The notes beneath the pieces are model-generated. The model made no database searches, was not told the DNA's origin, and was given only the letters and a program-made list of their open reading frames with translations. From IMG/VR virus record IMGVR_UViG_3300031555_003626, positions 32,001 to 96,000 of that record: 64,000 bases of DNA. One strand, given 5' to 3'. Origin of the DNA: a virus. Lineage: Duplodnaviria > Caudoviricetes. Positions within the stretch are counted from its first letter, which is position 1, and each line of letters opens with the position of its first letter. Shown here one piece after another: positions 1-64,000 of the stretch. A program made the position numbers and the translations under genes.

Positions 1-693
1 CTTGTAAAAGCACTGGCAATAAAAAAATGCATGTTTAAAAAATTTGAAGATTATGACGGCTATTCATTTTATGCTGCGACTCGACTATTCTTAGCCTTAC
101 GTAAGAATTATTTAAATCAAGGTAAGATTATTAAAGGTAAACAAATTAGGCCGATAAAATCATGTTTAAACTATACTAAAGCTTTACTGTACCCAATGAA
201 AATTGAGTATCAGCGAGAAACTTTTAAAGAAATTATTGAGGAAGAATTTGTATCTAAAAAGTTTGATGCTTTTGCTTTTAAAGAACAATTAAAAAATGAT
301 GCGATAGATTCTTCTGAAATGGCTTCTCAACTTAGATTATATTTACAAGAAGCTATTAGTCAGCAAGGTAGATTACTAAATGAGCTTCTTAAAAAATCGC
401 CTTTTGGACCGTCAACTTCTGAGTATAAAAGTCTAAAAATATCTGTCTTACTAAACAGTATTAATATTTTACAAACGAAAAAGAAATTAGTCATAACCAG
501 CCAACAGAGTATTATTCTATGGCACTTACCCAAAAACATGACAAATTACGTAAAAATTTTAGTCAAAGAATTTTTTACAATGATAAAACTTGAAATTATG
601 AGTTGCTTTAAAGAAGCCTGCCCGACCGATGACACGCTAGAGGCTATTTTGCAAGCAAACTGGGAGGAGAACTACTGTGAAGAACAACACTAA
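1..693 (+). CDS. 5'-truncated protein, possibly a divergent RNA polymerase sigma factor (region-2-like)
   Basis: Frame is open from base 1 (LVKALAIKKCMFKKFEDYD...KSCLNYTKALLYPMKIEYQRE). The pattern loosely resembles sigma region 2. Confidence 0.3.
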   Translation, partial: LVKALAIKKCMFKKFEDYDGYSFYAATRLFLALRKNYLNQGKIIKGKQIRPIKSCLNYTKALLYPMKIEYQRETFKEIIEEEFVSKKFDAFAFKEQLKNDAIDSSEMASQLRLYLQEAISQQGRLLNELLKKSPFGPSTSEYKSLKISVLLNSINILQTKKKLVITSQQSIILWHLPKNMTNYVKILVKEFFTMIKLEIMSCFKEACPTDDTLEAILQANWEENYCEEQH

Positions 694-1069
694 AAAGGCT
701 TTAAATAATTTACACTTATCAGACATTTACTCTCTTATGCTTTTTGTACTTTTTAAGATACAAGAGATCCCAGAATACGCTGTAACTAGTGAGCTATGCT
801 ATCTATTAGACGGGGCAAACATGACTCGTCTACTTACTTACTTTGCTGGACGTACAGTTAAGTTTCCTACTGAGGCAGAGTTAGCGGTTGTAACCAACGC
901 TTTGCTAATGTATCAGTACATCAATCTGGACGGAGATACTTTTGTCGCGGCACAGAACAAGTTAGGAAAGCTTTCAAAAAAGGAACTGGATAAAGTGACT
1001 GAACTCTATATACAGCTATTACCCATTATGAAGCAATATAATATCGATAGGAGTCAGCTGCAAGGTTAA
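677..1069 (+). CDS. hypothetical protein, weak Mor/C-type activator resemblance
   Basis: ELCYLLDGANMTRLLTYFAGRTVKFPT resembles the Mor-family L..fGG..iyiP segment; GGAGG RBS upstream. Confidence 0.35.
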   Translation: MKNNTKKALNNLHLSDIYSLMLFVLFKIQEIPEYAVTSELCYLLDGANMTRLLTYFAGRTVKFPTEAELAVVTNALLMYQYINLDGDTFVAAQNKLGKLSKKELDKVTELYIQLLPIMKQYNIDRSQLQG

Positions 1070-1071
1070 TT

Positions 1072-1290
1072 ATGGCAAAATTTGATAGAAGTCAACGTAC
1101 ATTTGAAACACGTGTTTCCTTTATTAGAGATATTTTCACCAATAAATATGAACCAATAGAAATTATGGCACATTGTATTCAATATAAATTGGATAAATCG
1201 TATGAAGCTTATTTTAATGATATTTTAAAGAGTGTGTGGAGCTTAAACGGCAAAGACCCAATAAAAATTTTAAAACAAATAGATAAGTAA
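1072..1290 (+). CDS. hypothetical protein
   Basis: 72-aa ORF tightly packed in the operon. Confidence 0.6.
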   Translation: MAKFDRSQRTFETRVSFIRDIFTNKYEPIEIMAHCIQYKLDKSYEAYFNDILKSVWSLNGKDPIKILKQIDK

Positions 1291-1306
1291 TGAAAGGACA
1301 GTAAAT

Positions 1307-1636
1307 ATGGCAGCACAAACAAATATTGTAACAGACGTAAATAATCTACTAAGGTTACCTACTAAAGTATCGAACGAGCTAGTATCTAAAGCCTGTCTAT
1401 GTATCGGAAGTGCTATTAGTGAAGCTAAGGTAAAAGGCGAAACTCAGACTACTGTTAGTATAGGTATCGGTAGTCTGAGCGTAAATCTAGTAGACATGCA
1501 ATGTAAATTTGTTCCGGGGAAAGAACTAAAAACAGCAATTAAAAGAGCCCTTGATTCTCAGATCGACCCACTCGAACTTCTATTGGAACAAACTTTTTCG
1601 GATAAGTTATTAGCAATGTGTGAAGAGGTGCTTTAA
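1307..1636 (+). CDS. HU/IHF-fold protein lacking the beta-arm
   Basis: Two predicted helices, then KGETQTTVSIGIGSLSV and KFVPGKELKTAI, matching the HU G(E/D)xV...G.G.F and F.PGK.LK motifs. Confidence 0.5.
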   Translation: MAAQTNIVTDVNNLLRLPTKVSNELVSKACLCIGSAISEAKVKGETQTTVSIGIGSLSVNLVDMQCKFVPGKELKTAIKRALDSQIDPLELLLEQTFSDKLLAMCEEVL

Positions 1637-2214
1637 TGTTAGAAAAAACCAAAGATAATCAAAACCAGGAAAATGAAACCATTTCTGAAGAGACTTCTTT
1701 GGCGCCAATCCCTGAAACAAACCTAGCTGAAATACGGGCTAACTTGACCGCAGAGTCCCAAAGATTAGTTGGGGAGCTTACTTTTGAGCGAGACCGACAA
1801 AAGATGCAAGCTATAGAGCAGCAGTTTAATGACATTCAGCGGAAGAAGCAGTTGGCTCGTGTGAGTAAGCTAAGTGATGTGCAGGATATGCTTACAGATC
1901 AATTCTATCAGCGCATATCTCAGAGACCTGACGAGATTTCAAATAAAGAAATGCTTGATGGTATGAAGGTTGTCCAGGATTTAATGGAAAAGAATTTGAA
2001 GCAAGCAGAAACAATTGAGGAAATTCCACAGCTTATTCAAATTAACCAGACAGAGGTCAACGTTGGAAATAATCTTAACAGAGATTCGCGAGAAAGAGTT
2101 AAAAATGCGGTGCTCGGTATACTTGATAGTATCAACAAAGTTCAGGTAGCACCAATCGAGTCCGATATAGATACGACTGATTTTATTGTAGAAGAAGAGG
2201 AAGATAATGGTTAA
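1636..2214 (+). CDS. coiled-coil protein, possible terminase small subunit
   Basis: Helical core followed by QINQTEVNV, similar to TerS C-terminal beta motifs; not adjacent to TerL. Confidence 0.3.
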   Translation: MLEKTKDNQNQENETISEETSLAPIPETNLAEIRANLTAESQRLVGELTFERDRQKMQAIEQQFNDIQRKKQLARVSKLSDVQDMLTDQFYQRISQRPDEISNKEMLDGMKVVQDLMEKNLKQAETIEEIPQLIQINQTEVNVGNNLNRDSRERVKNAVLGILDSINKVQVAPIESDIDTTDFIVEEEEDNG

Positions 2215-2506
2215 AAACGACATAAAAAATATTTTAGCGCGACTTGAGATTGAGAGTACTGGTAGATATGAAAATAAGTTTTATATTATTCCAATAGAAA
2301 ATAGTGATGAGTATGCCAAGATGTACACTAAACTTAGCAAAAATGCGATTGATACTGAGTATCCTACTTTTGGTACAAATACTAATGATGCAACTGTTAA
2401 AATTGCAAACTACTTTGAGCTTGAAGAGGAGAATAATAAGTACTTACTATTTTTGATTGCGGATTTTCAAAAGGATGAATACTACCTTAAGATTGGAGAC
2501 GTATAA
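2207..2506 (+). CDS. hypothetical protein
   Basis: ORF overlapping its neighbours; GAGG RBS. Confidence 0.65.
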   Translation: MVKNDIKNILARLEIESTGRYENKFYIIPIENSDEYAKMYTKLSKNAIDTEYPTFGTNTNDATVKIANYFELEEENNKYLLFLIADFQKDEYYLKIGDV

Positions 2507-2865
2507 TGATTTTTGAGTACTCAGCTCAACGAACTTTTAATGACTCAATTGATGTGGTAGATATCGGCAATACTGCTTTGAGATGCACTAATGTAAAATT
2601 AGATGATTATTACATTATCTTAAAAACAATTATGGGTAAAACTTCTATTATTAAGTTCGGCCCCGTTTGCCCGGATATTGAAGTTTTAATAAATGACTTT
2701 GCAGTTACCTATAAAAAGATGGATTACAAAGAAGCAGGTATCTGCAAAGAAATTGATAAGTTTATAAATGATTTTAGAAAAGAAATTAACTCAATAGAAG
2801 AAATAACAGAGTATGAAGCGTGGCAAGCTTTTCCTGCTGTGCAGCAATACTTTGAAAATGCTTAA
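2506..2865 (+). CDS. hypothetical protein
   Basis: TAATG coupling; GGAG RBS. Confidence 0.65.
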   Translation: MIFEYSAQRTFNDSIDVVDIGNTALRCTNVKLDDYYIILKTIMGKTSIIKFGPVCPDIEVLINDFAVTYKKMDYKEAGICKEIDKFINDFRKEINSIEEITEYEAWQAFPAVQQYFENA

Positions 2866-2874
2866 GGAGATATT

Positions 2875-3240
2875 ATGGCAAAGAAAGACGTACAGCAGTA
2901 TTTCTTTAATATGCTCGCGCAGTATCTTGAAGAAAAACAAAATTTAGCCGACTTTGAAGAAGCACTTAAAGACGGTCACATAACACAAGAACAAATGCAA
3001 GAAGCTCTTGATAATGTGGCTAACCTTGAAACTAATTATTATAGGCTAACTTATATCATGTATCTTTTAGACCTGCCCAATCGCAAGTCTAAGAAAACAT
3101 GCTATATAAAACAACATAAAGCAATCTTAGAAGAACTTAAAAAGCTTGGAGCAGATATTGACTCTATTAAAGAAGAAAATTCTGATGCGCTCATTCATTT
3201 TAAGACTGCTCTAAAAGCACTTAGAAAGGCAGGCGAGTAA
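2875..3240 (+). CDS. hypothetical protein
   Basis: AAGGAG RBS, followed by a hairpin. Confidence 0.65.
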   Translation: MAKKDVQQYFFNMLAQYLEEKQNLADFEEALKDGHITQEQMQEALDNVANLETNYYRLTYIMYLLDLPNRKSKKTCYIKQHKAILEELKKLGADIDSIKEENSDALIHFKTALKALRKAGE

Positions 3241-3256
3241 TAAAAGCTCGCCTTTC
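3231..3256 (+). terminator. putative intrinsic terminator
   Basis: AGGCGAG/CTCGCCT stem with a short T tract. Confidence 0.45.
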
Positions 3257-3303
3257 AAAAAACCATTAAATTAATAATTTAATAAATTAATAATTTACTA
3301 TTT

Positions 3304-3312
3304 GCTAAATTT
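3304..3312 (+). promoter_or_regulatory. putative late promoter (GCTAAATT variant)
   Basis: Recurrent intergenic motif, upstream of the PDF-like gene. Confidence 0.5.
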
Positions 3313-3340
3313 AATATATAACAGAAAGCGAGATTTAAAA

Positions 3341-4120
3341 ATGGAATCGATTATTTATGATATTGATACCCTATCTATTCCCTCTGAGCCTCTTACTTTT
3401 CTAACCGAGCAAGGCGCTAAGACTGAGGAAGGTGAAGAGATTATCAAAAAGATTAAGGAAGTTATGGAGGCAAATCCAGAGCTTCTAGCACTGTCTGCCC
3501 CGCAAATTGGTATTAGTAAGCGTATTTTCTGCCTACGTTTTAATGATCAGATTAAGACGTTTATTAATCCTATTATTACGAAGAAAAAGGGTCTTAATAT
3601 TGTTATAGAGACCTGCGCTTCTATGCCGGGCAAAGAGATTGTAATTGGTAGACCAGAAGAAATTACAGTAGTTTATTACAACGACAAGTTTGAGTATGAA
3701 GATAATAAACTTATTGGTATTGCTGCAAGTATGTTTGATCAGCAAGCACAAGTTCTTGATGGAGTGCTCCCTAGTGAACTTGGTCTTGTTTCTGACGTAG
3801 AAGAAGACGGCAAGATCGAAGAAGATGATTTAGTAGACATTATTCCTTTTTACAAGAATACATTTTTACCTACAAGAATGGCGGCATTAAGTGAAACTAT
3901 TTCTTCTGATGAAGAAGCTAAGAAATACTTCAAGCAACTAAAGTTTACTGAAGGTGTTATCAATGGTCGTAATGCTATCATAGAGCCTGAGGAAGAAACC
4001 GCTAAACGTGCTAAAGCTAAGAGGTCTGCAAATAGAGCCGTTCTTAATGCGGGTAAGGCAGAAGCTCTACACCAAAAAGCAGAATTTAAAAACTTTGTAC
4101 AAAGAGTTAGTAAAAAATAA
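3341..4120 (+). CDS. peptide deformylase homologue with degenerate active site and C-terminal extension
   Basis: LALSAPQIG, FINP and ETCAS correspond to the PDF motifs GxGLAAxQ and EGCLS. HExxH is replaced by DQQAQVLDG. Confidence 0.75.
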   Translation: MESIIYDIDTLSIPSEPLTFLTEQGAKTEEGEEIIKKIKEVMEANPELLALSAPQIGISKRIFCLRFNDQIKTFINPIITKKKGLNIVIETCASMPGKEIVIGRPEEITVVYYNDKFEYEDNKLIGIAASMFDQQAQVLDGVLPSELGLVSDVEEDGKIEEDDLVDIIPFYKNTFLPTRMAALSETISSDEEAKKYFKQLKFTEGVINGRNAIIEPEEETAKRAKAKRSANRAVLNAGKAEALHQKAEFKNFVQRVSKK

Positions 4121-4131
4121 TGGAGGCTATT

Positions 4132-4290
4132 ATGGCTAAAAAGATGATAAGCCTTGAAATATCTGATGAATTAAGAGAAGCTCTAAGAGTGGAAGCTTTT
4201 AAGCGCTCACTTAGTATCTCAGCTCTAATTAGACAGCTTCTCGAGGCTCAGGTATTAAATAAGGATGAAAGCAGTGATGGACAAAACTAA
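4132..4290 (+). CDS. ribbon-helix-helix (CopG-like) DNA-binding protein, not in ORF track
   Basis: GGAGG RBS; MAKKMISLEISDELREALRVEAFKRSLSISALIRQLLE (52 aa). Confidence 0.75.
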   Translation: MAKKMISLEISDELREALRVEAFKRSLSISALIRQLLEAQVLNKDESSDGQN

Positions 4291-6112
4291 TAAAATACTA
4301 GTAATAACAGAGTCACCGCATAAGGCAAAAGTAATTACTAAAATACTTAAAGATGCAGGATATACTAATGCCAGGGTAATAGCTAGTATTGGCCACATAC
4401 TAACTTTAGCCGATGGCAACAGAAAAGCCTTTAATTCAGGAATATACCCAGACGACAACTTTAGAATGAATTTAAAAATCGCTGAAGATAAGCATAAAGT
4501 TGTTGATGAAATAAAAACACAAGTAAATTGGGCAGAAAAAGTTTACGTCGCTGCTGACAATGATCGCGCGGGAAGTTTTATTTCATGGAGTTTACTTGAA
4601 TACGCTAAAATACCACGAAATAAAGCAGCTAGAATGGTAATGCACGAAATTACACCGAAAGCTGTTTTATATGCGCTTGAACACCCAGTTGAATTTGATA
4701 TGGCAATGGTAGACGCAGAAAAAGCAAGGCAGTGTACAGATAAGCTGCTTGGCTTCTCGCTGAGCCCTGAAGCTAAAAAGCATATCGGGGCAAAATCAGT
4801 AGGGCGTTGTCAATCTGTCGGACTTATGCTAGTGGCAGACAGAGAGAATGAAATACTAGATTTTATACCTGAAAAATATTTTAACCTTTATTTGAATTTT
4901 ACTAAAAACAGTAAAGATTTTAAAGCTAAGTACATTGGTTATAAAAATGAAAAATATGATAAGATTAAAGATGTCTTAGAAATAAAAACAATACAGTATA
5001 ATTGCCAACATGATAATTATATAATAGAAGACGTTTCTCAAACAAAACGAAATGAAAGTCCAAAGCCACCTTTTTGTACAGCAACTTTCCAGCAAGAAGC
5101 TTCATCAAGGCTTGGGCTAAAAGTAAAAGATGCAATGAGTATTGCGCAAAAACTTTATGAGGCAGGAAAAATTTCGTATATGCGCACAGACGACACTGAT
5201 ATGTCACCAGAGTTTTTAGAAGATCTCAAAGCTTATGTAGAGTCTGCCTACGGCAAAACAAAATATAAAGGCTTAAGAGCGAAAAAGGCTATTGGTGCTA
5301 TTACTCAAAATGGTCACGAGTGCTTACGTATTACCGACCCTGCCTTGACACCGGAAATCTTCGCACAAAAAGAAACAAATAACTTGGCCGTAAAAGTATA
5401 TACTCTAATATGGCAAAGAACGATTGCTTCCGTTATGCCAAATGCAATATATTCTGAAACAACTAATACTATAAACAATAACGACCATAAGTTTGTGCTG
5501 GTTGAAAAAGTATTAGTAGAACCTGGCTTTAGAACGATTTATTCCTACAGAGACGATGCTGATGAAGTTATTACAGAAACTTTTAAAGTCGGTGAAGTAT
5601 TAGAAAACACTAAACTCGAAGAAGTTGCTCGAGAAACCACACCTCCTGCACGCTTTACGGAAGCTTCTTTAGTAAAAGAGCTTCAGCGCCTTAATGTGGG
5701 TCGCCCCAGTACATTTTCGACAATAGTAGAAACTATCTTAAGTCCAACTAGAGGCTATGCAGACTTAGAAGATAGACAAATAGTACCAACAAGTAGAGGA
5801 CTTCAATTAGCTGCATATTGTAAACGAGCTTTTCCAAAACTAATTAACTTAAATTATACTAGATCTATGGAAGAACAGTTAGATAAAATTGCTTCTGGTG
5901 AGCTTAATTGGCTTGAGTACATGAATAGCTTTTATAAAGATTTAATTGAAACTATTGAGGCTAATCAAGAAACGGGCTTAGCAGATGAGGTCGAAGAAAA
6001 ACTTTGTCCAAAATGCGAGAGCCCGATGATTGTACGTCGTAGTCGCTTTGGTAAGCTTTTCTATGGCTGCTCCAAATATCCAAAATGTAATGGAATTATT
6101 AGTATTGATTGA
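4277..6112 (+). CDS. topA: DNA topoisomerase IA
   Basis: TESPHKAK, GHI, DNDRAG, SVGRCQS, AQKLYE, catalytic SYMRTD, GRPSTF and a C-terminal CPKC...GCSKYPKC zinc ribbon. Confidence 0.93.
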   Translation: MDKTNKILVITESPHKAKVITKILKDAGYTNARVIASIGHILTLADGNRKAFNSGIYPDDNFRMNLKIAEDKHKVVDEIKTQVNWAEKVYVAADNDRAGSFISWSLLEYAKIPRNKAARMVMHEITPKAVLYALEHPVEFDMAMVDAEKARQCTDKLLGFSLSPEAKKHIGAKSVGRCQSVGLMLVADRENEILDFIPEKYFNLYLNFTKNSKDFKAKYIGYKNEKYDKIKDVLEIKTIQYNCQHDNYIIEDVSQTKRNESPKPPFCTATFQQEASSRLGLKVKDAMSIAQKLYEAGKISYMRTDDTDMSPEFLEDLKAYVESAYGKTKYKGLRAKKAIGAITQNGHECLRITDPALTPEIFAQKETNNLAVKVYTLIWQRTIASVMPNAIYSETTNTINNNDHKFVLVEKVLVEPGFRTIYSYRDDADEVITETFKVGEVLENTKLEEVARETTPPARFTEASLVKELQRLNVGRPSTFSTIVETILSPTRGYADLEDRQIVPTSRGLQLAAYCKRAFPKLINLNYTRSMEEQLDKIASGELNWLEYMNSFYKDLIETIEANQETGLADEVEEKLCPKCESPMIVRRSRFGKLFYGCSKYPKCNGIISID

Positions 6113-6142
6113 TAAATTAAAGTGGTTAAGCTGTTTTAATTT

Positions 6143-6151
6143 GCTAAATTA
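6143..6151 (+). promoter_or_regulatory. putative late promoter GCTAAATTA
   Basis: Heads the 6191-12366 operon. Confidence 0.6.
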
Positions 6152-6190
6152 ATTGATTAAAAAAATTAAAATAAAGGAGATTAACTTTTA

Positions 6191-7222
6191 ATGCCTAAGA
6201 TTTTTACAACGCCAGAAGCCGAAGCAAAAGCTAGAAGGCAAATGCGTTATATATTAATAGCGGGTGGCTTAAGAAGTAAGGACCCTAATGAAGACCTTCC
6301 TTATAACTTTCAGCGCAGCCAATATTTAGACAGTGCTAAAAAAGTTTGTGATGAGCTTGTAAACAGAGACTTTACAGATATTGATAGCGAGCTTAATACC
6401 TTGCACTATTATGCACCGGTCAGTCGAGGTGAAGCACGTTTTAAAGCTGAGGGCTTCGCTAAAGCTATTGTTTATATGGCAGAGTTACTTGGACTATACT
6501 GGGATGATACTCTTAAAACACCTTATGAAATTGAAGAATTTAAAAAGACTAAACTAGGAGAGGCCGTATATAAGTATGGTAGATATATTTCGGCTGTTCA
6601 GGATAAGCCTGCAAGAGCTTCAAGAAGCGCTTCAAGTGCTTCAGCTGGAGGCAGCAATACAACAACAGCCCAAGCGCCACAAAACGGTTATAAGTCTTCT
6701 GGCGCACAGTCAGGTAATGTAAGAGACTTGCGCGCTCTTGATGGTGTGAGCGCTGGAGTTCCTGGTCAGAAAGTTACTGCGGGTGGAACGTTTATTTTTA
6801 GAATTGTCGGAGATAACCCACAGTCTAAGAACACTCCAAATGTATTTATTAAGCCCCTAAGCGCTTCTGGTGCTACCGGAAATACTAATAAGGTTTTCTT
6901 CAGCAGCGGCAATGGTTATACAGACTGCACTTGTTATTTTGATGATCAAAACGATGCTCAAGATTTCTTAGATAAGATGATTGCAGCAAATAGAATTCCT
7001 GCGAATGTCAGTAATCCGAGAGTAGTTAAGCGTAATGCGGATCCTAATGGATACTTCTTGGCTGGAACAGAATTCGGTGTTTGTGCAATAAGTGCTAAGA
7101 CTTTAAATGAAGCTTTAAATGAGACTTTAACAGAAGACACTACAGGCAGCTGGGAAAAAGCTACTGAAAGCTACACCAAAGAAGAACTTGAAGAACTTCA
7201 CACTTGGATGAGAAGAGATTAA
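6191..7222 (+). CDS. hypothetical protein, possible internal head protein
   Basis: AAGGAG RBS; Ser/Ala linker; C-terminal LNEALNETLTED cluster. Confidence 0.7.
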   Translation: MPKIFTTPEAEAKARRQMRYILIAGGLRSKDPNEDLPYNFQRSQYLDSAKKVCDELVNRDFTDIDSELNTLHYYAPVSRGEARFKAEGFAKAIVYMAELLGLYWDDTLKTPYEIEEFKKTKLGEAVYKYGRYISAVQDKPARASRSASSASAGGSNTTTAQAPQNGYKSSGAQSGNVRDLRALDGVSAGVPGQKVTAGGTFIFRIVGDNPQSKNTPNVFIKPLSASGATGNTNKVFFSSGNGYTDCTCYFDDQNDAQDFLDKMIAANRIPANVSNPRVVKRNADPNGYFLAGTEFGVCAISAKTLNEALNETLTEDTTGSWEKATESYTKEELEELHTWMRRD

Positions 7223-7238
7223 TTAGGAGGAAATACCC

Positions 7239-8879
7239 GTGAAAATAAATAAAATTATTACAGAGTCGGTAAAAAAAGCTTATATCGATCAATCTGGCAG
7301 TTTAGCATCAGTCAAAGATAAGCTTACTGCAAAAGCTAATGCAGACGGCTGCACAGACATTTATTATTTTGATGATCTTAAATTTGCTGAGCCGCTAAAA
7401 GCTGCTAAAGCCGGAGAAGATATTGTTGTGTATACAGATGAAGATTGCCAAGCCAACTGTCCAGAGCTTGCAACATTTAAAAATGTTACCATTCATGATA
7501 TAACTAGTGAATTTAAAAATGAGTCTCTTACTGAAGCGGAAGATACTGCAGATGAAGATATTGCAATTGATGACATTTTAGATGCGTCTGTTAGTGAGAT
7601 TGCTGATGCAGTTCAAGACGCTGCAGAGGAAGCTTCTGATGGTAAAGAGACTTACTCAGATGCGAAAGCACAAAAAATTGCTACCGAGCTAAAGACTGCT
7701 GCAAAAGGCTTTGATGCTGCTGCTTGGGCTCCTCTTGATGTACAAAGTGAACTTACTGATAAACTTGATGATTGTCTATCCAATGCCATGGTTGGTCATC
7801 ATATGGGCACACATGATGGTGTAGACCTTCTTGTTTGTGGATTACCTGGCTCAGGTAAGACAGGTATTACTAAACAGTGGGCAAAAGATAGAGGAGTAAA
7901 TCTTTTCTACCTTAATGCTAAGAATGATGACCTTGGCGCAATTCTTAACGGCTTCCCTGTAAATGTCGAAGAAGAAGATGAAGAACTTGGTAAAGTACAA
8001 CGAGTAGTTCGTTCGTATTCTAAGTCTTTGGATGCGCTCGATAGAAAAAATTCAGTATTATTCTTAGATGAGTTTAATAGAGCACCGTCTAAACTTCGTG
8101 CAGTTCTTCTTTCGCTTATTAATGAGCACGTAGTAGACGGTCCAGGTGAAGACGGTTTTAGACATTTCGATGAGCTTCTCTTCACAGTAGCCTGCATTAA
8201 CCCATCTGTTCCGACTGACCCCGGTGCTATGGACCTAAACGATGCAGAAATGTCTCGTTTTGTAGATACTTTGGACTGGGATTCTAACGTACCAGACGCA
8301 ATTAAATATATTAGATTTCATCTTAAAAAGATAATTGAGACGCTTGACTCTAAAGATGAACATTATAATTTCTTGTATGTTCGTTATAATAAAATTTTAA
8401 ATCTGGCTGAAGCACTCCTCACCTCCACCAACCCATTGTTTGAGTTTGACGACAGAGATGACCTTCTTGACTTGTTTAATGACCATGCTAAGATGCTTAA
8501 CCAGCGTTCAATTACAGATGCTCTTATGTCTCATGGCTATAGTAAAGAGAAATTTCTAAATTGGGTTGATAACTACTCAAAGTTCCTTGATAAAAACAAG
8601 GAAATGATTCACAATATTCTTGATAGCTGGGTTGAGCCTGAAGTAGTAGTACCCGGAGCGAACGGTGCACCTGCAACGCAGGCTACTGAGGCTCCTGCAG
8701 AAGATGCTGATAATCAAACTCCAGCAGATTCCGATGATTTTGATAGCGTTTTTGGTACAGAAGGTGAAGAGATCGATAGTGATTTATTTGGCAGTACCGC
8801 TTCTAACGCAGGTAAGGCTGCAAGAGTTAGCGCAGCTGATGCACTTAATCGTATAAAGGCTTTTGATTTCTCGCTCTAA
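7239..8879 (+). CDS. MoxR-like AAA+ ATPase
   Basis: Walker A GLPGSGKT, Walker B LFLDEFNRA, ACINP, AEMSRF; acidic N- and C-terminal extensions. Confidence 0.85.
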   Translation: MKINKIITESVKKAYIDQSGSLASVKDKLTAKANADGCTDIYYFDDLKFAEPLKAAKAGEDIVVYTDEDCQANCPELATFKNVTIHDITSEFKNESLTEAEDTADEDIAIDDILDASVSEIADAVQDAAEEASDGKETYSDAKAQKIATELKTAAKGFDAAAWAPLDVQSELTDKLDDCLSNAMVGHHMGTHDGVDLLVCGLPGSGKTGITKQWAKDRGVNLFYLNAKNDDLGAILNGFPVNVEEEDEELGKVQRVVRSYSKSLDALDRKNSVLFLDEFNRAPSKLRAVLLSLINEHVVDGPGEDGFRHFDELLFTVACINPSVPTDPGAMDLNDAEMSRFVDTLDWDSNVPDAIKYIRFHLKKIIETLDSKDEHYNFLYVRYNKILNLAEALLTSTNPLFEFDDRDDLLDLFNDHAKMLNQRSITDALMSHGYSKEKFLNWVDNYSKFLDKNKEMIHNILDSWVEPEVVVPGANGAPATQATEAPAEDADNQTPADSDDFDSVFGTEGEEIDSDLFGSTASNAGKAARVSAADALNRIKAFDFSL

Positions 8880-8903
8880 TCATGAGCTAAAGGAGATTTG
8901 ACT

Positions 8904-10085
8904 ATGCAAATAAATAGAGCATTACTAGAATCTTCTGATATAACTAGACACTTTATGACTGACGGAGAGCGAAAAGTTAAAAAAGCTCTCTGTCAGCTTT
9001 TAATAAATAAAGGTCATAGAAAATATGCAGAACGTTTCTGGAAATTTGATTTTAATATTATAGACTCTAAAAAACATCCCGATTTTACTGCAGCTATTTC
9101 TTTTGATGAAGCAACTGTATTTATTAGTGATGGCTTTTTAGGTACAAGCGAAGCTATTTTTAATCAGCTTGATGTTTTACTTCGTCATGAGCTCGCACAC
9201 AATCTTATGATGCATCAAATTCGTCTTATGCACATTTTTAAAAGATTACACAAAAACGACCCAGACGAAGCTTATGAGCATATTAGATACAGTGCCAGCT
9301 TACATCATATTTTAAATATTATAGAAGACTTCGAAATTTCTAATAAACGATATACTGATGCAGACAAAAAGATAGTCAAAGCAATGACACTTAACGGTAG
9401 ACAGATTGGTGGACTTATTACAGAAGAAGATAGAGCCCATTGGGCAAAAATGCCACTTGAAGCTATGTATGAGGAACTTTCTAACGAGCTTATTCAGATT
9501 AATCGTGATATTAGAAGTGATCCTTACTGGCAGCCGAGATCACGAGTAAAAAATAATACGCGTATCTATGACCCTATTGATATCACTGGTAGTGGCTTAG
9601 ATGCTGATACTAGAGCTATCGCAGTATATAGAGACATAATGAAGCCTTCTGGTATTCGTGCTCCTATAGATATATTTATAAAGTCTAAGATTTTTAATAG
9701 ATATGCAGATATTTATAAAAAATTAATAACAGTAGTCTATGAAGCTTTTAAAGATTTTGAAACTGATACAGAAAAACAAAAGCTTTTAGACATTGTAAAA
9801 GACATCGCTGGCACGAGCCCGCAGGAAAAGTTTGATATTATAAACCCAAGAACTGGCGAAATAGTGACAACTTTGTATACTCCTGAAGATAAGGTGTTAG
9901 CTAACGAAGTTTTAAAAAATCTTGGTGGCAATATTAATTACGACCCACTTAAATTTAATATAAAAAGAAAAACTAATTCTCAAGATTATAAAGATGCTTG
10001 GAATAAAGTTGTAGCAGCATTAGATAAAAAGCAGTATGATGATGAAACACTGAACCAAGTTTTAGCTGCAATAAATAATGCATAA
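8904..10085 (+). CDS. putative metallopeptidase (DUF2201 N-terminal-like) MoxR partner
   Basis: LLRHELAH (HExxH) followed by NIIEDFEI; lies between MoxR and vWA genes. Confidence 0.7.
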   Translation: MQINRALLESSDITRHFMTDGERKVKKALCQLLINKGHRKYAERFWKFDFNIIDSKKHPDFTAAISFDEATVFISDGFLGTSEAIFNQLDVLLRHELAHNLMMHQIRLMHIFKRLHKNDPDEAYEHIRYSASLHHILNIIEDFEISNKRYTDADKKIVKAMTLNGRQIGGLITEEDRAHWAKMPLEAMYEELSNELIQINRDIRSDPYWQPRSRVKNNTRIYDPIDITGSGLDADTRAIAVYRDIMKPSGIRAPIDIFIKSKIFNRYADIYKKLITVVYEAFKDFETDTEKQKLLDIVKDIAGTSPQEKFDIINPRTGEIVTTLYTPEDKVLANEVLKNLGGNINYDPLKFNIKRKTNSQDYKDAWNKVVAALDKKQYDDETLNQVLAAINNA

Positions 10086-10111
10086 TAGCAAAATTGAAAG
10101 GTAAAGACTAG

Positions 10112-11917
10112 ATGGATATTAAAGATATTTTAGATTCACTTGGAATAGACTTGACAAACCCAGATGCTAAGCGTGGTGCTGCTGAAGCTATTCAAGCGAT
10201 TCTCGGCTCTCGTACGCCCCCGCCACCCAATATGAGTGGAGCTGGACTTCCCGGTGAAAAAGAGATAGATGTTGAAATCGACCCGGACCTACTTCAGCCT
10301 TCGCAAAAGTTTAATCAACCAGAAAGTGATGAAGATATAGAAATTGAAGATGAAGAAGACATCTTAAGTCAAATTAAACATAACGAGTCAGAAGACGACC
10401 TAGAGGATGATGGAAATAGCTCTGGCGATGATTCGTTAGACAGCGACTCCAATGGTGATAAGACCGATTCTAAGGAAGACTCCGGTGAGGCAGGTGACGC
10501 TGAAGGTCAGGATAAGGGCGAAGAAGCTGATAAAAAGACTCCAGGCTCATCTGAAGAACCTAGCGACGAGGAGGAAGGCTCTGATGATAACGAGCAGAGC
10601 GGCAATGAGTCTGGCGAGGACGGAGAAGACATTGAAGGCGACGAGCTTGACGATAATGTAGACTCAGATGAAGTTAACGACGATGAATTAAAGAATTCTT
10701 ATGATGACGATGAAGATTCTGACGAGGACGAAGAAGAAACCGAAGATGAAGCTTCTGATGAAGATTCTGATGAAGACGAGTTTGATGAAGATGACGCTGA
10801 CGAAGTTGACTTCGATGATGAGTCTGAAGAAGATGAATTTGAATTTGATGAAGATGAGTTTTTAGACGATGAATTAAAGAATTCTTATGATGATCAAGAA
10901 ATAAAATCTAAGCATGAAGCACGTGTGAGAAAAAGAGAGCGCACTTTAACAGCGGCTAAAGCTGCACTGGAAAAAGCTAAAACTAGAAATGTCGCTCCTG
11001 CCCTAATTAGAGAGTTGGAAAAATCTATTGAAGCTCTTGAAAGCTTAGTAGAGGCTGCTCAGAAAAACTTAAAAGATATCTCAGACGATGAATTTAACTT
11101 AATGATAAATCGCGTATTTGATGCAATAAGCGCAGTTGGAGATACTGACCTTACCTTTACTACGGATGAAGAACGTGAGCTTAGAGCCCAAGAGATTAAG
11201 GCTGACCTTGGAAGTAGAGAAACCCAACAAGCACTTTCTGATGAAGATATTGCGGCAATCAGAGCGGAAACTCAGGCTGTCAAGGCTAGAGAAAAAGAAA
11301 CAGCTATCTATAAAAAGCCTGCGGCGAGCTCATTTAAAGGTTTCCGAGAATTTTTAAATAGCTTATATCGTGCTATTGCTTTACAGGTTCAAACTAATGA
11401 AGTACAAGATGATACCTGGTCTGCTATTAATAGACGTTATAGTGGTACAGGCGTACTAAAGCAGGGACAGCGTAAGAATGACCTTCCAGATAGAAAAATT
11501 CCAATAATTGATTTCTATTTTGACTGTTCAGGCTCTTGGGGACCTAAAGATATAGAAGTTGGCAAGAGAGCTGTTAGTACTTTAGTAGATATGGAAGAAA
11601 AAGGTCAGATTAAAATTAATATATACTACTTCTCAAACCATGTATTTAACGATATGCAGTCTGCTCTTGATGAAGGTGGTACAAGAGCTTGGAATGATAT
11701 TGTAAAAAATATCATTAGTACGCAAGCTACTAATGTTGTCATTATGACAGACGCCGATATGGAAGACTGGTGGGAAGGCCCAGAAGCCTTAAAATATACC
11801 GTTCCAGGCTATGTCTGGTATCTCTGGAGAGATGGACAAAACGCGCCAAGACTCCCGAGAGACCTCAAAGGGCGTGGCGGTGTGCAGCAGTTCTCATTTA
11901 GTCAGGGAGATGTTTAA
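10112..11917 (+). CDS. vWA-domain protein with long acidic linker
   Basis: MIDAS FDCSGSW, GGT and MTDAD; about 200-aa D/E-rich tract. Confidence 0.8.
   Translation: MDIKDILDSLGIDLTNPDAKRGAAEAIQAILGSRTPPPPNMSGAGLPGEKEIDVEIDPDLLQPSQKFNQPESDEDIEIEDEEDILSQIKHNESEDDLEDDGNSSGDDSLDSDSNGDKTDSKEDSGEAGDAEGQDKGEEADKKTPGSSEEPSDEEEGSDDNEQSGNESGEDGEDIEGDELDDNVDSDEVNDDELKNSYDDDEDSDEDEEETEDEASDEDSDEDEFDEDDADEVDFDDESEEDEFEFDEDEFLDDELKNSYDDQEIKSKHEARVRKRERTLTAAKAALEKAKTRNVAPALIRELEKSIEALESLVEAAQKNLKDISDDEFNLMINRVFDAISAVGDTDLTFTTDEERELRAQEIKADLGSRETQQALSDEDIAAIRAETQAVKAREKETAIYKKPAASSFKGFREFLNSLYRAIALQVQTNEVQDDTWSAINRRYSGTGVLKQGQRKNDLPDRKIPIIDFYFDCSGSWGPKDIEVGKRAVSTLVDMEEKGQIKINIYYFSNHVFNDMQSALDEGGTRAWNDIVKNIISTQATNVVIMTDADMEDWWEGPEALKYTVPGYVWYLWRDGQNAPRLPRDLKGRGGVQQFSFSQGDV
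10679..10893 (+). repeat. 29-bp exact direct repeat within the vWA gene
   Basis: GACGATGAATTAAAGAATTCTTATGATGA at 10679 and 10865 (DDELKNSYDD). Confidence 0.85.
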
Positions 11918-11919
11918 TA

Positions 11920-12366
11920 ATGGGCATTACGATTAAAGATAAAATTAAAGCAGATAAAAATTTTATAAATGACTTGATTGCGAAAAGCTGGGAAGATAGC
12001 GAAAGTATTCAAAATCAGATAGACTGTATTGAAACTGATTCTGAGATAGCTGCTAAAACAGTAAAGCTACTAAAAGATCTTCTTACTAGTTATTATGTAT
12101 TTACTGGCTGTTTAGAAAATCTTGCAAACGAACCAGTTGAAGCTGCTAGGATTAATGAGCCTGTAGAAGTTGCTGAGCCTGAGGTTATTGTGCCGGAAAA
12201 GCTTACAATAATTCCGGAAGAACCCGTAAAAGCTAATAATGAACCAGATATTGATTTCTTTTCAGAGCTAGATGCTGATGAACCGGAAAGCGAGCCCTTT
12301 GAGTACTTTGTAGACTTCGACGACCCTGTCGGTGAACCGCTAACAGATGATGATTTATATAATTAA
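11920..12366 (+). CDS. hypothetical acidic protein
   Basis: GGGAG RBS; last gene before a terminator. Confidence 0.7.
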   Translation: MGITIKDKIKADKNFINDLIAKSWEDSESIQNQIDCIETDSEIAAKTVKLLKDLLTSYYVFTGCLENLANEPVEAARINEPVEVAEPEVIVPEKLTIIPEEPVKANNEPDIDFFSELDADEPESEPFEYFVDFDDPVGEPLTDDDLYN

Positions 12367-12375
12367 ATAATTAAT

Positions 12376-12410
12376 AAAAGCTTCGTATTTGTTTACGAGG
12401 CTTTTTATTT
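12376..12410 (+). terminator. intrinsic terminator
   Basis: AAGCTTCGTA/TACGAGGCTT stem plus T tract. Confidence 0.7.
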
Positions 12411-12412
12411 CT

Positions 12413-12421
12413 GCTAAATTA
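12413..12421 (+). promoter_or_regulatory. putative late promoter GCTAAATTA
   Basis: Recurrent motif directly after a terminator. Confidence 0.6.
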
Positions 12422-12423
12422 TA

Positions 12424-12478
12424 CGACGGCTGTGGCAACAAAGCGGACTTAGCCTTTCACCGCCGCTATGGCCGTCGC
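12424..12478 (+). other. GC-rich structured 5' leader
   Basis: 13-bp outer stem CGACGGCTGTGGC/GCTATGGCCGTCG with G-U pairs, plus inner GCGG/CCGC stem. Confidence 0.5.
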
Positions 12479-12513
12479 TTGTTTGTAAATAAATTTCATA
12501 AGGAGTATACCTA

Positions 12514-13815
12514 ATGATAAATGATAAACTTTTTTTAGAAGAATTTGATGAAGAGCCCATTGAAGAAGCTAAAAAAGCTAAGCGTAGACGTAAGAAACCC
12601 TGTAGCTCTATTACTTACACCACAGGTGATATTGGCTTAAATATAGATAGATTTAATACTGCTATGGGAACGGCTGACCTTGGCGATTCTGGTGCTGATA
12701 CTGGAGCTTCAGAAGGTGGAGCTATAGGAGAAAGTCTCAAACTAAAAGAAAGCTGGGAAGAATTTGATTTTGAAGATTATAATAGCGATGATGTAGTTAC
12801 AGTTGTAATCGTTGACAAAAGATTTGATCCTCTATTTAAAAAGGACCACAAAGAGTCTTTAAGTAGGAATAATGTAAAAGTAGAGGGACACTATTTTAAC
12901 GGAATCGTTGTAACTGGCAAAGTTGGTGACATTATCCAAGTCTGTGATGACTGTCATGTAATGAATCCAAATAAAATTTTTATGGAAGCTTTATCGCTTA
13001 CTGAAGCTAAACGCTATGTACGCAGATATTATATCCGTCCACAAAATATATTCTGTTCCAACAAGGCTGAAATACTCAAGGCGCTTATCGAACTTGATGA
13101 TGCTAACTGTAGCGTCTACACTCTTAACAATCTCGGCGACGATAAAGATGTAAGTAAACTTATGAATAGTGATATTATTTATTACTATGATGATGGAATC
13201 CTTTATGATAAGAATCACGTAAAGGTTATGGATTACGACCTTTCTATTAAAAAAGAAGAAGAACGTAAAAAACTCGCTAAAGTTAACGATGACTCTAAAG
13301 AGTTTAAGTCAGAGTACGAAGACCGTATGACAGCAGCTACCGAGTTAGAAGAAAGCCAGGAGGCACTAGACGGTGCTTTTAATACAGTATTAGATGGTAT
13401 TTTTGATAACTGTGATTATGATGTTATTAGCGCTGATTTTACGCCAATGGGTGATAAAGTTATTATTACTTTAAATCATAATGCTTATGACATCGAGGCT
13501 GCTGCTGAGGAGCTTATGACCTGTCTAGATAATGCTGGTATCCCTGCAATTGATTGGAATACTAATGGCTCAAACGTGTTTATTTTTACACTAAACCCTG
13601 ATAATGCCTTTGATCTTGACTTTGACGATGTCAATGTTTATGGTGAAAATTTAACAGAAGCTATGCACGAGGCTTGCTGCATTTGTGGCGAATCTATTGA
13701 TGGCTATGGAAATAACCCTGAACCATATATGAGCGCCGACAAAGGTCGATGCTGTGACTCGTGTAATCTTCATTTCGTAATTCCACTGAGAATTGAACAA
13801 TCAGAGGAGGCTTAA
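12514..13815 (+). CDS. multi-module acidic protein with C-terminal zinc finger, possible processed internal head protein
   Basis: CCICG...GNNPEP...CCDSCN; IEEA, LKES, LTEA, LEES and LTEA sites separate the modules. Confidence 0.7.
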   Translation: MINDKLFLEEFDEEPIEEAKKAKRRRKKPCSSITYTTGDIGLNIDRFNTAMGTADLGDSGADTGASEGGAIGESLKLKESWEEFDFEDYNSDDVVTVVIVDKRFDPLFKKDHKESLSRNNVKVEGHYFNGIVVTGKVGDIIQVCDDCHVMNPNKIFMEALSLTEAKRYVRRYYIRPQNIFCSNKAEILKALIELDDANCSVYTLNNLGDDKDVSKLMNSDIIYYYDDGILYDKNHVKVMDYDLSIKKEEERKKLAKVNDDSKEFKSEYEDRMTAATELEESQEALDGAFNTVLDGIFDNCDYDVISADFTPMGDKVIITLNHNAYDIEAAAEELMTCLDNAGIPAIDWNTNGSNVFIFTLNPDNAFDLDFDDVNVYGENLTEAMHEACCICGESIDGYGNNPEPYMSADKGRCCDSCNLHFVIPLRIEQSEEA

Positions 13816-13816
13816 T

Positions 13817-15244
13817 ATGGCAACAGTATATGATCCGGCGATTCTTATGCCTACAAAGCCCGAAATAGAGAAAATCTTATCGGCAAAAGTGAGCTATGAA
13901 GCAGCACAAAGTAAGCCTGACAGAGATATCTGGAATAAAAAGAACTTTAATCTAACCCCATGGGGTATTGCTTATAATTGTAGTAAAGCCAAACACGATA
14001 AGTCTGTGGCTTCGGCGAAGAGCAAAGGCAAAAAAGTACCAAATGCAAGAGCCGATGATGCACTAAGATACTTTATTATTGCAGTGGCAATCGGCTGGCA
14101 GGAACTTATTGACCAGTTAAAGCGCACCATAAAAAACTGGGGGTATACCACAGGTGAGCTTCAAGAAATGGCTAAGCAAGTTTGGCAACAACCAGCTAAT
14201 GCTCAACTAATTTCAACTACAGTAGAGTTAGTACAAGCTGAAGGTAAAATTAAGCTGACGGAAGCAATCGAAAAGCACGATTCCCTAAACAGCAAACTGT
14301 TTACAAAAGAAGAAATGCTAAAAGATAAAGTACGCGATAAAATGCTAGAAATCGTTGATACTTTCTTAGATGACCTAAAAGAGCAAGATATTAAAATAAA
14401 AGTTGACGACATTTTATTTATTGGGTCTAATGCTAGTTACAACTATACAAAAGATAGTGATATAGACCTTCACATACTTGCAAATACTAAAGCTGTTGAT
14501 TACCCGGCAGACCTTGGAGCAGCAATATACAGTGCATATAGAAGTATCTTTAATAAAAATTTAGATATAACTCTTTATGATATTCCACTTGAGATTTTTG
14601 TAGAAACTGAAGATAGTGCAAGGGTGAGCAATGGAGTTTATTCCGTAAAGAAAAATAAATGGATCAAAAAGCCAATACAAGAAGAGATTCCAGAATACGA
14701 TAAAGAGGCACTTAATAAGCTTGTCGATGAGTGGGAAGAAAAGTGTAAGAAGCTTATTGATGATATAAAAGCAGACAAGCTTGATGATGAGAAAAAAGTT
14801 GTTAAGATGCTCGAAGATATTTACGAGAAACTTCGTAAGAAGGGCGTTGCTAAAGGCGAATATGCTATCGAAAACCTTGCGTTTAAGGAGCTTAGAAACA
14901 AAGGCTATCTTGATCAACTAAAAGACTATAGAAATGAGCTTACTTCTAAAAGACTTTCTCTTGAAGAGCAATTAAGTGCTAAGGCTAGACGAAATATTGA
15001 AATTCAAATTGCTCGAGCTGCAGGCACTCAGCCAATTATTCAAGATAATGGAATGTTCTTCATCTATAATCTAAAAGCTTCCGAGATAGACAGAGCTGTA
15101 AGAGCTCTTAAAGCACTCGATTTCGTCGAAGAGGTATATAGCTCTGAAAGCGGCAAACTTGATTTCAGTAAAATGATAATGGCTCCAGGGCAAATGCCTG
15201 CTAAGTATTATAATATTAGAGGCAAAATAAACTGGCCTGATTAA
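13817..15244 (+). CDS. Pol-beta-superfamily nucleotidyltransferase with extra N- and C-terminal modules
   Basis: IGSNASYNYTKDSDIDLH (GS...DxD) and a downstream acidic strand LEIFVE; GGAGG RBS. Confidence 0.8.
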   Translation: MATVYDPAILMPTKPEIEKILSAKVSYEAAQSKPDRDIWNKKNFNLTPWGIAYNCSKAKHDKSVASAKSKGKKVPNARADDALRYFIIAVAIGWQELIDQLKRTIKNWGYTTGELQEMAKQVWQQPANAQLISTTVELVQAEGKIKLTEAIEKHDSLNSKLFTKEEMLKDKVRDKMLEIVDTFLDDLKEQDIKIKVDDILFIGSNASYNYTKDSDIDLHILANTKAVDYPADLGAAIYSAYRSIFNKNLDITLYDIPLEIFVETEDSARVSNGVYSVKKNKWIKKPIQEEIPEYDKEALNKLVDEWEEKCKKLIDDIKADKLDDEKKVVKMLEDIYEKLRKKGVAKGEYAIENLAFKELRNKGYLDQLKDYRNELTSKRLSLEEQLSAKARRNIEIQIARAAGTQPIIQDNGMFFIYNLKASEIDRAVRALKALDFVEEVYSSESGKLDFSKMIMAPGQMPAKYYNIRGKINWPD

Positions 15245-15319
15245 AATTAAATAATTAAAGTATCTGATCTCATAAAAATGGGATCAGGTATTTTCTTTTA
15301 TAAAAGGAGATGTGATATA

Positions 15320-16126
15320 ATGACAAAAATAAAAGTCTGTTTAGATGCTGGTCACTATGGTAAATATAACCAAAGCCCAGTTAATTCAAAATACTATGAG
15401 TCAGATATGGCTTGGAAGCTACACCTAAAGTTAAAGAAATATTTAGAAGCCTATGGTATTGAAGTAACTACAACTCGTACAAAGCAGAAAAATGATATGA
15501 AATTAACTGCAAGAGGTAAAACAGCCAAAGGCTGTGATTTATTTCTATCTATTCATTCCAACGCAGCAACTAAAGAATCTGTAGACTATCCGGTAGCTTT
15601 CGTACCTATTAATGGAAGTGCTGATAAACTCGGTGCGGAATTAGCGAGATGTATTGAGCAAGTAATGGAAACTAAACAAAGTGGACGAGCTGTTTCAAAA
15701 AAATCAGAAAAAGGTAATTGGGATTATTATAGTGTTATTAACGGAGCAGTTTCTGTGGGTGTACCCGGAATAATACTGGAGCACAGCTTTCATACAAATA
15801 CGAAAGCCACAAAATGGCTAATGGTAGATTCAAACCTTGAGAACCTGGCTAAAGCTGAAGCCAATGTTATTGCAAAATATTTTAATATAAGTAATAAGAC
15901 TATGAAAGTTGAATTACCTTTACTATTTTTAAATATGAAAAGCGATACTGTTAAAGCTCTACAAACCTTACTTATCGGATATGGCTACTCCTGCGGTAAG
16001 GCCGGAGCTGATGGCGACTTTGGTAATAATACGGTTCAAGCATTAAAAAGTTTTCAAAAAGATAAAGAACTTATCGTAGATGGCTGCTGCGGAGCTAAGA
16101 CTTGGTCAAAACTTCTCGGAGTATAA
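15320..16126 (+). CDS. endolysin: N-acetylmuramoyl-L-alanine amidase (Amidase_3) with peptidoglycan-binding domain
   Basis: LDAGHYG, E, FLSIHSNA, ILEHSF; C-terminal LQTLL..YGY...ADGDFG..T..ALKSFQ....L.VDG. Confidence 0.9.
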   Translation: MTKIKVCLDAGHYGKYNQSPVNSKYYESDMAWKLHLKLKKYLEAYGIEVTTTRTKQKNDMKLTARGKTAKGCDLFLSIHSNAATKESVDYPVAFVPINGSADKLGAELARCIEQVMETKQSGRAVSKKSEKGNWDYYSVINGAVSVGVPGIILEHSFHTNTKATKWLMVDSNLENLAKAEANVIAKYFNISNKTMKVELPLLFLNMKSDTVKALQTLLIGYGYSCGKAGADGDFGNNTVQALKSFQKDKELIVDGCCGAKTWSKLLGV

Positions 16127-16134
16127 AAGCATTT

Positions 16135-16143
16135 GCTAAATTA
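16135..16143 (+). promoter_or_regulatory. putative late promoter GCTAAATTA
   Basis: Recurrent motif upstream of the SWIM gene. Confidence 0.6.
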
Positions 16144-16176
16144 TACGTAAACAAACTTGAAAGGACAAAGAGCTAT

Positions 16177-17073
16177 ATGAAAAGGCAAACTCTACAGGAG
16201 CAATGCTTAATAGAATTATATAAGCTGGATGAAGCTACAAGAAATCAACTTATAGCTCAGTCTAGAAATGTTGGACGATATAAGGATATCTCTCGTGGCA
16301 AAACACGCATGGAGCGCAAGAAGTATTCTAAAGTAGCTAACGCCGTAAAATCTTATAACGAAATTAACATGAATGATTTCTGGAAAAGTGATATACTTAA
16401 GGTAAACATTCCAGTAGTCGGCGAAACTGATGAGTATACTGTTACAATAAAGCTTGAGGGCGTTGTAGCTGAACTTCAGAAAAATATTAAAAATAATCAA
16501 AATAAATTTGAGTTTAAAGCAATTATTCAAGCATTGACTAAAGTTTTTAACACTTCTGACGTCTACGTAAAATGCACTTGCCCTGATTTTAAGTATAGAT
16601 TCGCCCACCACTTAATAGTTGCTAATGTATCCGTAGATGACTCTTCAAAGGATCCTGGACCTGGAAAAGGAATAGTCAACCCAAATGATGATAAGGGCAG
16701 AGGCTGTAAGCATGTTTTATGTGTATTGTCAAATGGAAGCTGGATGATGAAAGTAGCATCAGTAATAAATAACTACTGTCATTATCTGTCTGAGAAAAAA
16801 CCTGATGCTTTTCTAAAACTCGTTTTTCCTAAGCTTTATGGTGTTCCTGCAGACGAAGCCGATCAAAATGGTATTGTAGAAGATAATGAAGATCTTGAGT
16901 CTGGTAAAGACCTTATCGACGTTGTTAATGACTGGGCCCGTAATAGAGGTAAGTTTAAAAAAGGCTCCAATAAAAATCCTGTCACTAGTACAGGCCCCGG
17001 TGATAAGAAAAACAAGGAAGAGCCTGATGAAGCTTCTGAAGAGCCTGTTGAGGAAATAGAAGATAAAAAATAA
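16177..17073 (+). CDS. SWIM zinc-finger protein
   Basis: VKCTCPDF...GCKH; GAAAGGA RBS before ATG 16177. Confidence 0.7.
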   Translation: MKRQTLQEQCLIELYKLDEATRNQLIAQSRNVGRYKDISRGKTRMERKKYSKVANAVKSYNEINMNDFWKSDILKVNIPVVGETDEYTVTIKLEGVVAELQKNIKNNQNKFEFKAIIQALTKVFNTSDVYVKCTCPDFKYRFAHHLIVANVSVDDSSKDPGPGKGIVNPNDDKGRGCKHVLCVLSNGSWMMKVASVINNYCHYLSEKKPDAFLKLVFPKLYGVPADEADQNGIVEDNEDLESGKDLIDVVNDWARNRGKFKKGSNKNPVTSTGPGDKKNKEEPDEASEEPVEEIEDKK

Positions 17074-17084
17074 TATCGTATAAT
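17074..17084 (+). promoter_or_regulatory. putative second-class promoter TATCGTATAAT
   Basis: Identical 11-mer at 57169, 57822 and 58533. Confidence 0.5.
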
Positions 17085-17118
17085 ATATAGTATAGAAATA
17101 TATAGGAGATTTTTCGAA

Positions 17119-19191
17119 TTGATGATGTCAAACGAAATAGATTTAAAAATACTTGACAGTTTATCTCCAGAAGAACGAGTACTTGCGCTAGAAATACTGA
17201 AAGAATACTCCCAAGAAGGATTTTCTGAGTTGTTGGAAGAATTAAAGTATTCCGACTTTGAAGAGATTCCCGTAGATATAATGACATTTATTTCTGATGA
17301 ACGATATTTAGGCCGAGGCCTTTATATCAAAGATGAATTCACGGGAGAACGTAAATGCACAGTTTTCCCATACTGGATAGAGAAACTAAAAGAAATTTTT
17401 CCAGACAATATTACAACTCGATATAACACAGTAATTCTTACTGGTTCTATCGGTCTTGGTAAATCTTTTATTGCTGTTGTTTGTCAGTTATATTTACTAT
17501 ATCGCATGTTGTGTTTAAAAGACCCATACACCTATTATGGCTTACAGCCTATCGATAAAATTACATTCTCTATGTTAAACGTAACATTGGAAGCTGCCCA
17601 AGGTGTTGGTTGGGACAAGATGCAGCAGTTGCTACAGAGCTCTGACTGGTTCATGGAACGTGGAAATATGAATGCCAGCAGAACAAACCCACAATGGCAA
17701 CCTCCAAAAGGTATTGAGCTTGTATTTGGTTCTAGTAATAGACACGTAGTTGGTCGTGCACTATTTTCTAACTTCTCAGATGAAGTTAACTTTGGTGTCG
17801 GTAATAACGTAGAGAAACAAAAAGCAAAGCTTAAGAAAATGATTTCTCAGATCGATGCCCGTATGATTTCTCGTTTTGGTAAAGGCACATATCTTCCAAC
17901 TATGAATATAATAGCTTCCTCAAAAGATTCTGAACAAGCATTTATGGAATCTTATATTGAGATGAAGCGTCAAAACGAAAGTAAAACTACTCTCATTGTT
18001 GATGAGCCTCAGTGGGTTGTTAGGAATGATAAAGGTTCACCTGATGACCCTGGAAGCTTTTATGTTGCCGTCGGAAATAAGTTCCTAGCGCACGAACTAC
18101 TTCCAGTCGGAGCGACCGAAGAAGAAGTAAATGCTTATAGAGAAAAAGGTTACTTCATGTTAAAAGTTCCTCCAATTTATCGAGAAGCTTTTGAAGATAA
18201 CATAGACCTGGCTCTAACGGATAATGCGGGCATTTCTACTTCTAACTCTACTAAATATATCTCAGGTATTAGACTTAATCAAATAAAAACAGATGAATAC
18301 AAAAATCCATTCATTAAAGATATTATTGAAGTCGGTAATGCACCAGACGATATAGTACAATATTCTAATTTCTTTGATATATCTCAAATTAACCCGAGAG
18401 ATCTAGCTCGCCCTTTGTTTATTCATCTAGATATGTCGCTCTCAGGAGACAAAACTGGTATTGCAGGTACTTGGATTACAGGTAAGCGTCCAGGCGTTGT
18501 AGGCGAAGAAAACACAGGAAGAGAATTAGACTTTAAGGCGGCATTTTCCGTATCAGTAAAAGCACCAAAAGGCTATCAAGTAAGTTTTGAAAAAACCAGA
18601 AATTTCATAAGATGGCTTCGTGATAGAGGCTTTGCTATAAAATGCGTAAGCATGGATACTTATCAGTCGGCTAATATGGCACAATCACTCACTGCTGATG
18701 GATTTAAAACACAGATCCTCTCGGTAGACCGAGTTGACACTATTGGCACTGAAAACGGACGACCTGCTAGAGTGTGTAAGCCATATGCTTTCTTTAAAAC
18801 AGCTATCTACGAGCGACATTTAACACTATATCGCAGATGTGACCTACTGACAGAAGAAATAACTAATCTAGAAAGATTATCTGATGGGCATGTGGACCAC
18901 CCGAAAAGTGGAAGTAAAGACCAAGCAGACGCATTATGTGGTTCACTTTATACCGCAAGTCAGTTTGCAGAAGAATATTCTTATGATTATGGCGAGAATT
19001 TAGGGACTGCCTTAGATGTTAATGCTGAGGCGTCAGATGAATATAGAAAGCATCAAATAATAGCAGAATTTCAAGAAGAGCTTACTAAAATTTATTGGGA
19101 TACGCAAGTAGCCGACGAAGCTATAAATTATCAGAAAAAACAAGAATATGAATCATACCAAGAAATTATGAACGGTATAATAATTTTATGA
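17119..19191 (+). CDS. terL: terminase large subunit
   Basis: Walker A GSIGLGKS, Walker B FSDE, nuclease HLDMS and DHP...KDQADALCG; directly upstream of the portal. Confidence 0.9.
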   Translation: MMMSNEIDLKILDSLSPEERVLALEILKEYSQEGFSELLEELKYSDFEEIPVDIMTFISDERYLGRGLYIKDEFTGERKCTVFPYWIEKLKEIFPDNITTRYNTVILTGSIGLGKSFIAVVCQLYLLYRMLCLKDPYTYYGLQPIDKITFSMLNVTLEAAQGVGWDKMQQLLQSSDWFMERGNMNASRTNPQWQPPKGIELVFGSSNRHVVGRALFSNFSDEVNFGVGNNVEKQKAKLKKMISQIDARMISRFGKGTYLPTMNIIASSKDSEQAFMESYIEMKRQNESKTTLIVDEPQWVVRNDKGSPDDPGSFYVAVGNKFLAHELLPVGATEEEVNAYREKGYFMLKVPPIYREAFEDNIDLALTDNAGISTSNSTKYISGIRLNQIKTDEYKNPFIKDIIEVGNAPDDIVQYSNFFDISQINPRDLARPLFIHLDMSLSGDKTGIAGTWITGKRPGVVGEENTGRELDFKAAFSVSVKAPKGYQVSFEKTRNFIRWLRDRGFAIKCVSMDTYQSANMAQSLTADGFKTQILSVDRVDTIGTENGRPARVCKPYAFFKTAIYERHLTLYRRCDLLTEEITNLERLSDGHVDHPKSGSKDQADALCGSLYTASQFAEEYSYDYGENLGTALDVNAEASDEYRKHQIIAEFQEELTKIYWDTQVADEAINYQKKQEYESYQEIMNGIIIL

Positions 19192-19214
19192 TTTTATAAA
19201 GGAGACCATAGATT

Positions 19215-21173
19215 ATGGCAGAAGAAAATAAGTACGTTAAACCCAAGCAGGCCCCTAGTACCTTAATAGGAAGTCAAACACAGCCAATAACGCTTGATAA
19301 TACTACTACTCTTGATATAGATACTAAAAAAATATTAATTGATAATATCATAGAGGCTGGGCTAAGCAGCCAGCTAGATATTGCCAAATTAGAAAATTTT
19401 ACAAGTATATCTAACTCTCGCGACCAAATATATCAACTTATCGACACTATGGCGCAAGATTCAGCCGTTTCAGCAATACTTAAAACCTATGCAGAGAATG
19501 CCTGTGAGCCTGCAGATAATGGCCACGTTATCTGGTGCGAGTCTACTGACCCAAATACAAGTAAATTTATCAATTACATACTTAATGTTATGAATGCCGA
19601 TAAAAATATGTATGGCTGGGCGTACAGTATCTGCAAATATGGTGATATATATTTAAGGCTATTCAGAGAATCAGACTACGCCGATGATTTATTTAAAGCT
19701 GATAATGTAGATATGGTTAATTCTACACGAGGTCGGCTAAACGAAGACTACGCAAGTGAAGAAAAGCTAGATGAGGCGGTTAAACTACGCCTACATGCTA
19801 ATCATGACCCATACAGCTTCTATGTGGAGCAGGTAGATGACCCAGGCACAATGTTCGAACTAGGTAAATTCGGTAAAACTTATGGTTATGTAGAAACACC
19901 TAATGAAGACATAGGCCTTGATGCAACTTCTACTTTATTTGGCGGGCAGTCTATGACTGGCACATATAACTTTAAAATGAAGTCTGCTGACGTTATTGTT
20001 TGGCAAGCAGACGATTTTGTACACGGCTGTCTCGAAGATAACTTCACAAGATATCCCGAAACTGTTGAGTTATTTATAGACCCTGAGGGCACCAAGAGTC
20101 AGATTTATAAAGTTAGAAGAGGTAAATCTCTTTTATACGACAACTATAAAGTTTGGCGAGAAAGGTCACTACTCGAACAGGCAGCGCTTCTAAACAGAAT
20201 TACTCGCTCAAGTATTGTTCGTAAGGTAGGTGTCGAAGTTGGTGACATGCCAAAAGAGCAAGTAAAGCAGACTTTACACAGAGTAAAAGAGATGATGGAG
20301 CAAAAAAGTGCGCTCAATACCGGAACTTCCATGAACGAGTACAATAACCCCGGACCTATTGAAAATAATATCTACTTTGCTACTCATGAAGGTAAAGGCA
20401 ATATTACTGTAGAGGCTGTAGGCGGTGATGTTGATGTAAAAAATCTTGCTGACCTTGACTATTGGAATAATAAGTTTTATTCCGCATATGGTGTGCCCAA
20501 ACAGTATTATGGATGGACAGACGATGCAGCAGGATTTAATGGAGGCTCGTCTCTAGCAATTATATCAAGTGAGTTTGCTAAAGGCGTCAAAAGAGTTCAA
20601 AACGCGCTTATTCAAATGGTTACCGATGCAATTAATCTATTTCTATTAAATAGAGGTCTTAAAAGCTATCTAAATAACTTCACGCTTAAAATGAAGGCGC
20701 CGCTGACACAAGAAGAGATTGACTATAGGTCTGACCTATCTAATAAAATTAACGCTATAAGTAGCATTCAAGGTTTGTTTACTGATATTGAAGATAAGGC
20801 TCGTCGCCTAAGGATTCTTAAGACATTGCTCGGTGGACTCAATTATGGTGATAGCATCTTTACCGAGATTGACGCAGAAATAAAAGCGATAGAAGAAGCT
20901 GAAGCAAAGGCTGCAGAAGAAGCAGCACTCGAAGGAACTGACGTCACCGCTACAGAAACCCCAAGTGAGCCTGCAGATGAAACCAATGATACTGAAGACC
21001 TAGACCTTGGTACACTCGCAGACCTTGAGTCATTTAACACAAACGGTGGCAGTGAGTTCTTAACAGAAGATCAAGAAGTTTTAAACACTGAAGTATCAAC
21101 AATCTTGACAGAAGACGACCTTCCTTCTCCTGTTGAATTAGATGCAGAAAAAGATTTTTCAGAAAATAATTGA
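19215..21173 (+). CDS. portal protein (T4 gp20-like)
   Basis: LEQAALLNRITRS...VEVGDMP and DLDYWNNKFYSAYGVPK motifs; synteny. Confidence 0.88.
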   Translation: MAEENKYVKPKQAPSTLIGSQTQPITLDNTTTLDIDTKKILIDNIIEAGLSSQLDIAKLENFTSISNSRDQIYQLIDTMAQDSAVSAILKTYAENACEPADNGHVIWCESTDPNTSKFINYILNVMNADKNMYGWAYSICKYGDIYLRLFRESDYADDLFKADNVDMVNSTRGRLNEDYASEEKLDEAVKLRLHANHDPYSFYVEQVDDPGTMFELGKFGKTYGYVETPNEDIGLDATSTLFGGQSMTGTYNFKMKSADVIVWQADDFVHGCLEDNFTRYPETVELFIDPEGTKSQIYKVRRGKSLLYDNYKVWRERSLLEQAALLNRITRSSIVRKVGVEVGDMPKEQVKQTLHRVKEMMEQKSALNTGTSMNEYNNPGPIENNIYFATHEGKGNITVEAVGGDVDVKNLADLDYWNNKFYSAYGVPKQYYGWTDDAAGFNGGSSLAIISSEFAKGVKRVQNALIQMVTDAINLFLLNRGLKSYLNNFTLKMKAPLTQEEIDYRSDLSNKINAISSIQGLFTDIEDKARRLRILKTLLGGLNYGDSIFTEIDAEIKAIEEAEAKAAEEAALEGTDVTATETPSEPADETNDTEDLDLGTLADLESFNTNGGSEFLTEDQEVLNTEVSTILTEDDLPSPVELDAEKDFSENN

Positions 21174-21199
21174 TAGTTAATTTTGAAAGGTAAAACAAA

Positions 21200-21673
21200 A
21201 TGATAAATAAATCAGACTTAATGACAGTTTTGGTCGCACTTGAAGACAGAGGTTTAGATATTAACCCTATAATGAAAAAGCTTATCACTTCAAAAGAAGT
21301 CTCTCACGAAGTATTAAAGTTTATTCTGGATAATAAAGGCATTGAGGTAGCCAATTTCTACGAAATGCTTAGAAAAAAGCACAACGATAAGAAATCGCCC
21401 TTATATCATAATATTGTAAAAGAAGTTTCAGACCCCGAAGAAGTTATTACTACCCTAGCTTGCTTACTAGTACAAATTACTTTATATAGTAAGAAGCTTC
21501 CCACGAACAAAGAAATCTTTCAGCGTGAAGTACGAGCTGAAGAAATTACTAGGGTGCTTAATAGCTACTATGCTACCGGGCTCATGGATCAGTGTCTAGC
21601 GCTTCTTAAGCTAATTAAAACCGATTTACTTGTGCTTGAGCACATCAGCGGTCGTAGAGAAGCTTTAGTATAA
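21200..21673 (+). CDS. hypothetical protein
   Basis: GAAAGG RBS; within the head module. Confidence 0.7.
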   Translation: MINKSDLMTVLVALEDRGLDINPIMKKLITSKEVSHEVLKFILDNKGIEVANFYEMLRKKHNDKKSPLYHNIVKEVSDPEEVITTLACLLVQITLYSKKLPTNKEIFQREVRAEEITRVLNSYYATGLMDQCLALLKLIKTDLLVLEHISGRREALV

Positions 21674-21685
21674 AATATACTTTAG

Positions 21686-21725
21686 ATTAAACTGTGGTTT
21701 TATTAGACCACGGTTTAATTTTTTT
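21686..21725 (+). terminator. intrinsic terminator
   Basis: ATTAAACTGTGGT/ACCACGGTTTAAT stem plus T run. Confidence 0.75.
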
Positions 21726-21773
21726 ATTTTTATAACTGCAACGCAATAAACTTTAACTGCTAAAAAATAATTA

Positions 21774-21782
21774 GCTAAATTA
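21774..21782 (+). promoter_or_regulatory. putative late promoter GCTAAATTA
   Basis: Recurrent motif. Confidence 0.6.
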
Positions 21783-21845
21783 TTTGATTAGACAACAGTC
21801 TAAAATACAAAATCGATTTATTACAAAACTAAGGAGATAACTATA

Positions 21846-22181
21846 ATGGAACTAAAAAATGGTTATAAGGTAATTTATGACAAGGCTGTTAATGGTGAGC
21901 ACATTTTCTATGCTTCTAAGACTGGCGCTTTTGCAGATGCAGAGGAAATTTTAAGAGCTACCGCTGGCGAGTATAAGCTTATTTATGAGAAGGCTGGCAA
22001 GTTCTACGGAAGTAAGACAGGTATTCCTGCTGAAGGTGACTTCTGCTTTGCAGGTTTTGATAAAGTATTCGTTGAAACTGAAGTTGACGCTGGCAGTGAG
22101 CCTGAGGCTGTAAATGAAGAGCCGGTAGTAGAAGAGCCTGTTGTTGACGACGAAACTCCTGTAGAAGATCCTGCTGAATAA
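21846..22181 (+). CDS. small protein with internal duplication
   Basis: YKVIYDKA...FYASKTG and YKLIYEKA..FYGSKTG; acidic tail. Confidence 0.7.
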   Translation: MELKNGYKVIYDKAVNGEHIFYASKTGAFADAEEILRATAGEYKLIYEKAGKFYGSKTGIPAEGDFCFAGFDKVFVETEVDAGSEPEAVNEEPVVEEPVVDDETPVEDPAE

Positions 22182-22206
22182 TTTTTAATAAGTTGATAAA
22201 TTATTA

Positions 22207-22215
22207 GCTAAATTA
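22207..22215 (+). promoter_or_regulatory. putative late promoter GCTAAATTA
   Basis: Upstream of protease and capsid genes. Confidence 0.65.
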
Positions 22216-22261
22216 TTTAGATTAAAAACTTCTATGAAAAGGAGGCTAAGTAAAAATAAAA

Positions 22262-24160
22262 ATGACTAAAAGTAATGAAATACTAGAGGCATTAAAAATG
22301 CAGCCTCTTACAGAAGAAGAAAAGGCTAGTCGTCATATTTTAGGTAGATGGTACGGTCCTATTGCAACCTGTAACGAGAGTACTCGTAACGGTAGACGTT
22401 ATAATAGAGAGCTTTGGGAAAAAGCATTAAATGATGAGCTCTTCCACGAGAAAATTGCTAATAAATGCTTGTTCCTTGAACTTGGCCACCCACAGGATAG
22501 AGAAGAGACGGATATGTCTAAGGTATGTGCCTGTATTCCTGAAATGCCTAAGATTATTGATGGCGACCTTTGTGCTTGCGTTGATATTCTAGATACACCA
22601 AATGGTAGAATTCTGAAAACACTTTGTGATTATGGATTTGTTCCCGGTGTTTCTTCCAGAGGTTCTGGTGATGTAATGCCAAATAACGACGTTGATCCTG
22701 ATACCTTCTATCTAGAGACCTTCGATTGCGTTGCAATTCCAGCAGTAAAAAGAGCTAGAGGCGTAATGTGTGAATCTTTAGATAAAAACGCAGTTAATCT
22801 TAAAAAGGCTCTTACTGAGTCTATAAATAAGGCCAGTGAAGAGGATAAAGCAATTATGAAAGAAACTCTTGAAAACTTAGCTATCGATATTGAAACTTCT
22901 GAGGAAGCTAAGGAAGAACTTGTTGAAAAGAGACTATCTGTGGACGAGATTCCCTGGGACCCTGAAGAAGACCCTAATCTTTTAACTGAAGACGCTGAGG
23001 CCGAGGATGAGGAAGAAACCTCTGATGAGATAGAAGCCGAGTCCGAAGACACCACAGAATCAGAAGTTATCGAAGAGGTTCCTGAAGAAGCTACTGAAGA
23101 ACCAGAAGAGGTTATTGTAGATGTTGATAGTGCTGAAGAAGTTACAGTAAATACTGTTGCTGACGCTATCGAGCAGCTACAAGAGTACGATGATAATACA
23201 GAAGTGCAGTTTGAACCCATTGAAATAGATGGTAAGGAATATAATATCGACAAACTTGAAACTTTTGTAGACGAAGACGCTAATATCTTAGTAGTAGGTG
23301 TTAACTGTGAAGAAGCTGAAATAAGTTCAGATGACACAGATTCAAATATAGAAGCTCAATCTGAAGACGAAGAAATTTCTGTTGAAAATTCTGATGAGCC
23401 CGAAGATACTGATCAGTCAGCCGAAGATGCCGGAGATGAAGAAGTAATCGAAAGCTTAAAAGAAATGATTAGACAGAAAGAAGCTTTGGAAACCGAAATT
23501 AGTGATTTGCGTAAAGCTAAATCAGTTGGCGATGCCAAAGAAAAGGAATTACAAGAAAAACTAAATAGGTACAGAACTGCATTTAGAACAACTAGTGCGG
23601 AAGCCGCGAAAGTTCCTGAGCTGCAATCTAAAGTAAAAGAGCTAACCGAGCAATTAACACAAGCTCAAAACAATGTAAAAGCATTAAATGAAAAAGTTAA
23701 CAAGGCACAACAGCTAAAAGAGAGCATTGAAGGTAATAAGGCTAACGAAAGACGCTTGAATGAAGAAGTGTCTAGACTTACCAAGAGATCTGAAGCTCTT
23801 GAAGCTAAACTTGAAGGTCAAACAAAGCAGTATACTGAAAAGCTTGAAGAAAGAACAAATTTAGCTAAGAAGTATAAAGCTCGCTTTATTGAAACTCTTA
23901 CTAAATACATTGAGTCTAAAGCAAGTATGCTTGGTGTTAAACCTTCTGAAATCACAAGCCGCCTCAATGAAAGCTATACTCTTGCAGATGTTGATGCTGT
24001 TTGTAACAAAATTCTTGATTCTACTAATACGTTTAGTAGACTTCCATTCAGCGGAAGGACTAAGGTCTCTGCTCGTATAACAGAGTCTGTTTCAAATAAG
24101 ACTTCTGAATACGAAGATGACGACCTTTCCAGCCTTTATGAGCTCGCTGGATTGAAGTAA
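22262..24160 (+). CDS. prohead protease (T4 gp21-like) fused to acidic linker and coiled-coil scaffold
   Basis: NGRRY, ELGHP, TPNGRIL, GVSSRGSG and FDCVAIPA, followed by a long coiled coil. Confidence 0.88.
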   Translation: MTKSNEILEALKMQPLTEEEKASRHILGRWYGPIATCNESTRNGRRYNRELWEKALNDELFHEKIANKCLFLELGHPQDREETDMSKVCACIPEMPKIIDGDLCACVDILDTPNGRILKTLCDYGFVPGVSSRGSGDVMPNNDVDPDTFYLETFDCVAIPAVKRARGVMCESLDKNAVNLKKALTESINKASEEDKAIMKETLENLAIDIETSEEAKEELVEKRLSVDEIPWDPEEDPNLLTEDAEAEDEEETSDEIEAESEDTTESEVIEEVPEEATEEPEEVIVDVDSAEEVTVNTVADAIEQLQEYDDNTEVQFEPIEIDGKEYNIDKLETFVDEDANILVVGVNCEEAEISSDDTDSNIEAQSEDEEISVENSDEPEDTDQSAEDAGDEEVIESLKEMIRQKEALETEISDLRKAKSVGDAKEKELQEKLNRYRTAFRTTSAEAAKVPELQSKVKELTEQLTQAQNNVKALNEKVNKAQQLKESIEGNKANERRLNEEVSRLTKRSEALEAKLEGQTKQYTEKLEERTNLAKKYKARFIETLTKYIESKASMLGVKPSEITSRLNESYTLADVDAVCNKILDSTNTFSRLPFSGRTKVSARITESVSNKTSEYEDDDLSSLYELAGLK

Positions 24161-24221
24161 TAAACTATAAGCTCAAAAAAACAAAATTTTAAATAAAAAT
24201 TAAATTAAAAGAGGTAAAATT

Positions 24222-25547
24222 ATGAGACAAAATCTTCTTGAAACATATAGCCGTCAGCTTAAGGTTGCTGAGGCTTATGTAGCTAAAAACTTTGAAGGTA
24301 AGACCATGTCTAGCAACACCGCTCTTACTACTGCTGTTCTTCTTGACAACACTAACCGTTGGCTCACCGAGTCTATGGACATCGGCGCTCTTGGCAACGC
24401 TACTGATCGTTCCAGCCTTGGCGCTTGGAAGAAGTTCTGCCTTAACCTTACTAACATTGCAGTTCCTTCCCTTATTGCTAACGATCTTGTAATCGTTCAT
24501 CCTATGACTTCTTACTCTGGTTCCGTTGCATACCTTAAGTATGTAGCTCTTGATGAGAAGAAGATCGGTGGTAACACTGAACTCAACAGCGTGTTCGGCC
24601 TTGGTCAGATGGACGACATGCGTATGAGCTACACCTCTCAAGTTGTTGTTGAGACTCTTGATGAGACTGCTGCTCTTTCCTTCACAGCTGACGAAATTGT
24701 TACTGATGGCTTCAAGTACTTTGACAAGGCTACTAATACCGCTAAGACTGCTACCTACAAGGTAAACGGTGAGTACGTTGAGGGCGCTTACACTCCTAAG
24801 GCTGGTGACAGAGTTGCTTACAAGGTAGCTGACTACCAGATGGAGAAAGTTCCTGCAACTAAGATTCCTACTATCGGTCCTAAGATGGAGCACATTCCTC
24901 TTGTAGCTGAGCCTCGTAGAATCGCTGTTCGTTATGACCAGATCACTGCTTTCCAGGCTAAGACTGACTACGGCTTCTCTCTTGACAAGCAGATCGCTGA
25001 GCAGGCTTGCGGCGAGCTTGCATACGAAATCGACACCGAGATCGTAGACATGCTTTACACTGCTGCTTTTGCACAGAAAGAAAAGCTTGCTGACTGGTCT
25101 AAGACTCTTCCTGCAGGCGTTTCTAAGTTCGAGCACTACAATGGCTTCCTTGAGGTTGTTGAAATGGCTAAGGCTATCATCTACAATAGAACTAAGAAGT
25201 TCCACCCCAACTACATGGTAATCGCTTCTGACGTTCTTCCTGTTCTTCGTTTCGTTAACGGCTTCACTGCAGTTAAGAACGCTAAGATGAATGGTCCTTA
25301 CAAGGTTGGTGAGCTTGACGGTCTTGCAGTTTATGTATCTCCTATGCTCAAGAGCGGTGAGTTCTTCCTTGGTCTCAACGGTAACGATATGATGTCTTCT
25401 GCTGGTGTTTACGCACCTTACATGGCAATCGTTCCTACTCAGCTTCTTGGTACTCCTGATGGTGGTCTTGCACAAGGCTTCAGCACCTGGTATGCTAAGG
25501 CACTCCTTAACGAGAACCTCCTTGTTGCTGGTCGCATCGTTGACTAA
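24222..25547 (+). CDS. major capsid protein (T4 gp23-like)
   Basis: LIANDLVIVHPMT..SG, LAYEIDTEI and GVYAPY; strong codon bias; position after the protease. Confidence 0.92.
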   Translation: MRQNLLETYSRQLKVAEAYVAKNFEGKTMSSNTALTTAVLLDNTNRWLTESMDIGALGNATDRSSLGAWKKFCLNLTNIAVPSLIANDLVIVHPMTSYSGSVAYLKYVALDEKKIGGNTELNSVFGLGQMDDMRMSYTSQVVVETLDETAALSFTADEIVTDGFKYFDKATNTAKTATYKVNGEYVEGAYTPKAGDRVAYKVADYQMEKVPATKIPTIGPKMEHIPLVAEPRRIAVRYDQITAFQAKTDYGFSLDKQIAEQACGELAYEIDTEIVDMLYTAAFAQKEKLADWSKTLPAGVSKFEHYNGFLEVVEMAKAIIYNRTKKFHPNYMVIASDVLPVLRFVNGFTAVKNAKMNGPYKVGELDGLAVYVSPMLKSGEFFLGLNGNDMMSSAGVYAPYMAIVPTQLLGTPDGGLAQGFSTWYAKALLNENLLVAGRIVD

Positions 25548-25566
25548 TTAATAATCACTTAGGTTT

Positions 25567-25599
25567 AAAATAAAGGTCCCTTCTGGGACCTTTATTTTT
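25567..25599 (+). terminator. intrinsic terminator after capsid gene
   Basis: AAATAAAGGTCCC-TTCT-GGGACCTTTATTT. Confidence 0.85.
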
Positions 25600-25696
25600 C
25601 TTAGTTGTAAATACAATTTTTAAGATAGAAGTAAAAATTTAAAATAATACATTTACAAAGGGATTATTCTATTTTAGGATAGTCTCTTTTTTATTT

Positions 25697-25705
25697 GCTA
25701 AATTA
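25697..25705 (+). promoter_or_regulatory. putative late promoter GCTAAATTA
   Basis: Recurrent motif. Confidence 0.6.
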
Positions 25706-25734
25706 TTTAGTAATAAAGACAAGGAGGAATAACC

Positions 25735-26457
25735 TTGAAATTAGATGAAGTAATTGATGAGGTCCGCCTCGAGCTTACTGGTTACGTGTTAGATATGGAA
25801 ATAGCAGATGAGACTATTGTTTCTGTTATTAAAAAAGCTCTTAGAGAGCTTACTAGATACTGGGATGAGTCAACATTAATTACAGCGCCTTTCGCAAGCT
25901 GTATAAGCCTTGATGGTGAGTTTTTTAAAGAAGAAGTTAGCTCTATCGTTAATATATATCGAACAGAAGGTTTTGGAGATTCGTCCGATGGGCTTTCAGT
26001 TATGAACGATCCAGTTCAAATGGCCCAGTTTGCTATTTTTAGCAACGGAGGCACGATGTACAATCTTCAAGACTACGTTATGAATTACGCTTCTTGGATG
26101 ACCATGTATCAAATAAAAAATACTATATCTACTGATCTTTCTTTTAGAGAAGACAGACACGATAATAAGTTATACATTAGTTGTGGAAACTCCACACCGA
26201 GAATGATTACTATTGAGTACATTCCGAAGCTAAAATCTGTTGAAGATATTAAAAGTGATTACTGGATTGATATCTTAATAAGACTATGTGTCGCCATGAC
26301 AAAAGTTGTTTTAGGAAGAATCCGTACACGCTTTACGCAAAGTAATGCGCTCTGGACTCAAGATGGTGATAAAATTTTGGAAGAGGGTAACACCGAATTA
26401 AAAGAACTTCGTGAAATACTTAGAGTCAATAGTAATTTAATTATTCTTCATGATTAA
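25735..26457 (+). CDS. head-tail adaptor/neck protein (gp13-like)
   Basis: C-terminal TKVVLGRIRTRF...DGDKILEEG..ELKEL; synteny; TTG start with GGAGG RBS. Confidence 0.65.
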   Translation: MKLDEVIDEVRLELTGYVLDMEIADETIVSVIKKALRELTRYWDESTLITAPFASCISLDGEFFKEEVSSIVNIYRTEGFGDSSDGLSVMNDPVQMAQFAIFSNGGTMYNLQDYVMNYASWMTMYQIKNTISTDLSFREDRHDNKLYISCGNSTPRMITIEYIPKLKSVEDIKSDYWIDILIRLCVAMTKVVLGRIRTRFTQSNALWTQDGDKILEEGNTELKELREILRVNSNLIILHD

Positions 26458-26486
26458 TGAAATTTAAAAGGAGATTTAACATAAAA

Positions 26487-28085
26487 ATGAAAGAATCTAT
26501 TACAAAGTTTGATCTAGAGTCTGCTTTTAAGGCTCTCGATGAAATCGAAATACCTAAGACGGGCAAAGTTAAAGCGAATAAGCCTGCACTTACAGAGATT
26601 TTCTCACGCAAGTCTAAGTTTGATGCTCTTATGGAAGAGTACTATGACATTAGTAGCAATGAAGGTTTGGAAGATGCTAAAGAAGTTCGTGAAGCTGAAA
26701 TAGCTCAAGCAAAACTTGATCGTATTGAGAAAATCGTTGACCTTGACGCAGAATCTGCTGAAGATCTTCTAACTTCTTATGTTGGTAAGCACATTATTCA
26801 GTGCCCCCAATGTATGACACTCTTCTATAAGAATCCTGAAGATGTCGTAGCTTCTGAAGAAGACCCTACAACTGTAAACGTGAATGAAGTTTGTCAACAT
26901 TGCGGAAACGAGAGCGGTTACAGTCTAATTGGTAAGGTTGGTGAGGCTGCGCCTGAAGTTACTGAAGAACCTGTTGCAGAAGAAGGCGAGCTTGACCTAA
27001 ATCTTGACGCCGAAGAAGGCGCAGAGGAAGAAGTTCCTATGGATGAACTTAACTTTGATGACGAGCTAGAAGAGCTCGACCTTGACCTTGAGGAAGAGCC
27101 TACTGGAGAAGAGGAAGAGAAGAAAGAAGAAGCTTTTGTTTCTCATGTCGGCGACACACTTGTAGAAGAACTTGCTGATGATAAAGAGCTTGACGCAAAG
27201 CTTGATGCACACAGCGAGTACATTGATTATCTTAGAGCTGCAATTGCTCAAGAAGAAGCGGCGCTAGAAAAAGCTGATAATGAGCAAATTAAAACAGCTA
27301 TTCAAAGAAATATTAATGCATTCAAAGTAGACCTTGAAAATGCACTTCCTGAGGCTGTTAAAAATGATGAAGCTACTGTCGAAGAGCCCACTAATGAAGT
27401 TGAAGATATTGAAATTGAAACGGAACCTGAAGACGAGGAAGCAGCGGAAGAGGTAGTTGAGAGCTTAACAGAGGCACTCCACGAAGAGTCCGATAACGAT
27501 ATTTCGGATGCCGAGTTTGAGCAGCTTATGAACTCTTCTGAATTTAAGAAGCCTATTTCTGATGTAGCTGTTAGAGCAATGCTTAGTGCAGAAAAAGATA
27601 ATTCGGAAGAAGCACCTATTAAGGAATCGGTGTCTACTTATTTCTGTATGGATTGCGGTTATGAAGTGGAGCTCGACGATAGCGAATACGATGGCGTGTG
27701 CCCACATTGCAAAGAGCACCACGGGTTCGTCAAATCAGAGGAAGACTTAGATGAAGTTTTTAATGATGTCGAAGAGCTTCAAGAAAGCGCTCTCGAGAAT
27801 CTTATTTCCAGTTCTTTAGTAGAACTTTATGGCAACGTTGCCGGCTTCAGACTCAAGGATTGCACTTATGAAGATAAGAAGCTTATGGTAGAAGGCGTAA
27901 TTCATTTTACTTCTGGTAATACAAGAAAAACCACATATACTTTTAATGAGGCTTTAATTGCGGCAGATAAAGTTACTTTACGTGGTTTAAATGAAAAGCT
28001 TGGCAATGATAAGCAGTTCTTTATTACTGGTTATACTGAAAATAAAACCTTTATTACTGAATCTTTTAAAACCGCTAAAAACTAG
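26487..28085 (+). CDS. acidic zinc-ribbon protein, probable prohead core/internal protein
   Basis: CPQC/CQHC and CMDC/CPHC pairs; many LTEA, LHEE, IKES, LQES and ITES sites. Confidence 0.65.
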   Translation: MKESITKFDLESAFKALDEIEIPKTGKVKANKPALTEIFSRKSKFDALMEEYYDISSNEGLEDAKEVREAEIAQAKLDRIEKIVDLDAESAEDLLTSYVGKHIIQCPQCMTLFYKNPEDVVASEEDPTTVNVNEVCQHCGNESGYSLIGKVGEAAPEVTEEPVAEEGELDLNLDAEEGAEEEVPMDELNFDDELEELDLDLEEEPTGEEEEKKEEAFVSHVGDTLVEELADDKELDAKLDAHSEYIDYLRAAIAQEEAALEKADNEQIKTAIQRNINAFKVDLENALPEAVKNDEATVEEPTNEVEDIEIETEPEDEEAAEEVVESLTEALHEESDNDISDAEFEQLMNSSEFKKPISDVAVRAMLSAEKDNSEEAPIKESVSTYFCMDCGYEVELDDSEYDGVCPHCKEHHGFVKSEEDLDEVFNDVEELQESALENLISSSLVELYGNVAGFRLKDCTYEDKKLMVEGVIHFTSGNTRKTTYTFNEALIAADKVTLRGLNEKLGNDKQFFITGYTENKTFITESFKTAKN

Positions 28086-28097
28086 TTTAACTTAAAA

Positions 28098-28134
28098 CTT
28101 AAGGAGAGTTTAGGCTCTCCTTAAGGTACTTTTT
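28098..28134 (+). terminator. putative terminator hairpin
   Basis: CTTAAGGAGAG/CTCTCCTTAAG stem. Confidence 0.5.
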
Positions 28135-28151
28135 AGAAAGGAGCTCTAGGA

Positions 28152-28667
28152 ATGTCAGACGCTAGAAATGACTATGGCTTTCTCATCCGTGGAAATGACA
28201 TAAAATTATATCGTGCTTGGTTTAAAGAAATGACCCGGTTACACGGTATTAACGTCATTTATAAAGAACCTTTAAAAAATAAAGACTATGACAATAGAGG
28301 CGATCTAATTAGTGGATATAAGCCTGGAATTACGGTTGGCTGTATCTTTCAAGAGCACCCTGACCAGAAATCGCTTAAGAAGATGGGCTGGGTTGCAGAG
28401 CTCCAAGAAGGCTCTTCTATTATTCATGTGCCTTATGATTTACCAGGGCTTCAAATTGGCGCTCTTTTCGACGTTCCGAGCGGACTAGATAAGGCTAAGC
28501 CAAGAACATTCCGTGTAATTAGCCTACAGAATATTATGATTTATCCTGCTTCTGTTGCATGTGAAATTGCTCTTGAGTATGAGTCAATAGATGAACAGCA
28601 TTTAACTATGACTGCGCATGAAAAAGAAGATATGCCTTTACTAATTGACCGAGAAGAGGATGATTAG
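28152..28667 (+). CDS. probable neck/head-closure protein
   Basis: Synteny; beta-rich; LHGINVIY and LKKMGW segments resemble gp14-type proteins. Confidence 0.5.
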   Translation: MSDARNDYGFLIRGNDIKLYRAWFKEMTRLHGINVIYKEPLKNKDYDNRGDLISGYKPGITVGCIFQEHPDQKSLKKMGWVAELQEGSSIIHVPYDLPGLQIGALFDVPSGLDKAKPRTFRVISLQNIMIYPASVACEIALEYESIDEQHLTMTAHEKEDMPLLIDREEDD

Positions 28668-28672
28668 AATTT

Positions 28673-30127
28673 ATGAATATTCCAATAACATTTCTCACTG
28701 AGGCTATTGATAGTCAAAGTGTTTTAAAAATATTAATTAATAAAAATAAACAAATTGATATAAACCATCCTAAGTATAATTATTATAAGTCACTGGCTGA
28801 CTGGGCTAACCCTAGACAGCAGGAAAAAATAAAAAAGATTGACTTAAGCACCCTTAAATTATCTGACAGAAGTTTAATTGGAAAAAAACTTATTAGCCGA
28901 CATAACACACTCGGTAGCTTATTGGACGCGCTGAAAAACTTAATGGACCAAGAAGGCCGGTACAATCCTGAAAGCGAATTAGCTCAGCTAATTCAGCAAA
29001 CTACCGTAGACGTCTTAGCAAGCTTAAGTAAACTAGAAGATAGCAGCAAGCTACCCGAAGACCCGGAAGAAGAACCAACTAAACCGGAAGAAGCTAATAA
29101 GCCGGAAGAGCCAGATAATGATGATATAGAGCTTTATCAAGGTATGGACTGGACTGCTGAAAAAGCTCAAAGACTTAAAAGTAGCGAGGGCGCTCCGTCT
29201 ACGATACTCGATAAATTCTATGATGATTATTATAGTGTGGAATATGCTGGTGTAGAATCACCCGAAAAAGACACAAAAGGTATAGTAGCTAAGTTAAAGA
29301 ACTTAGATAAAATTCTAATTCCTGAATTTAATGCCCTCGGATATAACCCCGAAGTAAACCCACTTGCACAGTTTTTAAAACTCTTAATTGAGTATAAACC
29401 AGATATATTTAATAGACTTACTATAAATACTTACGGTGCTGTCCATAATTCTTTTATAAATAAATATATTACGGGTAATATGCTCGGTAAAAAATTTGAT
29501 GAGACAAATATCTTATTCTGCAGCGATCTTTATGCTAATAATGGATTAGATATAATAGAATATTTATCGCTTCAAGATCAAGTTCTTAAAGCCAAAAAGA
29601 ATAGTGAATACGTAGAGGATGCCTATCTCATAGCTAAAATATTCATTCAGCAAAGTATTCAACCTGAACAAGCAGAACAAAAATCGAATTATAGTGCTCA
29701 GGTAGAAAAGCTACTAGATATGCAAAAACCTAAACAGCCTGGTGACGATAATGCTAAACTGAGGTCTTTACTTGAGATACGAGAACTCTATCGACACATA
29801 TTTAAAGTCGAAGCTGAGAAGACTAAGAAAAAGGTAAATTTAAAAACTGTTAATGATATAGTAGACGAAGCCGAAAAACAAGATGTCGTACTAGATATGA
29901 TAAAGCTTATCCTAGCTCAGAATGATTATGCTGGCTCTACTAAGTACGCAGAAGAAGCTCAAATGTTTGATGGCTGGCTTGATAAGCGTAATCATACATA
30001 CACTAATAAAAGTATTGAGACAAGTAGAAAGATACTTTTAGATTACACCTTAAATGCTGAAGCTCTCAGTTTAATAATACAAAACTTAGTACACCGTATA
30101 AACGAGCCGACGGAGAACAAGAAATAA
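28673..30127 (+). CDS. hypothetical protein, possible internal head protein
   Basis: N-terminal FLTEA; P/E linker. Confidence 0.65.
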   Translation: MNIPITFLTEAIDSQSVLKILINKNKQIDINHPKYNYYKSLADWANPRQQEKIKKIDLSTLKLSDRSLIGKKLISRHNTLGSLLDALKNLMDQEGRYNPESELAQLIQQTTVDVLASLSKLEDSSKLPEDPEEEPTKPEEANKPEEPDNDDIELYQGMDWTAEKAQRLKSSEGAPSTILDKFYDDYYSVEYAGVESPEKDTKGIVAKLKNLDKILIPEFNALGYNPEVNPLAQFLKLLIEYKPDIFNRLTINTYGAVHNSFINKYITGNMLGKKFDETNILFCSDLYANNGLDIIEYLSLQDQVLKAKKNSEYVEDAYLIAKIFIQQSIQPEQAEQKSNYSAQVEKLLDMQKPKQPGDDNAKLRSLLEIRELYRHIFKVEAEKTKKKVNLKTVNDIVDEAEKQDVVLDMIKLILAQNDYAGSTKYAEEAQMFDGWLDKRNHTYTNKSIETSRKILLDYTLNAEALSLIIQNLVHRINEPTENKK

Positions 30128-30453
30128 TGTTTTTTTCGATAAAAACAGATAGTAAAAAACCTATAAGTATTATAAAACTAAAAACGTTAGTTAGAGCTCG
30201 ATCACTTATTTCTCTATATCCTATGCGAGGCACTGAAGTAATTTTAAATAATTATCTAGTAGAAAACTATAAGCTTACCTTAAAAAACGCTTGTTTTTTA
30301 TTACTGGCTAATTTGTATTTTAGCGCCGGGGAAGAAAATGAAATTATCTTCTTTTTTAAAGATGAAAAGTATGACCAGCTTGCTAGAATAATTACTTATG
30401 GAATAGATAATATTTCTGGCAGTCAAATATTAAAAACCGCGCTGAGTACCTAA
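30127..30453 (+). CDS. hypothetical protein
   Basis: TAATG coupling. Confidence 0.6.
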   Translation: MFFSIKTDSKKPISIIKLKTLVRARSLISLYPMRGTEVILNNYLVENYKLTLKNACFLLLANLYFSAGEENEIIFFFKDEKYDQLARIITYGIDNISGSQILKTALST

Positions 30454-30469
30454 GAAAGGAGTATTTGCT

Positions 30470-31117
30470 ATGGCAATAAGTTATTATGATGATGCAGTTA
30501 CTGCTAAAATAAAGGGTTGGCTAGCTGATAGCTCTACGCTAAGAGTACTCAACCCGGATGAAACAAAGAGAGCTATTGAGCTACACGCTGAAGACTCTGG
30601 TGATAAGCCGCTACAACTGCCTCTATTAACAATATCTAGAAATAAAGAGCTCGAAATAGCTAATCCAATTAAACAAAGTAAATCTTTTGATGGCTTAGTA
30701 ATTCAAAATGATACTACAAATGCTGCGACGGTTCATATGAATGTCATTCCAGTAAAAACACTTTATCAATTAGATATCTATACAAAAAGACAACTTGATG
30801 CAGATGAATATGTACGGCAGTTTTTATTTAAGCTAATAAATAACCCACAAATTATTGTAGAAATTCCTTATAATAACTACTTAGTTAAACACACAGCAAA
30901 TTTAAGAGTTTTAAATAGTGTTTCTGATACAAGCGATATTCCAAATCACCTTTTCCCTGGGCAGTTTTATCGTTGGACAATTCAGCTAGAGCTTCAAGAT
31001 GGTTTTCTATTTAGTATACCATATAAAAAGAATTGGCGCTTTATTGGTGTTGAATACAACTTTAGTGAGAAAATAGAAGACCCTGAGCTTGACACGAAAG
31101 AACAATTTATTTGCTAA
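30470..31117 (+). CDS. probable tail terminator/completion protein (gp15-like)
   Basis: LPLLTISR and IPVKTLYQLDIYT; immediately before the sheath. Confidence 0.55.
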   Translation: MAISYYDDAVTAKIKGWLADSSTLRVLNPDETKRAIELHAEDSGDKPLQLPLLTISRNKELEIANPIKQSKSFDGLVIQNDTTNAATVHMNVIPVKTLYQLDIYTKRQLDADEYVRQFLFKLINNPQIIVEIPYNNYLVKHTANLRVLNSVSDTSDIPNHLFPGQFYRWTIQLELQDGFLFSIPYKKNWRFIGVEYNFSEKIEDPELDTKEQFIC

Positions 31118-31126
31118 AAATTATTT

Positions 31127-31135
31127 GCTAAATTA
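31127..31135 (+). promoter_or_regulatory. putative late promoter GCTAAATTA
   Basis: Upstream of the sheath gene. Confidence 0.65.
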
Positions 31136-31203
31136 ATTGAGTTTAGTGACTCACAAATTTAATGTATAAAAATTATTAAAATAAATAAGGAGATTCATTT
31201 AGT

Positions 31204-32832
31204 ATGCCAAAAATACTTATTAATGAAATTGATAGAACTACTGCCGGCACTCCCGGTGAGTACTCTAATAACACTGTTCTTATTTGTGGTTTCTCAGCAA
31301 GAACAAATGAAGACATCATTGCTGGCGGCGTAGATGCTGGTTATACCCTCCCTGATGAAAACGGTGTTTTTGAGTTCTACTCTAAAAATGACTTTGAAGA
31401 CACAATTGGTAAAGTGTCTCCATTTTTAAGTGAAAATGAGCACATCCCTGCACACTATGGTAACCAGATGGCTTATGAGCTACTTAAGCAAGGTTATCCT
31501 AGCGTAATTTATCTATCTCTTGGTAAGGTACCTAGCACAGACAAAGAAATTGTAGAAGCTTTAGAAAGAATTGCTGATACAGATACTTGGGAGATTTTTA
31601 AGGATAAAGCAAGTTATGACTTTAGATTTGTTACTCACGGCTTGTTAGCTTCTCATGATACTCATGACCTTAAGACTGCCACTGAGAATAAAGAAAAAGC
31701 AACAAAAGATTATACCGATGCAGAAAAGGCTTATAACGACGCCGTAGCGGCTAAAGCAGAGCTTGAGGCAGAAGAAGGTTATAATGCAGATTCAGCTGAA
31801 GCAAAGGCAGCGGATAAAGCAATAGCTAATGCAGCTAAGGCAAAGGAGGCAGCAGAGGCTGCTCTTAACGCTGCAATTACTGCATACGACTATGCACACG
31901 CAGACTGCTTCTCTGAAAGTGACTTTGAAGCGGCTAATGAAGCAATTGTTGGTCTTGCTACTTATGCTAAGCAGACTGAGGACTATGAAGCTGTTCCTGG
32001 TACCGGTCGTGGCGACTGTGTAGCATTAGTAGAAATTAACGAGTCTAGCTATGTTAATGACGCAAAAGGCCGTCCTGAAGCTAAAATCTTAGCTGCTGCA
32101 GAGAAGATGAGCTATATTACTGCAGACAATGGTCCTTACTGCACATGTACAGTTCCTAGCGTTGTTTACAAGATGACCCCCGACACAGACTTTGATAGCA
32201 ACATGAAATTCCCTGGTGCGTTCCACTACCTTGCTTGCTATAAGAGAATGATTGATTCTAACTTTGCTGAGTGGTATGCTGCTGCTGGTTATACTCGTGG
32301 CGTATCTAGCTACACTGTTGATCGTACTTCTGTTAAACTTGGTGAAGTTGCTATTCAGGCACTTGAGCCTAGATATAAGAGACCTGCTCCTTATGATTAC
32401 AAAATGCCTTTTGCAGTTAACGTAATTGCTAACTTCCGTGGCAGCTACTACCTCTGGGGCAACAGAACTTGTAGTCTTCTTGGAGAATTTGGTACCTCTA
32501 AGGGTGACCTTACTGCACAGCACTTCTTAAACATTAGACACCTCTGCACAACTATTAAGAAGCAGCTTTATGTATCTTGCCGCAGATTTACTTTTGATCC
32601 TAATAGCGATGTACTTTGGATTAACTTCAAGAACTCTATCACTCCTACACTCGATAGAATGAAGGCTGACCAGGGCGTAAGAGACTATAAGATTGAAAAG
32701 GTATATACTGATAAGAAAGCTACGCTTAGAGCTAAGGTAAGAATTGTTCCGATTGAAGCTGTTGAAGACTTCGTTCTTGAGATTTCTCTTGAAGACTCTC
32801 TTGGCGATACCGCTGTAACAGTTACTGAGTAA
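31204..32832 (+). CDS. tail sheath protein
   Basis: WYAAAGYTRG, YLWGNRT, FLNIRHL and FDPNSDVLW sheath C-terminal motifs. Confidence 0.9.
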   Translation: MPKILINEIDRTTAGTPGEYSNNTVLICGFSARTNEDIIAGGVDAGYTLPDENGVFEFYSKNDFEDTIGKVSPFLSENEHIPAHYGNQMAYELLKQGYPSVIYLSLGKVPSTDKEIVEALERIADTDTWEIFKDKASYDFRFVTHGLLASHDTHDLKTATENKEKATKDYTDAEKAYNDAVAAKAELEAEEGYNADSAEAKAADKAIANAAKAKEAAEAALNAAITAYDYAHADCFSESDFEAANEAIVGLATYAKQTEDYEAVPGTGRGDCVALVEINESSYVNDAKGRPEAKILAAAEKMSYITADNGPYCTCTVPSVVYKMTPDTDFDSNMKFPGAFHYLACYKRMIDSNFAEWYAAAGYTRGVSSYTVDRTSVKLGEVAIQALEPRYKRPAPYDYKMPFAVNVIANFRGSYYLWGNRTCSLLGEFGTSKGDLTAQHFLNIRHLCTTIKKQLYVSCRRFTFDPNSDVLWINFKNSITPTLDRMKADQGVRDYKIEKVYTDKKATLRAKVRIVPIEAVEDFVLEISLEDSLGDTAVTVTE

Positions 32833-32854
32833 TTTGAAAGGAGATTAATATATT

Positions 32855-33436
32855 ATGGCAAACAGTTTAGATGCTCAACACATTAGTACAAATCTTGCGA
32901 ATTACGAAGCTGCCAGAACTGGTTTCTTCTCGCTGATTGTTGATGACCTCGATAATATTATAAAGGCAACTTATACCGGAGACCACTCTGCTGCTCCTGC
33001 TTCGGATAAGATTGCAAAAGCTCAGGAAGCTCTTAAGCTTAATGTGCTTACTGCCGATGTTCCTCACTTCGAACTTGAAACACTTCAGTACAAGAGAGGT
33101 AATGAAGTAGTTAAGTTTGCAGGTGTTCCTACATTTAACTCTGGCTCTGTAAAAGTTGATGACGTTGTTGGTATTGACACTAAGGCAATTCTCATGGCTT
33201 GGCAGGGACTTGCTTACAACGTTCATACTCGTAAGGGTGGACGTATGGCTGATTATAAGCGCAACTGCACACTCGTCGAGTACACTCAGGATTATGAACA
33301 GGTTAGATCTTGGACACTTTACGGATGCTGGATTAAGGGCTTATCTGAAGATGCTTTTGATAAGGAAAATGATGGTAAGCGTGCAATTACTGCAACTATT
33401 GAGTACGACCGTGCTATTATGAATGAAGCAGAATAA
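32855..33436 (+). CDS. tail tube protein (gp19-like)
   Basis: KFAG, DYKRN...RSWTLYGCW and IEYD; follows the sheath. Confidence 0.85.
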   Translation: MANSLDAQHISTNLANYEAARTGFFSLIVDDLDNIIKATYTGDHSAAPASDKIAKAQEALKLNVLTADVPHFELETLQYKRGNEVVKFAGVPTFNSGSVKVDDVVGIDTKAILMAWQGLAYNVHTRKGGRMADYKRNCTLVEYTQDYEQVRSWTLYGCWIKGLSEDAFDKENDGKRAITATIEYDRAIMNEAE

Positions 33437-33452
33437 GAATAATTAAAACTTT

Positions 33453-33493
33453 AAAAAGAAAGATGCTAAACTAAATTGGCATCTTTCTTTTTT
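33453..33493 (+). terminator. intrinsic terminator
   Basis: AAAAAGAAAGATGC/GCATCTTTCTTTTT. Confidence 0.75.
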
Positions 33494-33528
33494 CTCTAAA
33501 TAAATTTAATAAATCTATTTATACATTT

Positions 33529-33537
33529 GCTAAATTA
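33529..33537 (+). promoter_or_regulatory. putative late promoter GCTAAATTA
   Basis: Recurrent motif. Confidence 0.6.
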
Positions 33538-33582
33538 TATGATTGTTCCAGGACAAAATAATAACTGAAAGGACAACTGTTT

Positions 33583-33747
33583 ATGGGACGAAAAAAAGTA
33601 GATAGAAGCGATAAAGTAATACAAACTTTTGAATCTTCACGGCCGCTTATACTACGGCTAAAAGAAGTCGCGCAAAGGAAGAATATAACTACATCTGCGC
33701 TAATTCGTGAAATTCTTGAGAAGTATTTTGAAAATCGTGATATCTAA
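33583..33747 (+). CDS. ribbon-helix-helix protein, not in ORF track
   Basis: GAAAGGA RBS; MGRKKVDRSDKVIQTFESSRPLILRLKEVAQRKNITTSALIREILEKYF (54 aa). Confidence 0.7.
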   Translation: MGRKKVDRSDKVIQTFESSRPLILRLKEVAQRKNITTSALIREILEKYFENRDI

Positions 33748-33773
33748 AAAATAAAAGAAAGGTAAAATTTATC

Positions 33774-34541
33774 ATGGCAGAAAGAAACACTAACTACACT
33801 ATTATGGAGGGCTATGAGCTGCCCTCTGGTGGCAAAATTTACGAAACAAAAGTAGACCCGCACGTTGAACTCCGAAGCATGACGGCAAGAGATGAAATGA
33901 AAAGACTCTCTCCTTCTAGCACGCCCTTGAAGACACTCGCAGACATCATTGAGGATTGCTTTATTGAAAAGCCCGCTATTCATGTTTATGACATGTGCTT
34001 GGGTGATTATGAATTTTTACTTCATAAATTAAGAATTGTGACTTATGGTGAAGATTACAAGGTAACTCTTAAGTGCCCTGAGTGTGGTGAAATTGTAGAA
34101 ACAACTGCAAAGCTTGGCGATATTGAGCTCAAACCTTTTGATGAAGAAGAAATTAATAAATACAGAACTTTTGTACTTCCTAAAAGTAACCGAACTGTTA
34201 CTCTAAAGTTTAACACTCCTAGAATGACTGAAGAGATGGAAGTTAAAGTTAAGGAAATGAAGCGTAAGTACAAGATGGCCACAATTGACTTTGAGACTCT
34301 TGTAAAGCTTCTTTGCGCAATTGACTATGTGGACGGCGAAAAGAAGCCTGAGCATGAGCTTGAAAACTTTATTACTAATTTACCAGCCCTTGACTTACAA
34401 AAATTATTGAATAATATCGATAAGTTAAATACTCTCATCGGCTTAGAAAATATTCTTTATGTAACTTGCCCTAAGTGCGGTGAAGAGATAACGTCGTTCT
34501 TTCGCTTCGGGCCCGAGTTTTTTAGACCCACAAACATCTAA
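33774..34541 (+). CDS. baseplate hub assembly / tail chaperone (T4 gp26-like)
   Basis: YELPSGG, LRSMTARDE, DYEFLL.KLR..TYG and two CPxCG motifs; lies between tube and tape measure. Confidence 0.75.
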   Translation: MAERNTNYTIMEGYELPSGGKIYETKVDPHVELRSMTARDEMKRLSPSSTPLKTLADIIEDCFIEKPAIHVYDMCLGDYEFLLHKLRIVTYGEDYKVTLKCPECGEIVETTAKLGDIELKPFDEEEINKYRTFVLPKSNRTVTLKFNTPRMTEEMEVKVKEMKRKYKMATIDFETLVKLLCAIDYVDGEKKPEHELENFITNLPALDLQKLLNNIDKLNTLIGLENILYVTCPKCGEEITSFFRFGPEFFRPTNI

Positions 34542-34746
34542 TGACGGCTCGCCTTATGGCCCGAAACACTTTAAAGAATTAGTTAAAGAATGCTGGTATA
34601 TAAGTGATAGCTTACATACCAGCTATACAGATATACTTGATCTATCTTATGCAGAAAGAATATATCTAATTGAATTTATTAACGCTAAAAACGATGCTAC
34701 CCGAAAAGCTTTTGAAGACGCTCGACAAGGTGCTCAATTTAGGTAG
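34492..34746 (+). CDS. start-less ORF, probable frameshift extension of the tail chaperone
   Basis: 84 open codons in the +1 frame with no ATG, GTG or TTG (...ELVKECWYISDSLHTSYTDILDLSYAERIYLIEFI...); overlaps GAG TTT TTT AGA at 34515-34526. Confidence 0.65.
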   Translation, partial: RRSFASGPSFLDPQTSNDGSPYGPKHFKELVKECWYISDSLHTSYTDILDLSYAERIYLIEFINAKNDATRKAFEDARQGAQFR

Positions 34747-34774
34747 GAAAAAAATTATCGGGAGGAAATCTTAA

Positions 34775-37700
34775 GTGGCTTTTGAAAACAATCAACAAGA
34801 TGCTTTTAATTTAAGAAATGATACTGAAAACTTAAAGCTATTTCAGTCAGAGCTAGATAAAGCTACTATGTCGATAGGAGCAGCAGAAATGGCTGCTGAG
34901 GAGGAACTAGCGAAGCGGAAGCTTAAAAACTTAAACGAGTTACAAAAGGCAAAAATACAGCAGTTAGATCGCTTAATTGCTCAGGAAGAAGCCGGAATAA
35001 GAGACCTTGCAAATGCAAGATTAACACTATCCGATAAGCAGTTCGAATTACGTAAAAAAGAAATTCAAAAAGAATTTCAACTAGCCAAAGATGCAGCGGA
35101 AGAGCTACTTAAGATAACCAATAAGAAAAACCAGGCGTCTGCAAAGCGACCGGCTTCTAGCGCCAAAGAAAACTCGCCTACTTCCAAAGCTAAACAAACG
35201 ACTGCAGACTCTGGAAAAACTAACAATCTTGAACTTATTAATCTAGTAAGTTCAATCGATCAAACGCTTGGCTCATTACACAGTACTGTAGCTGACCTTA
35301 GCAAAGCAAAAAATAAGGATAATAGAAAAGAGTCAAAAGCTCAAAATACTTCACCTTCAGCTGCAAAAGATCTTAAGACTAACATTTCCACAAATGTACC
35401 AACGAATGTCGCTAAGGTGCCTCCAGATGGTGATAAACCAATTGAGGTTAAGTCAGAAGAGCCCAAAGAACGGAATTTTACTGATAGCGCAAAAGGCTTA
35501 AAAGAGGTTGACTTAGGTAAACATTCTTTTGAGTCTGTTAGTAACGAATTCGATAACCTTAAAAAATCTTTAGCTGGAAAAGATAATGCACAAACACGTA
35601 AAGATTTAGACGCAATTGTCAAAAAGGGAGAAAAAGCTCCGCAAGCTTCAATAGACGCGGCGGGAGACCTATTAAAAAGTATTGAAGCGGCTAATGATGC
35701 TGAGCAAAAGCTCAAAGAATTTAATGAAGCTAGTGTGCTCACTAAGCGACTCCGTGCAGCTGACGCCGAGCACCAGTTAAGAAAAGCACATGCTGATGAA
35801 GCTCGAGGATCTGCTGAAAAAGCTGAAGCTATTAGTGCAAAAACTAGGGACCTTGAAATTAATAGGCAAAAGTATATCGACGAAGAAAAACAAGCTTTAG
35901 AAAACAGCTTCGCAGAAAAGCGAAATGCACTCACTACTGAGTATATAAAATCAGAAGAGGCCAGAGCATATGCACTTGCTCATAAAAAAGAGCTTTTAGA
36001 CCTAGAGGGACAAAAACTTAGGAATGAGCATTCTTTAGCTGCGTATAAAGCAGAGACAGCTAGGAACAGTGCAGCGGCCAAAGCGGAAGATCTTAAGAAT
36101 AATGACGCAAAGTATTTCCAAGAAGCATATTGGGCACAAGAACAGGCATATGCAGATAATCAAAACAAGCTAAATGAAGAGCGTATAAATACTGAAGCTG
36201 CTTTAACATTTGCATTAACTCATGAAAAAGAACTCTTAGAGCAAGAGGCCCAAAAACTTGAAAATGCGCATGCTAATGCAAACTTAAAAGCCATACTAGA
36301 TAATATTGCAGCTGAGGCTGAGGCAAAGGATCTTGAGCACAATCGTGCACTATATGCGCAAGAAGAAGATAGGGCGCTTAGAATTGCACAGCTTAAAGAG
36401 CAAAATAAACTTGCGAAAGAGCAAATAGCAGCTGAGGCTAAATTAAAAGCTATTGAAAACAACAATAGCACTGTTCTTAATCAAGAAGCTCATAAATTAC
36501 GCATTGGGCATATCGAAGCAGAGCATAAGGCAATGGAAGACCTTATTGCAGCTCAAGCAAAAAAAGATGACCTTGAGGCCAATAGAAAAAAATACTTAAC
36601 TGAAGCAGAACAAGCGCTTAAGGTCGGACATGAAAATAAACAAAATGATCTTACGCTGGCTGGTATTAATGCAGAGGCAAAAGCCAAAGACCTTGTAAAG
36701 AACAAAGAACAATATATACTTGAGGCTCGGCAGGCGCGTGAAAATGCTTTTTACGAAGAGCAAAATAAACTTGCTGAAGAGCGGTATACAACTGAAGCCG
36801 AAATAGCTTGGGAACGCACACATAGCGAAGAGCTTATGGCCCAAGAGCTTCAGCAAAAAAGACTCAGTGGCCTAAAAGAATACCAAGAATACCAGAAAAA
36901 AGCTGGTAAGTATTCCGTTAGCCAAGAAAAGTTTGAAAAAGATAAGGCACGAAAAGATAATAAAGCTGCTAGAAAAGAAGCTGTTGGCGGAATAACCGAC
37001 GGACTAAAGAAATTTGGTACCGGTGAGTTCTCAATGACCGATATCAAGAAGTCCTATGGCGAATATATGAATAAGCGTACTGCCGAATTAAAAGATTCTG
37101 GACTTAGTGATAGCTCTGCAAAACTAGCTGCACAATTCGAGTTACTTGCCGAGGCTGCTGGCGGTCTACAAGCAGTACTTGATGCTGACGTTAAAAAAAT
37201 ATCGTCTATGCAGGGTATCGTAGATACTCGACTACAGGGCTCACAAGTAAACGAGCTGAAGGGCAATTCTTATTGGAAGCAGCTTTTGAAGGATGCAAAA
37301 GGTATAGCTGGCGCATCACCTTTTATTAGACAAGAAACACTTGTTGATAATATAAAAACATTAGTTGAAAAAGGTATTTCTTTTGATGTTAAACAGCGAG
37401 CATTCTTAATGACTATTCAAGAAAAAATCGCTAATACATTTAATGTCGCTGATGGTACCTTATTGCGATTAATTCGCATTCAGCAACAAGACACCACTGC
37501 TGGGCGCCTTGGCATGGAGTCTGCTTTAAATAGCTTCTTAAACAGTATGTACGAAACTTCTGAGTACTTGGAAAATGTAGCAGCAAGCGTAAGAAGTAGC
37601 TTGGAAGAGATGCAAGCACTTATGGATGGTGCTGCTGCAACTGAAGTCGAATACCAAGTACAAAAATGGATGGGCTCGTTATATTCAGTTGGTATGTCTG

Positions 37701-38818
37701 ACAGTGCGGTACAAGGCATTGCACAAGCATTAGGCCAAATTGCAAGTGGCGACATTAGTGGAATTACTGGAAACGGTACTGGTAACCTGTTAATAATGGC
37801 TGCAAACGAAGCAGGCAAATCGATAGCTGATATTTTACAAACAGGATTAGACGCTACCGAAACTAATGAGCTCATGCAGGCAATGGTAAACTACTTAGCC
37901 GAGATTGCTGAAACATCAAATGACAGCAAAGTTGTTCAGCAGCAATTAGCTAACGTTTATGGTTTAAAGGCATCTGACTTAAAAGCAGCGACTAATCTCG
38001 CATCAAGTGTTAAAGATGTTTCTAAACAAAACTTAGCTTATAGCGGAATGCTTGGGCAGCTTCAGGCTATGATGAATACATTAAACCAAAGAACCAGTAT
38101 TAGTGAAGGTATGACTAATATGTGGGATAATGTAATGTATAGTATGGCTAGCACACAAGCAAGTAATCCTATACTTTATGCACTTCCTAAACTAGCTAAT
38201 CTGCTAAGAGATGTCACTGGTGGAAGTGGTATTGATCTACCATTCATAAACGTTTTCGGATTTGGTGTCGACTTAAATACATCTATTGCTGACCTTATGT
38301 CTATTGCTTCTATGGCCGGCACTGCTCTTGGCGCGCTTGGACCACTCTTTACAGGTTTAAGCGATCTAACGAACTCATCAGTCGGAGCCTCAATGTTGAA
38401 TCGTGCCGGAATTAAGACTTCAGGAAAAGCTCCTGTTATTGCGCGTGGCTCTGCACAACCTTTACAGAATCTTGGCGGTGCAAGTATTTCAGAGTCTGGT
38501 TATGTTGGAAATAGCTCTGGCGAAGATATTAAAAAAGCAACACTGCAAGATGCAGAGGATGATAAGAAGAAGCAGATGGTCAAAGCGAGAGAGGAAGAGG
38601 AAACCGATGAAGAGCTTAATACTAAGGCAGACATGGCAATGATCGGTATATATAATCTACTTGAAGAAGCCGTTCATGGTTCACAGACTATCCGAGTAAA
38701 GGTAGTTGGCGGCGGTTGTAATTGTAACTGTGGTAGTACCGGTGTAAAGTCTATCGAAAATGAAACACCTTCAACAAAGCCAAATGAAACTGATAATGGC
38801 AACTGGGTAATATTCTAA
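34775..38818 (+). CDS. tape measure protein
   Basis: 1347 aa, helical and Ala-rich with ~40-aa repeats; synteny. Confidence 0.8.
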   Translation: MAFENNQQDAFNLRNDTENLKLFQSELDKATMSIGAAEMAAEEELAKRKLKNLNELQKAKIQQLDRLIAQEEAGIRDLANARLTLSDKQFELRKKEIQKEFQLAKDAAEELLKITNKKNQASAKRPASSAKENSPTSKAKQTTADSGKTNNLELINLVSSIDQTLGSLHSTVADLSKAKNKDNRKESKAQNTSPSAAKDLKTNISTNVPTNVAKVPPDGDKPIEVKSEEPKERNFTDSAKGLKEVDLGKHSFESVSNEFDNLKKSLAGKDNAQTRKDLDAIVKKGEKAPQASIDAAGDLLKSIEAANDAEQKLKEFNEASVLTKRLRAADAEHQLRKAHADEARGSAEKAEAISAKTRDLEINRQKYIDEEKQALENSFAEKRNALTTEYIKSEEARAYALAHKKELLDLEGQKLRNEHSLAAYKAETARNSAAAKAEDLKNNDAKYFQEAYWAQEQAYADNQNKLNEERINTEAALTFALTHEKELLEQEAQKLENAHANANLKAILDNIAAEAEAKDLEHNRALYAQEEDRALRIAQLKEQNKLAKEQIAAEAKLKAIENNNSTVLNQEAHKLRIGHIEAEHKAMEDLIAAQAKKDDLEANRKKYLTEAEQALKVGHENKQNDLTLAGINAEAKAKDLVKNKEQYILEARQARENAFYEEQNKLAEERYTTEAEIAWERTHSEELMAQELQQKRLSGLKEYQEYQKKAGKYSVSQEKFEKDKARKDNKAARKEAVGGITDGLKKFGTGEFSMTDIKKSYGEYMNKRTAELKDSGLSDSSAKLAAQFELLAEAAGGLQAVLDADVKKISSMQGIVDTRLQGSQVNELKGNSYWKQLLKDAKGIAGASPFIRQETLVDNIKTLVEKGISFDVKQRAFLMTIQEKIANTFNVADGTLLRLIRIQQQDTTAGRLGMESALNSFLNSMYETSEYLENVAASVRSSLEEMQALMDGAAATEVEYQVQKWMGSLYSVGMSDSAVQGIAQALGQIASGDISGITGNGTGNLLIMAANEAGKSIADILQTGLDATETNELMQAMVNYLAEIAETSNDSKVVQQQLANVYGLKASDLKAATNLASSVKDVSKQNLAYSGMLGQLQAMMNTLNQRTSISEGMTNMWDNVMYSMASTQASNPILYALPKLANLLRDVTGGSGIDLPFINVFGFGVDLNTSIADLMSIASMAGTALGALGPLFTGLSDLTNSSVGASMLNRAGIKTSGKAPVIARGSAQPLQNLGGASISESGYVGNSSGEDIKKATLQDAEDDKKKQMVKAREEEETDEELNTKADMAMIGIYNLLEEAVHGSQTIRVKVVGGGCNCNCGSTGVKSIENETPSTKPNETDNGNWVIF

Positions 38819-38839
38819 AAAGAAGAGAGGAACTAAGAT

Positions 38840-40525
38840 ATGTTACAATTTAATAATAATCACATATTTACAGGTTATCTGAAGCAATTTCTCTCTTCTT
38901 TTAACCTGCCGACTTGCAAAATCTATACTGCAGAATTTGAAAAATTTTATGCTGAACATGGTTATGAAGATCCAAGAGTTATTGAATCTAATTTACCGAA
39001 AAAAATAGCGGATGCTAAAGTGCGCTCGGGTGTGGGAATTACTTATTTAAAAGATGGCTGTCCGCAACAGTATTTCTGGGACACAAGCTCTTGGGATACT
39101 AGCCTTAATTATAACAATGCAGACCAGGGTAAAATAAATAAATACTGGAAAAGCAATAAAATAGAACATTACAATGGTAATAAAATCTTAGGACTAACTA
39201 AAACATTAAAAAATCCTACAGCTTTGTATAACTATCAAACTCATGAATATTTAGGTGACTATCTCAGATTTTTAAGAGACTATGAAAATATAAACCTAAT
39301 GTCAATGTACAACTGCTTCAGCAACAGATTGTGCAATAACATAAAATTTACACTTGCGCTAAACGATACTCAAACACTTGCAGTAAATACCTATGAGACC
39401 GACTACAAAATCTATATGCTTCCAGTAAAACTTTTTGAAAAATATACTATAGCAATTGATTGCTACCAGGGCGCTGAACTCTTTTGTGGTTTTTATAACG
39501 AAAAGTTAGACTTATCTACAGAAGCAACAAAAGACCTTATTAGGCAAACATACGCAAAGATTCCGAAAGCGCTATTTAATCAACCATATGTTTATAACAA
39601 ACTCGATGTAACTTACTGGAATTGGCACGCCGAAAATACTCTACCAGAAGCACAACTATCCGAGTCTGTGCGTGAAACCTATACAAGATTCCATAATACT
39701 GATAAAATCTTAAGGTCCGAGGTAGCGGTGCGAGAAAGTGAACTTAAGCTATTTATAAAAATTCCCACAGCCAACACTTCGAGCATAGTGGTTTTAGAGG
39801 GTGACTACCGTAACTTTAATGACTCTCTTTATAGCATAAATAGCAAAGGCGGATGGCAGTATCTTGCCAACTCAACTATCATTAATTTCGAAACAAAGAA
39901 AACAGAGAAAGAGTCTAAGTTACCGGATATAAACTTACGAGAATTTAAGCCCATTAGCAAGTTACAGCTACTTGCAATAAACACGGGCATTTCATATCCA
40001 TTTGCTGATCGACTAATAGAATATTTAGTAGCAAATGTTATTGTCCCAAATGATGCTACACCTGATAACATTAAAAGGCTTCAAAAAGTAATGGAAGACT
40101 GCGGCTATAGTTTCCAAATAGACGGCATCTGGGAACCTAAAATGCAGATGATCTTATATGATTATTTAATGAATAGTGGAAAAATTGTTGTTGCTACTGA
40201 AAAAGATGAGTTCGGGAACACTCGATACGATAACAATGATAAACCAATTTATAAAACTAAAAAAGATATGATGGGCAAAACTGTTTACGATAAAGCTGGT
40301 AACCCCGTTTATTTAACAGAAGACCAGCGAACCGGAAATCTTCGACAAAAAGGTCAAAAAATGCGCTCAGACTGCTTTGACATTTTAGGTTACGTAGATA
40401 AAGACGCTGAGAAGCTTTATGCAAGCTGGAAAGTTGAGGTAAATGAAAAAACTAAAAAGCCACAGGTAACTGCAAAGACAACTTTAGAAAACGTAGATAT
40501 TTATTCAAATTTATATGACATTTAA
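38840..40525 (+). CDS. putative tail/baseplate protein
   Basis: Synteny; short segment IKRLQKVM..CGY...IDGIW resembling a peptidoglycan-binding motif. Confidence 0.5.
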   Translation: MLQFNNNHIFTGYLKQFLSSFNLPTCKIYTAEFEKFYAEHGYEDPRVIESNLPKKIADAKVRSGVGITYLKDGCPQQYFWDTSSWDTSLNYNNADQGKINKYWKSNKIEHYNGNKILGLTKTLKNPTALYNYQTHEYLGDYLRFLRDYENINLMSMYNCFSNRLCNNIKFTLALNDTQTLAVNTYETDYKIYMLPVKLFEKYTIAIDCYQGAELFCGFYNEKLDLSTEATKDLIRQTYAKIPKALFNQPYVYNKLDVTYWNWHAENTLPEAQLSESVRETYTRFHNTDKILRSEVAVRESELKLFIKIPTANTSSIVVLEGDYRNFNDSLYSINSKGGWQYLANSTIINFETKKTEKESKLPDINLREFKPISKLQLLAINTGISYPFADRLIEYLVANVIVPNDATPDNIKRLQKVMEDCGYSFQIDGIWEPKMQMILYDYLMNSGKIVVATEKDEFGNTRYDNNDKPIYKTKKDMMGKTVYDKAGNPVYLTEDQRTGNLRQKGQKMRSDCFDILGYVDKDAEKLYASWKVEVNEKTKKPQVTAKTTLENVDIYSNLYDI

Positions 40526-40539
40526 GGGAGGGATAAGTT

Positions 40540-41160
40540 TTGGCAGTTGAAACAAGTTTTACTGAAAATGAAATTAAAAATCGAGCGCTTCCTGACTGTT
40601 ATATTTATATCTCGCACTTAGACGGCATTGCCCCGCAATATTGGCGTTTACCGCAATACCCCGATGAAGTTACTGATCAAATGCAGTCTGCTTTTGCTGA
40701 CCAAAATGCCTTAGGGCGTTCGGCACCTGTCTACACATTTAGTAACTCTGGTCCAAGAATAGTTCAGTTTAATCTAGAATTTCACAGAGATATGATCGAT
40801 GAGGCAAATACCGGCTATAGTAATGTAACATTAAATGATAGTGAGGACTACTCGGATAAATTAATATCGGCTCTTCAAGCAATTGCGCTACCTAAGTATA
40901 ATTTAACAAATAAAGCTATAGAACCCCCACTTGTTGCGATTAGACTAGGCAGACAAGTATTTATTAAGGGCGTGGTAACTAGTGGAATTGCAGTTACGTA
41001 CAAAAAACCAATTCTTTCTAATGAAAAATACGCTGTTGTCGGGCTTGGTTTCACAGTTGCAGAAGTTGACCCTTATGATGCTACAACAGTTTATTCAAAC
41101 GGCTCATTTAGAGGCTTAGTGTCATCTATGCGAAAAGGTATGGGAATGGAGGATAATTAA
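40540..41160 (+). CDS. baseplate/tail tube initiator-like protein
   Basis: LGRSAPVYTFSNSGPR.VQF and PPLVAIRLG..FIKGVV motifs. Confidence 0.6.
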   Translation: MAVETSFTENEIKNRALPDCYIYISHLDGIAPQYWRLPQYPDEVTDQMQSAFADQNALGRSAPVYTFSNSGPRIVQFNLEFHRDMIDEANTGYSNVTLNDSEDYSDKLISALQAIALPKYNLTNKAIEPPLVAIRLGRQVFIKGVVTSGIAVTYKKPILSNEKYAVVGLGFTVAEVDPYDATTVYSNGSFRGLVSSMRKGMGMEDN

Positions 41161-41163
41161 TAA

Positions 41164-41490
41164 ATGGATACTTTACGGAATAAAAGTTATGAAAGCTATG
41201 ATTATCTAAGCAGATACACTCAAGTACCCTACTATTTTGATGATATAAAACAGCGTGAGATTTACGGTATAGGAAATAATATGCTAAAAAATAGTCCGTA
41301 TGTATCTCATAAAGTAACTTCTGAAGATACTCTTCATAGTCTATCTTTGCAGTATTATAATAATCCTACGTACTGGTGGGTAATTGCTTATTTCAATGAT
41401 ATTCAAGATTCATTTATTTCATTAATAGACCACTACAGCATTCTTCGAATTCCTAATATTGCAGGCGTAACTTTCGGAAGGACTAACTAA
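41164..41490 (+). CDS. LysM-like baseplate protein (gp53/gpX-like)
   Basis: HKVTSEDTLHSLSLQYYNNPTYWWVIAYFNDI...LRIP. Confidence 0.75.
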   Translation: MDTLRNKSYESYDYLSRYTQVPYYFDDIKQREIYGIGNNMLKNSPYVSHKVTSEDTLHSLSLQYYNNPTYWWVIAYFNDIQDSFISLIDHYSILRIPNIAGVTFGRTN

Positions 41491-42794
41491 TGGCAGGATT
41501 AAAATTTTCACAACAAAGAAAAAGCCTACTTTCTAGTCAGACTAGAATACAGGTGCCGTGGGTAAAAGTAACTCTGGGAACTTATACGTTTGGAATTTTT
41601 GATAGCAAAACTAAGTCACAGGCAGGTAAAGATAAAAATGGATTTTATACTACTTATAATATAAAATATCCTAACTATATTCAAGATCTTACCGTAACTA
41701 AAATTAATGGACAGGTAAACCAATACTCATTAAATATCATATATCCGATTACACAGTTTGATGATCCAAACTTTTTTGAAAAAGTTTTTTCAAGTATAAG
41801 CAGCACGCGTAAAATTATTTTTTCTTATGGTGATGCTTCAGTTCCATCGTATGTGTATAAAAATGAAGAAGCAATAATTACAAAGATTACTCAAGGTTTT
41901 AATTTAGAGCGCAGTTCAATTTCATACCAAATAGAAGCTGTTTCTGGTGCAGCCCTTACTGCCGATGGCACGATTACTGAACTTGCATCAGGTGCAGCCG
42001 TAAAACCGAGTGAAAAAATAAAAAGCCTATTTAGAAGTAATAAGAGCTTACAAGATACTTTTACCGGAATGAGAATTAGTGACTTAGATAAACTTATTGC
42101 GGGAGATGACCAACCCGTTGTGCTTGATTCTAAACGAAATGTTTCTGCTTTAGACTACATCGCATACCTCGCAAGCTGCATGGTTCCATCAGGAACAAAA
42201 CCAGGTCTATCTAAAGATATTTATATTTTAACAGTACATGATGATACTATCTTAGATACAACATATGACCCGAGTAGCTTTGGAGGAAAAGGTGGACCCT
42301 ACTTTAAAATTACAAAAACATCTTATGCGGCAGAACACAGTGACGCCTATGAAGTTGACATTGGTTATAATACTTCTACAATTGTTCGAAGCTTTAGTAT
42401 TGAGCAAAATGAAAACTTTTCCTTATACTATGACTACCAAGGAGAGATTCACTCTGAAGAATATGTTCGTAGATTAAATAAACAAGGTGAATGGGAAACA
42501 GTCTATTCACCCACTTATATGGTTAGAGCTAATGAGTTTAATGCTACAGCCAAAGACATGATTTGGTGGACTAAGGCTACAAAGTATCCTATTACCGCCA
42601 CCATAACAATTCAAGGGCTGCTACGTCCTGCGACTCTAATGCAATATCTACGTCTGAACATAATATTTCCTGGTGGGCACGAGCACTTGGCGAGCGGACT
42701 TTATATAGTTACTAGACAAGTAGACAGCATCAATAGTAGTGGTTATACTACACAACTAACCCTAACTAGAATTAGCGGAGACAACAAAAATTAG
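41490..42794 (+). CDS. probable baseplate hub protein
   Basis: C-terminal ATITIQG...SGLYIVTRQVDSINSSGYTTQLTL; synteny. Confidence 0.6.
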   Translation: MAGLKFSQQRKSLLSSQTRIQVPWVKVTLGTYTFGIFDSKTKSQAGKDKNGFYTTYNIKYPNYIQDLTVTKINGQVNQYSLNIIYPITQFDDPNFFEKVFSSISSTRKIIFSYGDASVPSYVYKNEEAIITKITQGFNLERSSISYQIEAVSGAALTADGTITELASGAAVKPSEKIKSLFRSNKSLQDTFTGMRISDLDKLIAGDDQPVVLDSKRNVSALDYIAYLASCMVPSGTKPGLSKDIYILTVHDDTILDTTYDPSSFGGKGGPYFKITKTSYAAEHSDAYEVDIGYNTSTIVRSFSIEQNENFSLYYDYQGEIHSEEYVRRLNKQGEWETVYSPTYMVRANEFNATAKDMIWWTKATKYPITATITIQGLLRPATLMQYLRLNIIFPGGHEHLASGLYIVTRQVDSINSSGYTTQLTLTRISGDNKN

Positions 42795-42810
42795 TATTAT
42801 TAATAGACCT

Positions 42811-42855
42811 AAATAAAAGCTTGAAGACTGTTATGTCTCTAAGCTTTTATTTTTT
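42811..42855 (+). terminator. intrinsic terminator
   Basis: AAATAAAAGCTT...AAGCTTTTATTT. Confidence 0.65.
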
Positions 42856-42864
42856 GCTAAATTA
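42856..42864 (+). promoter_or_regulatory. putative late promoter GCTAAATTA
   Basis: Recurrent motif. Confidence 0.6.
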
Positions 42865-42906
42865 TATAGCATATGAAAGTTAATCCAAAAAAAAGGAGAA
42901 TATTTT

Positions 42907-45891
42907 ATGAGTGAATTTTATGATTTACCTTATACCGGTAAACAAATTGAAGATAAACTAGCTTTAGTCGATGAAATGTCGACAAAACTAGGTGTCAACT
43001 CGGTTAGTAAGGCATTTAAAGTTTATCCTCAAGGCGACCAAAAATTAGCAATCATTGACAATAAAATCAAAGTAGGAATTCGAAATGCTGAAATGGAGAT
43101 TGTTGATGGTGCAGGCGATGAAGAACTTAAAACTCAATTAACAAACTTAAAAGAGGCAGTAGATGCAAATCCAAATGAAATATATTATTCTTTAGTAGTG
43201 CGATCTGCTTCATATCATAAGGGAACTATTGCAAGCGTTGATGTAAATAACCGTGAAATTGTTGTTAATGATGGCCCTACTGAAGGTAATTTTATTCAAG
43301 TAAATCTTGAAAATAATAAAGATAGAACCTCTAATCCTAAAAAAGATGATCCTGCAAACTTTAATGTTTACAATAACTTTATAATTGAAGGTTATCCAGA
43401 ACTAGGAACTATTGATATTGGTTTTAATACTATTACTGCTGGAATAAACTCTTCTGCTGTTAATAATAGTTCAGTAGCTATGGGCAAAAACGCTAGAGCT
43501 TTAGGAAAATTCACAGTAGCTTTCGGAGAAGATACTATAGCAGGTCATAGAGCTTTAGTTGCTGGCGCCGCTTGTGAAGCATTAGGCCAAGAGAGCATTG
43601 CAGCAGGATTAACCAGTAAAGCTACTGGAACTCAGTCTACCGCTATGGGTAACAACGCTAAGGCACAAGGTCCTTCTAGTGTGGCGCTTGGTTATTACAC
43701 TACAGCTTCCGGTGATTACGGATTTGCGTTCAATGGTTATACTGAAGCCAGCGCTAAAAACGCTACTGCTGGTGGATGGCACTCTGAGGCAAAACACACT
43801 GGTGCGTTTACTATGGGTTGCTATACTAGAAGCTCAGCAGACTATCAGACGGTACTAGGTACATATAATAAAGGCCATGCAGAGGCTTTATTTATCATTG
43901 GCAATGGTACCTCATCTTCAAATACGAGTAATGCTTTAACCGTTACTAAAAAAGGTAATGTTAAAGTAAGTGGTAGCATTAGCTTTGAATCAGGTGGTAT
44001 TGGAGTAGGTAAGAAAAAATCTACTTCTGGCTACTTTATGGGAACTAACTGCTTAGCAAACACAGTAGTAAAGCTTCCTTTAGGCCAAACATATACAGAT
44101 TATTATAAAATTGAAAACGATGGCTCTTCTTACAAATACTCATGGAATATATCATGTGGTACAGTGAAACTTACTTTAACTCCTAGTGTGATTGTTCAAG
44201 AAGATTCTAAAGCACCTAAAACTTATACAGCCGCCTTGACGGGAGATGTTGGTAATTATGTCCTTACAGTAACTTTACCGTTTGATTATAATAATACGGA
44301 TAAAACGTATATTTTAGGAATGACTTATTTATCATTTGATATTTCATTACCTAGCGTATTAAAATTTAAATCATTTGCTAATGGATCAGATTTAAGAGCT
44401 GCCGAATATGCAAGTCTCACACAGCCTAGCCATGGCACAGCTATTGGTCATAGTGCGTCTGCACTTGGACATGTTTCTACAGCAATAGGATTTGGTGCTC
44501 TTAGCGCGGGTTCGTCTTCAATGGCAATAGGAAAAAATGTTGTAGCAAATGCTGCTAATGCCATTGTTATAGGCAACTCCAGTGTAGCTAACCATGATAA
44601 TGCAATTATTCTGGGTCGTAACTGTACCTCTACTGAATCAGATCAAGTTATATTAGGCTACCAAAATGCATTTACTGTAAATAAAGATGGTACTGCAACG
44701 GTTAAGACTGGTCCTAAAAAAGCTAAAGACGTTGCTACCATGGAGTATGTAGATACAGAAATAGGAAAGATTTCTGCTCCTGATCTTTCGGGTTATGCGC
44801 CAGTAAGCCATAATCATAATGAATATGCGCTAACAGATCATACTCATAACTATGCTGCATCTAGCCATCTTCACGATGATAAGTATGCTCTTAAGTCTCA
44901 TACTCATACTGAGTATGCTTCTAACATGCACCCATCCCAGATTGCTACCGACTTAAATCTTGGACATGTAAAAGGTCTTAATGCTACCTTACTGGTAAAT
45001 GGCATAAAAGGCGAAAGTGGCAGTACTACATATTTTGCTAACGCTTTTAGTCTTGAAAAAGATAAACAGTATAAGGTTATATTATTACCTCACACTTCAG
45101 GTTCTGACCCAGCAAATTTCTCAGCATCAGCAACGTTTGATATTGATGCAGGTGCTTCCTGGGATAATCCTCAGAAGTTTACTATCAGCAACGGCTCCGC
45201 AATATTCACTGCAGAGTACCCAGGAAAGATTAATGCTTTCATAATGAATGTTACTGCTGGTGGAGGCTCCAATCAATATTACAAGATATATATTTCAGAA
45301 ATTCCATTAGATTCAGTATCAATTAATTCAGATGGTACTATGCAGGTTCATACGGTATCCAAAGCTAAAATAGCAGCTTCAGCTACTAGAACTGATTTTG
45401 CTACGAGAGCTCTGCAGGATAATAGTGGAAACATCTTTAGTGAGACATATCTTAAAAAAGCTGACTTACCAAATGGTTTTCTTTCTGTAGTTCCTTGCAG
45501 CGATGAGTCTAAAAATGTTTATACTCAGAGTGAGGGTGGTAAAACGATTGATATATCTCAGTTTATAGGTGATGCAACGATTGATAGCTTAATAGGAGTG
45601 AGTCTACGGTTTATAACTTGGTTAAAAGATACTAATGGTAACTCGTATGCTTATAACGCCTTTGTTACTGACTTTTCACAAAGATATACGTTAGAGGGTA
45701 CTCGCTATTTTACGGTAAATGCGGGAATTGTTAATCAGATAGATGATGTATCTTGTGGCACCTGCTTTTATGCGTTTAACATTACAGAGGATAAGAAATT
45801 ACGATTTCTTAGATGTAAAGCTACGCTTTCAAATAACAATACTCTTGATAGTATATCAATAGATAATTTGGTGTTATTCTTTTTGAAGTAA
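42907..45891 (+). CDS. tail fibre / receptor-binding protein with YadA-head-like and HxH repeats
   Basis: 14-aa S.A.G...A repeats in two blocks; SHNHNEYA, DHTHNYA, SHLHDDKYA and SHTHTEYA. Confidence 0.75.
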   Translation: MSEFYDLPYTGKQIEDKLALVDEMSTKLGVNSVSKAFKVYPQGDQKLAIIDNKIKVGIRNAEMEIVDGAGDEELKTQLTNLKEAVDANPNEIYYSLVVRSASYHKGTIASVDVNNREIVVNDGPTEGNFIQVNLENNKDRTSNPKKDDPANFNVYNNFIIEGYPELGTIDIGFNTITAGINSSAVNNSSVAMGKNARALGKFTVAFGEDTIAGHRALVAGAACEALGQESIAAGLTSKATGTQSTAMGNNAKAQGPSSVALGYYTTASGDYGFAFNGYTEASAKNATAGGWHSEAKHTGAFTMGCYTRSSADYQTVLGTYNKGHAEALFIIGNGTSSSNTSNALTVTKKGNVKVSGSISFESGGIGVGKKKSTSGYFMGTNCLANTVVKLPLGQTYTDYYKIENDGSSYKYSWNISCGTVKLTLTPSVIVQEDSKAPKTYTAALTGDVGNYVLTVTLPFDYNNTDKTYILGMTYLSFDISLPSVLKFKSFANGSDLRAAEYASLTQPSHGTAIGHSASALGHVSTAIGFGALSAGSSSMAIGKNVVANAANAIVIGNSSVANHDNAIILGRNCTSTESDQVILGYQNAFTVNKDGTATVKTGPKKAKDVATMEYVDTEIGKISAPDLSGYAPVSHNHNEYALTDHTHNYAASSHLHDDKYALKSHTHTEYASNMHPSQIATDLNLGHVKGLNATLLVNGIKGESGSTTYFANAFSLEKDKQYKVILLPHTSGSDPANFSASATFDIDAGASWDNPQKFTISNGSAIFTAEYPGKINAFIMNVTAGGGSNQYYKIYISEIPLDSVSINSDGTMQVHTVSKAKIAASATRTDFATRALQDNSGNIFSETYLKKADLPNGFLSVVPCSDESKNVYTQSEGGKTIDISQFIGDATIDSLIGVSLRFITWLKDTNGNSYAYNAFVTDFSQRYTLEGTRYFTVNAGIVNQIDDVSCGTCFYAFNITEDKKLRFLRCKATLSNNNTLDSISIDNLVLFFLK

Positions 45892-45956
45892 GAGATAATT
45901 TATAAGTAGAAACAGAATACCAAGCAAAGCTTCTTAAGAAAATTATAATATACAAG

Positions 45957-45991
45957 AAAAAGAGCTTAAGATATTTTTCTTAAGCTCTTTT
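45957..45991. terminator. bidirectional terminator between convergent genes
   Basis: AAAAGAGCTTAAGA...TCTTAAGCTCTTTT. Confidence 0.75.
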
Positions 45992-45997
45992 GTTATT

Positions 45998-46552
45998 TTA
46001 GATTAATTCTTGAATCTTTTCAATAGCTATAGCAGTAAGCATTTCTTTGTCTGACTTTTGATTAGAATACTTAACAAAAGACCTTAGAACTAGATAGAGG
46101 TCTGTCATTGGGTTTATCTCAGCTGTAAATTTCTTTAAATTCTCACTAACTTCTTCTTGCCGTGCTAAATGCTCTGTTAGCTGACGTTGTGCAGCATCTT
46201 CCACATAAATTTCATAAGCGAGGCCGTCAGTTATTTTGTAGGCAGGAATCAAGGACTTTGCTTTGGTTGGAATAATAGAAAATTTAGTAGACTCACTTTC
46301 TACACCAATTCTATAATGGTTGCCGCTTCGATTACTTGTGATACCCGTCGGCTTAAGTATAATTTTGCCAGTTATTGTAGTATAATTACCTTCAGTTACA
46401 TAAGTACGGCCACCTGCTTCAATAGCTTGTTGAATTAGCTTTTGCTGATAGTTCTCTGCATCTGCTTTATCGAGGTAAGACAAACAGAGAAAAACCTCAC
46501 AGGTGTTTTTGTCGGACAGCTTTGCTTGCTTGTAAATGGTACAGTAAAACAT
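45998..46552 (-). CDS. hypothetical protein, paralogue of 49390..50007
   Basis: AAGGAGG RBS on the minus strand; shared MFYCT.YK start and KY..QK.DK..L.A.A..KIQ end. Confidence 0.8.
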   Translation of the reverse strand: MFYCTIYKQAKLSDKNTCEVFLCLSYLDKADAENYQQKLIQQAIEAGGRTYVTEGNYTTITGKIILKPTGITSNRSGNHYRIGVESESTKFSIIPTKAKSLIPAYKITDGLAYEIYVEDAAQRQLTEHLARQEEVSENLKKFTAEINPMTDLYLVLRSFVKYSNQKSDKEMLTAIAIEKIQELI

Positions 46553-46585
46553 ATTAAATTCCTCCTTTAAAATTTATTTAAGTTT

Positions 46586-46614
46586 ATATTACCATAACTG
46601 GTGTAATTTGTAAA
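46586..46614 (-). promoter_or_regulatory. sigmaA-type promoter
   Basis: TTTACA-17 nt-TAATAT with TG extension on the minus strand. Confidence 0.6.
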
Positions 46615-46698
46615 TAGCTAAATTTTAATTTTTTATAATTCTTTCTCCACCAGTATTGTATTATAAAATATATAGAATTTATTTTGGAGGAAAGCTAT

Positions 46699-47151
46699 AT
46701 GAAAAAAGAATGGTTTGATAAGCTTAGTGAAATAGATAAAGCTAATGAAACTATTATTGGAATATCGGAGCTAAGGCCTTATTTGTATAATAGAACACTG
46801 CTGTATGGATATACTTGCGAAAGAGAAACTTTCCACGTCTATATAAAAGACCAGAAAATTTATACAGTAATCTATGACACAGATTATTCAATAAGCTACG
46901 AAAAAGAACTCTCAAGCTTTATGCGAGGTGATCCTAAGCCTAAGAATATGCGACAGATTGAAGTAAAATCTAACAGCGATTTTGTTCCTAATAAGAGACT
47001 TTATCCAGAAAGGTGTGATTATCACTTCTGCCGTGCGTTAAAAGAAAGAGGAATCGACCTTCCTTTTACGCACTGGAGTGAAGAAGTACAACCCAATGAA
47101 AAAGGCTACTACGGCTTTATCTTAGAGGACGCAAAAAATAAGGAGGACTAG
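46699..47151 (+). CDS. hypothetical protein
   Basis: GGAGG RBS; TATTGTATTAT motif at 46654. Confidence 0.7.
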   Translation: MKKEWFDKLSEIDKANETIIGISELRPYLYNRTLLYGYTCERETFHVYIKDQKIYTVIYDTDYSISYEKELSSFMRGDPKPKNMRQIEVKSNSDFVPNKRLYPERCDYHFCRALKERGIDLPFTHWSEEVQPNEKGYYGFILEDAKNKED

Positions 47152-47156
47152 GTAGT

Positions 47157-47312
47157 ATGGATAGATATGATTTTATGTCAATGGTTGATGATATGTTTAA
47201 AGAGTGTGACTCTGTTGAAGAAGTGGCAATCCGCTATGTACAAATGAAAAAAGATTTAGACAGTTTATATTTGCAAAATATAGCACTCAGACAGACAGAA
47301 ACAAATTCTTAA
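47157..47312 (+). CDS. small hypothetical protein (51 aa), not in ORF track
   Basis: AGGAGG RBS; MDRYDFMSMVDDMFKECDSVEEVAIRY. Confidence 0.6.
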   Translation: MDRYDFMSMVDDMFKECDSVEEVAIRYVQMKKDLDSLYLQNIALRQTETNS

Positions 47313-47419
47313 AAGAACAAACGAACAATGCTGAGCTTATTATATCTGTTTATTAACGGCGAGCCTTCTGGAGAAGGTGTAGCAATTAATACTACTTCTG
47401 AAGTTTAATTAAAAATATT

Positions 47420-47458
47420 AAAAGAGTCATTTTGTATTAACAGATGACTCTTTTTTTT
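47420..47458 (+). terminator. intrinsic terminator
   Basis: AAAAGAGTCAT/ATGACTCTTTT plus T run. Confidence 0.75.
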
Positions 47459-47525
47459 ATTAATTTATTAAATTAATAATTTGTATATCGTATTATAAAA
47501 TACGAAACAATTAAGGAGGACACAA

Positions 47526-48638
47526 ATGATTTATACCTATCAGAAAAAACTTAAAGGCAAAAAGGTTGGTATTGTCTTTGGAACTTTTGCTCCTTTGCAT
47601 CAGGGACACCTTGATGTTATTATGAGAGCTAAGAAAGAATGTGACGGCGGTTGTATTGTAATTGTCGATGGTCGAGAGGGAGACCGTGGCGGTGAGAAGA
47701 TGCCTCTGAGACGTCGTTATCGTTATGTAAGAGAATTCTTCGCTGATGACGACCTTGTTGCTGTTTATCCCATAGACGAGACTGAAAAGAATATTCCTGC
47801 TTATCCTAATGGCTGGCTTCCGTTTCTTGAGGTTGTAAAAGACATCTTCAGAAATGGCACTGAGGAATATCCTGAACCGGTTTTCTATGTTAGTGAAGCC
47901 GCTTATCATGCTCGACTTACAGAAGAAGGTTTTGAAGTAGTCCTTCTTGACCGCACTGAAAATCCCATCTCAGCTACAATGATAAGAGAAAATCCTATTA
48001 AGTACTGGGACAAAATTACTTTTCCTTTTAGAAGAGTATTCAGTACTAATATTCTTATTTGCGGAACTGCGAGCGAAGGAAAGACTACTCTGGTAAAAGA
48101 CCTTGGTAAATATTTCAATGCGCCTTATTCTCATGAGTATGCCAGAGACTATATGGGAGAGAGTTATATTTCTGAATGGGAACTCGATGGTGCTGACTAT
48201 CTTGCTTTTCTCGACGGACAGTATCAGATGAATAAAAAGTTGATTAATTCACCGAGTAATCAGGGAATCTTCTTTGCTGACTCTGACAGTATGACTACCC
48301 GTATGTATGCTGAGTACTATCACAGAGACCCTGAGCTTGACCTTACTGAAGAAGAGTTCAAAGATATTGCTGTTGCTGCAGATGCTATTACTAAGAAATG
48401 CCGTTGGGATAAGATTTATCTTCTTTGTCCACACGGAACTTTTGTAGACGATCACACTCGTTATATGGAGTTCAGTGGTATGGACGAGAGAAGAGAACTC
48501 TTTGAAATTCTTTGTAATAACATAAAAGCTTCCGGAAACTGGGATAAAGTAGTTATTCTCGACGGCGGATATTATAATAACTTTAAGAAAATTGTTGATG
48601 ATGTAAAGGAGATTATTGAAAATGGTAAAATGGCTTAA
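47526..48638 (+). CDS. nadR: NadR-type NMN adenylyltransferase / ribosylnicotinamide kinase (no HTH)
   Basis: GTFAPLHQGH (HxGH), ISATMIR, P-loop GTASEGKTT, EYAR. Confidence 0.9.
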   Translation: MIYTYQKKLKGKKVGIVFGTFAPLHQGHLDVIMRAKKECDGGCIVIVDGREGDRGGEKMPLRRRYRYVREFFADDDLVAVYPIDETEKNIPAYPNGWLPFLEVVKDIFRNGTEEYPEPVFYVSEAAYHARLTEEGFEVVLLDRTENPISATMIRENPIKYWDKITFPFRRVFSTNILICGTASEGKTTLVKDLGKYFNAPYSHEYARDYMGESYISEWELDGADYLAFLDGQYQMNKKLINSPSNQGIFFADSDSMTTRMYAEYYHRDPELDLTEEEFKDIAVAADAITKKCRWDKIYLLCPHGTFVDDHTRYMEFSGMDERRELFEILCNNIKASGNWDKVVILDGGYYNNFKKIVDDVKEIIENGKMA

Positions 48639-49299
48639 GAACGAATTTTGGAACGGTTATACTGCTTTTGAGAAGATCTTTTTCGCTTCTCTTATTCTGC
48701 TTCAGGTAATTATGTATTTCATTGTACCTGACTCTGCTATCGGAATTGTCTGTGGACTTGCTGGAGTTATCTGCGTTGCCCTGACAGCGAAAGGAAAGAT
48801 TTCCTCTTACTTCTTCAACTTCCTTCAGATGGTTACATATATGATTATCTGTTGGGACCTTGCACTCTATCTTGAGTTCGGTGAACAGGTGTTCTACTTC
48901 ATTGTTTGTATCTTCGGCGTCTTTATGTGGAAAAAGAATATGACTAAAAATGAAGACGGCTCTGAACAGGTTAAGGCGAAGAAGTTTAAGCTTTGGCAGT
49001 GGCTTGTGTCTGCTGGCGTAGTTGCAATTAGTACATTCCTTCTTGGTTTCTTCGGCGAAGCAGTTCTCGGAAGCACTCTTCCTTATCTTGACGCTATGAC
49101 TGTTGCTCTTGCTGTTATTGCTCAGCTTCTTATGGTTTGGAGATACAGAGAACAGTGGGCTTGCTGGATTCTTATCGATGTAGCAAGTTTGGTTATGTTT
49201 ATTATTCTCGGTCAGTGGTCTATGGTTGCTATGTATATCGCTTGGACTGCTAATGCTTTCTATGGTTGGTATAACTGGACTAAACTTCAGAGAGCTTAA
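48622..49299 (+). CDS. pnuC: nicotinamide riboside transporter
   Basis: Multiple TM helices; YLDA, AQLLM..RYREQW..W; coupled to nadR. Confidence 0.88.
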   Translation: MVKWLKNEFWNGYTAFEKIFFASLILLQVIMYFIVPDSAIGIVCGLAGVICVALTAKGKISSYFFNFLQMVTYMIICWDLALYLEFGEQVFYFIVCIFGVFMWKKNMTKNEDGSEQVKAKKFKLWQWLVSAGVVAISTFLLGFFGEAVLGSTLPYLDAMTVALAVIAQLLMVWRYREQWACWILIDVASLVMFIILGQWSMVAMYIAWTANAFYGWYNWTKLQRA

Positions 49300-49307
49300 T
49301 AAATTAG

Positions 49308-49345
49308 AAAGCTTGGAGGATTAATTGCTTCCAAGCTTCTTTTTT
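49308..49345 (+). terminator. intrinsic terminator
   Basis: AAGCTTGGAG/TTCCAAGCTT stem plus T run. Confidence 0.7.
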
Positions 49346-49354
49346 GCTAAATTA
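49346..49354 (+). promoter_or_regulatory. putative late promoter GCTAAATTA
   Basis: Recurrent motif. Confidence 0.6.
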
Positions 49355-49389
49355 TATAGTTAAAAAATTCTTAAGGAGATTTTTATATT

Positions 49390-50007
49390 ATGTTTTATTG
49401 CACTTTGTATAAATCATATAATAGAGTGAATACTAAGAATAAAACTTTTGAGCTTTCTACTTGTCTTGCTTATGCTTCTGAGATTGACGCGGAGGATATG
49501 AAGAATAGACTATTACAGCAAGCTTCTAAGGCTGGAGCTTCTATTATAGAAGACTCGGGTAATTATATCACCTTCTATGGTTCTATTTATTTTACTGGTT
49601 TTGGATTTGCAAGCGGTAAAAATTTTGGCTCTAATCTGTATTCTATTGGGGTAGAGAATACAGAAACACGATTCTCTAAGCTGATACCTGAAACAAGAAA
49701 TACTGTTGACCTTAGAAAAATACTTGATGGAGCAGACTTTGAGAGAAAAGCTCAGGGATACACACAGCATATAAAAGATCTTAAGAAAGCAGAACAAGAT
49801 AAAATTAATGATAATCTGTCTCGCTTTGAACAAGAAGTTGCTAATGAAACTGACCTTACAAAAATTCTCACTTCATTACTTAAATATGCCGGACAGAAAA
49901 CAGATAAGCAAAAACTTATTGCTTTAGCAGTTAAGAAGATTCAGAGTAAAACCGACCCAGCAGAAGAGACTGACTGGTATAATGAATTATCAGATATAAA
50001 TAATTAA
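49390..50007 (+). CDS. hypothetical protein, paralogue of 45998..46552
   Basis: Aligns by eye over the full length. Confidence 0.8.
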   Translation: MFYCTLYKSYNRVNTKNKTFELSTCLAYASEIDAEDMKNRLLQQASKAGASIIEDSGNYITFYGSIYFTGFGFASGKNFGSNLYSIGVENTETRFSKLIPETRNTVDLRKILDGADFERKAQGYTQHIKDLKKAEQDKINDNLSRFEQEVANETDLTKILTSLLKYAGQKTDKQKLIALAVKKIQSKTDPAEETDWYNELSDINN

Positions 50008-50013
50008 AATAAT

Positions 50014-50052
50014 AAAAGCTTAGAGAATAAAATCTTTAAGCTTTTTCTTTTT
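50014..50052 (+). terminator. intrinsic terminator
   Basis: AAAAGCTTAGAGA/TCTTTAAGCTTTT. Confidence 0.7.
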
Positions 50053-50306
50053 CGCCAGCATGAAAAAATATATGAGTTAAAGTTCTACCTTAATCTCATA
50101 TATAAAACAATATAATAAATAGAGCATATAGAAAATGAGTTTAAGTTTTATATAGAGAAAAGCATAACTCATTTATATTTTCTTTATATTAAACTAACTA
50201 CTTCTAATTCTTCTAACTATATAGAATAGGCGAAACCTTTCTTTTTTCTTCCTAAAGCCTAATAACTTATCAGATTATTAAAATAATAATTAATTAAAAT
50301 AGTTAT

Positions 50307-50315
50307 GCTAAATTA
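50307..50315 (+). promoter_or_regulatory. putative late promoter GCTAAATTA
   Basis: Recurrent motif. Confidence 0.55.
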
Positions 50316-50413
50316 ATTGAATGGGAAAAATAGAATGCGTGAAATAGACTCAAAAATAAAATACTTGCTTCTAAGCTCTTTCTTAGGAGCTTTTATTATA
50401 AGGAGATTAACCT

Positions 50414-51229
50414 ATGGAATTAAGAGAATGGCAGTATATGAGTAAGCCTGCTAGTAATTCAGGAAGCTATAAGAAAAGATTTGAAAAACTTATTAAATAT
50501 CATATAGACCATGCTTCTTCTGAACTTGAGAGTATTACGAGAAAAGATATTTCTGATAGGTACTTCCGCCTTAGCGAGCATTATAACGATGGCTCTAAAG
50601 AATTTGATAGGAGCATTATAGTAGCGGTCGATACGAGTACCGAAGAATTCGAAATACATATTTTTATAGACCATGAGGAAGTAGAGAGTATTCAACGTAA
50701 GGGCTATGAAAATTTCGTAGCCGCTATTGAGCCTTATATGTTTCTTCCTGACTCTGGGACTCAGGAGTATGATGACTTACTAGTAGAATGGATTGTCATG
50801 AATAATTCTACAACAAGTAGTTCTCAGCCGGCTTCAGTAGTTTCTTCTAAAACTAATAAAGAAAAATTTATAGAGCTTATTGCTTATATGGTTAATCATA
50901 AAGCTTCAGATGTTATTGCAACTGAAGAGTCTAGACTAGATAATACAGGTTTTCATTATAAGGAACATCATAAGCCGGCTAATGAAAAAGATCATGAAAT
51001 CGAAGTTAAGGTAGGCTGCAGTAGATTTAAAGATTTATTTTCTATTTATATTTTTAAAGACGGTAAACAGATAATGACTTATATGGCTAGCGGGTGGGAA
51101 GAACTGCTAAAGTACCTTAAAGGTTATTTTAGTGTTCCTAGCTATGGAAGTCCGGAACATAAGAGTTTATGTGAATCCGCTTCTTCTATAGCAGAAGACT
51201 TTAAGACTTACGAAAATCTTTGGGATTAA
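50414..51229 (+). CDS. protein made of two tandem homologous domains
   Basis: KKRFEKLIKYHIDH...IHIFID...KGYENF...P..G.QEY versus KEKFIELIAYMVNH...IYIFKD...SGWEEL...P..G.PEH. Confidence 0.75.
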   Translation: MELREWQYMSKPASNSGSYKKRFEKLIKYHIDHASSELESITRKDISDRYFRLSEHYNDGSKEFDRSIIVAVDTSTEEFEIHIFIDHEEVESIQRKGYENFVAAIEPYMFLPDSGTQEYDDLLVEWIVMNNSTTSSSQPASVVSSKTNKEKFIELIAYMVNHKASDVIATEESRLDNTGFHYKEHHKPANEKDHEIEVKVGCSRFKDLFSIYIFKDGKQIMTYMASGWEELLKYLKGYFSVPSYGSPEHKSLCESASSIAEDFKTYENLWD

Positions 51230-51259
51230 AAAATATTAGAAAGGCAGAAAAAATATTTT

Positions 51260-51796
51260 ATGAACTTACTAAATGCCTTCGGGCTACTGAATATGATTAA
51301 TGAAGGCGGAGCAGACTATCAGAAAGAATATAAAGAATATGTTATTGCTCATAAAGAAAGAGTTTCTCAATTTTCTTCTTGGCTTAAGGAGAATTGCCCG
51401 GACCTTTTTGAGAATATAGATATTGATGTATTTGATGATCTCATAGCCGAGCATGATGAGTCTAAGTTCTCAGAAGAAGAGTTCGAGCCTTATGCTCAGA
51501 GATGGCACGGAGATAAGAAGAAGACTCCTGAGTACGAGAGGGCCTGGGAACATCACTGGCAGAACAATGAGCATCACCCTGAGTACTGGCTCGGAGAGGA
51601 TATGCCTTATGTCTATATTCTTGAGATGATTTGCGACTGGGGAAGTTTTTCTATAGCTTCCGGAGATATGAAAGAACTTTCTGAGTTTTATTATAATAAG
51701 GCTAAAGAAGACCCCGAGAAAAATCTTTCTGATGCTACCCAGGAAATAATAGAAGACCTGCTTGTGAAAATAAATTCAGCAGCTGGAATTGAATAA
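51260..51796 (+). CDS. HD-like metal-dependent protein (DUF5662-like)
   Basis: AHK, HDESKF, WEHHWQNNEHHPEYW, EMICDW. Confidence 0.7.
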   Translation: MNLLNAFGLLNMINEGGADYQKEYKEYVIAHKERVSQFSSWLKENCPDLFENIDIDVFDDLIAEHDESKFSEEEFEPYAQRWHGDKKKTPEYERAWEHHWQNNEHHPEYWLGEDMPYVYILEMICDWGSFSIASGDMKELSEFYYNKAKEDPEKNLSDATQEIIEDLLVKINSAAGIE

Positions 51797-51866
51797 TTTT
51801 TATTGACCTCTTATTTTATTATAAGGGGTCTAATTATTTTTATGAGCTCATATTTTTATTCAGGTC

Positions 51867-52170
51867 GCACGAAAGGTAGTTGGTCTATAAACTTTATAAG
51901 GCCGAGAGGGAAAACGCGACAGGAAGAGAATTTGGGCTTCTGGTGAATGTTTTAAAAATATTATACTGCTCTGGAATTGTTTACGAAATGTTTACAATTT
52001 CGTGTGGCGCGTTTTAAGGTACCTCTGGCACGTTTAAATGCCTTGGGTATATAAACAGTAGGGTACTAGTATACAACTGCAATACAAAGAGAATTTGGTA
52101 TGCTAGAATGCGTTCTGGCGGTTCTCCCGCCACCTGTAAAATTAAAAGTTTACGAAATGTTCACAATTTC
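51867..52170. repeat. degenerate ~165-bp tandem duplication in a non-coding block
   Basis: GCACG (51867/52028), TATAAAC (51886/52050), AAGAGAATTTGG (51924/52087) and GTTTACGAAATGTTYACAATTTC (51979/52148). Confidence 0.75.
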
Positions 52171-52559
52171 ATTAATTTATTAATTTATTAAATTAATAGC
52201 CCGCCCATATAAATAATATAAAATTTTCTAAAAATTTTTTTAATAATTTATTAAATTACTATAATATATACTGTATATTATAATAGATAGATCTTTTAAA
52301 TATTTTATTTTAACTGTAGTTATAGACTGAGGCCTTTAGGCCGAAGGCTATGCGGCTTGCCGCAATACTAAAAAAATTCTCAAAAACCAAAAATAAAAAT
52401 ATAGAATATATAGAAATATAAATATATCTATTATAGATCTATAATATAGCCCTGGAGTATTATTATATATAGGACTAGAGCGTGCGTGCGCATGGTGCGC
52501 GCGTGCAAATAATTTTTTAGAAATTTTCAAAAAATCAGATTTTTCAGTTAGGAGCATAC

Positions 52560-52868
52560 ATGAAGACAGTAATTAACCATAAATCAGCAATTATTAGATG
52601 CCCACATTGTGGAGCAGAATATCTTCCTGGGGAGATTTATATGCCTGGTTCTCTTATAGGCCAACCAGATGAAGTAGTAAAAGATTCTTTAGGTAAGATC
52701 ATCTATGAAGATTATTATACTGAAACTAGAGAGCCAGACATGACAGAAAGCTTTATTTGTGACTACTGTGATAAGCCCTTTGTTGTTGAAGCTACAGTTA
52801 CATATAAAACTAGAGAAGAAGCCCCTGAAAAGGATTTTTCTACCCAGTATGTCTCACTTTTAGATTAA
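52560..52868 (+). CDS. zinc-ribbon protein
   Basis: CPHC...CDYC; AGGAG RBS. Confidence 0.7.
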   Translation: MKTVINHKSAIIRCPHCGAEYLPGEIYMPGSLIGQPDEVVKDSLGKIIYEDYYTETREPDMTESFICDYCDKPFVVEATVTYKTREEAPEKDFSTQYVSLLD

Positions 52869-53069
52869 TTACACCTTTTTCTAGCTAAAATTCGAGCTAA
52901 TTTGCACCTTTTTGCGCTTTTTAGTCGAATTTTGGCTATTTCCTTACGCGCATGCGTATATGCGCGCGAGACTTCCGAAATTTCGATAATCTCAAAAATC
53001 TCGTTTCTGTAACTTTCGAGATTTCGGTAATCTCGTTTATTTCATTCCGTAACTTAGGAGATTTCATTA

Positions 53070-54797
53070 ATGATTAGAATCTTTGAGATCTCGCCGCCAA
53101 AGAAAATATCAGGTCTATCTTCCTTGATAGTTGACTTCAACTTTAATCAATACATAGTAGACTCTATTAAGACTATACCTACAGCACACTATCATAAGAA
53201 AGAGAAATGCTGGGAACTTCCGATTTGTTATCTCGGCCGATTATTAGATAGTCTTACTTTCTTGGACGAGATACAACTTAAATTATTAGATACGCCGAAA
53301 TCTGGCGAATTTCATTTTAACAAACATTTTAACCTGGAGCCACTTTCTGAAATTGAGAAAGTTTCGTTCAAGATGAAACCTTTCGAACATCAGCTCGAGG
53401 CTATTAACTTTGGGTTAGACAAAGAGAAGTGGCTTCTTCTGGACTCTATGGGTCTAGGAAAGACGAACTCTATTATCTGGCTCGCTGAGACTCTTAAGAG
53501 GAGAGGGATAATTGATCACTGTTTCATTATCTGCGGAGTCAACTCTCTGAAACAGAACTGGAAGAAAGAGATTCAGAAGTTCTCGACCGAGTCAGCTGTT
53601 GTCTTAGGAGAGTACATAACCCGAAACGGAACTACTCGTTACAGGTCTATGGACAAGAGAGCACAGCAGCTCAAGGATCCAATAGAGGAATTCTTTGTTA
53701 TCACCAACTTAGAAAGTCTCAGAGACGACCGGATCATCGAAGCCTTCAATAAGTCGGCTAACAAGTTCGGCATGATCGCTTTCGACGAAGCCCATAAGGC
53801 AGCGACTAAGACTTCTCAGCAGGGAACTAACCTGCTAAAGCTAGAAGCTCCCTTTAAGATTGCAGCAACCGGAACTTTGATTACTAATAATCCCCTCTCC
53901 GCATATGTCCCTCTCTCGTGGACTGGTAATGATGAGTCGACTCTCACGAACTACAAATCTCAGTACTGTAATTTCGGAGGTTTCAAAAATAACCAAGTTA
54001 TTGGCTTCAAGAATCTAGATGTCCTCCAGGAAGTTATTAAGTCGTGTTCACTTAGAAGAACTCTGGATCAAGTAAGATCTGACATGCCACCGAAGACAGT
54101 AACCCTGGAACTTCTAGAGCCGGAAGACGATCAGCGTAAGTTCTATGAAGCAATCAAAGAAGGAGTCAAGGAAGAAGCCGACAAGATTGAACTTAAGACC
54201 TCGAGCCTCCTTGCTCTTACTACTAGACTTAGACAAGCATCCGCATGTCCGAGTATCCTGACTACTCAACCCGTAAGTTCATGCAAAGTAGATCGCTGTC
54301 TAGAGCTGATCCAAGAACTTACTTCTCAAGGAGAGAAGGTTGTGGTACTCTCAGTGTTTAAAGAAACTCTAAATGAGCTCGCAGCGAAACTCGACGAATT
54401 TCGTTTTAGTATAAATACCGGTGATGTCCCAGATCCGGTAGTTGCTAGTAACGTAGCTAGATTCCAAGATGATCCTAATGAACAAGTATTCATTGGTACT
54501 TGGGGAAAGGTCGGAACCGGCTGGACTCTTAACTCTGCTTCCTACCTTATCTGTCTAGATACACCTTACACTGCTGCGATGTTCGACCAAGGAGTAGACC
54601 GCATATATCGTGTAAATAATACTCGTCCAGCTTTTATCACTGTTTTAATTTGTCGAGATACTATTGATGAAAGAGTGCAACAAATTATCGAGTCAAAGAA
54701 GGAACTTGGTAATTACCTGATAGATGGTATTGAGTCTAGCAATATAACAAATAATTTACTCGATGATGAGCTAAGAGCAATTATCAGAGATTTGTGA
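53070..54797 (+). CDS. SNF2-family helicase
   Basis: DSMGLGKT, DEAH, TGT, SLRR, GTGWTL, QGVDRIYR. Confidence 0.9.
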   Translation: MIRIFEISPPKKISGLSSLIVDFNFNQYIVDSIKTIPTAHYHKKEKCWELPICYLGRLLDSLTFLDEIQLKLLDTPKSGEFHFNKHFNLEPLSEIEKVSFKMKPFEHQLEAINFGLDKEKWLLLDSMGLGKTNSIIWLAETLKRRGIIDHCFIICGVNSLKQNWKKEIQKFSTESAVVLGEYITRNGTTRYRSMDKRAQQLKDPIEEFFVITNLESLRDDRIIEAFNKSANKFGMIAFDEAHKAATKTSQQGTNLLKLEAPFKIAATGTLITNNPLSAYVPLSWTGNDESTLTNYKSQYCNFGGFKNNQVIGFKNLDVLQEVIKSCSLRRTLDQVRSDMPPKTVTLELLEPEDDQRKFYEAIKEGVKEEADKIELKTSSLLALTTRLRQASACPSILTTQPVSSCKVDRCLELIQELTSQGEKVVVLSVFKETLNELAAKLDEFRFSINTGDVPDPVVASNVARFQDDPNEQVFIGTWGKVGTGWTLNSASYLICLDTPYTAAMFDQGVDRIYRVNNTRPAFITVLICRDTIDERVQQIIESKKELGNYLIDGIESSNITNNLLDDELRAIIRDL

Positions 54798-54821
54798 TAG
54801 AATTTCGCGAGTAAAAAATAA

Positions 54822-54830
54822 GCTAAATTA
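54822..54830 (+). promoter_or_regulatory. putative late promoter GCTAAATTA
   Basis: Upstream of the HNH gene. Confidence 0.55.
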
Positions 54831-54858
54831 AATGAAGTATTTTAAGGAGCTTATTTAA

Positions 54859-55779
54859 ATGCTAGATTTTACAAATACAGATTATATAATTTTTATTGAG
54901 TCTATAATTAACAATAGAGGACAGTGGTCGGATGGTCTATCTCATTGGGAAGGTCATCACATTATTCCTACTAGCTACGGAGGAGAGGGTCGTACTAAAG
55001 ATAGACACCCTAATATCATTAGACTAACTCCGGGTGAACACTTTAAGGCACATAAGCTATTAGCTTTAGACTTTCCAGAAATTCCAGCTTTCGCCCAAGC
55101 ATTTTATATAATGGCTAATACATTTAAAGTTAATAGTTCTTGGAGTAATAAAAGGTCTTTTGATATTTCAGAAGAAGACTTTGAACTTGCTCGAACTCTG
55201 TACTTAGAAGCCGTACGAAAAGACCCAGCTATATCGGGTAATGGCATTAGAGGACGTAAAGCTGTTTATAATGAAAAATTAAATATTAAAAAATATATCT
55301 TTCCTGAAGAGCTAGAGACATTTTTATTAGAAAATACTGACTGGCGTCTCGGTGGACCAAGGCACACAGAAGAAGAGCTAGCTAAGATGAGCTTGAAACT
55401 ATCAGGAACTAATAATCCTAGGTCAGGCTGTAAGTTTACTGACGAAATGAAAGAGAAAGCACATAATACTAGAAATGGTAAGAAGTGGTTTACTAATGGG
55501 CTCACTGATGTATATTGTCTACCAGAAGAAGCCCCTGAAGGTTATCGCTTAGGTGCTACTCATCAAAGTCGAGCCGGAGCAGCTAATCCAATGTACGGAA
55601 AGACCTCAGCCACAGGTAGAAAAGTTAAGTGCTTAAATACTGGAGAGATATTTGAGTCTAAGCGTAAGGCTAGTTTTGCATTACCTATAAGTATCCCAAT
55701 GATCGATAGGTCTATTATTAGTAAGGGTCCTGTAAAGAATAGGGCAGGTGATCTTTATCAGTTTGAATATGTTGACTGA
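54859..55779 (+). mobile_element. free-standing HNH homing endonuclease gene with NUMOD3/NUMOD1-like modules
   Basis: EGHHIIP.SYGG...NIIRLTPGEHFKAHKLL; HTEEELAKMS, NPMYGK, KVKCLNTGEIFES. Confidence 0.8.
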
Positions 55780-56206
55780 AGCTAACTCCGAGCAATCCTT
55801 CGAGATCTCTAAGGAAGCCAGGGAACTCGGGTTAGTAATAAGATACGATACTATAGAGTACAGAGGGGAAACTCTAAACTTCCTCTCTGATCCATCGGGT
55901 CATCAATGCTTTGCTCAGTGGAGAGGGAAGCTGGTAGACCTAGGGCTTAACAACATCTACTACAAAGAAGACATATGTAAGTTCGTGGATCGTGAACTCG
56001 ACCTGATTACTGACTTCTGTAATTGCCCGGATTTCGCCGGTGCGAAATTAGAGTATTTTCATAATGGAGATTTCCGGGATATCAGACTCTGCTACAAAGG
56101 TAGGATACTTAAAATCTTCTTAGTTGCCGGCGAAGTAAACGAGATTGCGCTAATTTCAGAATCGGAGAAGTTGTTAAGAAAGTCTGGGTTACTTGACGAA
56201 ATTTAA
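55769..56206 (+). CDS. hypothetical protein
   Basis: ORF overlapping the HNH stop; start uncertain (55748 or 55769). Confidence 0.6.
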   Translation: MLTEANSEQSFEISKEARELGLVIRYDTIEYRGETLNFLSDPSGHQCFAQWRGKLVDLGLNNIYYKEDICKFVDRELDLITDFCNCPDFAGAKLEYFHNGDFRDIRLCYKGRILKIFLVAGEVNEIALISESEKLLRKSGLLDEI

Positions 56207-56219
56207 GTAATTTCAATTT

Positions 56220-56228
56220 GCTAAATTA
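56220..56228 (+). promoter_or_regulatory. putative late promoter GCTAAATTA
   Basis: Recurrent motif. Confidence 0.6.
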
Positions 56229-56255
56229 TGTGATTAATCTTTAAGGAGAATATAA

Positions 56256-57164
56256 ATGGTAACATATATTTATTTTGTAAAGTGCCCTAACTGTGAGGAT
56301 GAGCCCTTCGACTTCTTTGACGAAGCTAAGGCATTTGCTATGGGCTGCATGAACCAGAAGCCTGTTATTAATCAAATTGAGGTTAATAGAAATGATTTTG
56401 GCGAGTGTACTGACTCTTGTGATCTTGGAACAGTTTGGTCTTGGGAAGATGCTGTAGGTAAGGAAACTGAAGCAGAACCCGCAGTATCTGTTTTTAATAA
56501 AGGTGACTTTGGGAAGTATACAGATGATTCTGAGTTCGATGATGATGAATTCTACTTTAGTAACGGACTTGTAGAAGAAGTTGCACCTACGAGATTTTCA
56601 TTTAAGAATAAAGCAGATCAAGAAGAGTTCTTTAAGCTCTGCCGCGAAATTGGTATAATTACAGGTGCAGACCTTCGTAAGTTTATAGACGAGAACGATG
56701 CTGACGACTCTAACCTTCTTGATAAGCTCAGAGAATATAGAGCTGAACTTGGTGATGACTTTAAGATTGCTGAGTGCGCTAAAAAGCCGATTCCAGAAGG
56801 AATGACTATCGAGCAGCTAGTAGAAGAGATGGAAGAGAATGAGGATACAGTTGAGTGTACCTGGTGTAATGACCTTTTTGATAAGAGTGAGTGTCGTAAG
56901 GAAGTAGATCTCGGTTGGCTTTGTAGTAGATGTGAGATGGCTATAAAGTCTAGAGGTGAGACTCTTACTTTCAGAGAAGGAAATTATTGGGATTTCCTTG
57001 ATGAAGAAGTAGAAGAGGTTCATGATCTCGGTAATGAGTATGATGGTGGTTATCCTGCCGAAACTCCAGAAGTTTCAGATTCTCACCTAAAGTTCTGTCC
57101 CGAGTGTGGAAAAGAAACCTTTGATATTGAAACCGGAATTTGCATAGAATGCGGATTTAATTAA
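56256..57164 (+). CDS. acidic multi-zinc-ribbon protein
   Basis: CPNC, CTWC...CSRC and CPEC...CIEC; LVEE, IAEC and LDEE sites between modules. Confidence 0.7.
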   Translation: MVTYIYFVKCPNCEDEPFDFFDEAKAFAMGCMNQKPVINQIEVNRNDFGECTDSCDLGTVWSWEDAVGKETEAEPAVSVFNKGDFGKYTDDSEFDDDEFYFSNGLVEEVAPTRFSFKNKADQEEFFKLCREIGIITGADLRKFIDENDADDSNLLDKLREYRAELGDDFKIAECAKKPIPEGMTIEQLVEEMEENEDTVECTWCNDLFDKSECRKEVDLGWLCSRCEMAIKSRGETLTFREGNYWDFLDEEVEEVHDLGNEYDGGYPAETPEVSDSHLKFCPECGKETFDIETGICIECGFN

Positions 57165-57168
57165 TTTT

Positions 57169-57179
57169 TATCGTATAAT
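57169..57179 (+). promoter_or_regulatory. putative second-class promoter TATCGTATAAT
   Basis: Recurrent 11-mer. Confidence 0.5.
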
Positions 57180-57251
57180 ATAAAGTCGGATAGTTGAGAG
57201 GACTGCTGTCCGGCTTAATATAAAAAATAACAAAAAGGATTGGTATTTAAA

Positions 57252-57776
57252 ATGAAAAAGAACAACGTAACTATTGAAAAAAGTGGCGAGCAGACCTATT
57301 CTTACTACTCGAGAGTACTTCAGAAACCTTTTGATTCTATTGAAGAGCTCACTGCTGCCGAAGCCGAGTACTGTGAAGCACGAAAGGCTAAGGAAGATGC
57401 AGCTGCTCAGAAGAAAGCTGATGCTAAGAAAGTAGAAGATGCTTTTAAGTCACTCAATGCTGCACGTAAGGTTTATAAGGAAGATCTTACTCAGCTTACT
57501 AAGGAATATGCTGAAGCTCTTGAGAATCTTAAGAAAGCTTATGAGCTTGGCAAGAAAGACATTGCTAACAAGCTCGCTGATGCAGAGGCTGCTTTCGATG
57601 AAGCTCTCAAGGCTTTTCAGGCAAAGTATGAGAATTATCACATGACTCTTAGGGATGGCGACTTTGAGACTACTATCAGCAGCCAGGTAAACTCTAATGC
57701 TAAGGCCCAGCCTGCAGCAGATGTTTCTAAGCTTGCTGACAGCATCTTTAACGTGCTGTTTGGTTGGTATAATTAA
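57252..57776 (+). CDS. coiled-coil protein
   Basis: Ala/Lys/Glu-rich; codon bias similar to the capsid gene. Confidence 0.75.
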   Translation: MKKNNVTIEKSGEQTYSYYSRVLQKPFDSIEELTAAEAEYCEARKAKEDAAAQKKADAKKVEDAFKSLNAARKVYKEDLTQLTKEYAEALENLKKAYELGKKDIANKLADAEAAFDEALKAFQAKYENYHMTLRDGDFETTISSQVNSNAKAQPAADVSKLADSIFNVLFGWYN

Positions 57777-57839
57777 TTTGCATAAAAATTATTGAGACAA
57801 TTTGAGAAATTTCAAATTATTTATCGTATAATATAATAT

Positions 57840-57910
57840 AAGAGAAAACTCTTATACAAGTTTCCTCCTTTGTTCGTTGCGCTGGATGTTTCCTCCCGTC
57901 CAGCGCTTTT
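57840..57910 (+). ncRNA. candidate small RNA with two anti-Shine-Dalgarno motifs
   Basis: Promoter motif at 57822; TTTCCTCC at 57861 and in the loop (57889) of a 10-bp terminator hairpin. Confidence 0.5.
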
Positions 57911-57939
57911 ATTTTAATTATTATAAGGAATAGCTAAAA

Positions 57940-58323
57940 ATGCAAGATAAAGAAGCACAAGAACTTTTATTAAAAATATTAGAGTATGCAGAAGAAGGGA
58001 AATTGATCCAATTTCAGTTAATCACTACCTGGCATGATTTTATAAGTTATTGGAAGGATTATAGATCCACTAAGTTAGTTATTAAGATGTTAACGAAAGC
58101 AGCAGCTAATCTTTTTAAAACTTACTGTAAAGAAGTGTCGACCGGGTCGACGGACTTTACTAAACTCCTTGCTTACTCCCAACTCCAAGATGTTATAGCT
58201 TTCTACGAGAGGGACTTGGATACTCTAAAGCGAATGTTAGATGAATACGATGAGTATCTTGGTCACGGACATTTTTGGTTTTCTTTTTTAGGAGGTACAC
58301 GAGATATATGGAACACCCACTAA
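57940..58323 (+). CDS. hypothetical protein
   Basis: AAGGA RBS; 127 aa. Confidence 0.65.
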   Translation: MQDKEAQELLLKILEYAEEGKLIQFQLITTWHDFISYWKDYRSTKLVIKMLTKAAANLFKTYCKEVSTGSTDFTKLLAYSQLQDVIAFYERDLDTLKRMLDEYDEYLGHGHFWFSFLGGTRDIWNTH

Positions 58324-58532
58324 CCAGTTTATTTCATGCTTTGGCTGAATCTGATAATCCACCGATAATCGAACTGCTTGATATAAACAAAAAACCCGTT
58401 GGAGCCATTTATTTTAAGGATTTTAAATATAAAAACTTTATAGTGACAGAAACGAATAGTTCAGAAAAGTATTATTTGTATGCTGACGGCTTGGGAATTT
58501 ATTTTTCATATCATCAAAAAATACACGCTTAA
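58308..58532 (+). CDS. hypothetical protein
   Basis: AGGAGG RBS before ATG 58308. Confidence 0.55.
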   Translation: MEHPLTSLFHALAESDNPPIIELLDINKKPVGAIYFKDFKYKNFIVTETNSSEKYYLYADGLGIYFSYHQKIHA

Positions 58533-58547
58533 TATCGTATAATATAG

Positions 58548-58622
58548 TAGGGTGAGTGCGAGTAGATGATGTGTCATTGGCATCGGGGGCGATGAGGTAA
58601 AACTCGTCGTCCCACTCCTTTT
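58548..58622 (+). ncRNA. candidate structured RNA upstream of nrdD
   Basis: Promoter motif at 58533; 11-bp stem 58586-58596/58603-58613; GATG/CATC and GAGT/ACTC stems; T tract. Confidence 0.4.
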
Positions 58623-58648
58623 ATAGGCAGAAATTAGCCTTAGAATCA

Positions 58649-58657
58649 GCTAAATTA
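58649..58657 (+). promoter_or_regulatory. GCTAAATTA motif upstream of nrdD
   Basis: Recurrent motif. Confidence 0.5.
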
Positions 58658-58708
58658 ATTACAGAGCAGAAGGCTCTTAGACATAAAAATTGAGGAAAGG
58701 TATTAGTT

Positions 58709-60913
58709 ATGCAAAGAGTTATTAAGCGTGATGGCAGAGAAGTTGAGTTCGATAAGATGAAGATTATCGAAGCAATTTCACATGCTAATCAGGAAGTCAT
58801 TAAATCAAAGCAGATCAGCAGAAGAAAGATTGATCAGCTTGCAGATATCGTAGAAGAGAAGTGTAGTGTATATAAGCGCGCAATAAAGGTCGAAGATATT
58901 AACGACCTAATTGAAGACGAACTTATCTTCCGAAATTATAACAATCTCGTTCGCGCATTTATTAAATACAGACATAATAAAGAGTTAGTAAGAAAATCTA
59001 ATACTACCGATGATTCGATTCTCAGCTTAATTAATCTTAGCAATGAGGAACTTAAGCAGGAGAATGCAAATAAGAATCCGGTAATTAACTCTACACAGAG
59101 AGACTACATGGCAGGAGAAGTATCTAAGGACCTTACACGCAGACTTCTTCTACCTAAAGATGTAGTGAAGGCACATGACGAAGGTACAATTCATTTCCAT
59201 GACATGGACTACTTCGCGCAGAGACTACATAACTGCGATCTAGTTGCCCTAGATGACATGCTTCAGAACGGTACTGTAATCAGCGGTACTCTTATTGAGA
59301 AGCCACATAGTTTTTCTACTGCGTGTAATGTAGCTACACAGATAGTTGCGCAGGTAAGTAGTAATCAGTATGGTGGTCAGTCAATCACCCTCTCCCACCT
59401 GGCACCTTTTGTAGACATTAGCCGTAAGAAGATCAGAGCTGAGGTTGAAGAAGAGCTTAAATCTTTGGATCAGTATAGCCGAACTCTGTTGGCAGCTGAC
59501 ATTACAGAAAAGCGAGTTCGCGCAGAAGTAAAGCGTGGAGTACAGACGATCCAGTATCAGGTCAATACCCTACTCACTACTAATGGCCAGGCACCTTTCA
59601 TTACCGTGTTTATGTACCTCAACGAAGTAGAAGACGAGCAGACTAAAAAAGACCTGGCGATGATCATCGAGGAAGTTCTTCTTCAGAGATATGAGGGAGT
59701 TAAGAATGAGAAAGGTGTTTGGATCACACCGGCTTTCCCGAAACTCATCTATGTTCTAGAAGAAGATAACATACGAGAGGGAACTGACTACTGGTATCTT
59801 ACGAAGCTTGCTGCTAAATGCTCAGCTAAGCGACTTGTTCCTGACTATATTAGTGAGAAGATCATGAAGGAACTTAAGGAAGGTTCCTGCTTCGCACCTA
59901 TGGGTTGTAGAAGCTGCCTGTCTCCTTGGTATGACGAGAATGGAAAAGCAAAGTATTGGGGTAGATTTAATAAGGGAGTAGTTACTGTTAACTTAGTAGA
60001 TGTAGCTTGCTCGGCAACCGGCGAAAACTATTCTAAAGACATGGATAGCTTCTGGAAGACATTTGATGAAGTACTTGAACTCTGTCATAAAGCCTTGCTT
60101 TGCCGCTATGAAAGACTCAAAGGTACTATCAGTGATGTTGCTCCAGTACTCTGGCAGCATGGTGCTATCGCTCGACTTAAGAAAGGTGAGACAATTGATA
60201 AGCTTCTTACTGGTGGATACTCTACTATCTCACTCGGATATGCCGGACTTTGGGAATGCGTTAAAGAACTGACCGGTAAGGACCTGCTTTCTGAGGAAGG
60301 TCAGGAACTCGGACTAGAGATCCTCAGACATATGAATGAGAAGTGTGATGAGTGGAATGAAGAACTTAATCTTGGATTCGGAATCTACGGTACCCCTCTC
60401 GAGAGTACTACTTATAAGTTCGCTAGATGCTTGCAGAAGCGCTGGGGCGAAATCCCCGGAGTTTCGGATCGCAACTATGTCACCAACAGTTATCATGTTC
60501 ATGTAGAAACTCCTATTGATCCGTTTAAGAAGCTTGAGGTAGAAGCTAAGTTCCAGAGACTTTCTAAAGGCGGTGCAATCAGCTACATCGAAAGTGCTAA
60601 TCTTGAGAATAATCTCGAAGCGGCTCTGACTATTATCCAGTATATCTACGATCATATCATGTACGCTGAGATTAATACTAAGTCAGATTACTGTCATGAG
60701 TGCGGCTGGGATCGAGAAATTCTTATCGAAGAAGATGAATCTGGTAAGCTTATCTGGAAGTGCCCTAACTGTGGAAATACAGATAGAGACCGTATGAATA
60801 TTGCGCGTAGAGTCTGTGGCTATATTTCTGCACAAAACTTTAATCAAGGAAGAACCGCAGAGATTAGAGACCGCTATGTTCACCTAGATTGTCATGAGTG
60901 TGGTTGCGAATGA
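58709..60913 (+). CDS. nrdD: anaerobic (class III) ribonucleotide reductase with ATP cone
   Basis: VIKRDGREVEFD ATP cone, IHFHDMD, MGCRS, YVTNSYH and the glycyl-radical motif RVCGY. Confidence 0.96.
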   Translation: MQRVIKRDGREVEFDKMKIIEAISHANQEVIKSKQISRRKIDQLADIVEEKCSVYKRAIKVEDINDLIEDELIFRNYNNLVRAFIKYRHNKELVRKSNTTDDSILSLINLSNEELKQENANKNPVINSTQRDYMAGEVSKDLTRRLLLPKDVVKAHDEGTIHFHDMDYFAQRLHNCDLVALDDMLQNGTVISGTLIEKPHSFSTACNVATQIVAQVSSNQYGGQSITLSHLAPFVDISRKKIRAEVEEELKSLDQYSRTLLAADITEKRVRAEVKRGVQTIQYQVNTLLTTNGQAPFITVFMYLNEVEDEQTKKDLAMIIEEVLLQRYEGVKNEKGVWITPAFPKLIYVLEEDNIREGTDYWYLTKLAAKCSAKRLVPDYISEKIMKELKEGSCFAPMGCRSCLSPWYDENGKAKYWGRFNKGVVTVNLVDVACSATGENYSKDMDSFWKTFDEVLELCHKALLCRYERLKGTISDVAPVLWQHGAIARLKKGETIDKLLTGGYSTISLGYAGLWECVKELTGKDLLSEEGQELGLEILRHMNEKCDEWNEELNLGFGIYGTPLESTTYKFARCLQKRWGEIPGVSDRNYVTNSYHVHVETPIDPFKKLEVEAKFQRLSKGGAISYIESANLENNLEAALTIIQYIYDHIMYAEINTKSDYCHECGWDREILIEEDESGKLIWKCPNCGNTDRDRMNIARRVCGYISAQNFNQGRTAEIRDRYVHLDCHECGCE

Positions 60914-61398
60914 ACTACAATGTAATTAGACAATTGGACATTGCTAACGGACCTGGCTGTAGGGTATCCCTGTTTGTTCAGGGATGCACCTTCAACTGCC
61001 CGGGCTGCTTTAACACAGTCGCTAGAGACTTTGAAGGTGGTAAGGAGTTCACGGATCAAACCATGGACCTTCTTCTAGAACTCGCTAAGCCAGATCACAT
61101 TAGCGGACTGAGTATCCTAGGTGGTGAACCACTACATCCTAGAAACAGAACAGACGTTCTAGACCTAGTAAAGAAGTTTAAGGAAGTGTATCCCAATAAA
61201 ACTGTCTGGATCTGGACCGGCTATCTTTGGGAAGAAGTAGCTGATGACATTATTGGATCCGGGGTTGATGTAGTCGTAGATGGTAAGTTTGTAGAAGAGC
61301 TTAAGGACCTCAGGCTAAAGTATCGCGGCTCTTCGAACCAAAGAGTTATAGATGTTCAGACTTCCCTTAAAAATGATAATATAACATTATATGAATAA
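60910..61398 (+). CDS. nrdG: NrdD activating radical SAM protein
   Basis: DIANGPGCRVSLFVQGCTFNCPGC, GGEP, RGSSNQR. Confidence 0.95.
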   Translation: MNYNVIRQLDIANGPGCRVSLFVQGCTFNCPGCFNTVARDFEGGKEFTDQTMDLLLELAKPDHISGLSILGGEPLHPRNRTDVLDLVKKFKEVYPNKTVWIWTGYLWEEVADDIIGSGVDVVVDGKFVEELKDLRLKYRGSSNQRVIDVQTSLKNDNITLYE

Positions 61399-61478
61399 AA
61401 AGACATAACGTTTGCTACAATTGACAAAATCCGACATTTTGTTTAATTTAACAAACGTTATTTTTTATTATTAGGCTA

Positions 61479-61507
61479 TTTACAAATATTACCAACTATG
61501 TTATTAT
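61479..61507 (+). promoter_or_regulatory. sigmaA-type (early) promoter
   Basis: TTTACA-17 nt-TATTAT with TG extension. Confidence 0.6.
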
Positions 61508-61545
61508 TAACTTATCAACTTAATAATTCATTAGGAGGCAGCATT

Positions 61546-61896
61546 ATGAGTATAGTAAAGGACTTATTAACTAAGGAAGAACAAAGGTCAGTACATAGAA
61601 TGTTAGAGATTCTACCGGAGGATGCTCCATTGTGTTATGAAGTGTGGGCTATTGGATACTATAATAGAAGAGTAACTGATAATACTTTCTTACTTAGAGT
61701 TTTTACAGACCCTGAAGATGCTATAGAGTATGCGAAGACTGAAGCACCACAGGAACTCAGGCGGATTCTACTTGAAGCTGACCTTACTGAGTTTAATGCT
61801 GTCGCCCTTGAGGTTGAGACAGTTATTGATGATAATGAAGAAGGCACCATAAATATATGTACTTTATATAAAAAGATGTTTATTATTAAATCCTAA
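61546..61896 (+). CDS. hypothetical protein, paralogue of 63256..63849
   Basis: YEVWAIGY...F.DP..AI...EVETV...EGTIN is shared. Confidence 0.75.
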   Translation: MSIVKDLLTKEEQRSVHRMLEILPEDAPLCYEVWAIGYYNRRVTDNTFLLRVFTDPEDAIEYAKTEAPQELRRILLEADLTEFNAVALEVETVIDDNEEGTINICTLYKKMFIIKS

Positions 61897-61920
61897 CAGA
61901 AAATGTTAGGATTTTTTCTT
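61889..61920 (+). terminator. intrinsic terminator
   Basis: AATCCTAACA/TGTTAGGATT plus T run. Confidence 0.7.
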
Positions 61921-61941
61921 TATCTTTGGTAGTTTTGTCAG

Positions 61942-61970
61942 TTTACAAATTTAATAAAATATGTTATAAT
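61942..61970 (+). promoter_or_regulatory. sigmaA-type (early) promoter
   Basis: TTTACA-17 nt-TATAAT with TG extension. Confidence 0.7.
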
Positions 61971-62002
61971 ATAAATGTAAGAAACCTAAGGAGAAATTTA
62001 AA

Positions 62003-62320
62003 ATGAAAACTTGTTTTATTATCTATGAGGATTACGACAGCGGTGAAAACTTTCTTATTCACTGGGTGGGTCAGCATTCGTCTGTGGCTCAGATAACTTT
62101 TCACAACAAAGTTCAGGAGTTCTTTGACCGTGAGCCTGATGATGTATCTAATATTTATTTGGCCAGCCTGATGAATATCTCAGATGCAGATTACAGTCTA
62201 ATCTGTAGACTTGTTGAAGCTGAGCTCTCTGATGATGGAATCGAGTGGCTTAATGAGCTTCTGACCAGTGAATCGCCTAACTATATTTGTTTAGATGTAC
62301 GTAATGGCTTGGATAGCTGA
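62003..62320 (+). CDS. hypothetical protein
   Basis: AAGGAG RBS. Confidence 0.7.
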   Translation: MKTCFIIYEDYDSGENFLIHWVGQHSSVAQITFHNKVQEFFDREPDDVSNIYLASLMNISDADYSLICRLVEAELSDDGIEWLNELLTSESPNYICLDVRNGLDS

Positions 62321-62334
62321 GGAGGATAAGGCCA

Positions 62335-62517
62335 ATGAAACAGAAGACACATATAATTAAAATGAAGAAACCTGATAATATCATTACTGTTAATGTTGAT
62401 ATTATGTCTGTTCCTAACCCGGACAGAAAATATTCGAGACTTAGAAATAAGGCTCAGGTCTTTGATGACCGCAGATACCGCAAACCCAAATATAAGAAAA
62501 ACTACTTGGAGGATTAA
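62335..62517 (+). CDS. small basic protein
   Basis: GGAGG RBS; K/R-rich C-terminus. Confidence 0.65.
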   Translation: MKQKTHIIKMKKPDNIITVNVDIMSVPNPDRKYSRLRNKAQVFDDRRYRKPKYKKNYLED

Positions 62518-62519
62518 CT

Positions 62520-62819
62520 GTGATTACATATAAGATTCATCAGATTAAGGACATAGCAAATACAGACTACGCTTTCCGTGGCTGGGATCCTAAGAAGTTT
62601 AACTTCTCAGATTATGAGTGCCGCTACGAAGGCGAGTTCACCGATGACACGAAGACAGCTACCGAAATTTGCGAGGTTATCTTCTATCTATTTAATATGT
62701 GTCGCCCGAAAGACTTTAACGGACATTCCCTCTCGATGAGTGATATTATCGAGATTGATACTGGCGTAAGTCAGAGACTCTATTATTGTGATATGTGCGG
62801 CTGGCAACGAATTAAATAA
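62520..62819 (+). CDS. YodL-domain protein
   Basis: YAFRG, DY...YEG, IFYLFN..RPKDFNGHSLSMSDII, YYCD..GW. Confidence 0.8.
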   Translation: MITYKIHQIKDIANTDYAFRGWDPKKFNFSDYECRYEGEFTDDTKTATEICEVIFYLFNMCRPKDFNGHSLSMSDIIEIDTGVSQRLYYCDMCGWQRIK

Positions 62820-62935
62820 ATATCAATAATTTGTTTACAATTTGTTAGCACATTATATAATAAAACATGTTATAATAAATATAGTAAGTTCAATGAACAA
62901 ACTAATTACTTAAATTAAATTTTGGAGGAACTAAC

Positions 62936-63229
62936 ATGTACACACCTGAAACCCAGAAGAAAGTAGAAGACCACCTTCTCGCAACCCACGTTTCTAACAA
63001 CCCTGACTTTGAGTCTGCTTGTATGTCTGGCGACGGACTTCAGATAATGTCTATCGTCGAAGCTGAGATGGAAAAGAATAATATGTTTACTAAAGGCTCT
63101 AAGAAACTTCAGGCCGACATTATCAAAATGCTTCAGGGTCGGTCGAGAGTATCATCTTCAGTCGGACAGCGAGTTCTGATGTTTGTTTGGAACTCGAGAG
63201 CATCGGGTATTGGACTTGCAGTTAACTAA
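62936..63229 (+). CDS. hypothetical protein
   Basis: GGAGG RBS; TTTACA and TATAAT boxes at 62834-62876. Confidence 0.7.
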   Translation: MYTPETQKKVEDHLLATHVSNNPDFESACMSGDGLQIMSIVEAEMEKNNMFTKGSKKLQADIIKMLQGRSRVSSSVGQRVLMFVWNSRASGIGLAVN

Positions 63230-63255
63230 TTTAAATACTTTTGGAGGATAATAAA

Positions 63256-63849
63256 ATGAACATTAAGGAACTTTTTGAGAACGAAGAACTTATGGAGAAC
63301 ATCGTAGAGGACATTGAGGATATTCCTGAAGACACTAAGGTAACTTACGAAGTCTGGGCTCTCGGCTATACCTGTGCTGAAGAGATGACCGACGCTGAGA
63401 TTCTTGTAGGTGAGTTCGATGATCCGGATGCAGCAATCGCTTGTGCTGAGAAAGTTTCTTTCAAATCTCTGCGCGAAGCCGGTTATGAGGAGCCTGATGA
63501 AGAGACTGTCTATTTCTCTATAGAAGTAGAAACTGTAGTAGAAGACCCTGAAGATGAGGGTACTATAAATCTCGGTTCTGTTTATCAGAGAGAACTCTGG
63601 ATCGATAGAGAGTACGGTTCCGAAGAAGACGCCAATCCAGTAGTTGAGCTGACCAACTCTGACTACGTAGTTCTTGAAGATGACAACACACTTAAAGTAA
63701 GTTGTAAGCTTCTTAAGGATTTCAATAAGAACGATTACGTAAAGATTAAGTTCATTGATGAACCAGAGTCTTTTGTACTTACCTACAAAATATTCTCTAA
63801 GGTAGAATACAAAGATGGTGATTATTACCATCTCGAATTCATAGGTTAA
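63256..63849 (+). CDS. hypothetical acidic protein, paralogue of 61546..61896 with an extra C-terminal domain
   Basis: GGAGG RBS; shared motifs. Confidence 0.75.
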   Translation: MNIKELFENEELMENIVEDIEDIPEDTKVTYEVWALGYTCAEEMTDAEILVGEFDDPDAAIACAEKVSFKSLREAGYEEPDEETVYFSIEVETVVEDPEDEGTINLGSVYQRELWIDREYGSEEDANPVVELTNSDYVVLEDDNTLKVSCKLLKDFNKNDYVKIKFIDEPESFVLTYKIFSKVEYKDGDYYHLEFIG

Positions 63850-63852
63850 GCA

Positions 63853-63881
63853 TTTACAAAACTCTTCATTTAATATATAAT
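63853..63881 (+). promoter_or_regulatory. sigmaA-type promoter
   Basis: TTTACA-17 nt-TATAAT. Confidence 0.65.
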
Positions 63882-64000
63882 AAGAGAGTGTTCCAAATAC
63901 ACAGCCCAACAGTGCACGGGAGAAGACACTAGCAAATCCTTATGTAACTTGTCCCCTGAATACGCAGCTTTCTCCTGTGCACACTACATAAAAATAATTA

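Follow-up and report, generated by a model that had tools for sequence, protein, structure and literature searches.

In an uncultured gut phage of 218 kb whose head is of the T4 type, several proteins encoded among the head genes carry conserved sites of the kind expected for a prohead protease, and we consider it reasonably probable that these head-module enzymes enter the T4-type prohead and are processed at those sites by a gp21-family protease. The features discussed here (Table 1) lie in a window of 64,000 nt from this genome; proteins without a descriptive name are called by the start of their gene. In a first-pass annotation of the window, non-structural proteins had been proposed to be packaged into the head as protease-processed cargo, and all peptide strings named in that proposal were recovered from translations and motif lists in the open reading frames where it had placed them. 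What survives of the proposal is a set of conserved sites on six head-module proteins (MoxR, zincin, 12514, nucleotidyltransferase, SWIM-like, and 26487), which, judging from their sequences, are probable substrates of the prohead protease. Its generic motif, its L..AF..L signal, its use of a promoter as a marker, and its inclusion of the 51260 and 56256 proteins did not hold.

Table 1. Positions of the genes, candidate protease sites, and promoter-like motifs in the window
Feature	Position	Strand	Basis or remark
6191 protein, 343 aa	6191..7222	+	first gene of operon
MoxR-like AAA+ ATPase	7239..8879	+	Pfam AAA_3, AAA_5
HExxH zincin peptidase	8904..10085	+	HELAH in translation
vWA-like protein, acidic, C-terminal MIDAS DCSGS domain	10112..11917	+	
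12514 modular Cys-rich protein	12514..13815	+	alignments of homologues
Pol-beta-fold nucleotidyltransferase	13793..15244 (probable true start 13817)	+	weak Pfam Polbeta/NTP_transf_2 matches; phrog_36119 (2e-32)
SWIM-like zinc-finger protein	16177..17073	+	directly upstream of large terminase
Portal, gp20 type	19215..21173	+	Pfam Portal_T4 (1e-35)
Prohead protease, T4 gp21 family, fused to acidic, coiled scaffold-like region	22262..24160	+	Peptidase_S77, phrog_207
Candidate self-cleavage site ILE/A in protease	residues 7-10		leader of 9 residues left
Candidate site LTE/S in protease	residues 184-187		end of protease domain, junction with scaffold
Candidate sites LTE/D and LKE/S in protease	residues 241 and 485		
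Candidate site ITE/S in protease	residues 606-609		precedes conserved C-terminal tail ..LLELAGLK
Major capsid protein, gp23 type	24222..25547	+	Pfam Gp23 (7e-31), profile from residue 68
26487 acidic protein, two zinc ribbons	26487..28085	+	homologue alignments
28673 protein, 484 aa	28673..30127	+	N-terminal MNIPITFLTE/A
50414 modular protein	50414..51229	+	repeat units start L-x-E-[W/S]
Promoter-like motif GCTAAATTA	6143..6151	+	one of 15 copies in window
Other GCTAAATTA copies (starts)	12413, 16135, 21774, 22207, 25697, 31127, 33529, 36437, 42856, 49346, 50307, 54822, 56220, 58649	+	

Family profiles place the prohead protease with T4 gp21. Residues 38 to 143 match Pfam Peptidase_S77 (PF03420, MEROPS S77) with an E-value of 6.9e-10 and 39.2 bits (cut-off, 27), and the protein also matches the PHROGs head maturation protease family phrog_207 (1e-25). 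When aligned to the T4 gp21 structure 5JBL, ELGHP and GVSSRGSG fall opposite ELNAP and GVASRGLG, so that the catalytic His and Ser motifs (..GHP.. and ..SxRG..) occupy the active-site positions as GHP and SSRG; we take the crystallised chain to be an inactive His/Ser-to-Ala mutant of T4 gp21. Candidate sites in the protease protein are kept in 20 of 20, 29 of 29, 30 of 30, and 15 of 19 divergent homologues.

The proteins expected to be substrates in a T4-type head do carry sites, as had been claimed, and these are conserved where the capsid propeptide ends, where the protease meets the scaffold, in the C-terminal tail of that fused protein, and in the C-terminal tail of the portal. The capsid protein, whose nearest cultured relatives are in Bacillus and Listeria phages (~29% identity), has a highly conserved 50-residue propeptide ending in W-L-T-E/S (residues 48 to 51; slashes mark predicted cuts); all 32 divergent homologues have [LMI]TE[SA] here, followed by a linker of variable length. 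The acidic C-terminal tail of the portal has LTE/D at residues 616 and 631 in an indel-rich region, and the first is conserved as LxE[DEG] in 15/15 homologues and the second in 7/16. Conserved [LIVM]xE[AS] closes the capsid propeptide (32/32) and recurs at the protease N-terminus and the end of the protease domain, from which the protease is predicted to cleave after Glu in (L/I)-x-E. Cleavage of the sites by the co-encoded zincin, aided by MoxR and the vWA protein, instead of by the prohead protease would fit the operon that the peptidase gene shares with several candidate substrates; however, the best-conserved sites are of the classical gp21 type (capsid propeptide, protease N-terminus, scaffold junction), T4 gp21 is known to cut after Glu with Leu/Ile at P3, and the zincin itself bears a leader, making such a role highly improbable.

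The sites had been described generally as (L/I)-x-E-(A/S/D). Compared with within-protein shuffles of the whole proteome, [LI].E and [LI].E[ASD] were present at 1.12x and 1.23x, respectively. Within the head module, defined as window positions 6191 to 30127 (24 kb, 20 genes), [LI]xE[ASD] was not enriched once copies with Thr at P2 were removed (23 observed versus 23.4 expected). With portal, protease, and capsid set aside, the remaining head-module proteins contained the motif 25 times (18.8 expected, p = 0.10), or 16 times with P2 Thr removed (17.9 expected). The generic motif failed against shuffles, in agreement with the annotation's own caveat that the motif is short and the proteins are Glu-rich, whereas the sub-motif [LI]-T-E-[ASD] did not fail.

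The enrichment of this narrower motif is real. Genome-wide, 34 copies were observed versus 9.8 expected (p = 1e-9), and Thr alone was enriched among the 20 possible P2 residues; the Thr-specific motif was chosen after the data had been seen, and the P values hold after correcting for 20 P2 choices. The enrichment covers Leu/Ile at P3 (24 versus 5.3 for Leu), only Glu at P1, and Ala, Ser, or Asp at P1'. The head module holds 15 copies (1.3 expected, p = 2e-11), including nine outside capsid, portal, and protease (0.9 expected); three copies fall in the tail module (0.7 expected) and 16 outside both modules (7.8 expected, ~2x). Shuffles that preserved local composition in blocks of 20 or 40 residues gave an expectation of 1.3 to 1.4 against the 15 observed, the count never exceeding 6 in 300, and in a scan statistic the best 24-kb interval holds 15, compared with a maximum of 14 across 2000 resamplings. 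Codons differ between motif sites, and the signal therefore lies at the protein level. In a relative with an 84% identical capsid (G001), P2 Thr was the clearest enrichment (21 versus 9.9, p = 0.0014) and P2 Ile was marginal (p = 0.036); 8 of the 21 hits were located in the same head-module proteins.

Based on the approximately twofold enrichment elsewhere and the three copies in tail proteins, not all LTE[ASD] copies can be cleavage sites. The same counts fit an explanation in which the motif and leaders are conserved for non-proteolytic reasons (helix N-capping, folding, docking, or a translation-initiation signal) and the enzymes belong among the usual late proteins of the cytoplasm. L-T-E-A/D/S suits the N-terminus of a helix, and conserved N-termini could have another purpose; in addition, MoxR/vWA pairs in other phages, such as 0305phi8-36, have been called non-structural, and in a Bacillus jumbo phage the one MoxR pair that has been discussed lies in the non-structural arm (PMC2147016). 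However, Ser and Asp cap helices equally well, yet neither is enriched at P2 (9 versus 9.8 and 10 versus 11.3, respectively), and the head module concentrates the site excess 11-fold.

We scored conservation in homologues with <80% local identity, counting a site as kept if it had the form [LIVM]xE[ASDEGQ]. In support of the annotated sites, LTE-type sites were retained at a mean of 0.84 (median, 1.0), compared with 0.28 for LxD, 0.27 for LxK, and 0.49 for LxE followed by other residues. Among relatives, P2 varies freely, whereas P3 (Leu, Ile, Met, or Val) and P1 are held; the sites occur in linkers, adjoin indels, and end leaders that are common to unrelated proteins. Each of these patterns argues against a non-proteolytic role, which we regard as distinctly unlikely.

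The MoxR-like protein has a MoxR-class AAA+ domain at residues 196 to 342 (AAA_3, 28 bits, cut-off 27; AAA_5, 28 bits, cut-off 22). Its start codon is GTG, with a ribosome-binding site (AGGAGGA) 7 nt upstream, and its nine-residue N-terminal leader is MKINKIITE/S. All eight homologues examined have a leader of the form M[KR]I..[LI]xE/[SD]; two of them, at 36 to 37% identity, keep it as MKIKKLNE/S and MKIFKESKRLVE/D, and it persists despite a 75-residue indel directly downstream. A second site, LTEA at residue 97, is poorly conserved (1/5). The zincin, for which the second Met is the true start, likewise has a nine-residue leader, MQINRALLE/SS, found at 6/6 loci and as M.[IL]N[RK]ALLE in 93 of 120 database homologues; distant homologues have ..AFLSE/G and ..KLFE/A. 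In the 12514 protein the N-terminal leader ends IEE/A (M.INK.A[LFM]IE/AKK in relatives), and LTE/A sites at residues 162 and 380, kept in 6/6 and 8/8 homologues, each directly follow an insert module that is absent from relatives. MoxR, the zincin, and the 12514 family are unrelated proteins that share the leader pattern M-x-I-N-K/R-..-L/I-x-E/S; across the candidate set, leaders are 9 to 19 residues long. Elsewhere in the genome, a small ORF starts with MRINKLTE/S.

The nucleotidyltransferase, whose fold matches are weak and are all to Pol-beta-type nucleotidyltransferases, consists of a helical N-terminal domain, LTE/A (residues 155 to 158), the nucleotidyltransferase core, LEE/Q (residues 390 to 393), and a C-terminal alpha/beta domain. 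The first site is kept in 10/10 homologues, and L390 and E392 are invariant. In the structure predicted by AlphaFold (pLDDT 74.9), internal pLDDT is <50 only at residues 154 to 156 and 388 to 392, placing both sites in low-confidence linkers; for the 12514 protein, the AlphaFold model (pLDDT 41) was too low for use in this check. The SWIM-like protein, with its start corrected by promoter and ribosome-binding site context, has a 19-residue leader, MKRQTLQEQCLIELYKLDE/AT; LxE[AD]T is present in every aligned homologue, and the leader length varies. The 26487 protein has a conserved N-terminus, MKESITKFDLESAFKALDE/I, as well as LTE/A at residue 337 (numbered from 26457) and ITE/S at residue 533, nine residues before the C-terminus; these two sites are kept in 10/11 and 7/9 homologues, and site 337 adjoins very large indels in relatives.

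The position of these genes in the head-assembly operons raises an alternative, namely that the MoxR, zincin, and vWA proteins, together with the acidic zinc-ribbon proteins, are prohead assembly factors that build or clear the scaffold core and are then cut up and expelled before DNA packaging, with nothing functional injected. Several candidates have long acidic tracts and multiple internal sites and are thus scaffold-like, MoxR ATPases are generally called chaperones (PMC2147016, PMC10638138), and T4 core proteins (gp22, gp67, and gp68 being those likened here) are degraded at the same motif (PMC9958956). We judge this alternative unlikely, although less so than a non-proteolytic role: in both MoxR and the zincin, the sole well-conserved site closes a short leader, which is the pattern of the T4 proteins retained in the head (IPs, Alt, and gp24), and the nucleotidyltransferase would be expected to emerge as an intact catalytic domain, for which an assembly use is not obvious.

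The claim that sites lie at the termini or domain borders of non-structural proteins is upheld for the six proteins above, is weak for the 6191, vWA, 28673, and 50414 proteins, and was not borne out for 51260 and 56256. In the 6191 protein, which has no family match in Pfam, PHROGs, or NCBIfam, LNE/A (305) and LTE/D (313) precede a conserved 27-residue C-terminal tail and are kept in 4/5 and 3/3 homologues; it is a weak to moderate candidate substrate. The vWA protein lacks an N-terminal [LI]xE leader, and its LVE/A at residue 312 is kept in 5/5 homologues, with LTEA at this position in G001; it too is a weak candidate. The 28673 protein, also a weak candidate, shares a similar leader (YLIE/K) with one of three homologues. 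The 50414 protein ends ..LCE/SASSIAEDFKTYENLWD, and the same terminal motif recurs N-terminally in three unrelated proteins encoded at other places in the genome; its L-x-E-W sites start homologous repeats and therefore are not independent evidence, and we consider it a weak candidate. Neither 51260 nor 56256 has an LTE-type site or other real support, and the same was found for 55748. As for the shared L..AF..L signal, DLESAFKAL is part of the very conserved 26487 N-terminus, and NLLNAFGLL (51260) is without comparable support.

The promoter-like motif GCTAAATTA occurs 15 times in the window, always on the + strand (2.2 expected), and genome-wide in 39 forward and 3 reverse copies. All candidates do lie behind it, as had been noted, and it heads every head and tail operon; however, this does not discriminate, as the motif also heads nrdD (58709) and a NUMOD3 homing-endonuclease gene (54859). 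Because it heads nrdD, it is no marker of virion genes, and its presence ahead of metabolic genes fits the view of the candidates as ordinary late proteins.

In T4, the prohead core contains the gp21 protease together with IPI-III and Alt, which have a capsid-targeting sequence (Mullaney & Black 1996; reviewed in PMC9958956). IPs, Alt, and gp24 are stripped of leaders of ~10 residues there, whereas gp21 loses 9 residues and gp23 loses 65 (PMC9958956). The phage resembles T4 in its S77 protease, gp20-type portal, and gp23-type capsid with a long propeptide, in predicted cutting after Glu with Leu/Ile at P3, in a nine-residue protease leader, and in leaders of ~10 residues that end in a site and are common to unrelated proteins, as with the T4 capsid-targeting sequence. 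Unlike in T4, P2 shows a strong preference for Thr, the protease forms one protein with a scaffold-like region, the portal tail has sites, the candidate cargo comprises enzymes of large size (AAA+ ATPase, zincin, nucleotidyltransferase) as well as modular proteins that have internal sites, and a second terminal motif, [ED]FK.YE..W, is found at either protein end. Scans of the candidates against the family profiles of Pfam, PHROGs, and NCBIfam identified no internal-protein or Alt family; we suggest that they may work like T4 IPs and Alt and do not assign them to that family.

Other jumbo phages offer further comparisons. The SPN3US protease gp245 cleaves nine head proteins at A-x-E, in most cases taking off an N-terminal propeptide of 20 to 254 residues (PMC10052503), and ejection (E)/inner-body proteins of phiKZ, 201phi2-1, and SPN3US are processed by gp175/gp245 (PMC10052503, PMC7411985, PMC5694885). 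In these phages, likewise of jumbo size, many of the head proteins are cleaved after Glu by a gp21-related protease, mostly with loss of N-terminal propeptides, and enzymes are packaged and ejected. Their motif, however, has a small P3 residue (A/S/G-x-E), whereas P3 is Leu/Ile here, where [SAG].E is not enriched (1019 observed versus 1020 expected). The lineage also differs, and the candidates include no virion RNA polymerase. In Staphylococcus jumbo phage DC4, genes 00011 and 00012 encode a MoxR AAA+ ATPase beside a DUF2201-type zincin-vWA, and the ATPase was found by LC-MS in purified virions, a result for which the authors request confirmation (PMC10638138). In both phages, an AAA+ ATPase gene adjoins sequence encoding an HExxH motif, an acidic linker, and a vWA domain with a MIDAS. 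Zincin and vWA are fused in DC4, whereas here they are encoded by separate genes, for neither of which Pfam or NCBIfam gives a family match at E ≤ 0.01; pairwise similarity to DC4 is marginal, the MIDAS region aligning weakly to the fusion (E = 0.002), and the DC4 ATPase, unlike MoxR here, has no N-terminal leader.

We propose that a T4-type prohead is built in which the gp21-family serine protease would cut after Glu in [L/I/M/V]-x-E/[A/S/D], strongly preferring Thr at P2. Most likely, the protease would first release itself by losing nine N-terminal residues (ILE/A) and cutting at LTE/S 184, after which the 50-residue capsid propeptide would be removed, the scaffold region degraded, and the acidic tail of the portal trimmed. 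Conserved sites at leader ends or in inter-domain linkers suggest that MoxR, the zincin, 12514, the nucleotidyltransferase, the SWIM-like protein, and 26487 are probably incorporated into the core of the prohead, where they would be trimmed or divided into modules. By analogy with T4 IPI-III and Alt and with the ejection proteins of phiKZ and SPN3US, some of these proteins may remain in the virion and pass into the next host.

The IMG/VR virus record from which the window is taken (bases 32001-96000) comprises 233,329 bases and is rated complete by CheckV, and nearly all genes lie on the + strand. The core head genes (see the table) are followed on their 3' side by head-tail adaptor, sheath, tube, baseplate, and fibre genes; on their 5' side, with the same promoter-like motif ahead, lies a gene series that runs from the 6191 protein (here, a bare number names a protein by its ORF start) to the large terminase. 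Based on alignment of the protease to the T4 gp21 crystal structure, GHP and SSRG occupy the two active-site positions. The nearest cultured capsids, those of Bacillus and Listeria phages, share only ~29% identity, so the lineage is known solely from metagenomes. Megablast searches with the head genes found no match among cultured phages, homologues of MoxR among cultured phages come only from Vibrio phages (29% identity over the AAA core), and an NCBIfam scan of ten candidate proteins returned nothing useful. Several longest-ORF starts are probably wrong (8898 for 8904, zincin; 13793 for 13817, nucleotidyltransferase; 16102 for 16177, SWIM-like; 26457 for 26487, zinc-ribbon; 55748 for 55769). 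The ends of the whole record (G000:C1, ~1-15,000 and ~215,000-233,329) form an uneven repeat of each other, in which seven proteins match exactly and others share only 55-87% identity across the first 45 residues. Either a diverged long terminal repeat or an assembly that combines two strains may explain this.

Genes of the upstream series and head core, and copies of a terminal motif (window coordinates or ORF starts, except where the whole record, G000:C1, is named)
Feature	Position	Evidence or location
Unknown protein	6191	first in upstream series
MoxR-class AAA+ ATPase	7239	second in upstream series
HExxH protein (zincin)	8904	third in upstream series
Acidic protein with MIDAS-like DCSGS motif (vWA protein)	10112	fourth in upstream series
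Small acidic protein		between 10112 and 12514 proteins
Modular Cys-rich protein	12514	sixth in upstream series
Pol-beta-type nucleotidyltransferase	13793	seventh in upstream series
Amidase_3/PG_binding_1 endolysin		between nucleotidyltransferase and SWIM-like protein
SWIM-like protein	16177	directly before large terminase in series
Large terminase		last of upstream series, after SWIM-like protein
T4 gp20-type portal	19215-21173	Pfam, 1e-35
T4 gp21-family prohead protease (N-terminal part), then long acidic coiled region	22262-24160	Pfam Peptidase_S77, 39.2 bits vs cut-off 27
gp23-type major capsid protein	24222-25547	Pfam 7e-31, profile begins at residue 68
[ED]FK[LTI]YE[NDT][LM]W, N-terminal copies	G000:C1:21524-22603, 23806-24291, 124438-124962	all outside window
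[ED]FK[LTI]YE[NDT][LM]W, fourth copy	51197-51229	last residues of 50414 protein

The first-pass annotation had proposed that non-structural proteins behind a late promoter motif carry (L/I)-x-E sites for the prohead protease and are packaged, processed, and injected. Every peptide string that it quoted is present in the ORF translations; relative to composition-matched shuffles, the generic motif was near expectation, whereas a narrower form, [LI]TE[ASD], was strongly enriched. Across the whole proteome, within-protein shuffles gave a 1.12x excess for [LI].E and 1.23x for [LI].E[ASD], and head-module proteins other than portal, protease, and capsid held 25 copies of [LI]xE[ASD] against 18.8 expected (p 0.10). 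Once P2=Thr was set aside (residues around a predicted cut are numbered P3-P2-P1↓P1', the arrow marking the cleavage point), the head module held 23 copies against 23.4 expected, and both generic forms, (L/I)-x-E and (L/I)-x-E-(A/S/D), lay at or near expectation. A plain count of L-x-E is uninformative, and it is the narrower, lineage-specific motif that carries the signal.

In a scan of all 20 residues at P2, the whole excess came from Thr, with 34 copies of [LI]TE[ASD] against 9.8 expected (p 1e-9), and every other residue was near 1x. With T-E-[ASD] fixed, Leu was enriched at P3 (24 versus 5.3), Ile weakly, and no others; with [LI]-T-x-[ASD] fixed, Glu was the sole strongly enriched residue at P1 (34 versus 9.8, p 1e-9), and Gly and Pro were marginal (p 0.03-0.04). 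Ala, Ser, and Asp were favoured at P1', where Gln and Glu also exceeded expectation. An unbiased tetrapeptide ranking placed LTEA third (11 versus 1.9). The P2=Thr motif was picked post hoc in a test that was not pre-planned, and its P-values survive correction for 20 choices. Because Leu, Thr, and Glu codons differ between sites, the signal is at the protein level, and a DNA-level motif is ruled out. Conservation of the motif for non-proteolytic reasons is improbable; helix capping, one such reason, was rejected as the cause because neither Ser nor Asp is enriched at P2.

The 20 genes of the head module (6191-30127) contain 15 copies of [LI]TE[ASD] against 1.3 expected (p 2e-11), of which portal, protease, and capsid account for six and the other proteins for nine (0.9 expected); elsewhere, the tail module has 3 versus 0.7 and the remaining 303 proteins 16 versus 7.8. 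A Glu-rich composition, raised earlier as a caveat, does not account for this excess: block shuffles of 20 or 40 residues, which keep local acidity, gave 1.3-1.4 expected copies (maximum 6 in 300). When the 34 copies were resampled by expectation, no 24-kb window ever held 15 (at most 14 in 2000 rounds). Genome-wide, the excess of N-terminal [LI]xE[ASD] was weak (20 versus 13.2 +/- 3.7), and the head-module subset alone stands out. In a relative, G001 (220 kb, capsid 84% identical), Thr was again the clearest enriched P2 residue (21 versus 9.9, p 0.0014), with Ile marginal (p 0.036), and 8 of the 21 P2-Thr copies occur in homologues of the same head-module proteins.

We assessed conservation in ~50 related contigs from IMG/VR, scoring retention as [LIVM]-x-E-[ASDEGQ] in homologues <80% identical around the site. 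Retention of LTE-type sites averaged 0.84 (median 1.0), compared with 0.28 for L-x-D-[ASD], 0.27 for L-x-K-[ASD], and 0.49 for L-x-E followed by other residues in the same proteins. Among relatives, P2 is free to vary (T, A, V, Q, N, K, R, I) and P3 and P1 are held, which is the pattern expected from the T4-type L/I-x-E rule. In the capsid protein, a nearly invariant 50-residue propeptide terminates at [LMI]TE↓[SA] (32/32), and a variable linker comes next. The nine-residue leader of the protease ends in ILE↓A (kept in 15/19), and T4 gp21 loses nine N-terminal residues on activation (PMC9958956). L-x-E↓S is kept at the end of the protease domain (20/20), [IVM]-x-E↓[SA] stands ahead of the conserved C-terminal tail of the protease-scaffold protein (30/30), and L-x-E↓[DEG] is kept in the acidic C-terminal tail of the portal (15/15).

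The MoxR gene has a GTG start and a good ribosome-binding site, and its product opens with MKINKIITE↓S; all eight homologues examined have a leader of 8-12 residues ending in L/I-x-E↓S/D. Two of them, at 36-37% identity, keep the leader (MKIKKLNE↓S and MKIFKESKRLVE↓D) ahead of a 75-residue indel. The zincin begins MQINRALLE↓SS; 6/6 loci share this leader, as do 93 of 120 database homologues, and distant homologues have ..AFLSE↓G and ..KLFE↓A. Since homologues of the 12514 protein begin M.INK.A[LFM]IE↓AKK, three unrelated proteins have one leader type in common, M-x-I-N-K/R-..-L/I-x-E↓S/A. A regular expression built from these leaders matched no other called protein of the genome. The SWIM-like protein, with its start corrected, has a 19-residue leader ending in L-D-E↓A, and all of its homologues keep L-x-E-[AD]-T after leaders of differing length. 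The leader sequences named for this phage include MKINKIITES.. and MKLHEEFKLYENMW... The pattern L..AF..L, previously suggested as a targeting signal of two proteins, is not a shared one.

A 103-residue ORF outside the window and far from the head module (G000:C1:196968-197279) starts MRINKLTE↓S, with a GCTAAATTA motif and a good ribosome-binding site ahead; given the leader type of MoxR and zincin, it is therefore a possible small internal protein. In two loci of more distant relatives (223 and 237 kb), L065 (G002:C1:201856-206175) and L066 (G003:C1:9296-13471), the MoxR gene has 2-4 in-frame TGA codons, two of which align to Trp of other phages. These alignments suggest TGA=Trp recoding in that branch, so several fetched loci may contain truncated ORFs where table 11 was used to read them.

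Both internal LTE↓A sites of the 12514 protein are conserved (6/6 and 8/8), and they mark module borders because each directly follows an insert module absent from relatives. Set against five relatives, the protein (12514-13815) has gained two extra modules of ~85 residues (~residues 75-158 and 282-365), and a conserved LTE↓A comes right after each insertion; its AlphaFold model was unusable (pLDDT 41). In the AlphaFold model of the nucleotidyltransferase (pLDDT 74.9), internal pLDDT falls below 50 solely at residues 154-156 and 388-392, which coincide with LTE↓A (155-158, kept in 10/10) and LEE↓Q (L390 and E392 invariant). The sites are predicted to separate a helical N-domain, a catalytic core, and a C-terminal domain. 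Foldseek found only weak Pol-beta-type matches to this model, all with E > 0.03. In the 26487 protein, conservation is very high at the N-terminus, ..FDLESAFKALDE↓I, and two sites are conserved, one of them nine residues from the C-terminus.

Within the proposed cargo list, support is good for six proteins (MoxR, zincin, 12514, nucleotidyltransferase, SWIM-like, and 26487), weak for four, and lacking for three; the overall interpretation holds to that extent, with the six as putative substrates. Weaker cases are the 6191 protein, which has sites ahead of a conserved C-terminal tail and few homologues for comparison; the vWA protein, which has no leader and one conserved LVE↓A (LTEA in G001); 28673, whose leader is kept in one of three homologues; and 50414, in which L-x-E-[W/S] is not independent evidence because it is located at the starts of homologous repeats. 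The unsupported cases are 51260 (DUF5662), which has only INE↓G and one close homologue; 56256, which has zero [LI]xE[ASD] sites; and 55748, whose likely start is MLTEA.., so that it has no leader.

The late promoter motif is real; however, it is not a mark of virion genes, as it also heads nrdD and a homing-endonuclease gene. At 58649-60913, a promoter-like GCTAAATTA precedes the anaerobic ribonucleotide reductase gene (NRDD 5e-184, ATP-cone) and is thus not confined to structural genes, and location behind it means late or phage-specific transcription, not virion protein. The presence of nrdD in the window suggests an anaerobic host. Between tail and replication genes, a NadR-like gene (cytidylyltransferase and AAA_28) adjoins a PnuC nicotinamide-mononucleotide transporter gene, and together (47526-49299) they form an NAD salvage unit. 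In the tail region, a 994-residue protein with YadA-head repeats (42907-45891; Pfam 7e-17) is an adhesin-like candidate for the receptor-binding fibre.

A second terminal motif, [ED]FK[LTI]YE[NDT][LM]W, has only four copies in all six frames of the genome, three of which sit at the very start of unrelated proteins (MKLHEEFKLYENLW..), one of them GIY-YIG-like. In G001 there are two copies, an N-terminal one on a different protein and a C-terminal one. The DNA of the copies differs synonymously and their upstream regions are unrelated, and in three of the four copies of this phage an L-x-E↓[AS] site lies between motif and protein body. The motif may be a docking tag able to work at either end.

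We consider it probable that the prohead protease truly cleaves the candidate proteins. Its zymogen, fused to scaffold, would assemble with portal, capsid protein, and leader-bearing proteins; once activated, it would shed its own nine residues and part from the scaffold, strip the capsid propeptide, degrade the scaffold, trim the portal tail, take off the leaders, and cut multi-module proteins at linkers. An unlikely alternative is that the candidates are prohead assembly factors that are degraded: 26487 and the vWA protein, with several internal sites and acidic tracts, are scaffold-like, whereas MoxR and zincin, whose one site closes a short leader, resemble T4 proteins retained in the head. 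It is very improbable that the zincin, rather than the prohead protease, cuts the sites. Beyond processing by the prohead protease, injection of active enzymes is possible though doubtful. Equally tentative is the proposal that an ATP-driven machine (MoxR and zincin, perhaps with a vWA adaptor) and the nucleotidyltransferase are packed into the capsid via removable leaders and injected with the DNA, in which case the enzymes would act on the host ahead of any phage gene expression. If so, leaders and either-terminus motif would make up a modular capsid-loading code much broader than that of T4.

The system is a variation on the known T4/giant-phage scheme, not a new kind. T4 processes IPI-III, Alt, gp24, gp67, and gp68 in this way (PMC9958956). 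In phiKZ-like phages, many head and ejection proteins are processed by an A/S/G-x-E rule (PMC10052503), whereas [SAG]-x-E showed no enrichment in this phage. In the Staphylococcus jumbo phage DC4, an AAA ATPase adjoins a fused zincin-acidic-vWA protein, and detection of this ATPase in purified virions, on which the authors themselves are cautious (PMC10638138), is the sole experimental hint that we found. The DC4 pair is only marginally similar to the pair here and lacks a leader. Phage 0305phi8-36 has a MoxR pair among its non-structural genes (PMC2147016). A literature search for DUF2201 and MoxR in phage found no paper. To our knowledge, neither an AAA+/peptidase pair nor a nucleotidyltransferase has previously been demonstrated among capsid cargo.

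The predicted cleavage rule [L/I]-T-E↓[A/S/D] and the leader sequences are concrete and testable. Possible uses are the annotation of virion cargo in metagenomic phages, searches for anti-defence effectors that enter by injection, and the design of tags that load proteins into phage capsids. If the predictions hold, an abundant uncultured lineage of gut and rumen jumbo phages would deliver large enzymes, beyond small internal proteins, by the T4 scheme of capsid targeting and protease trimming.
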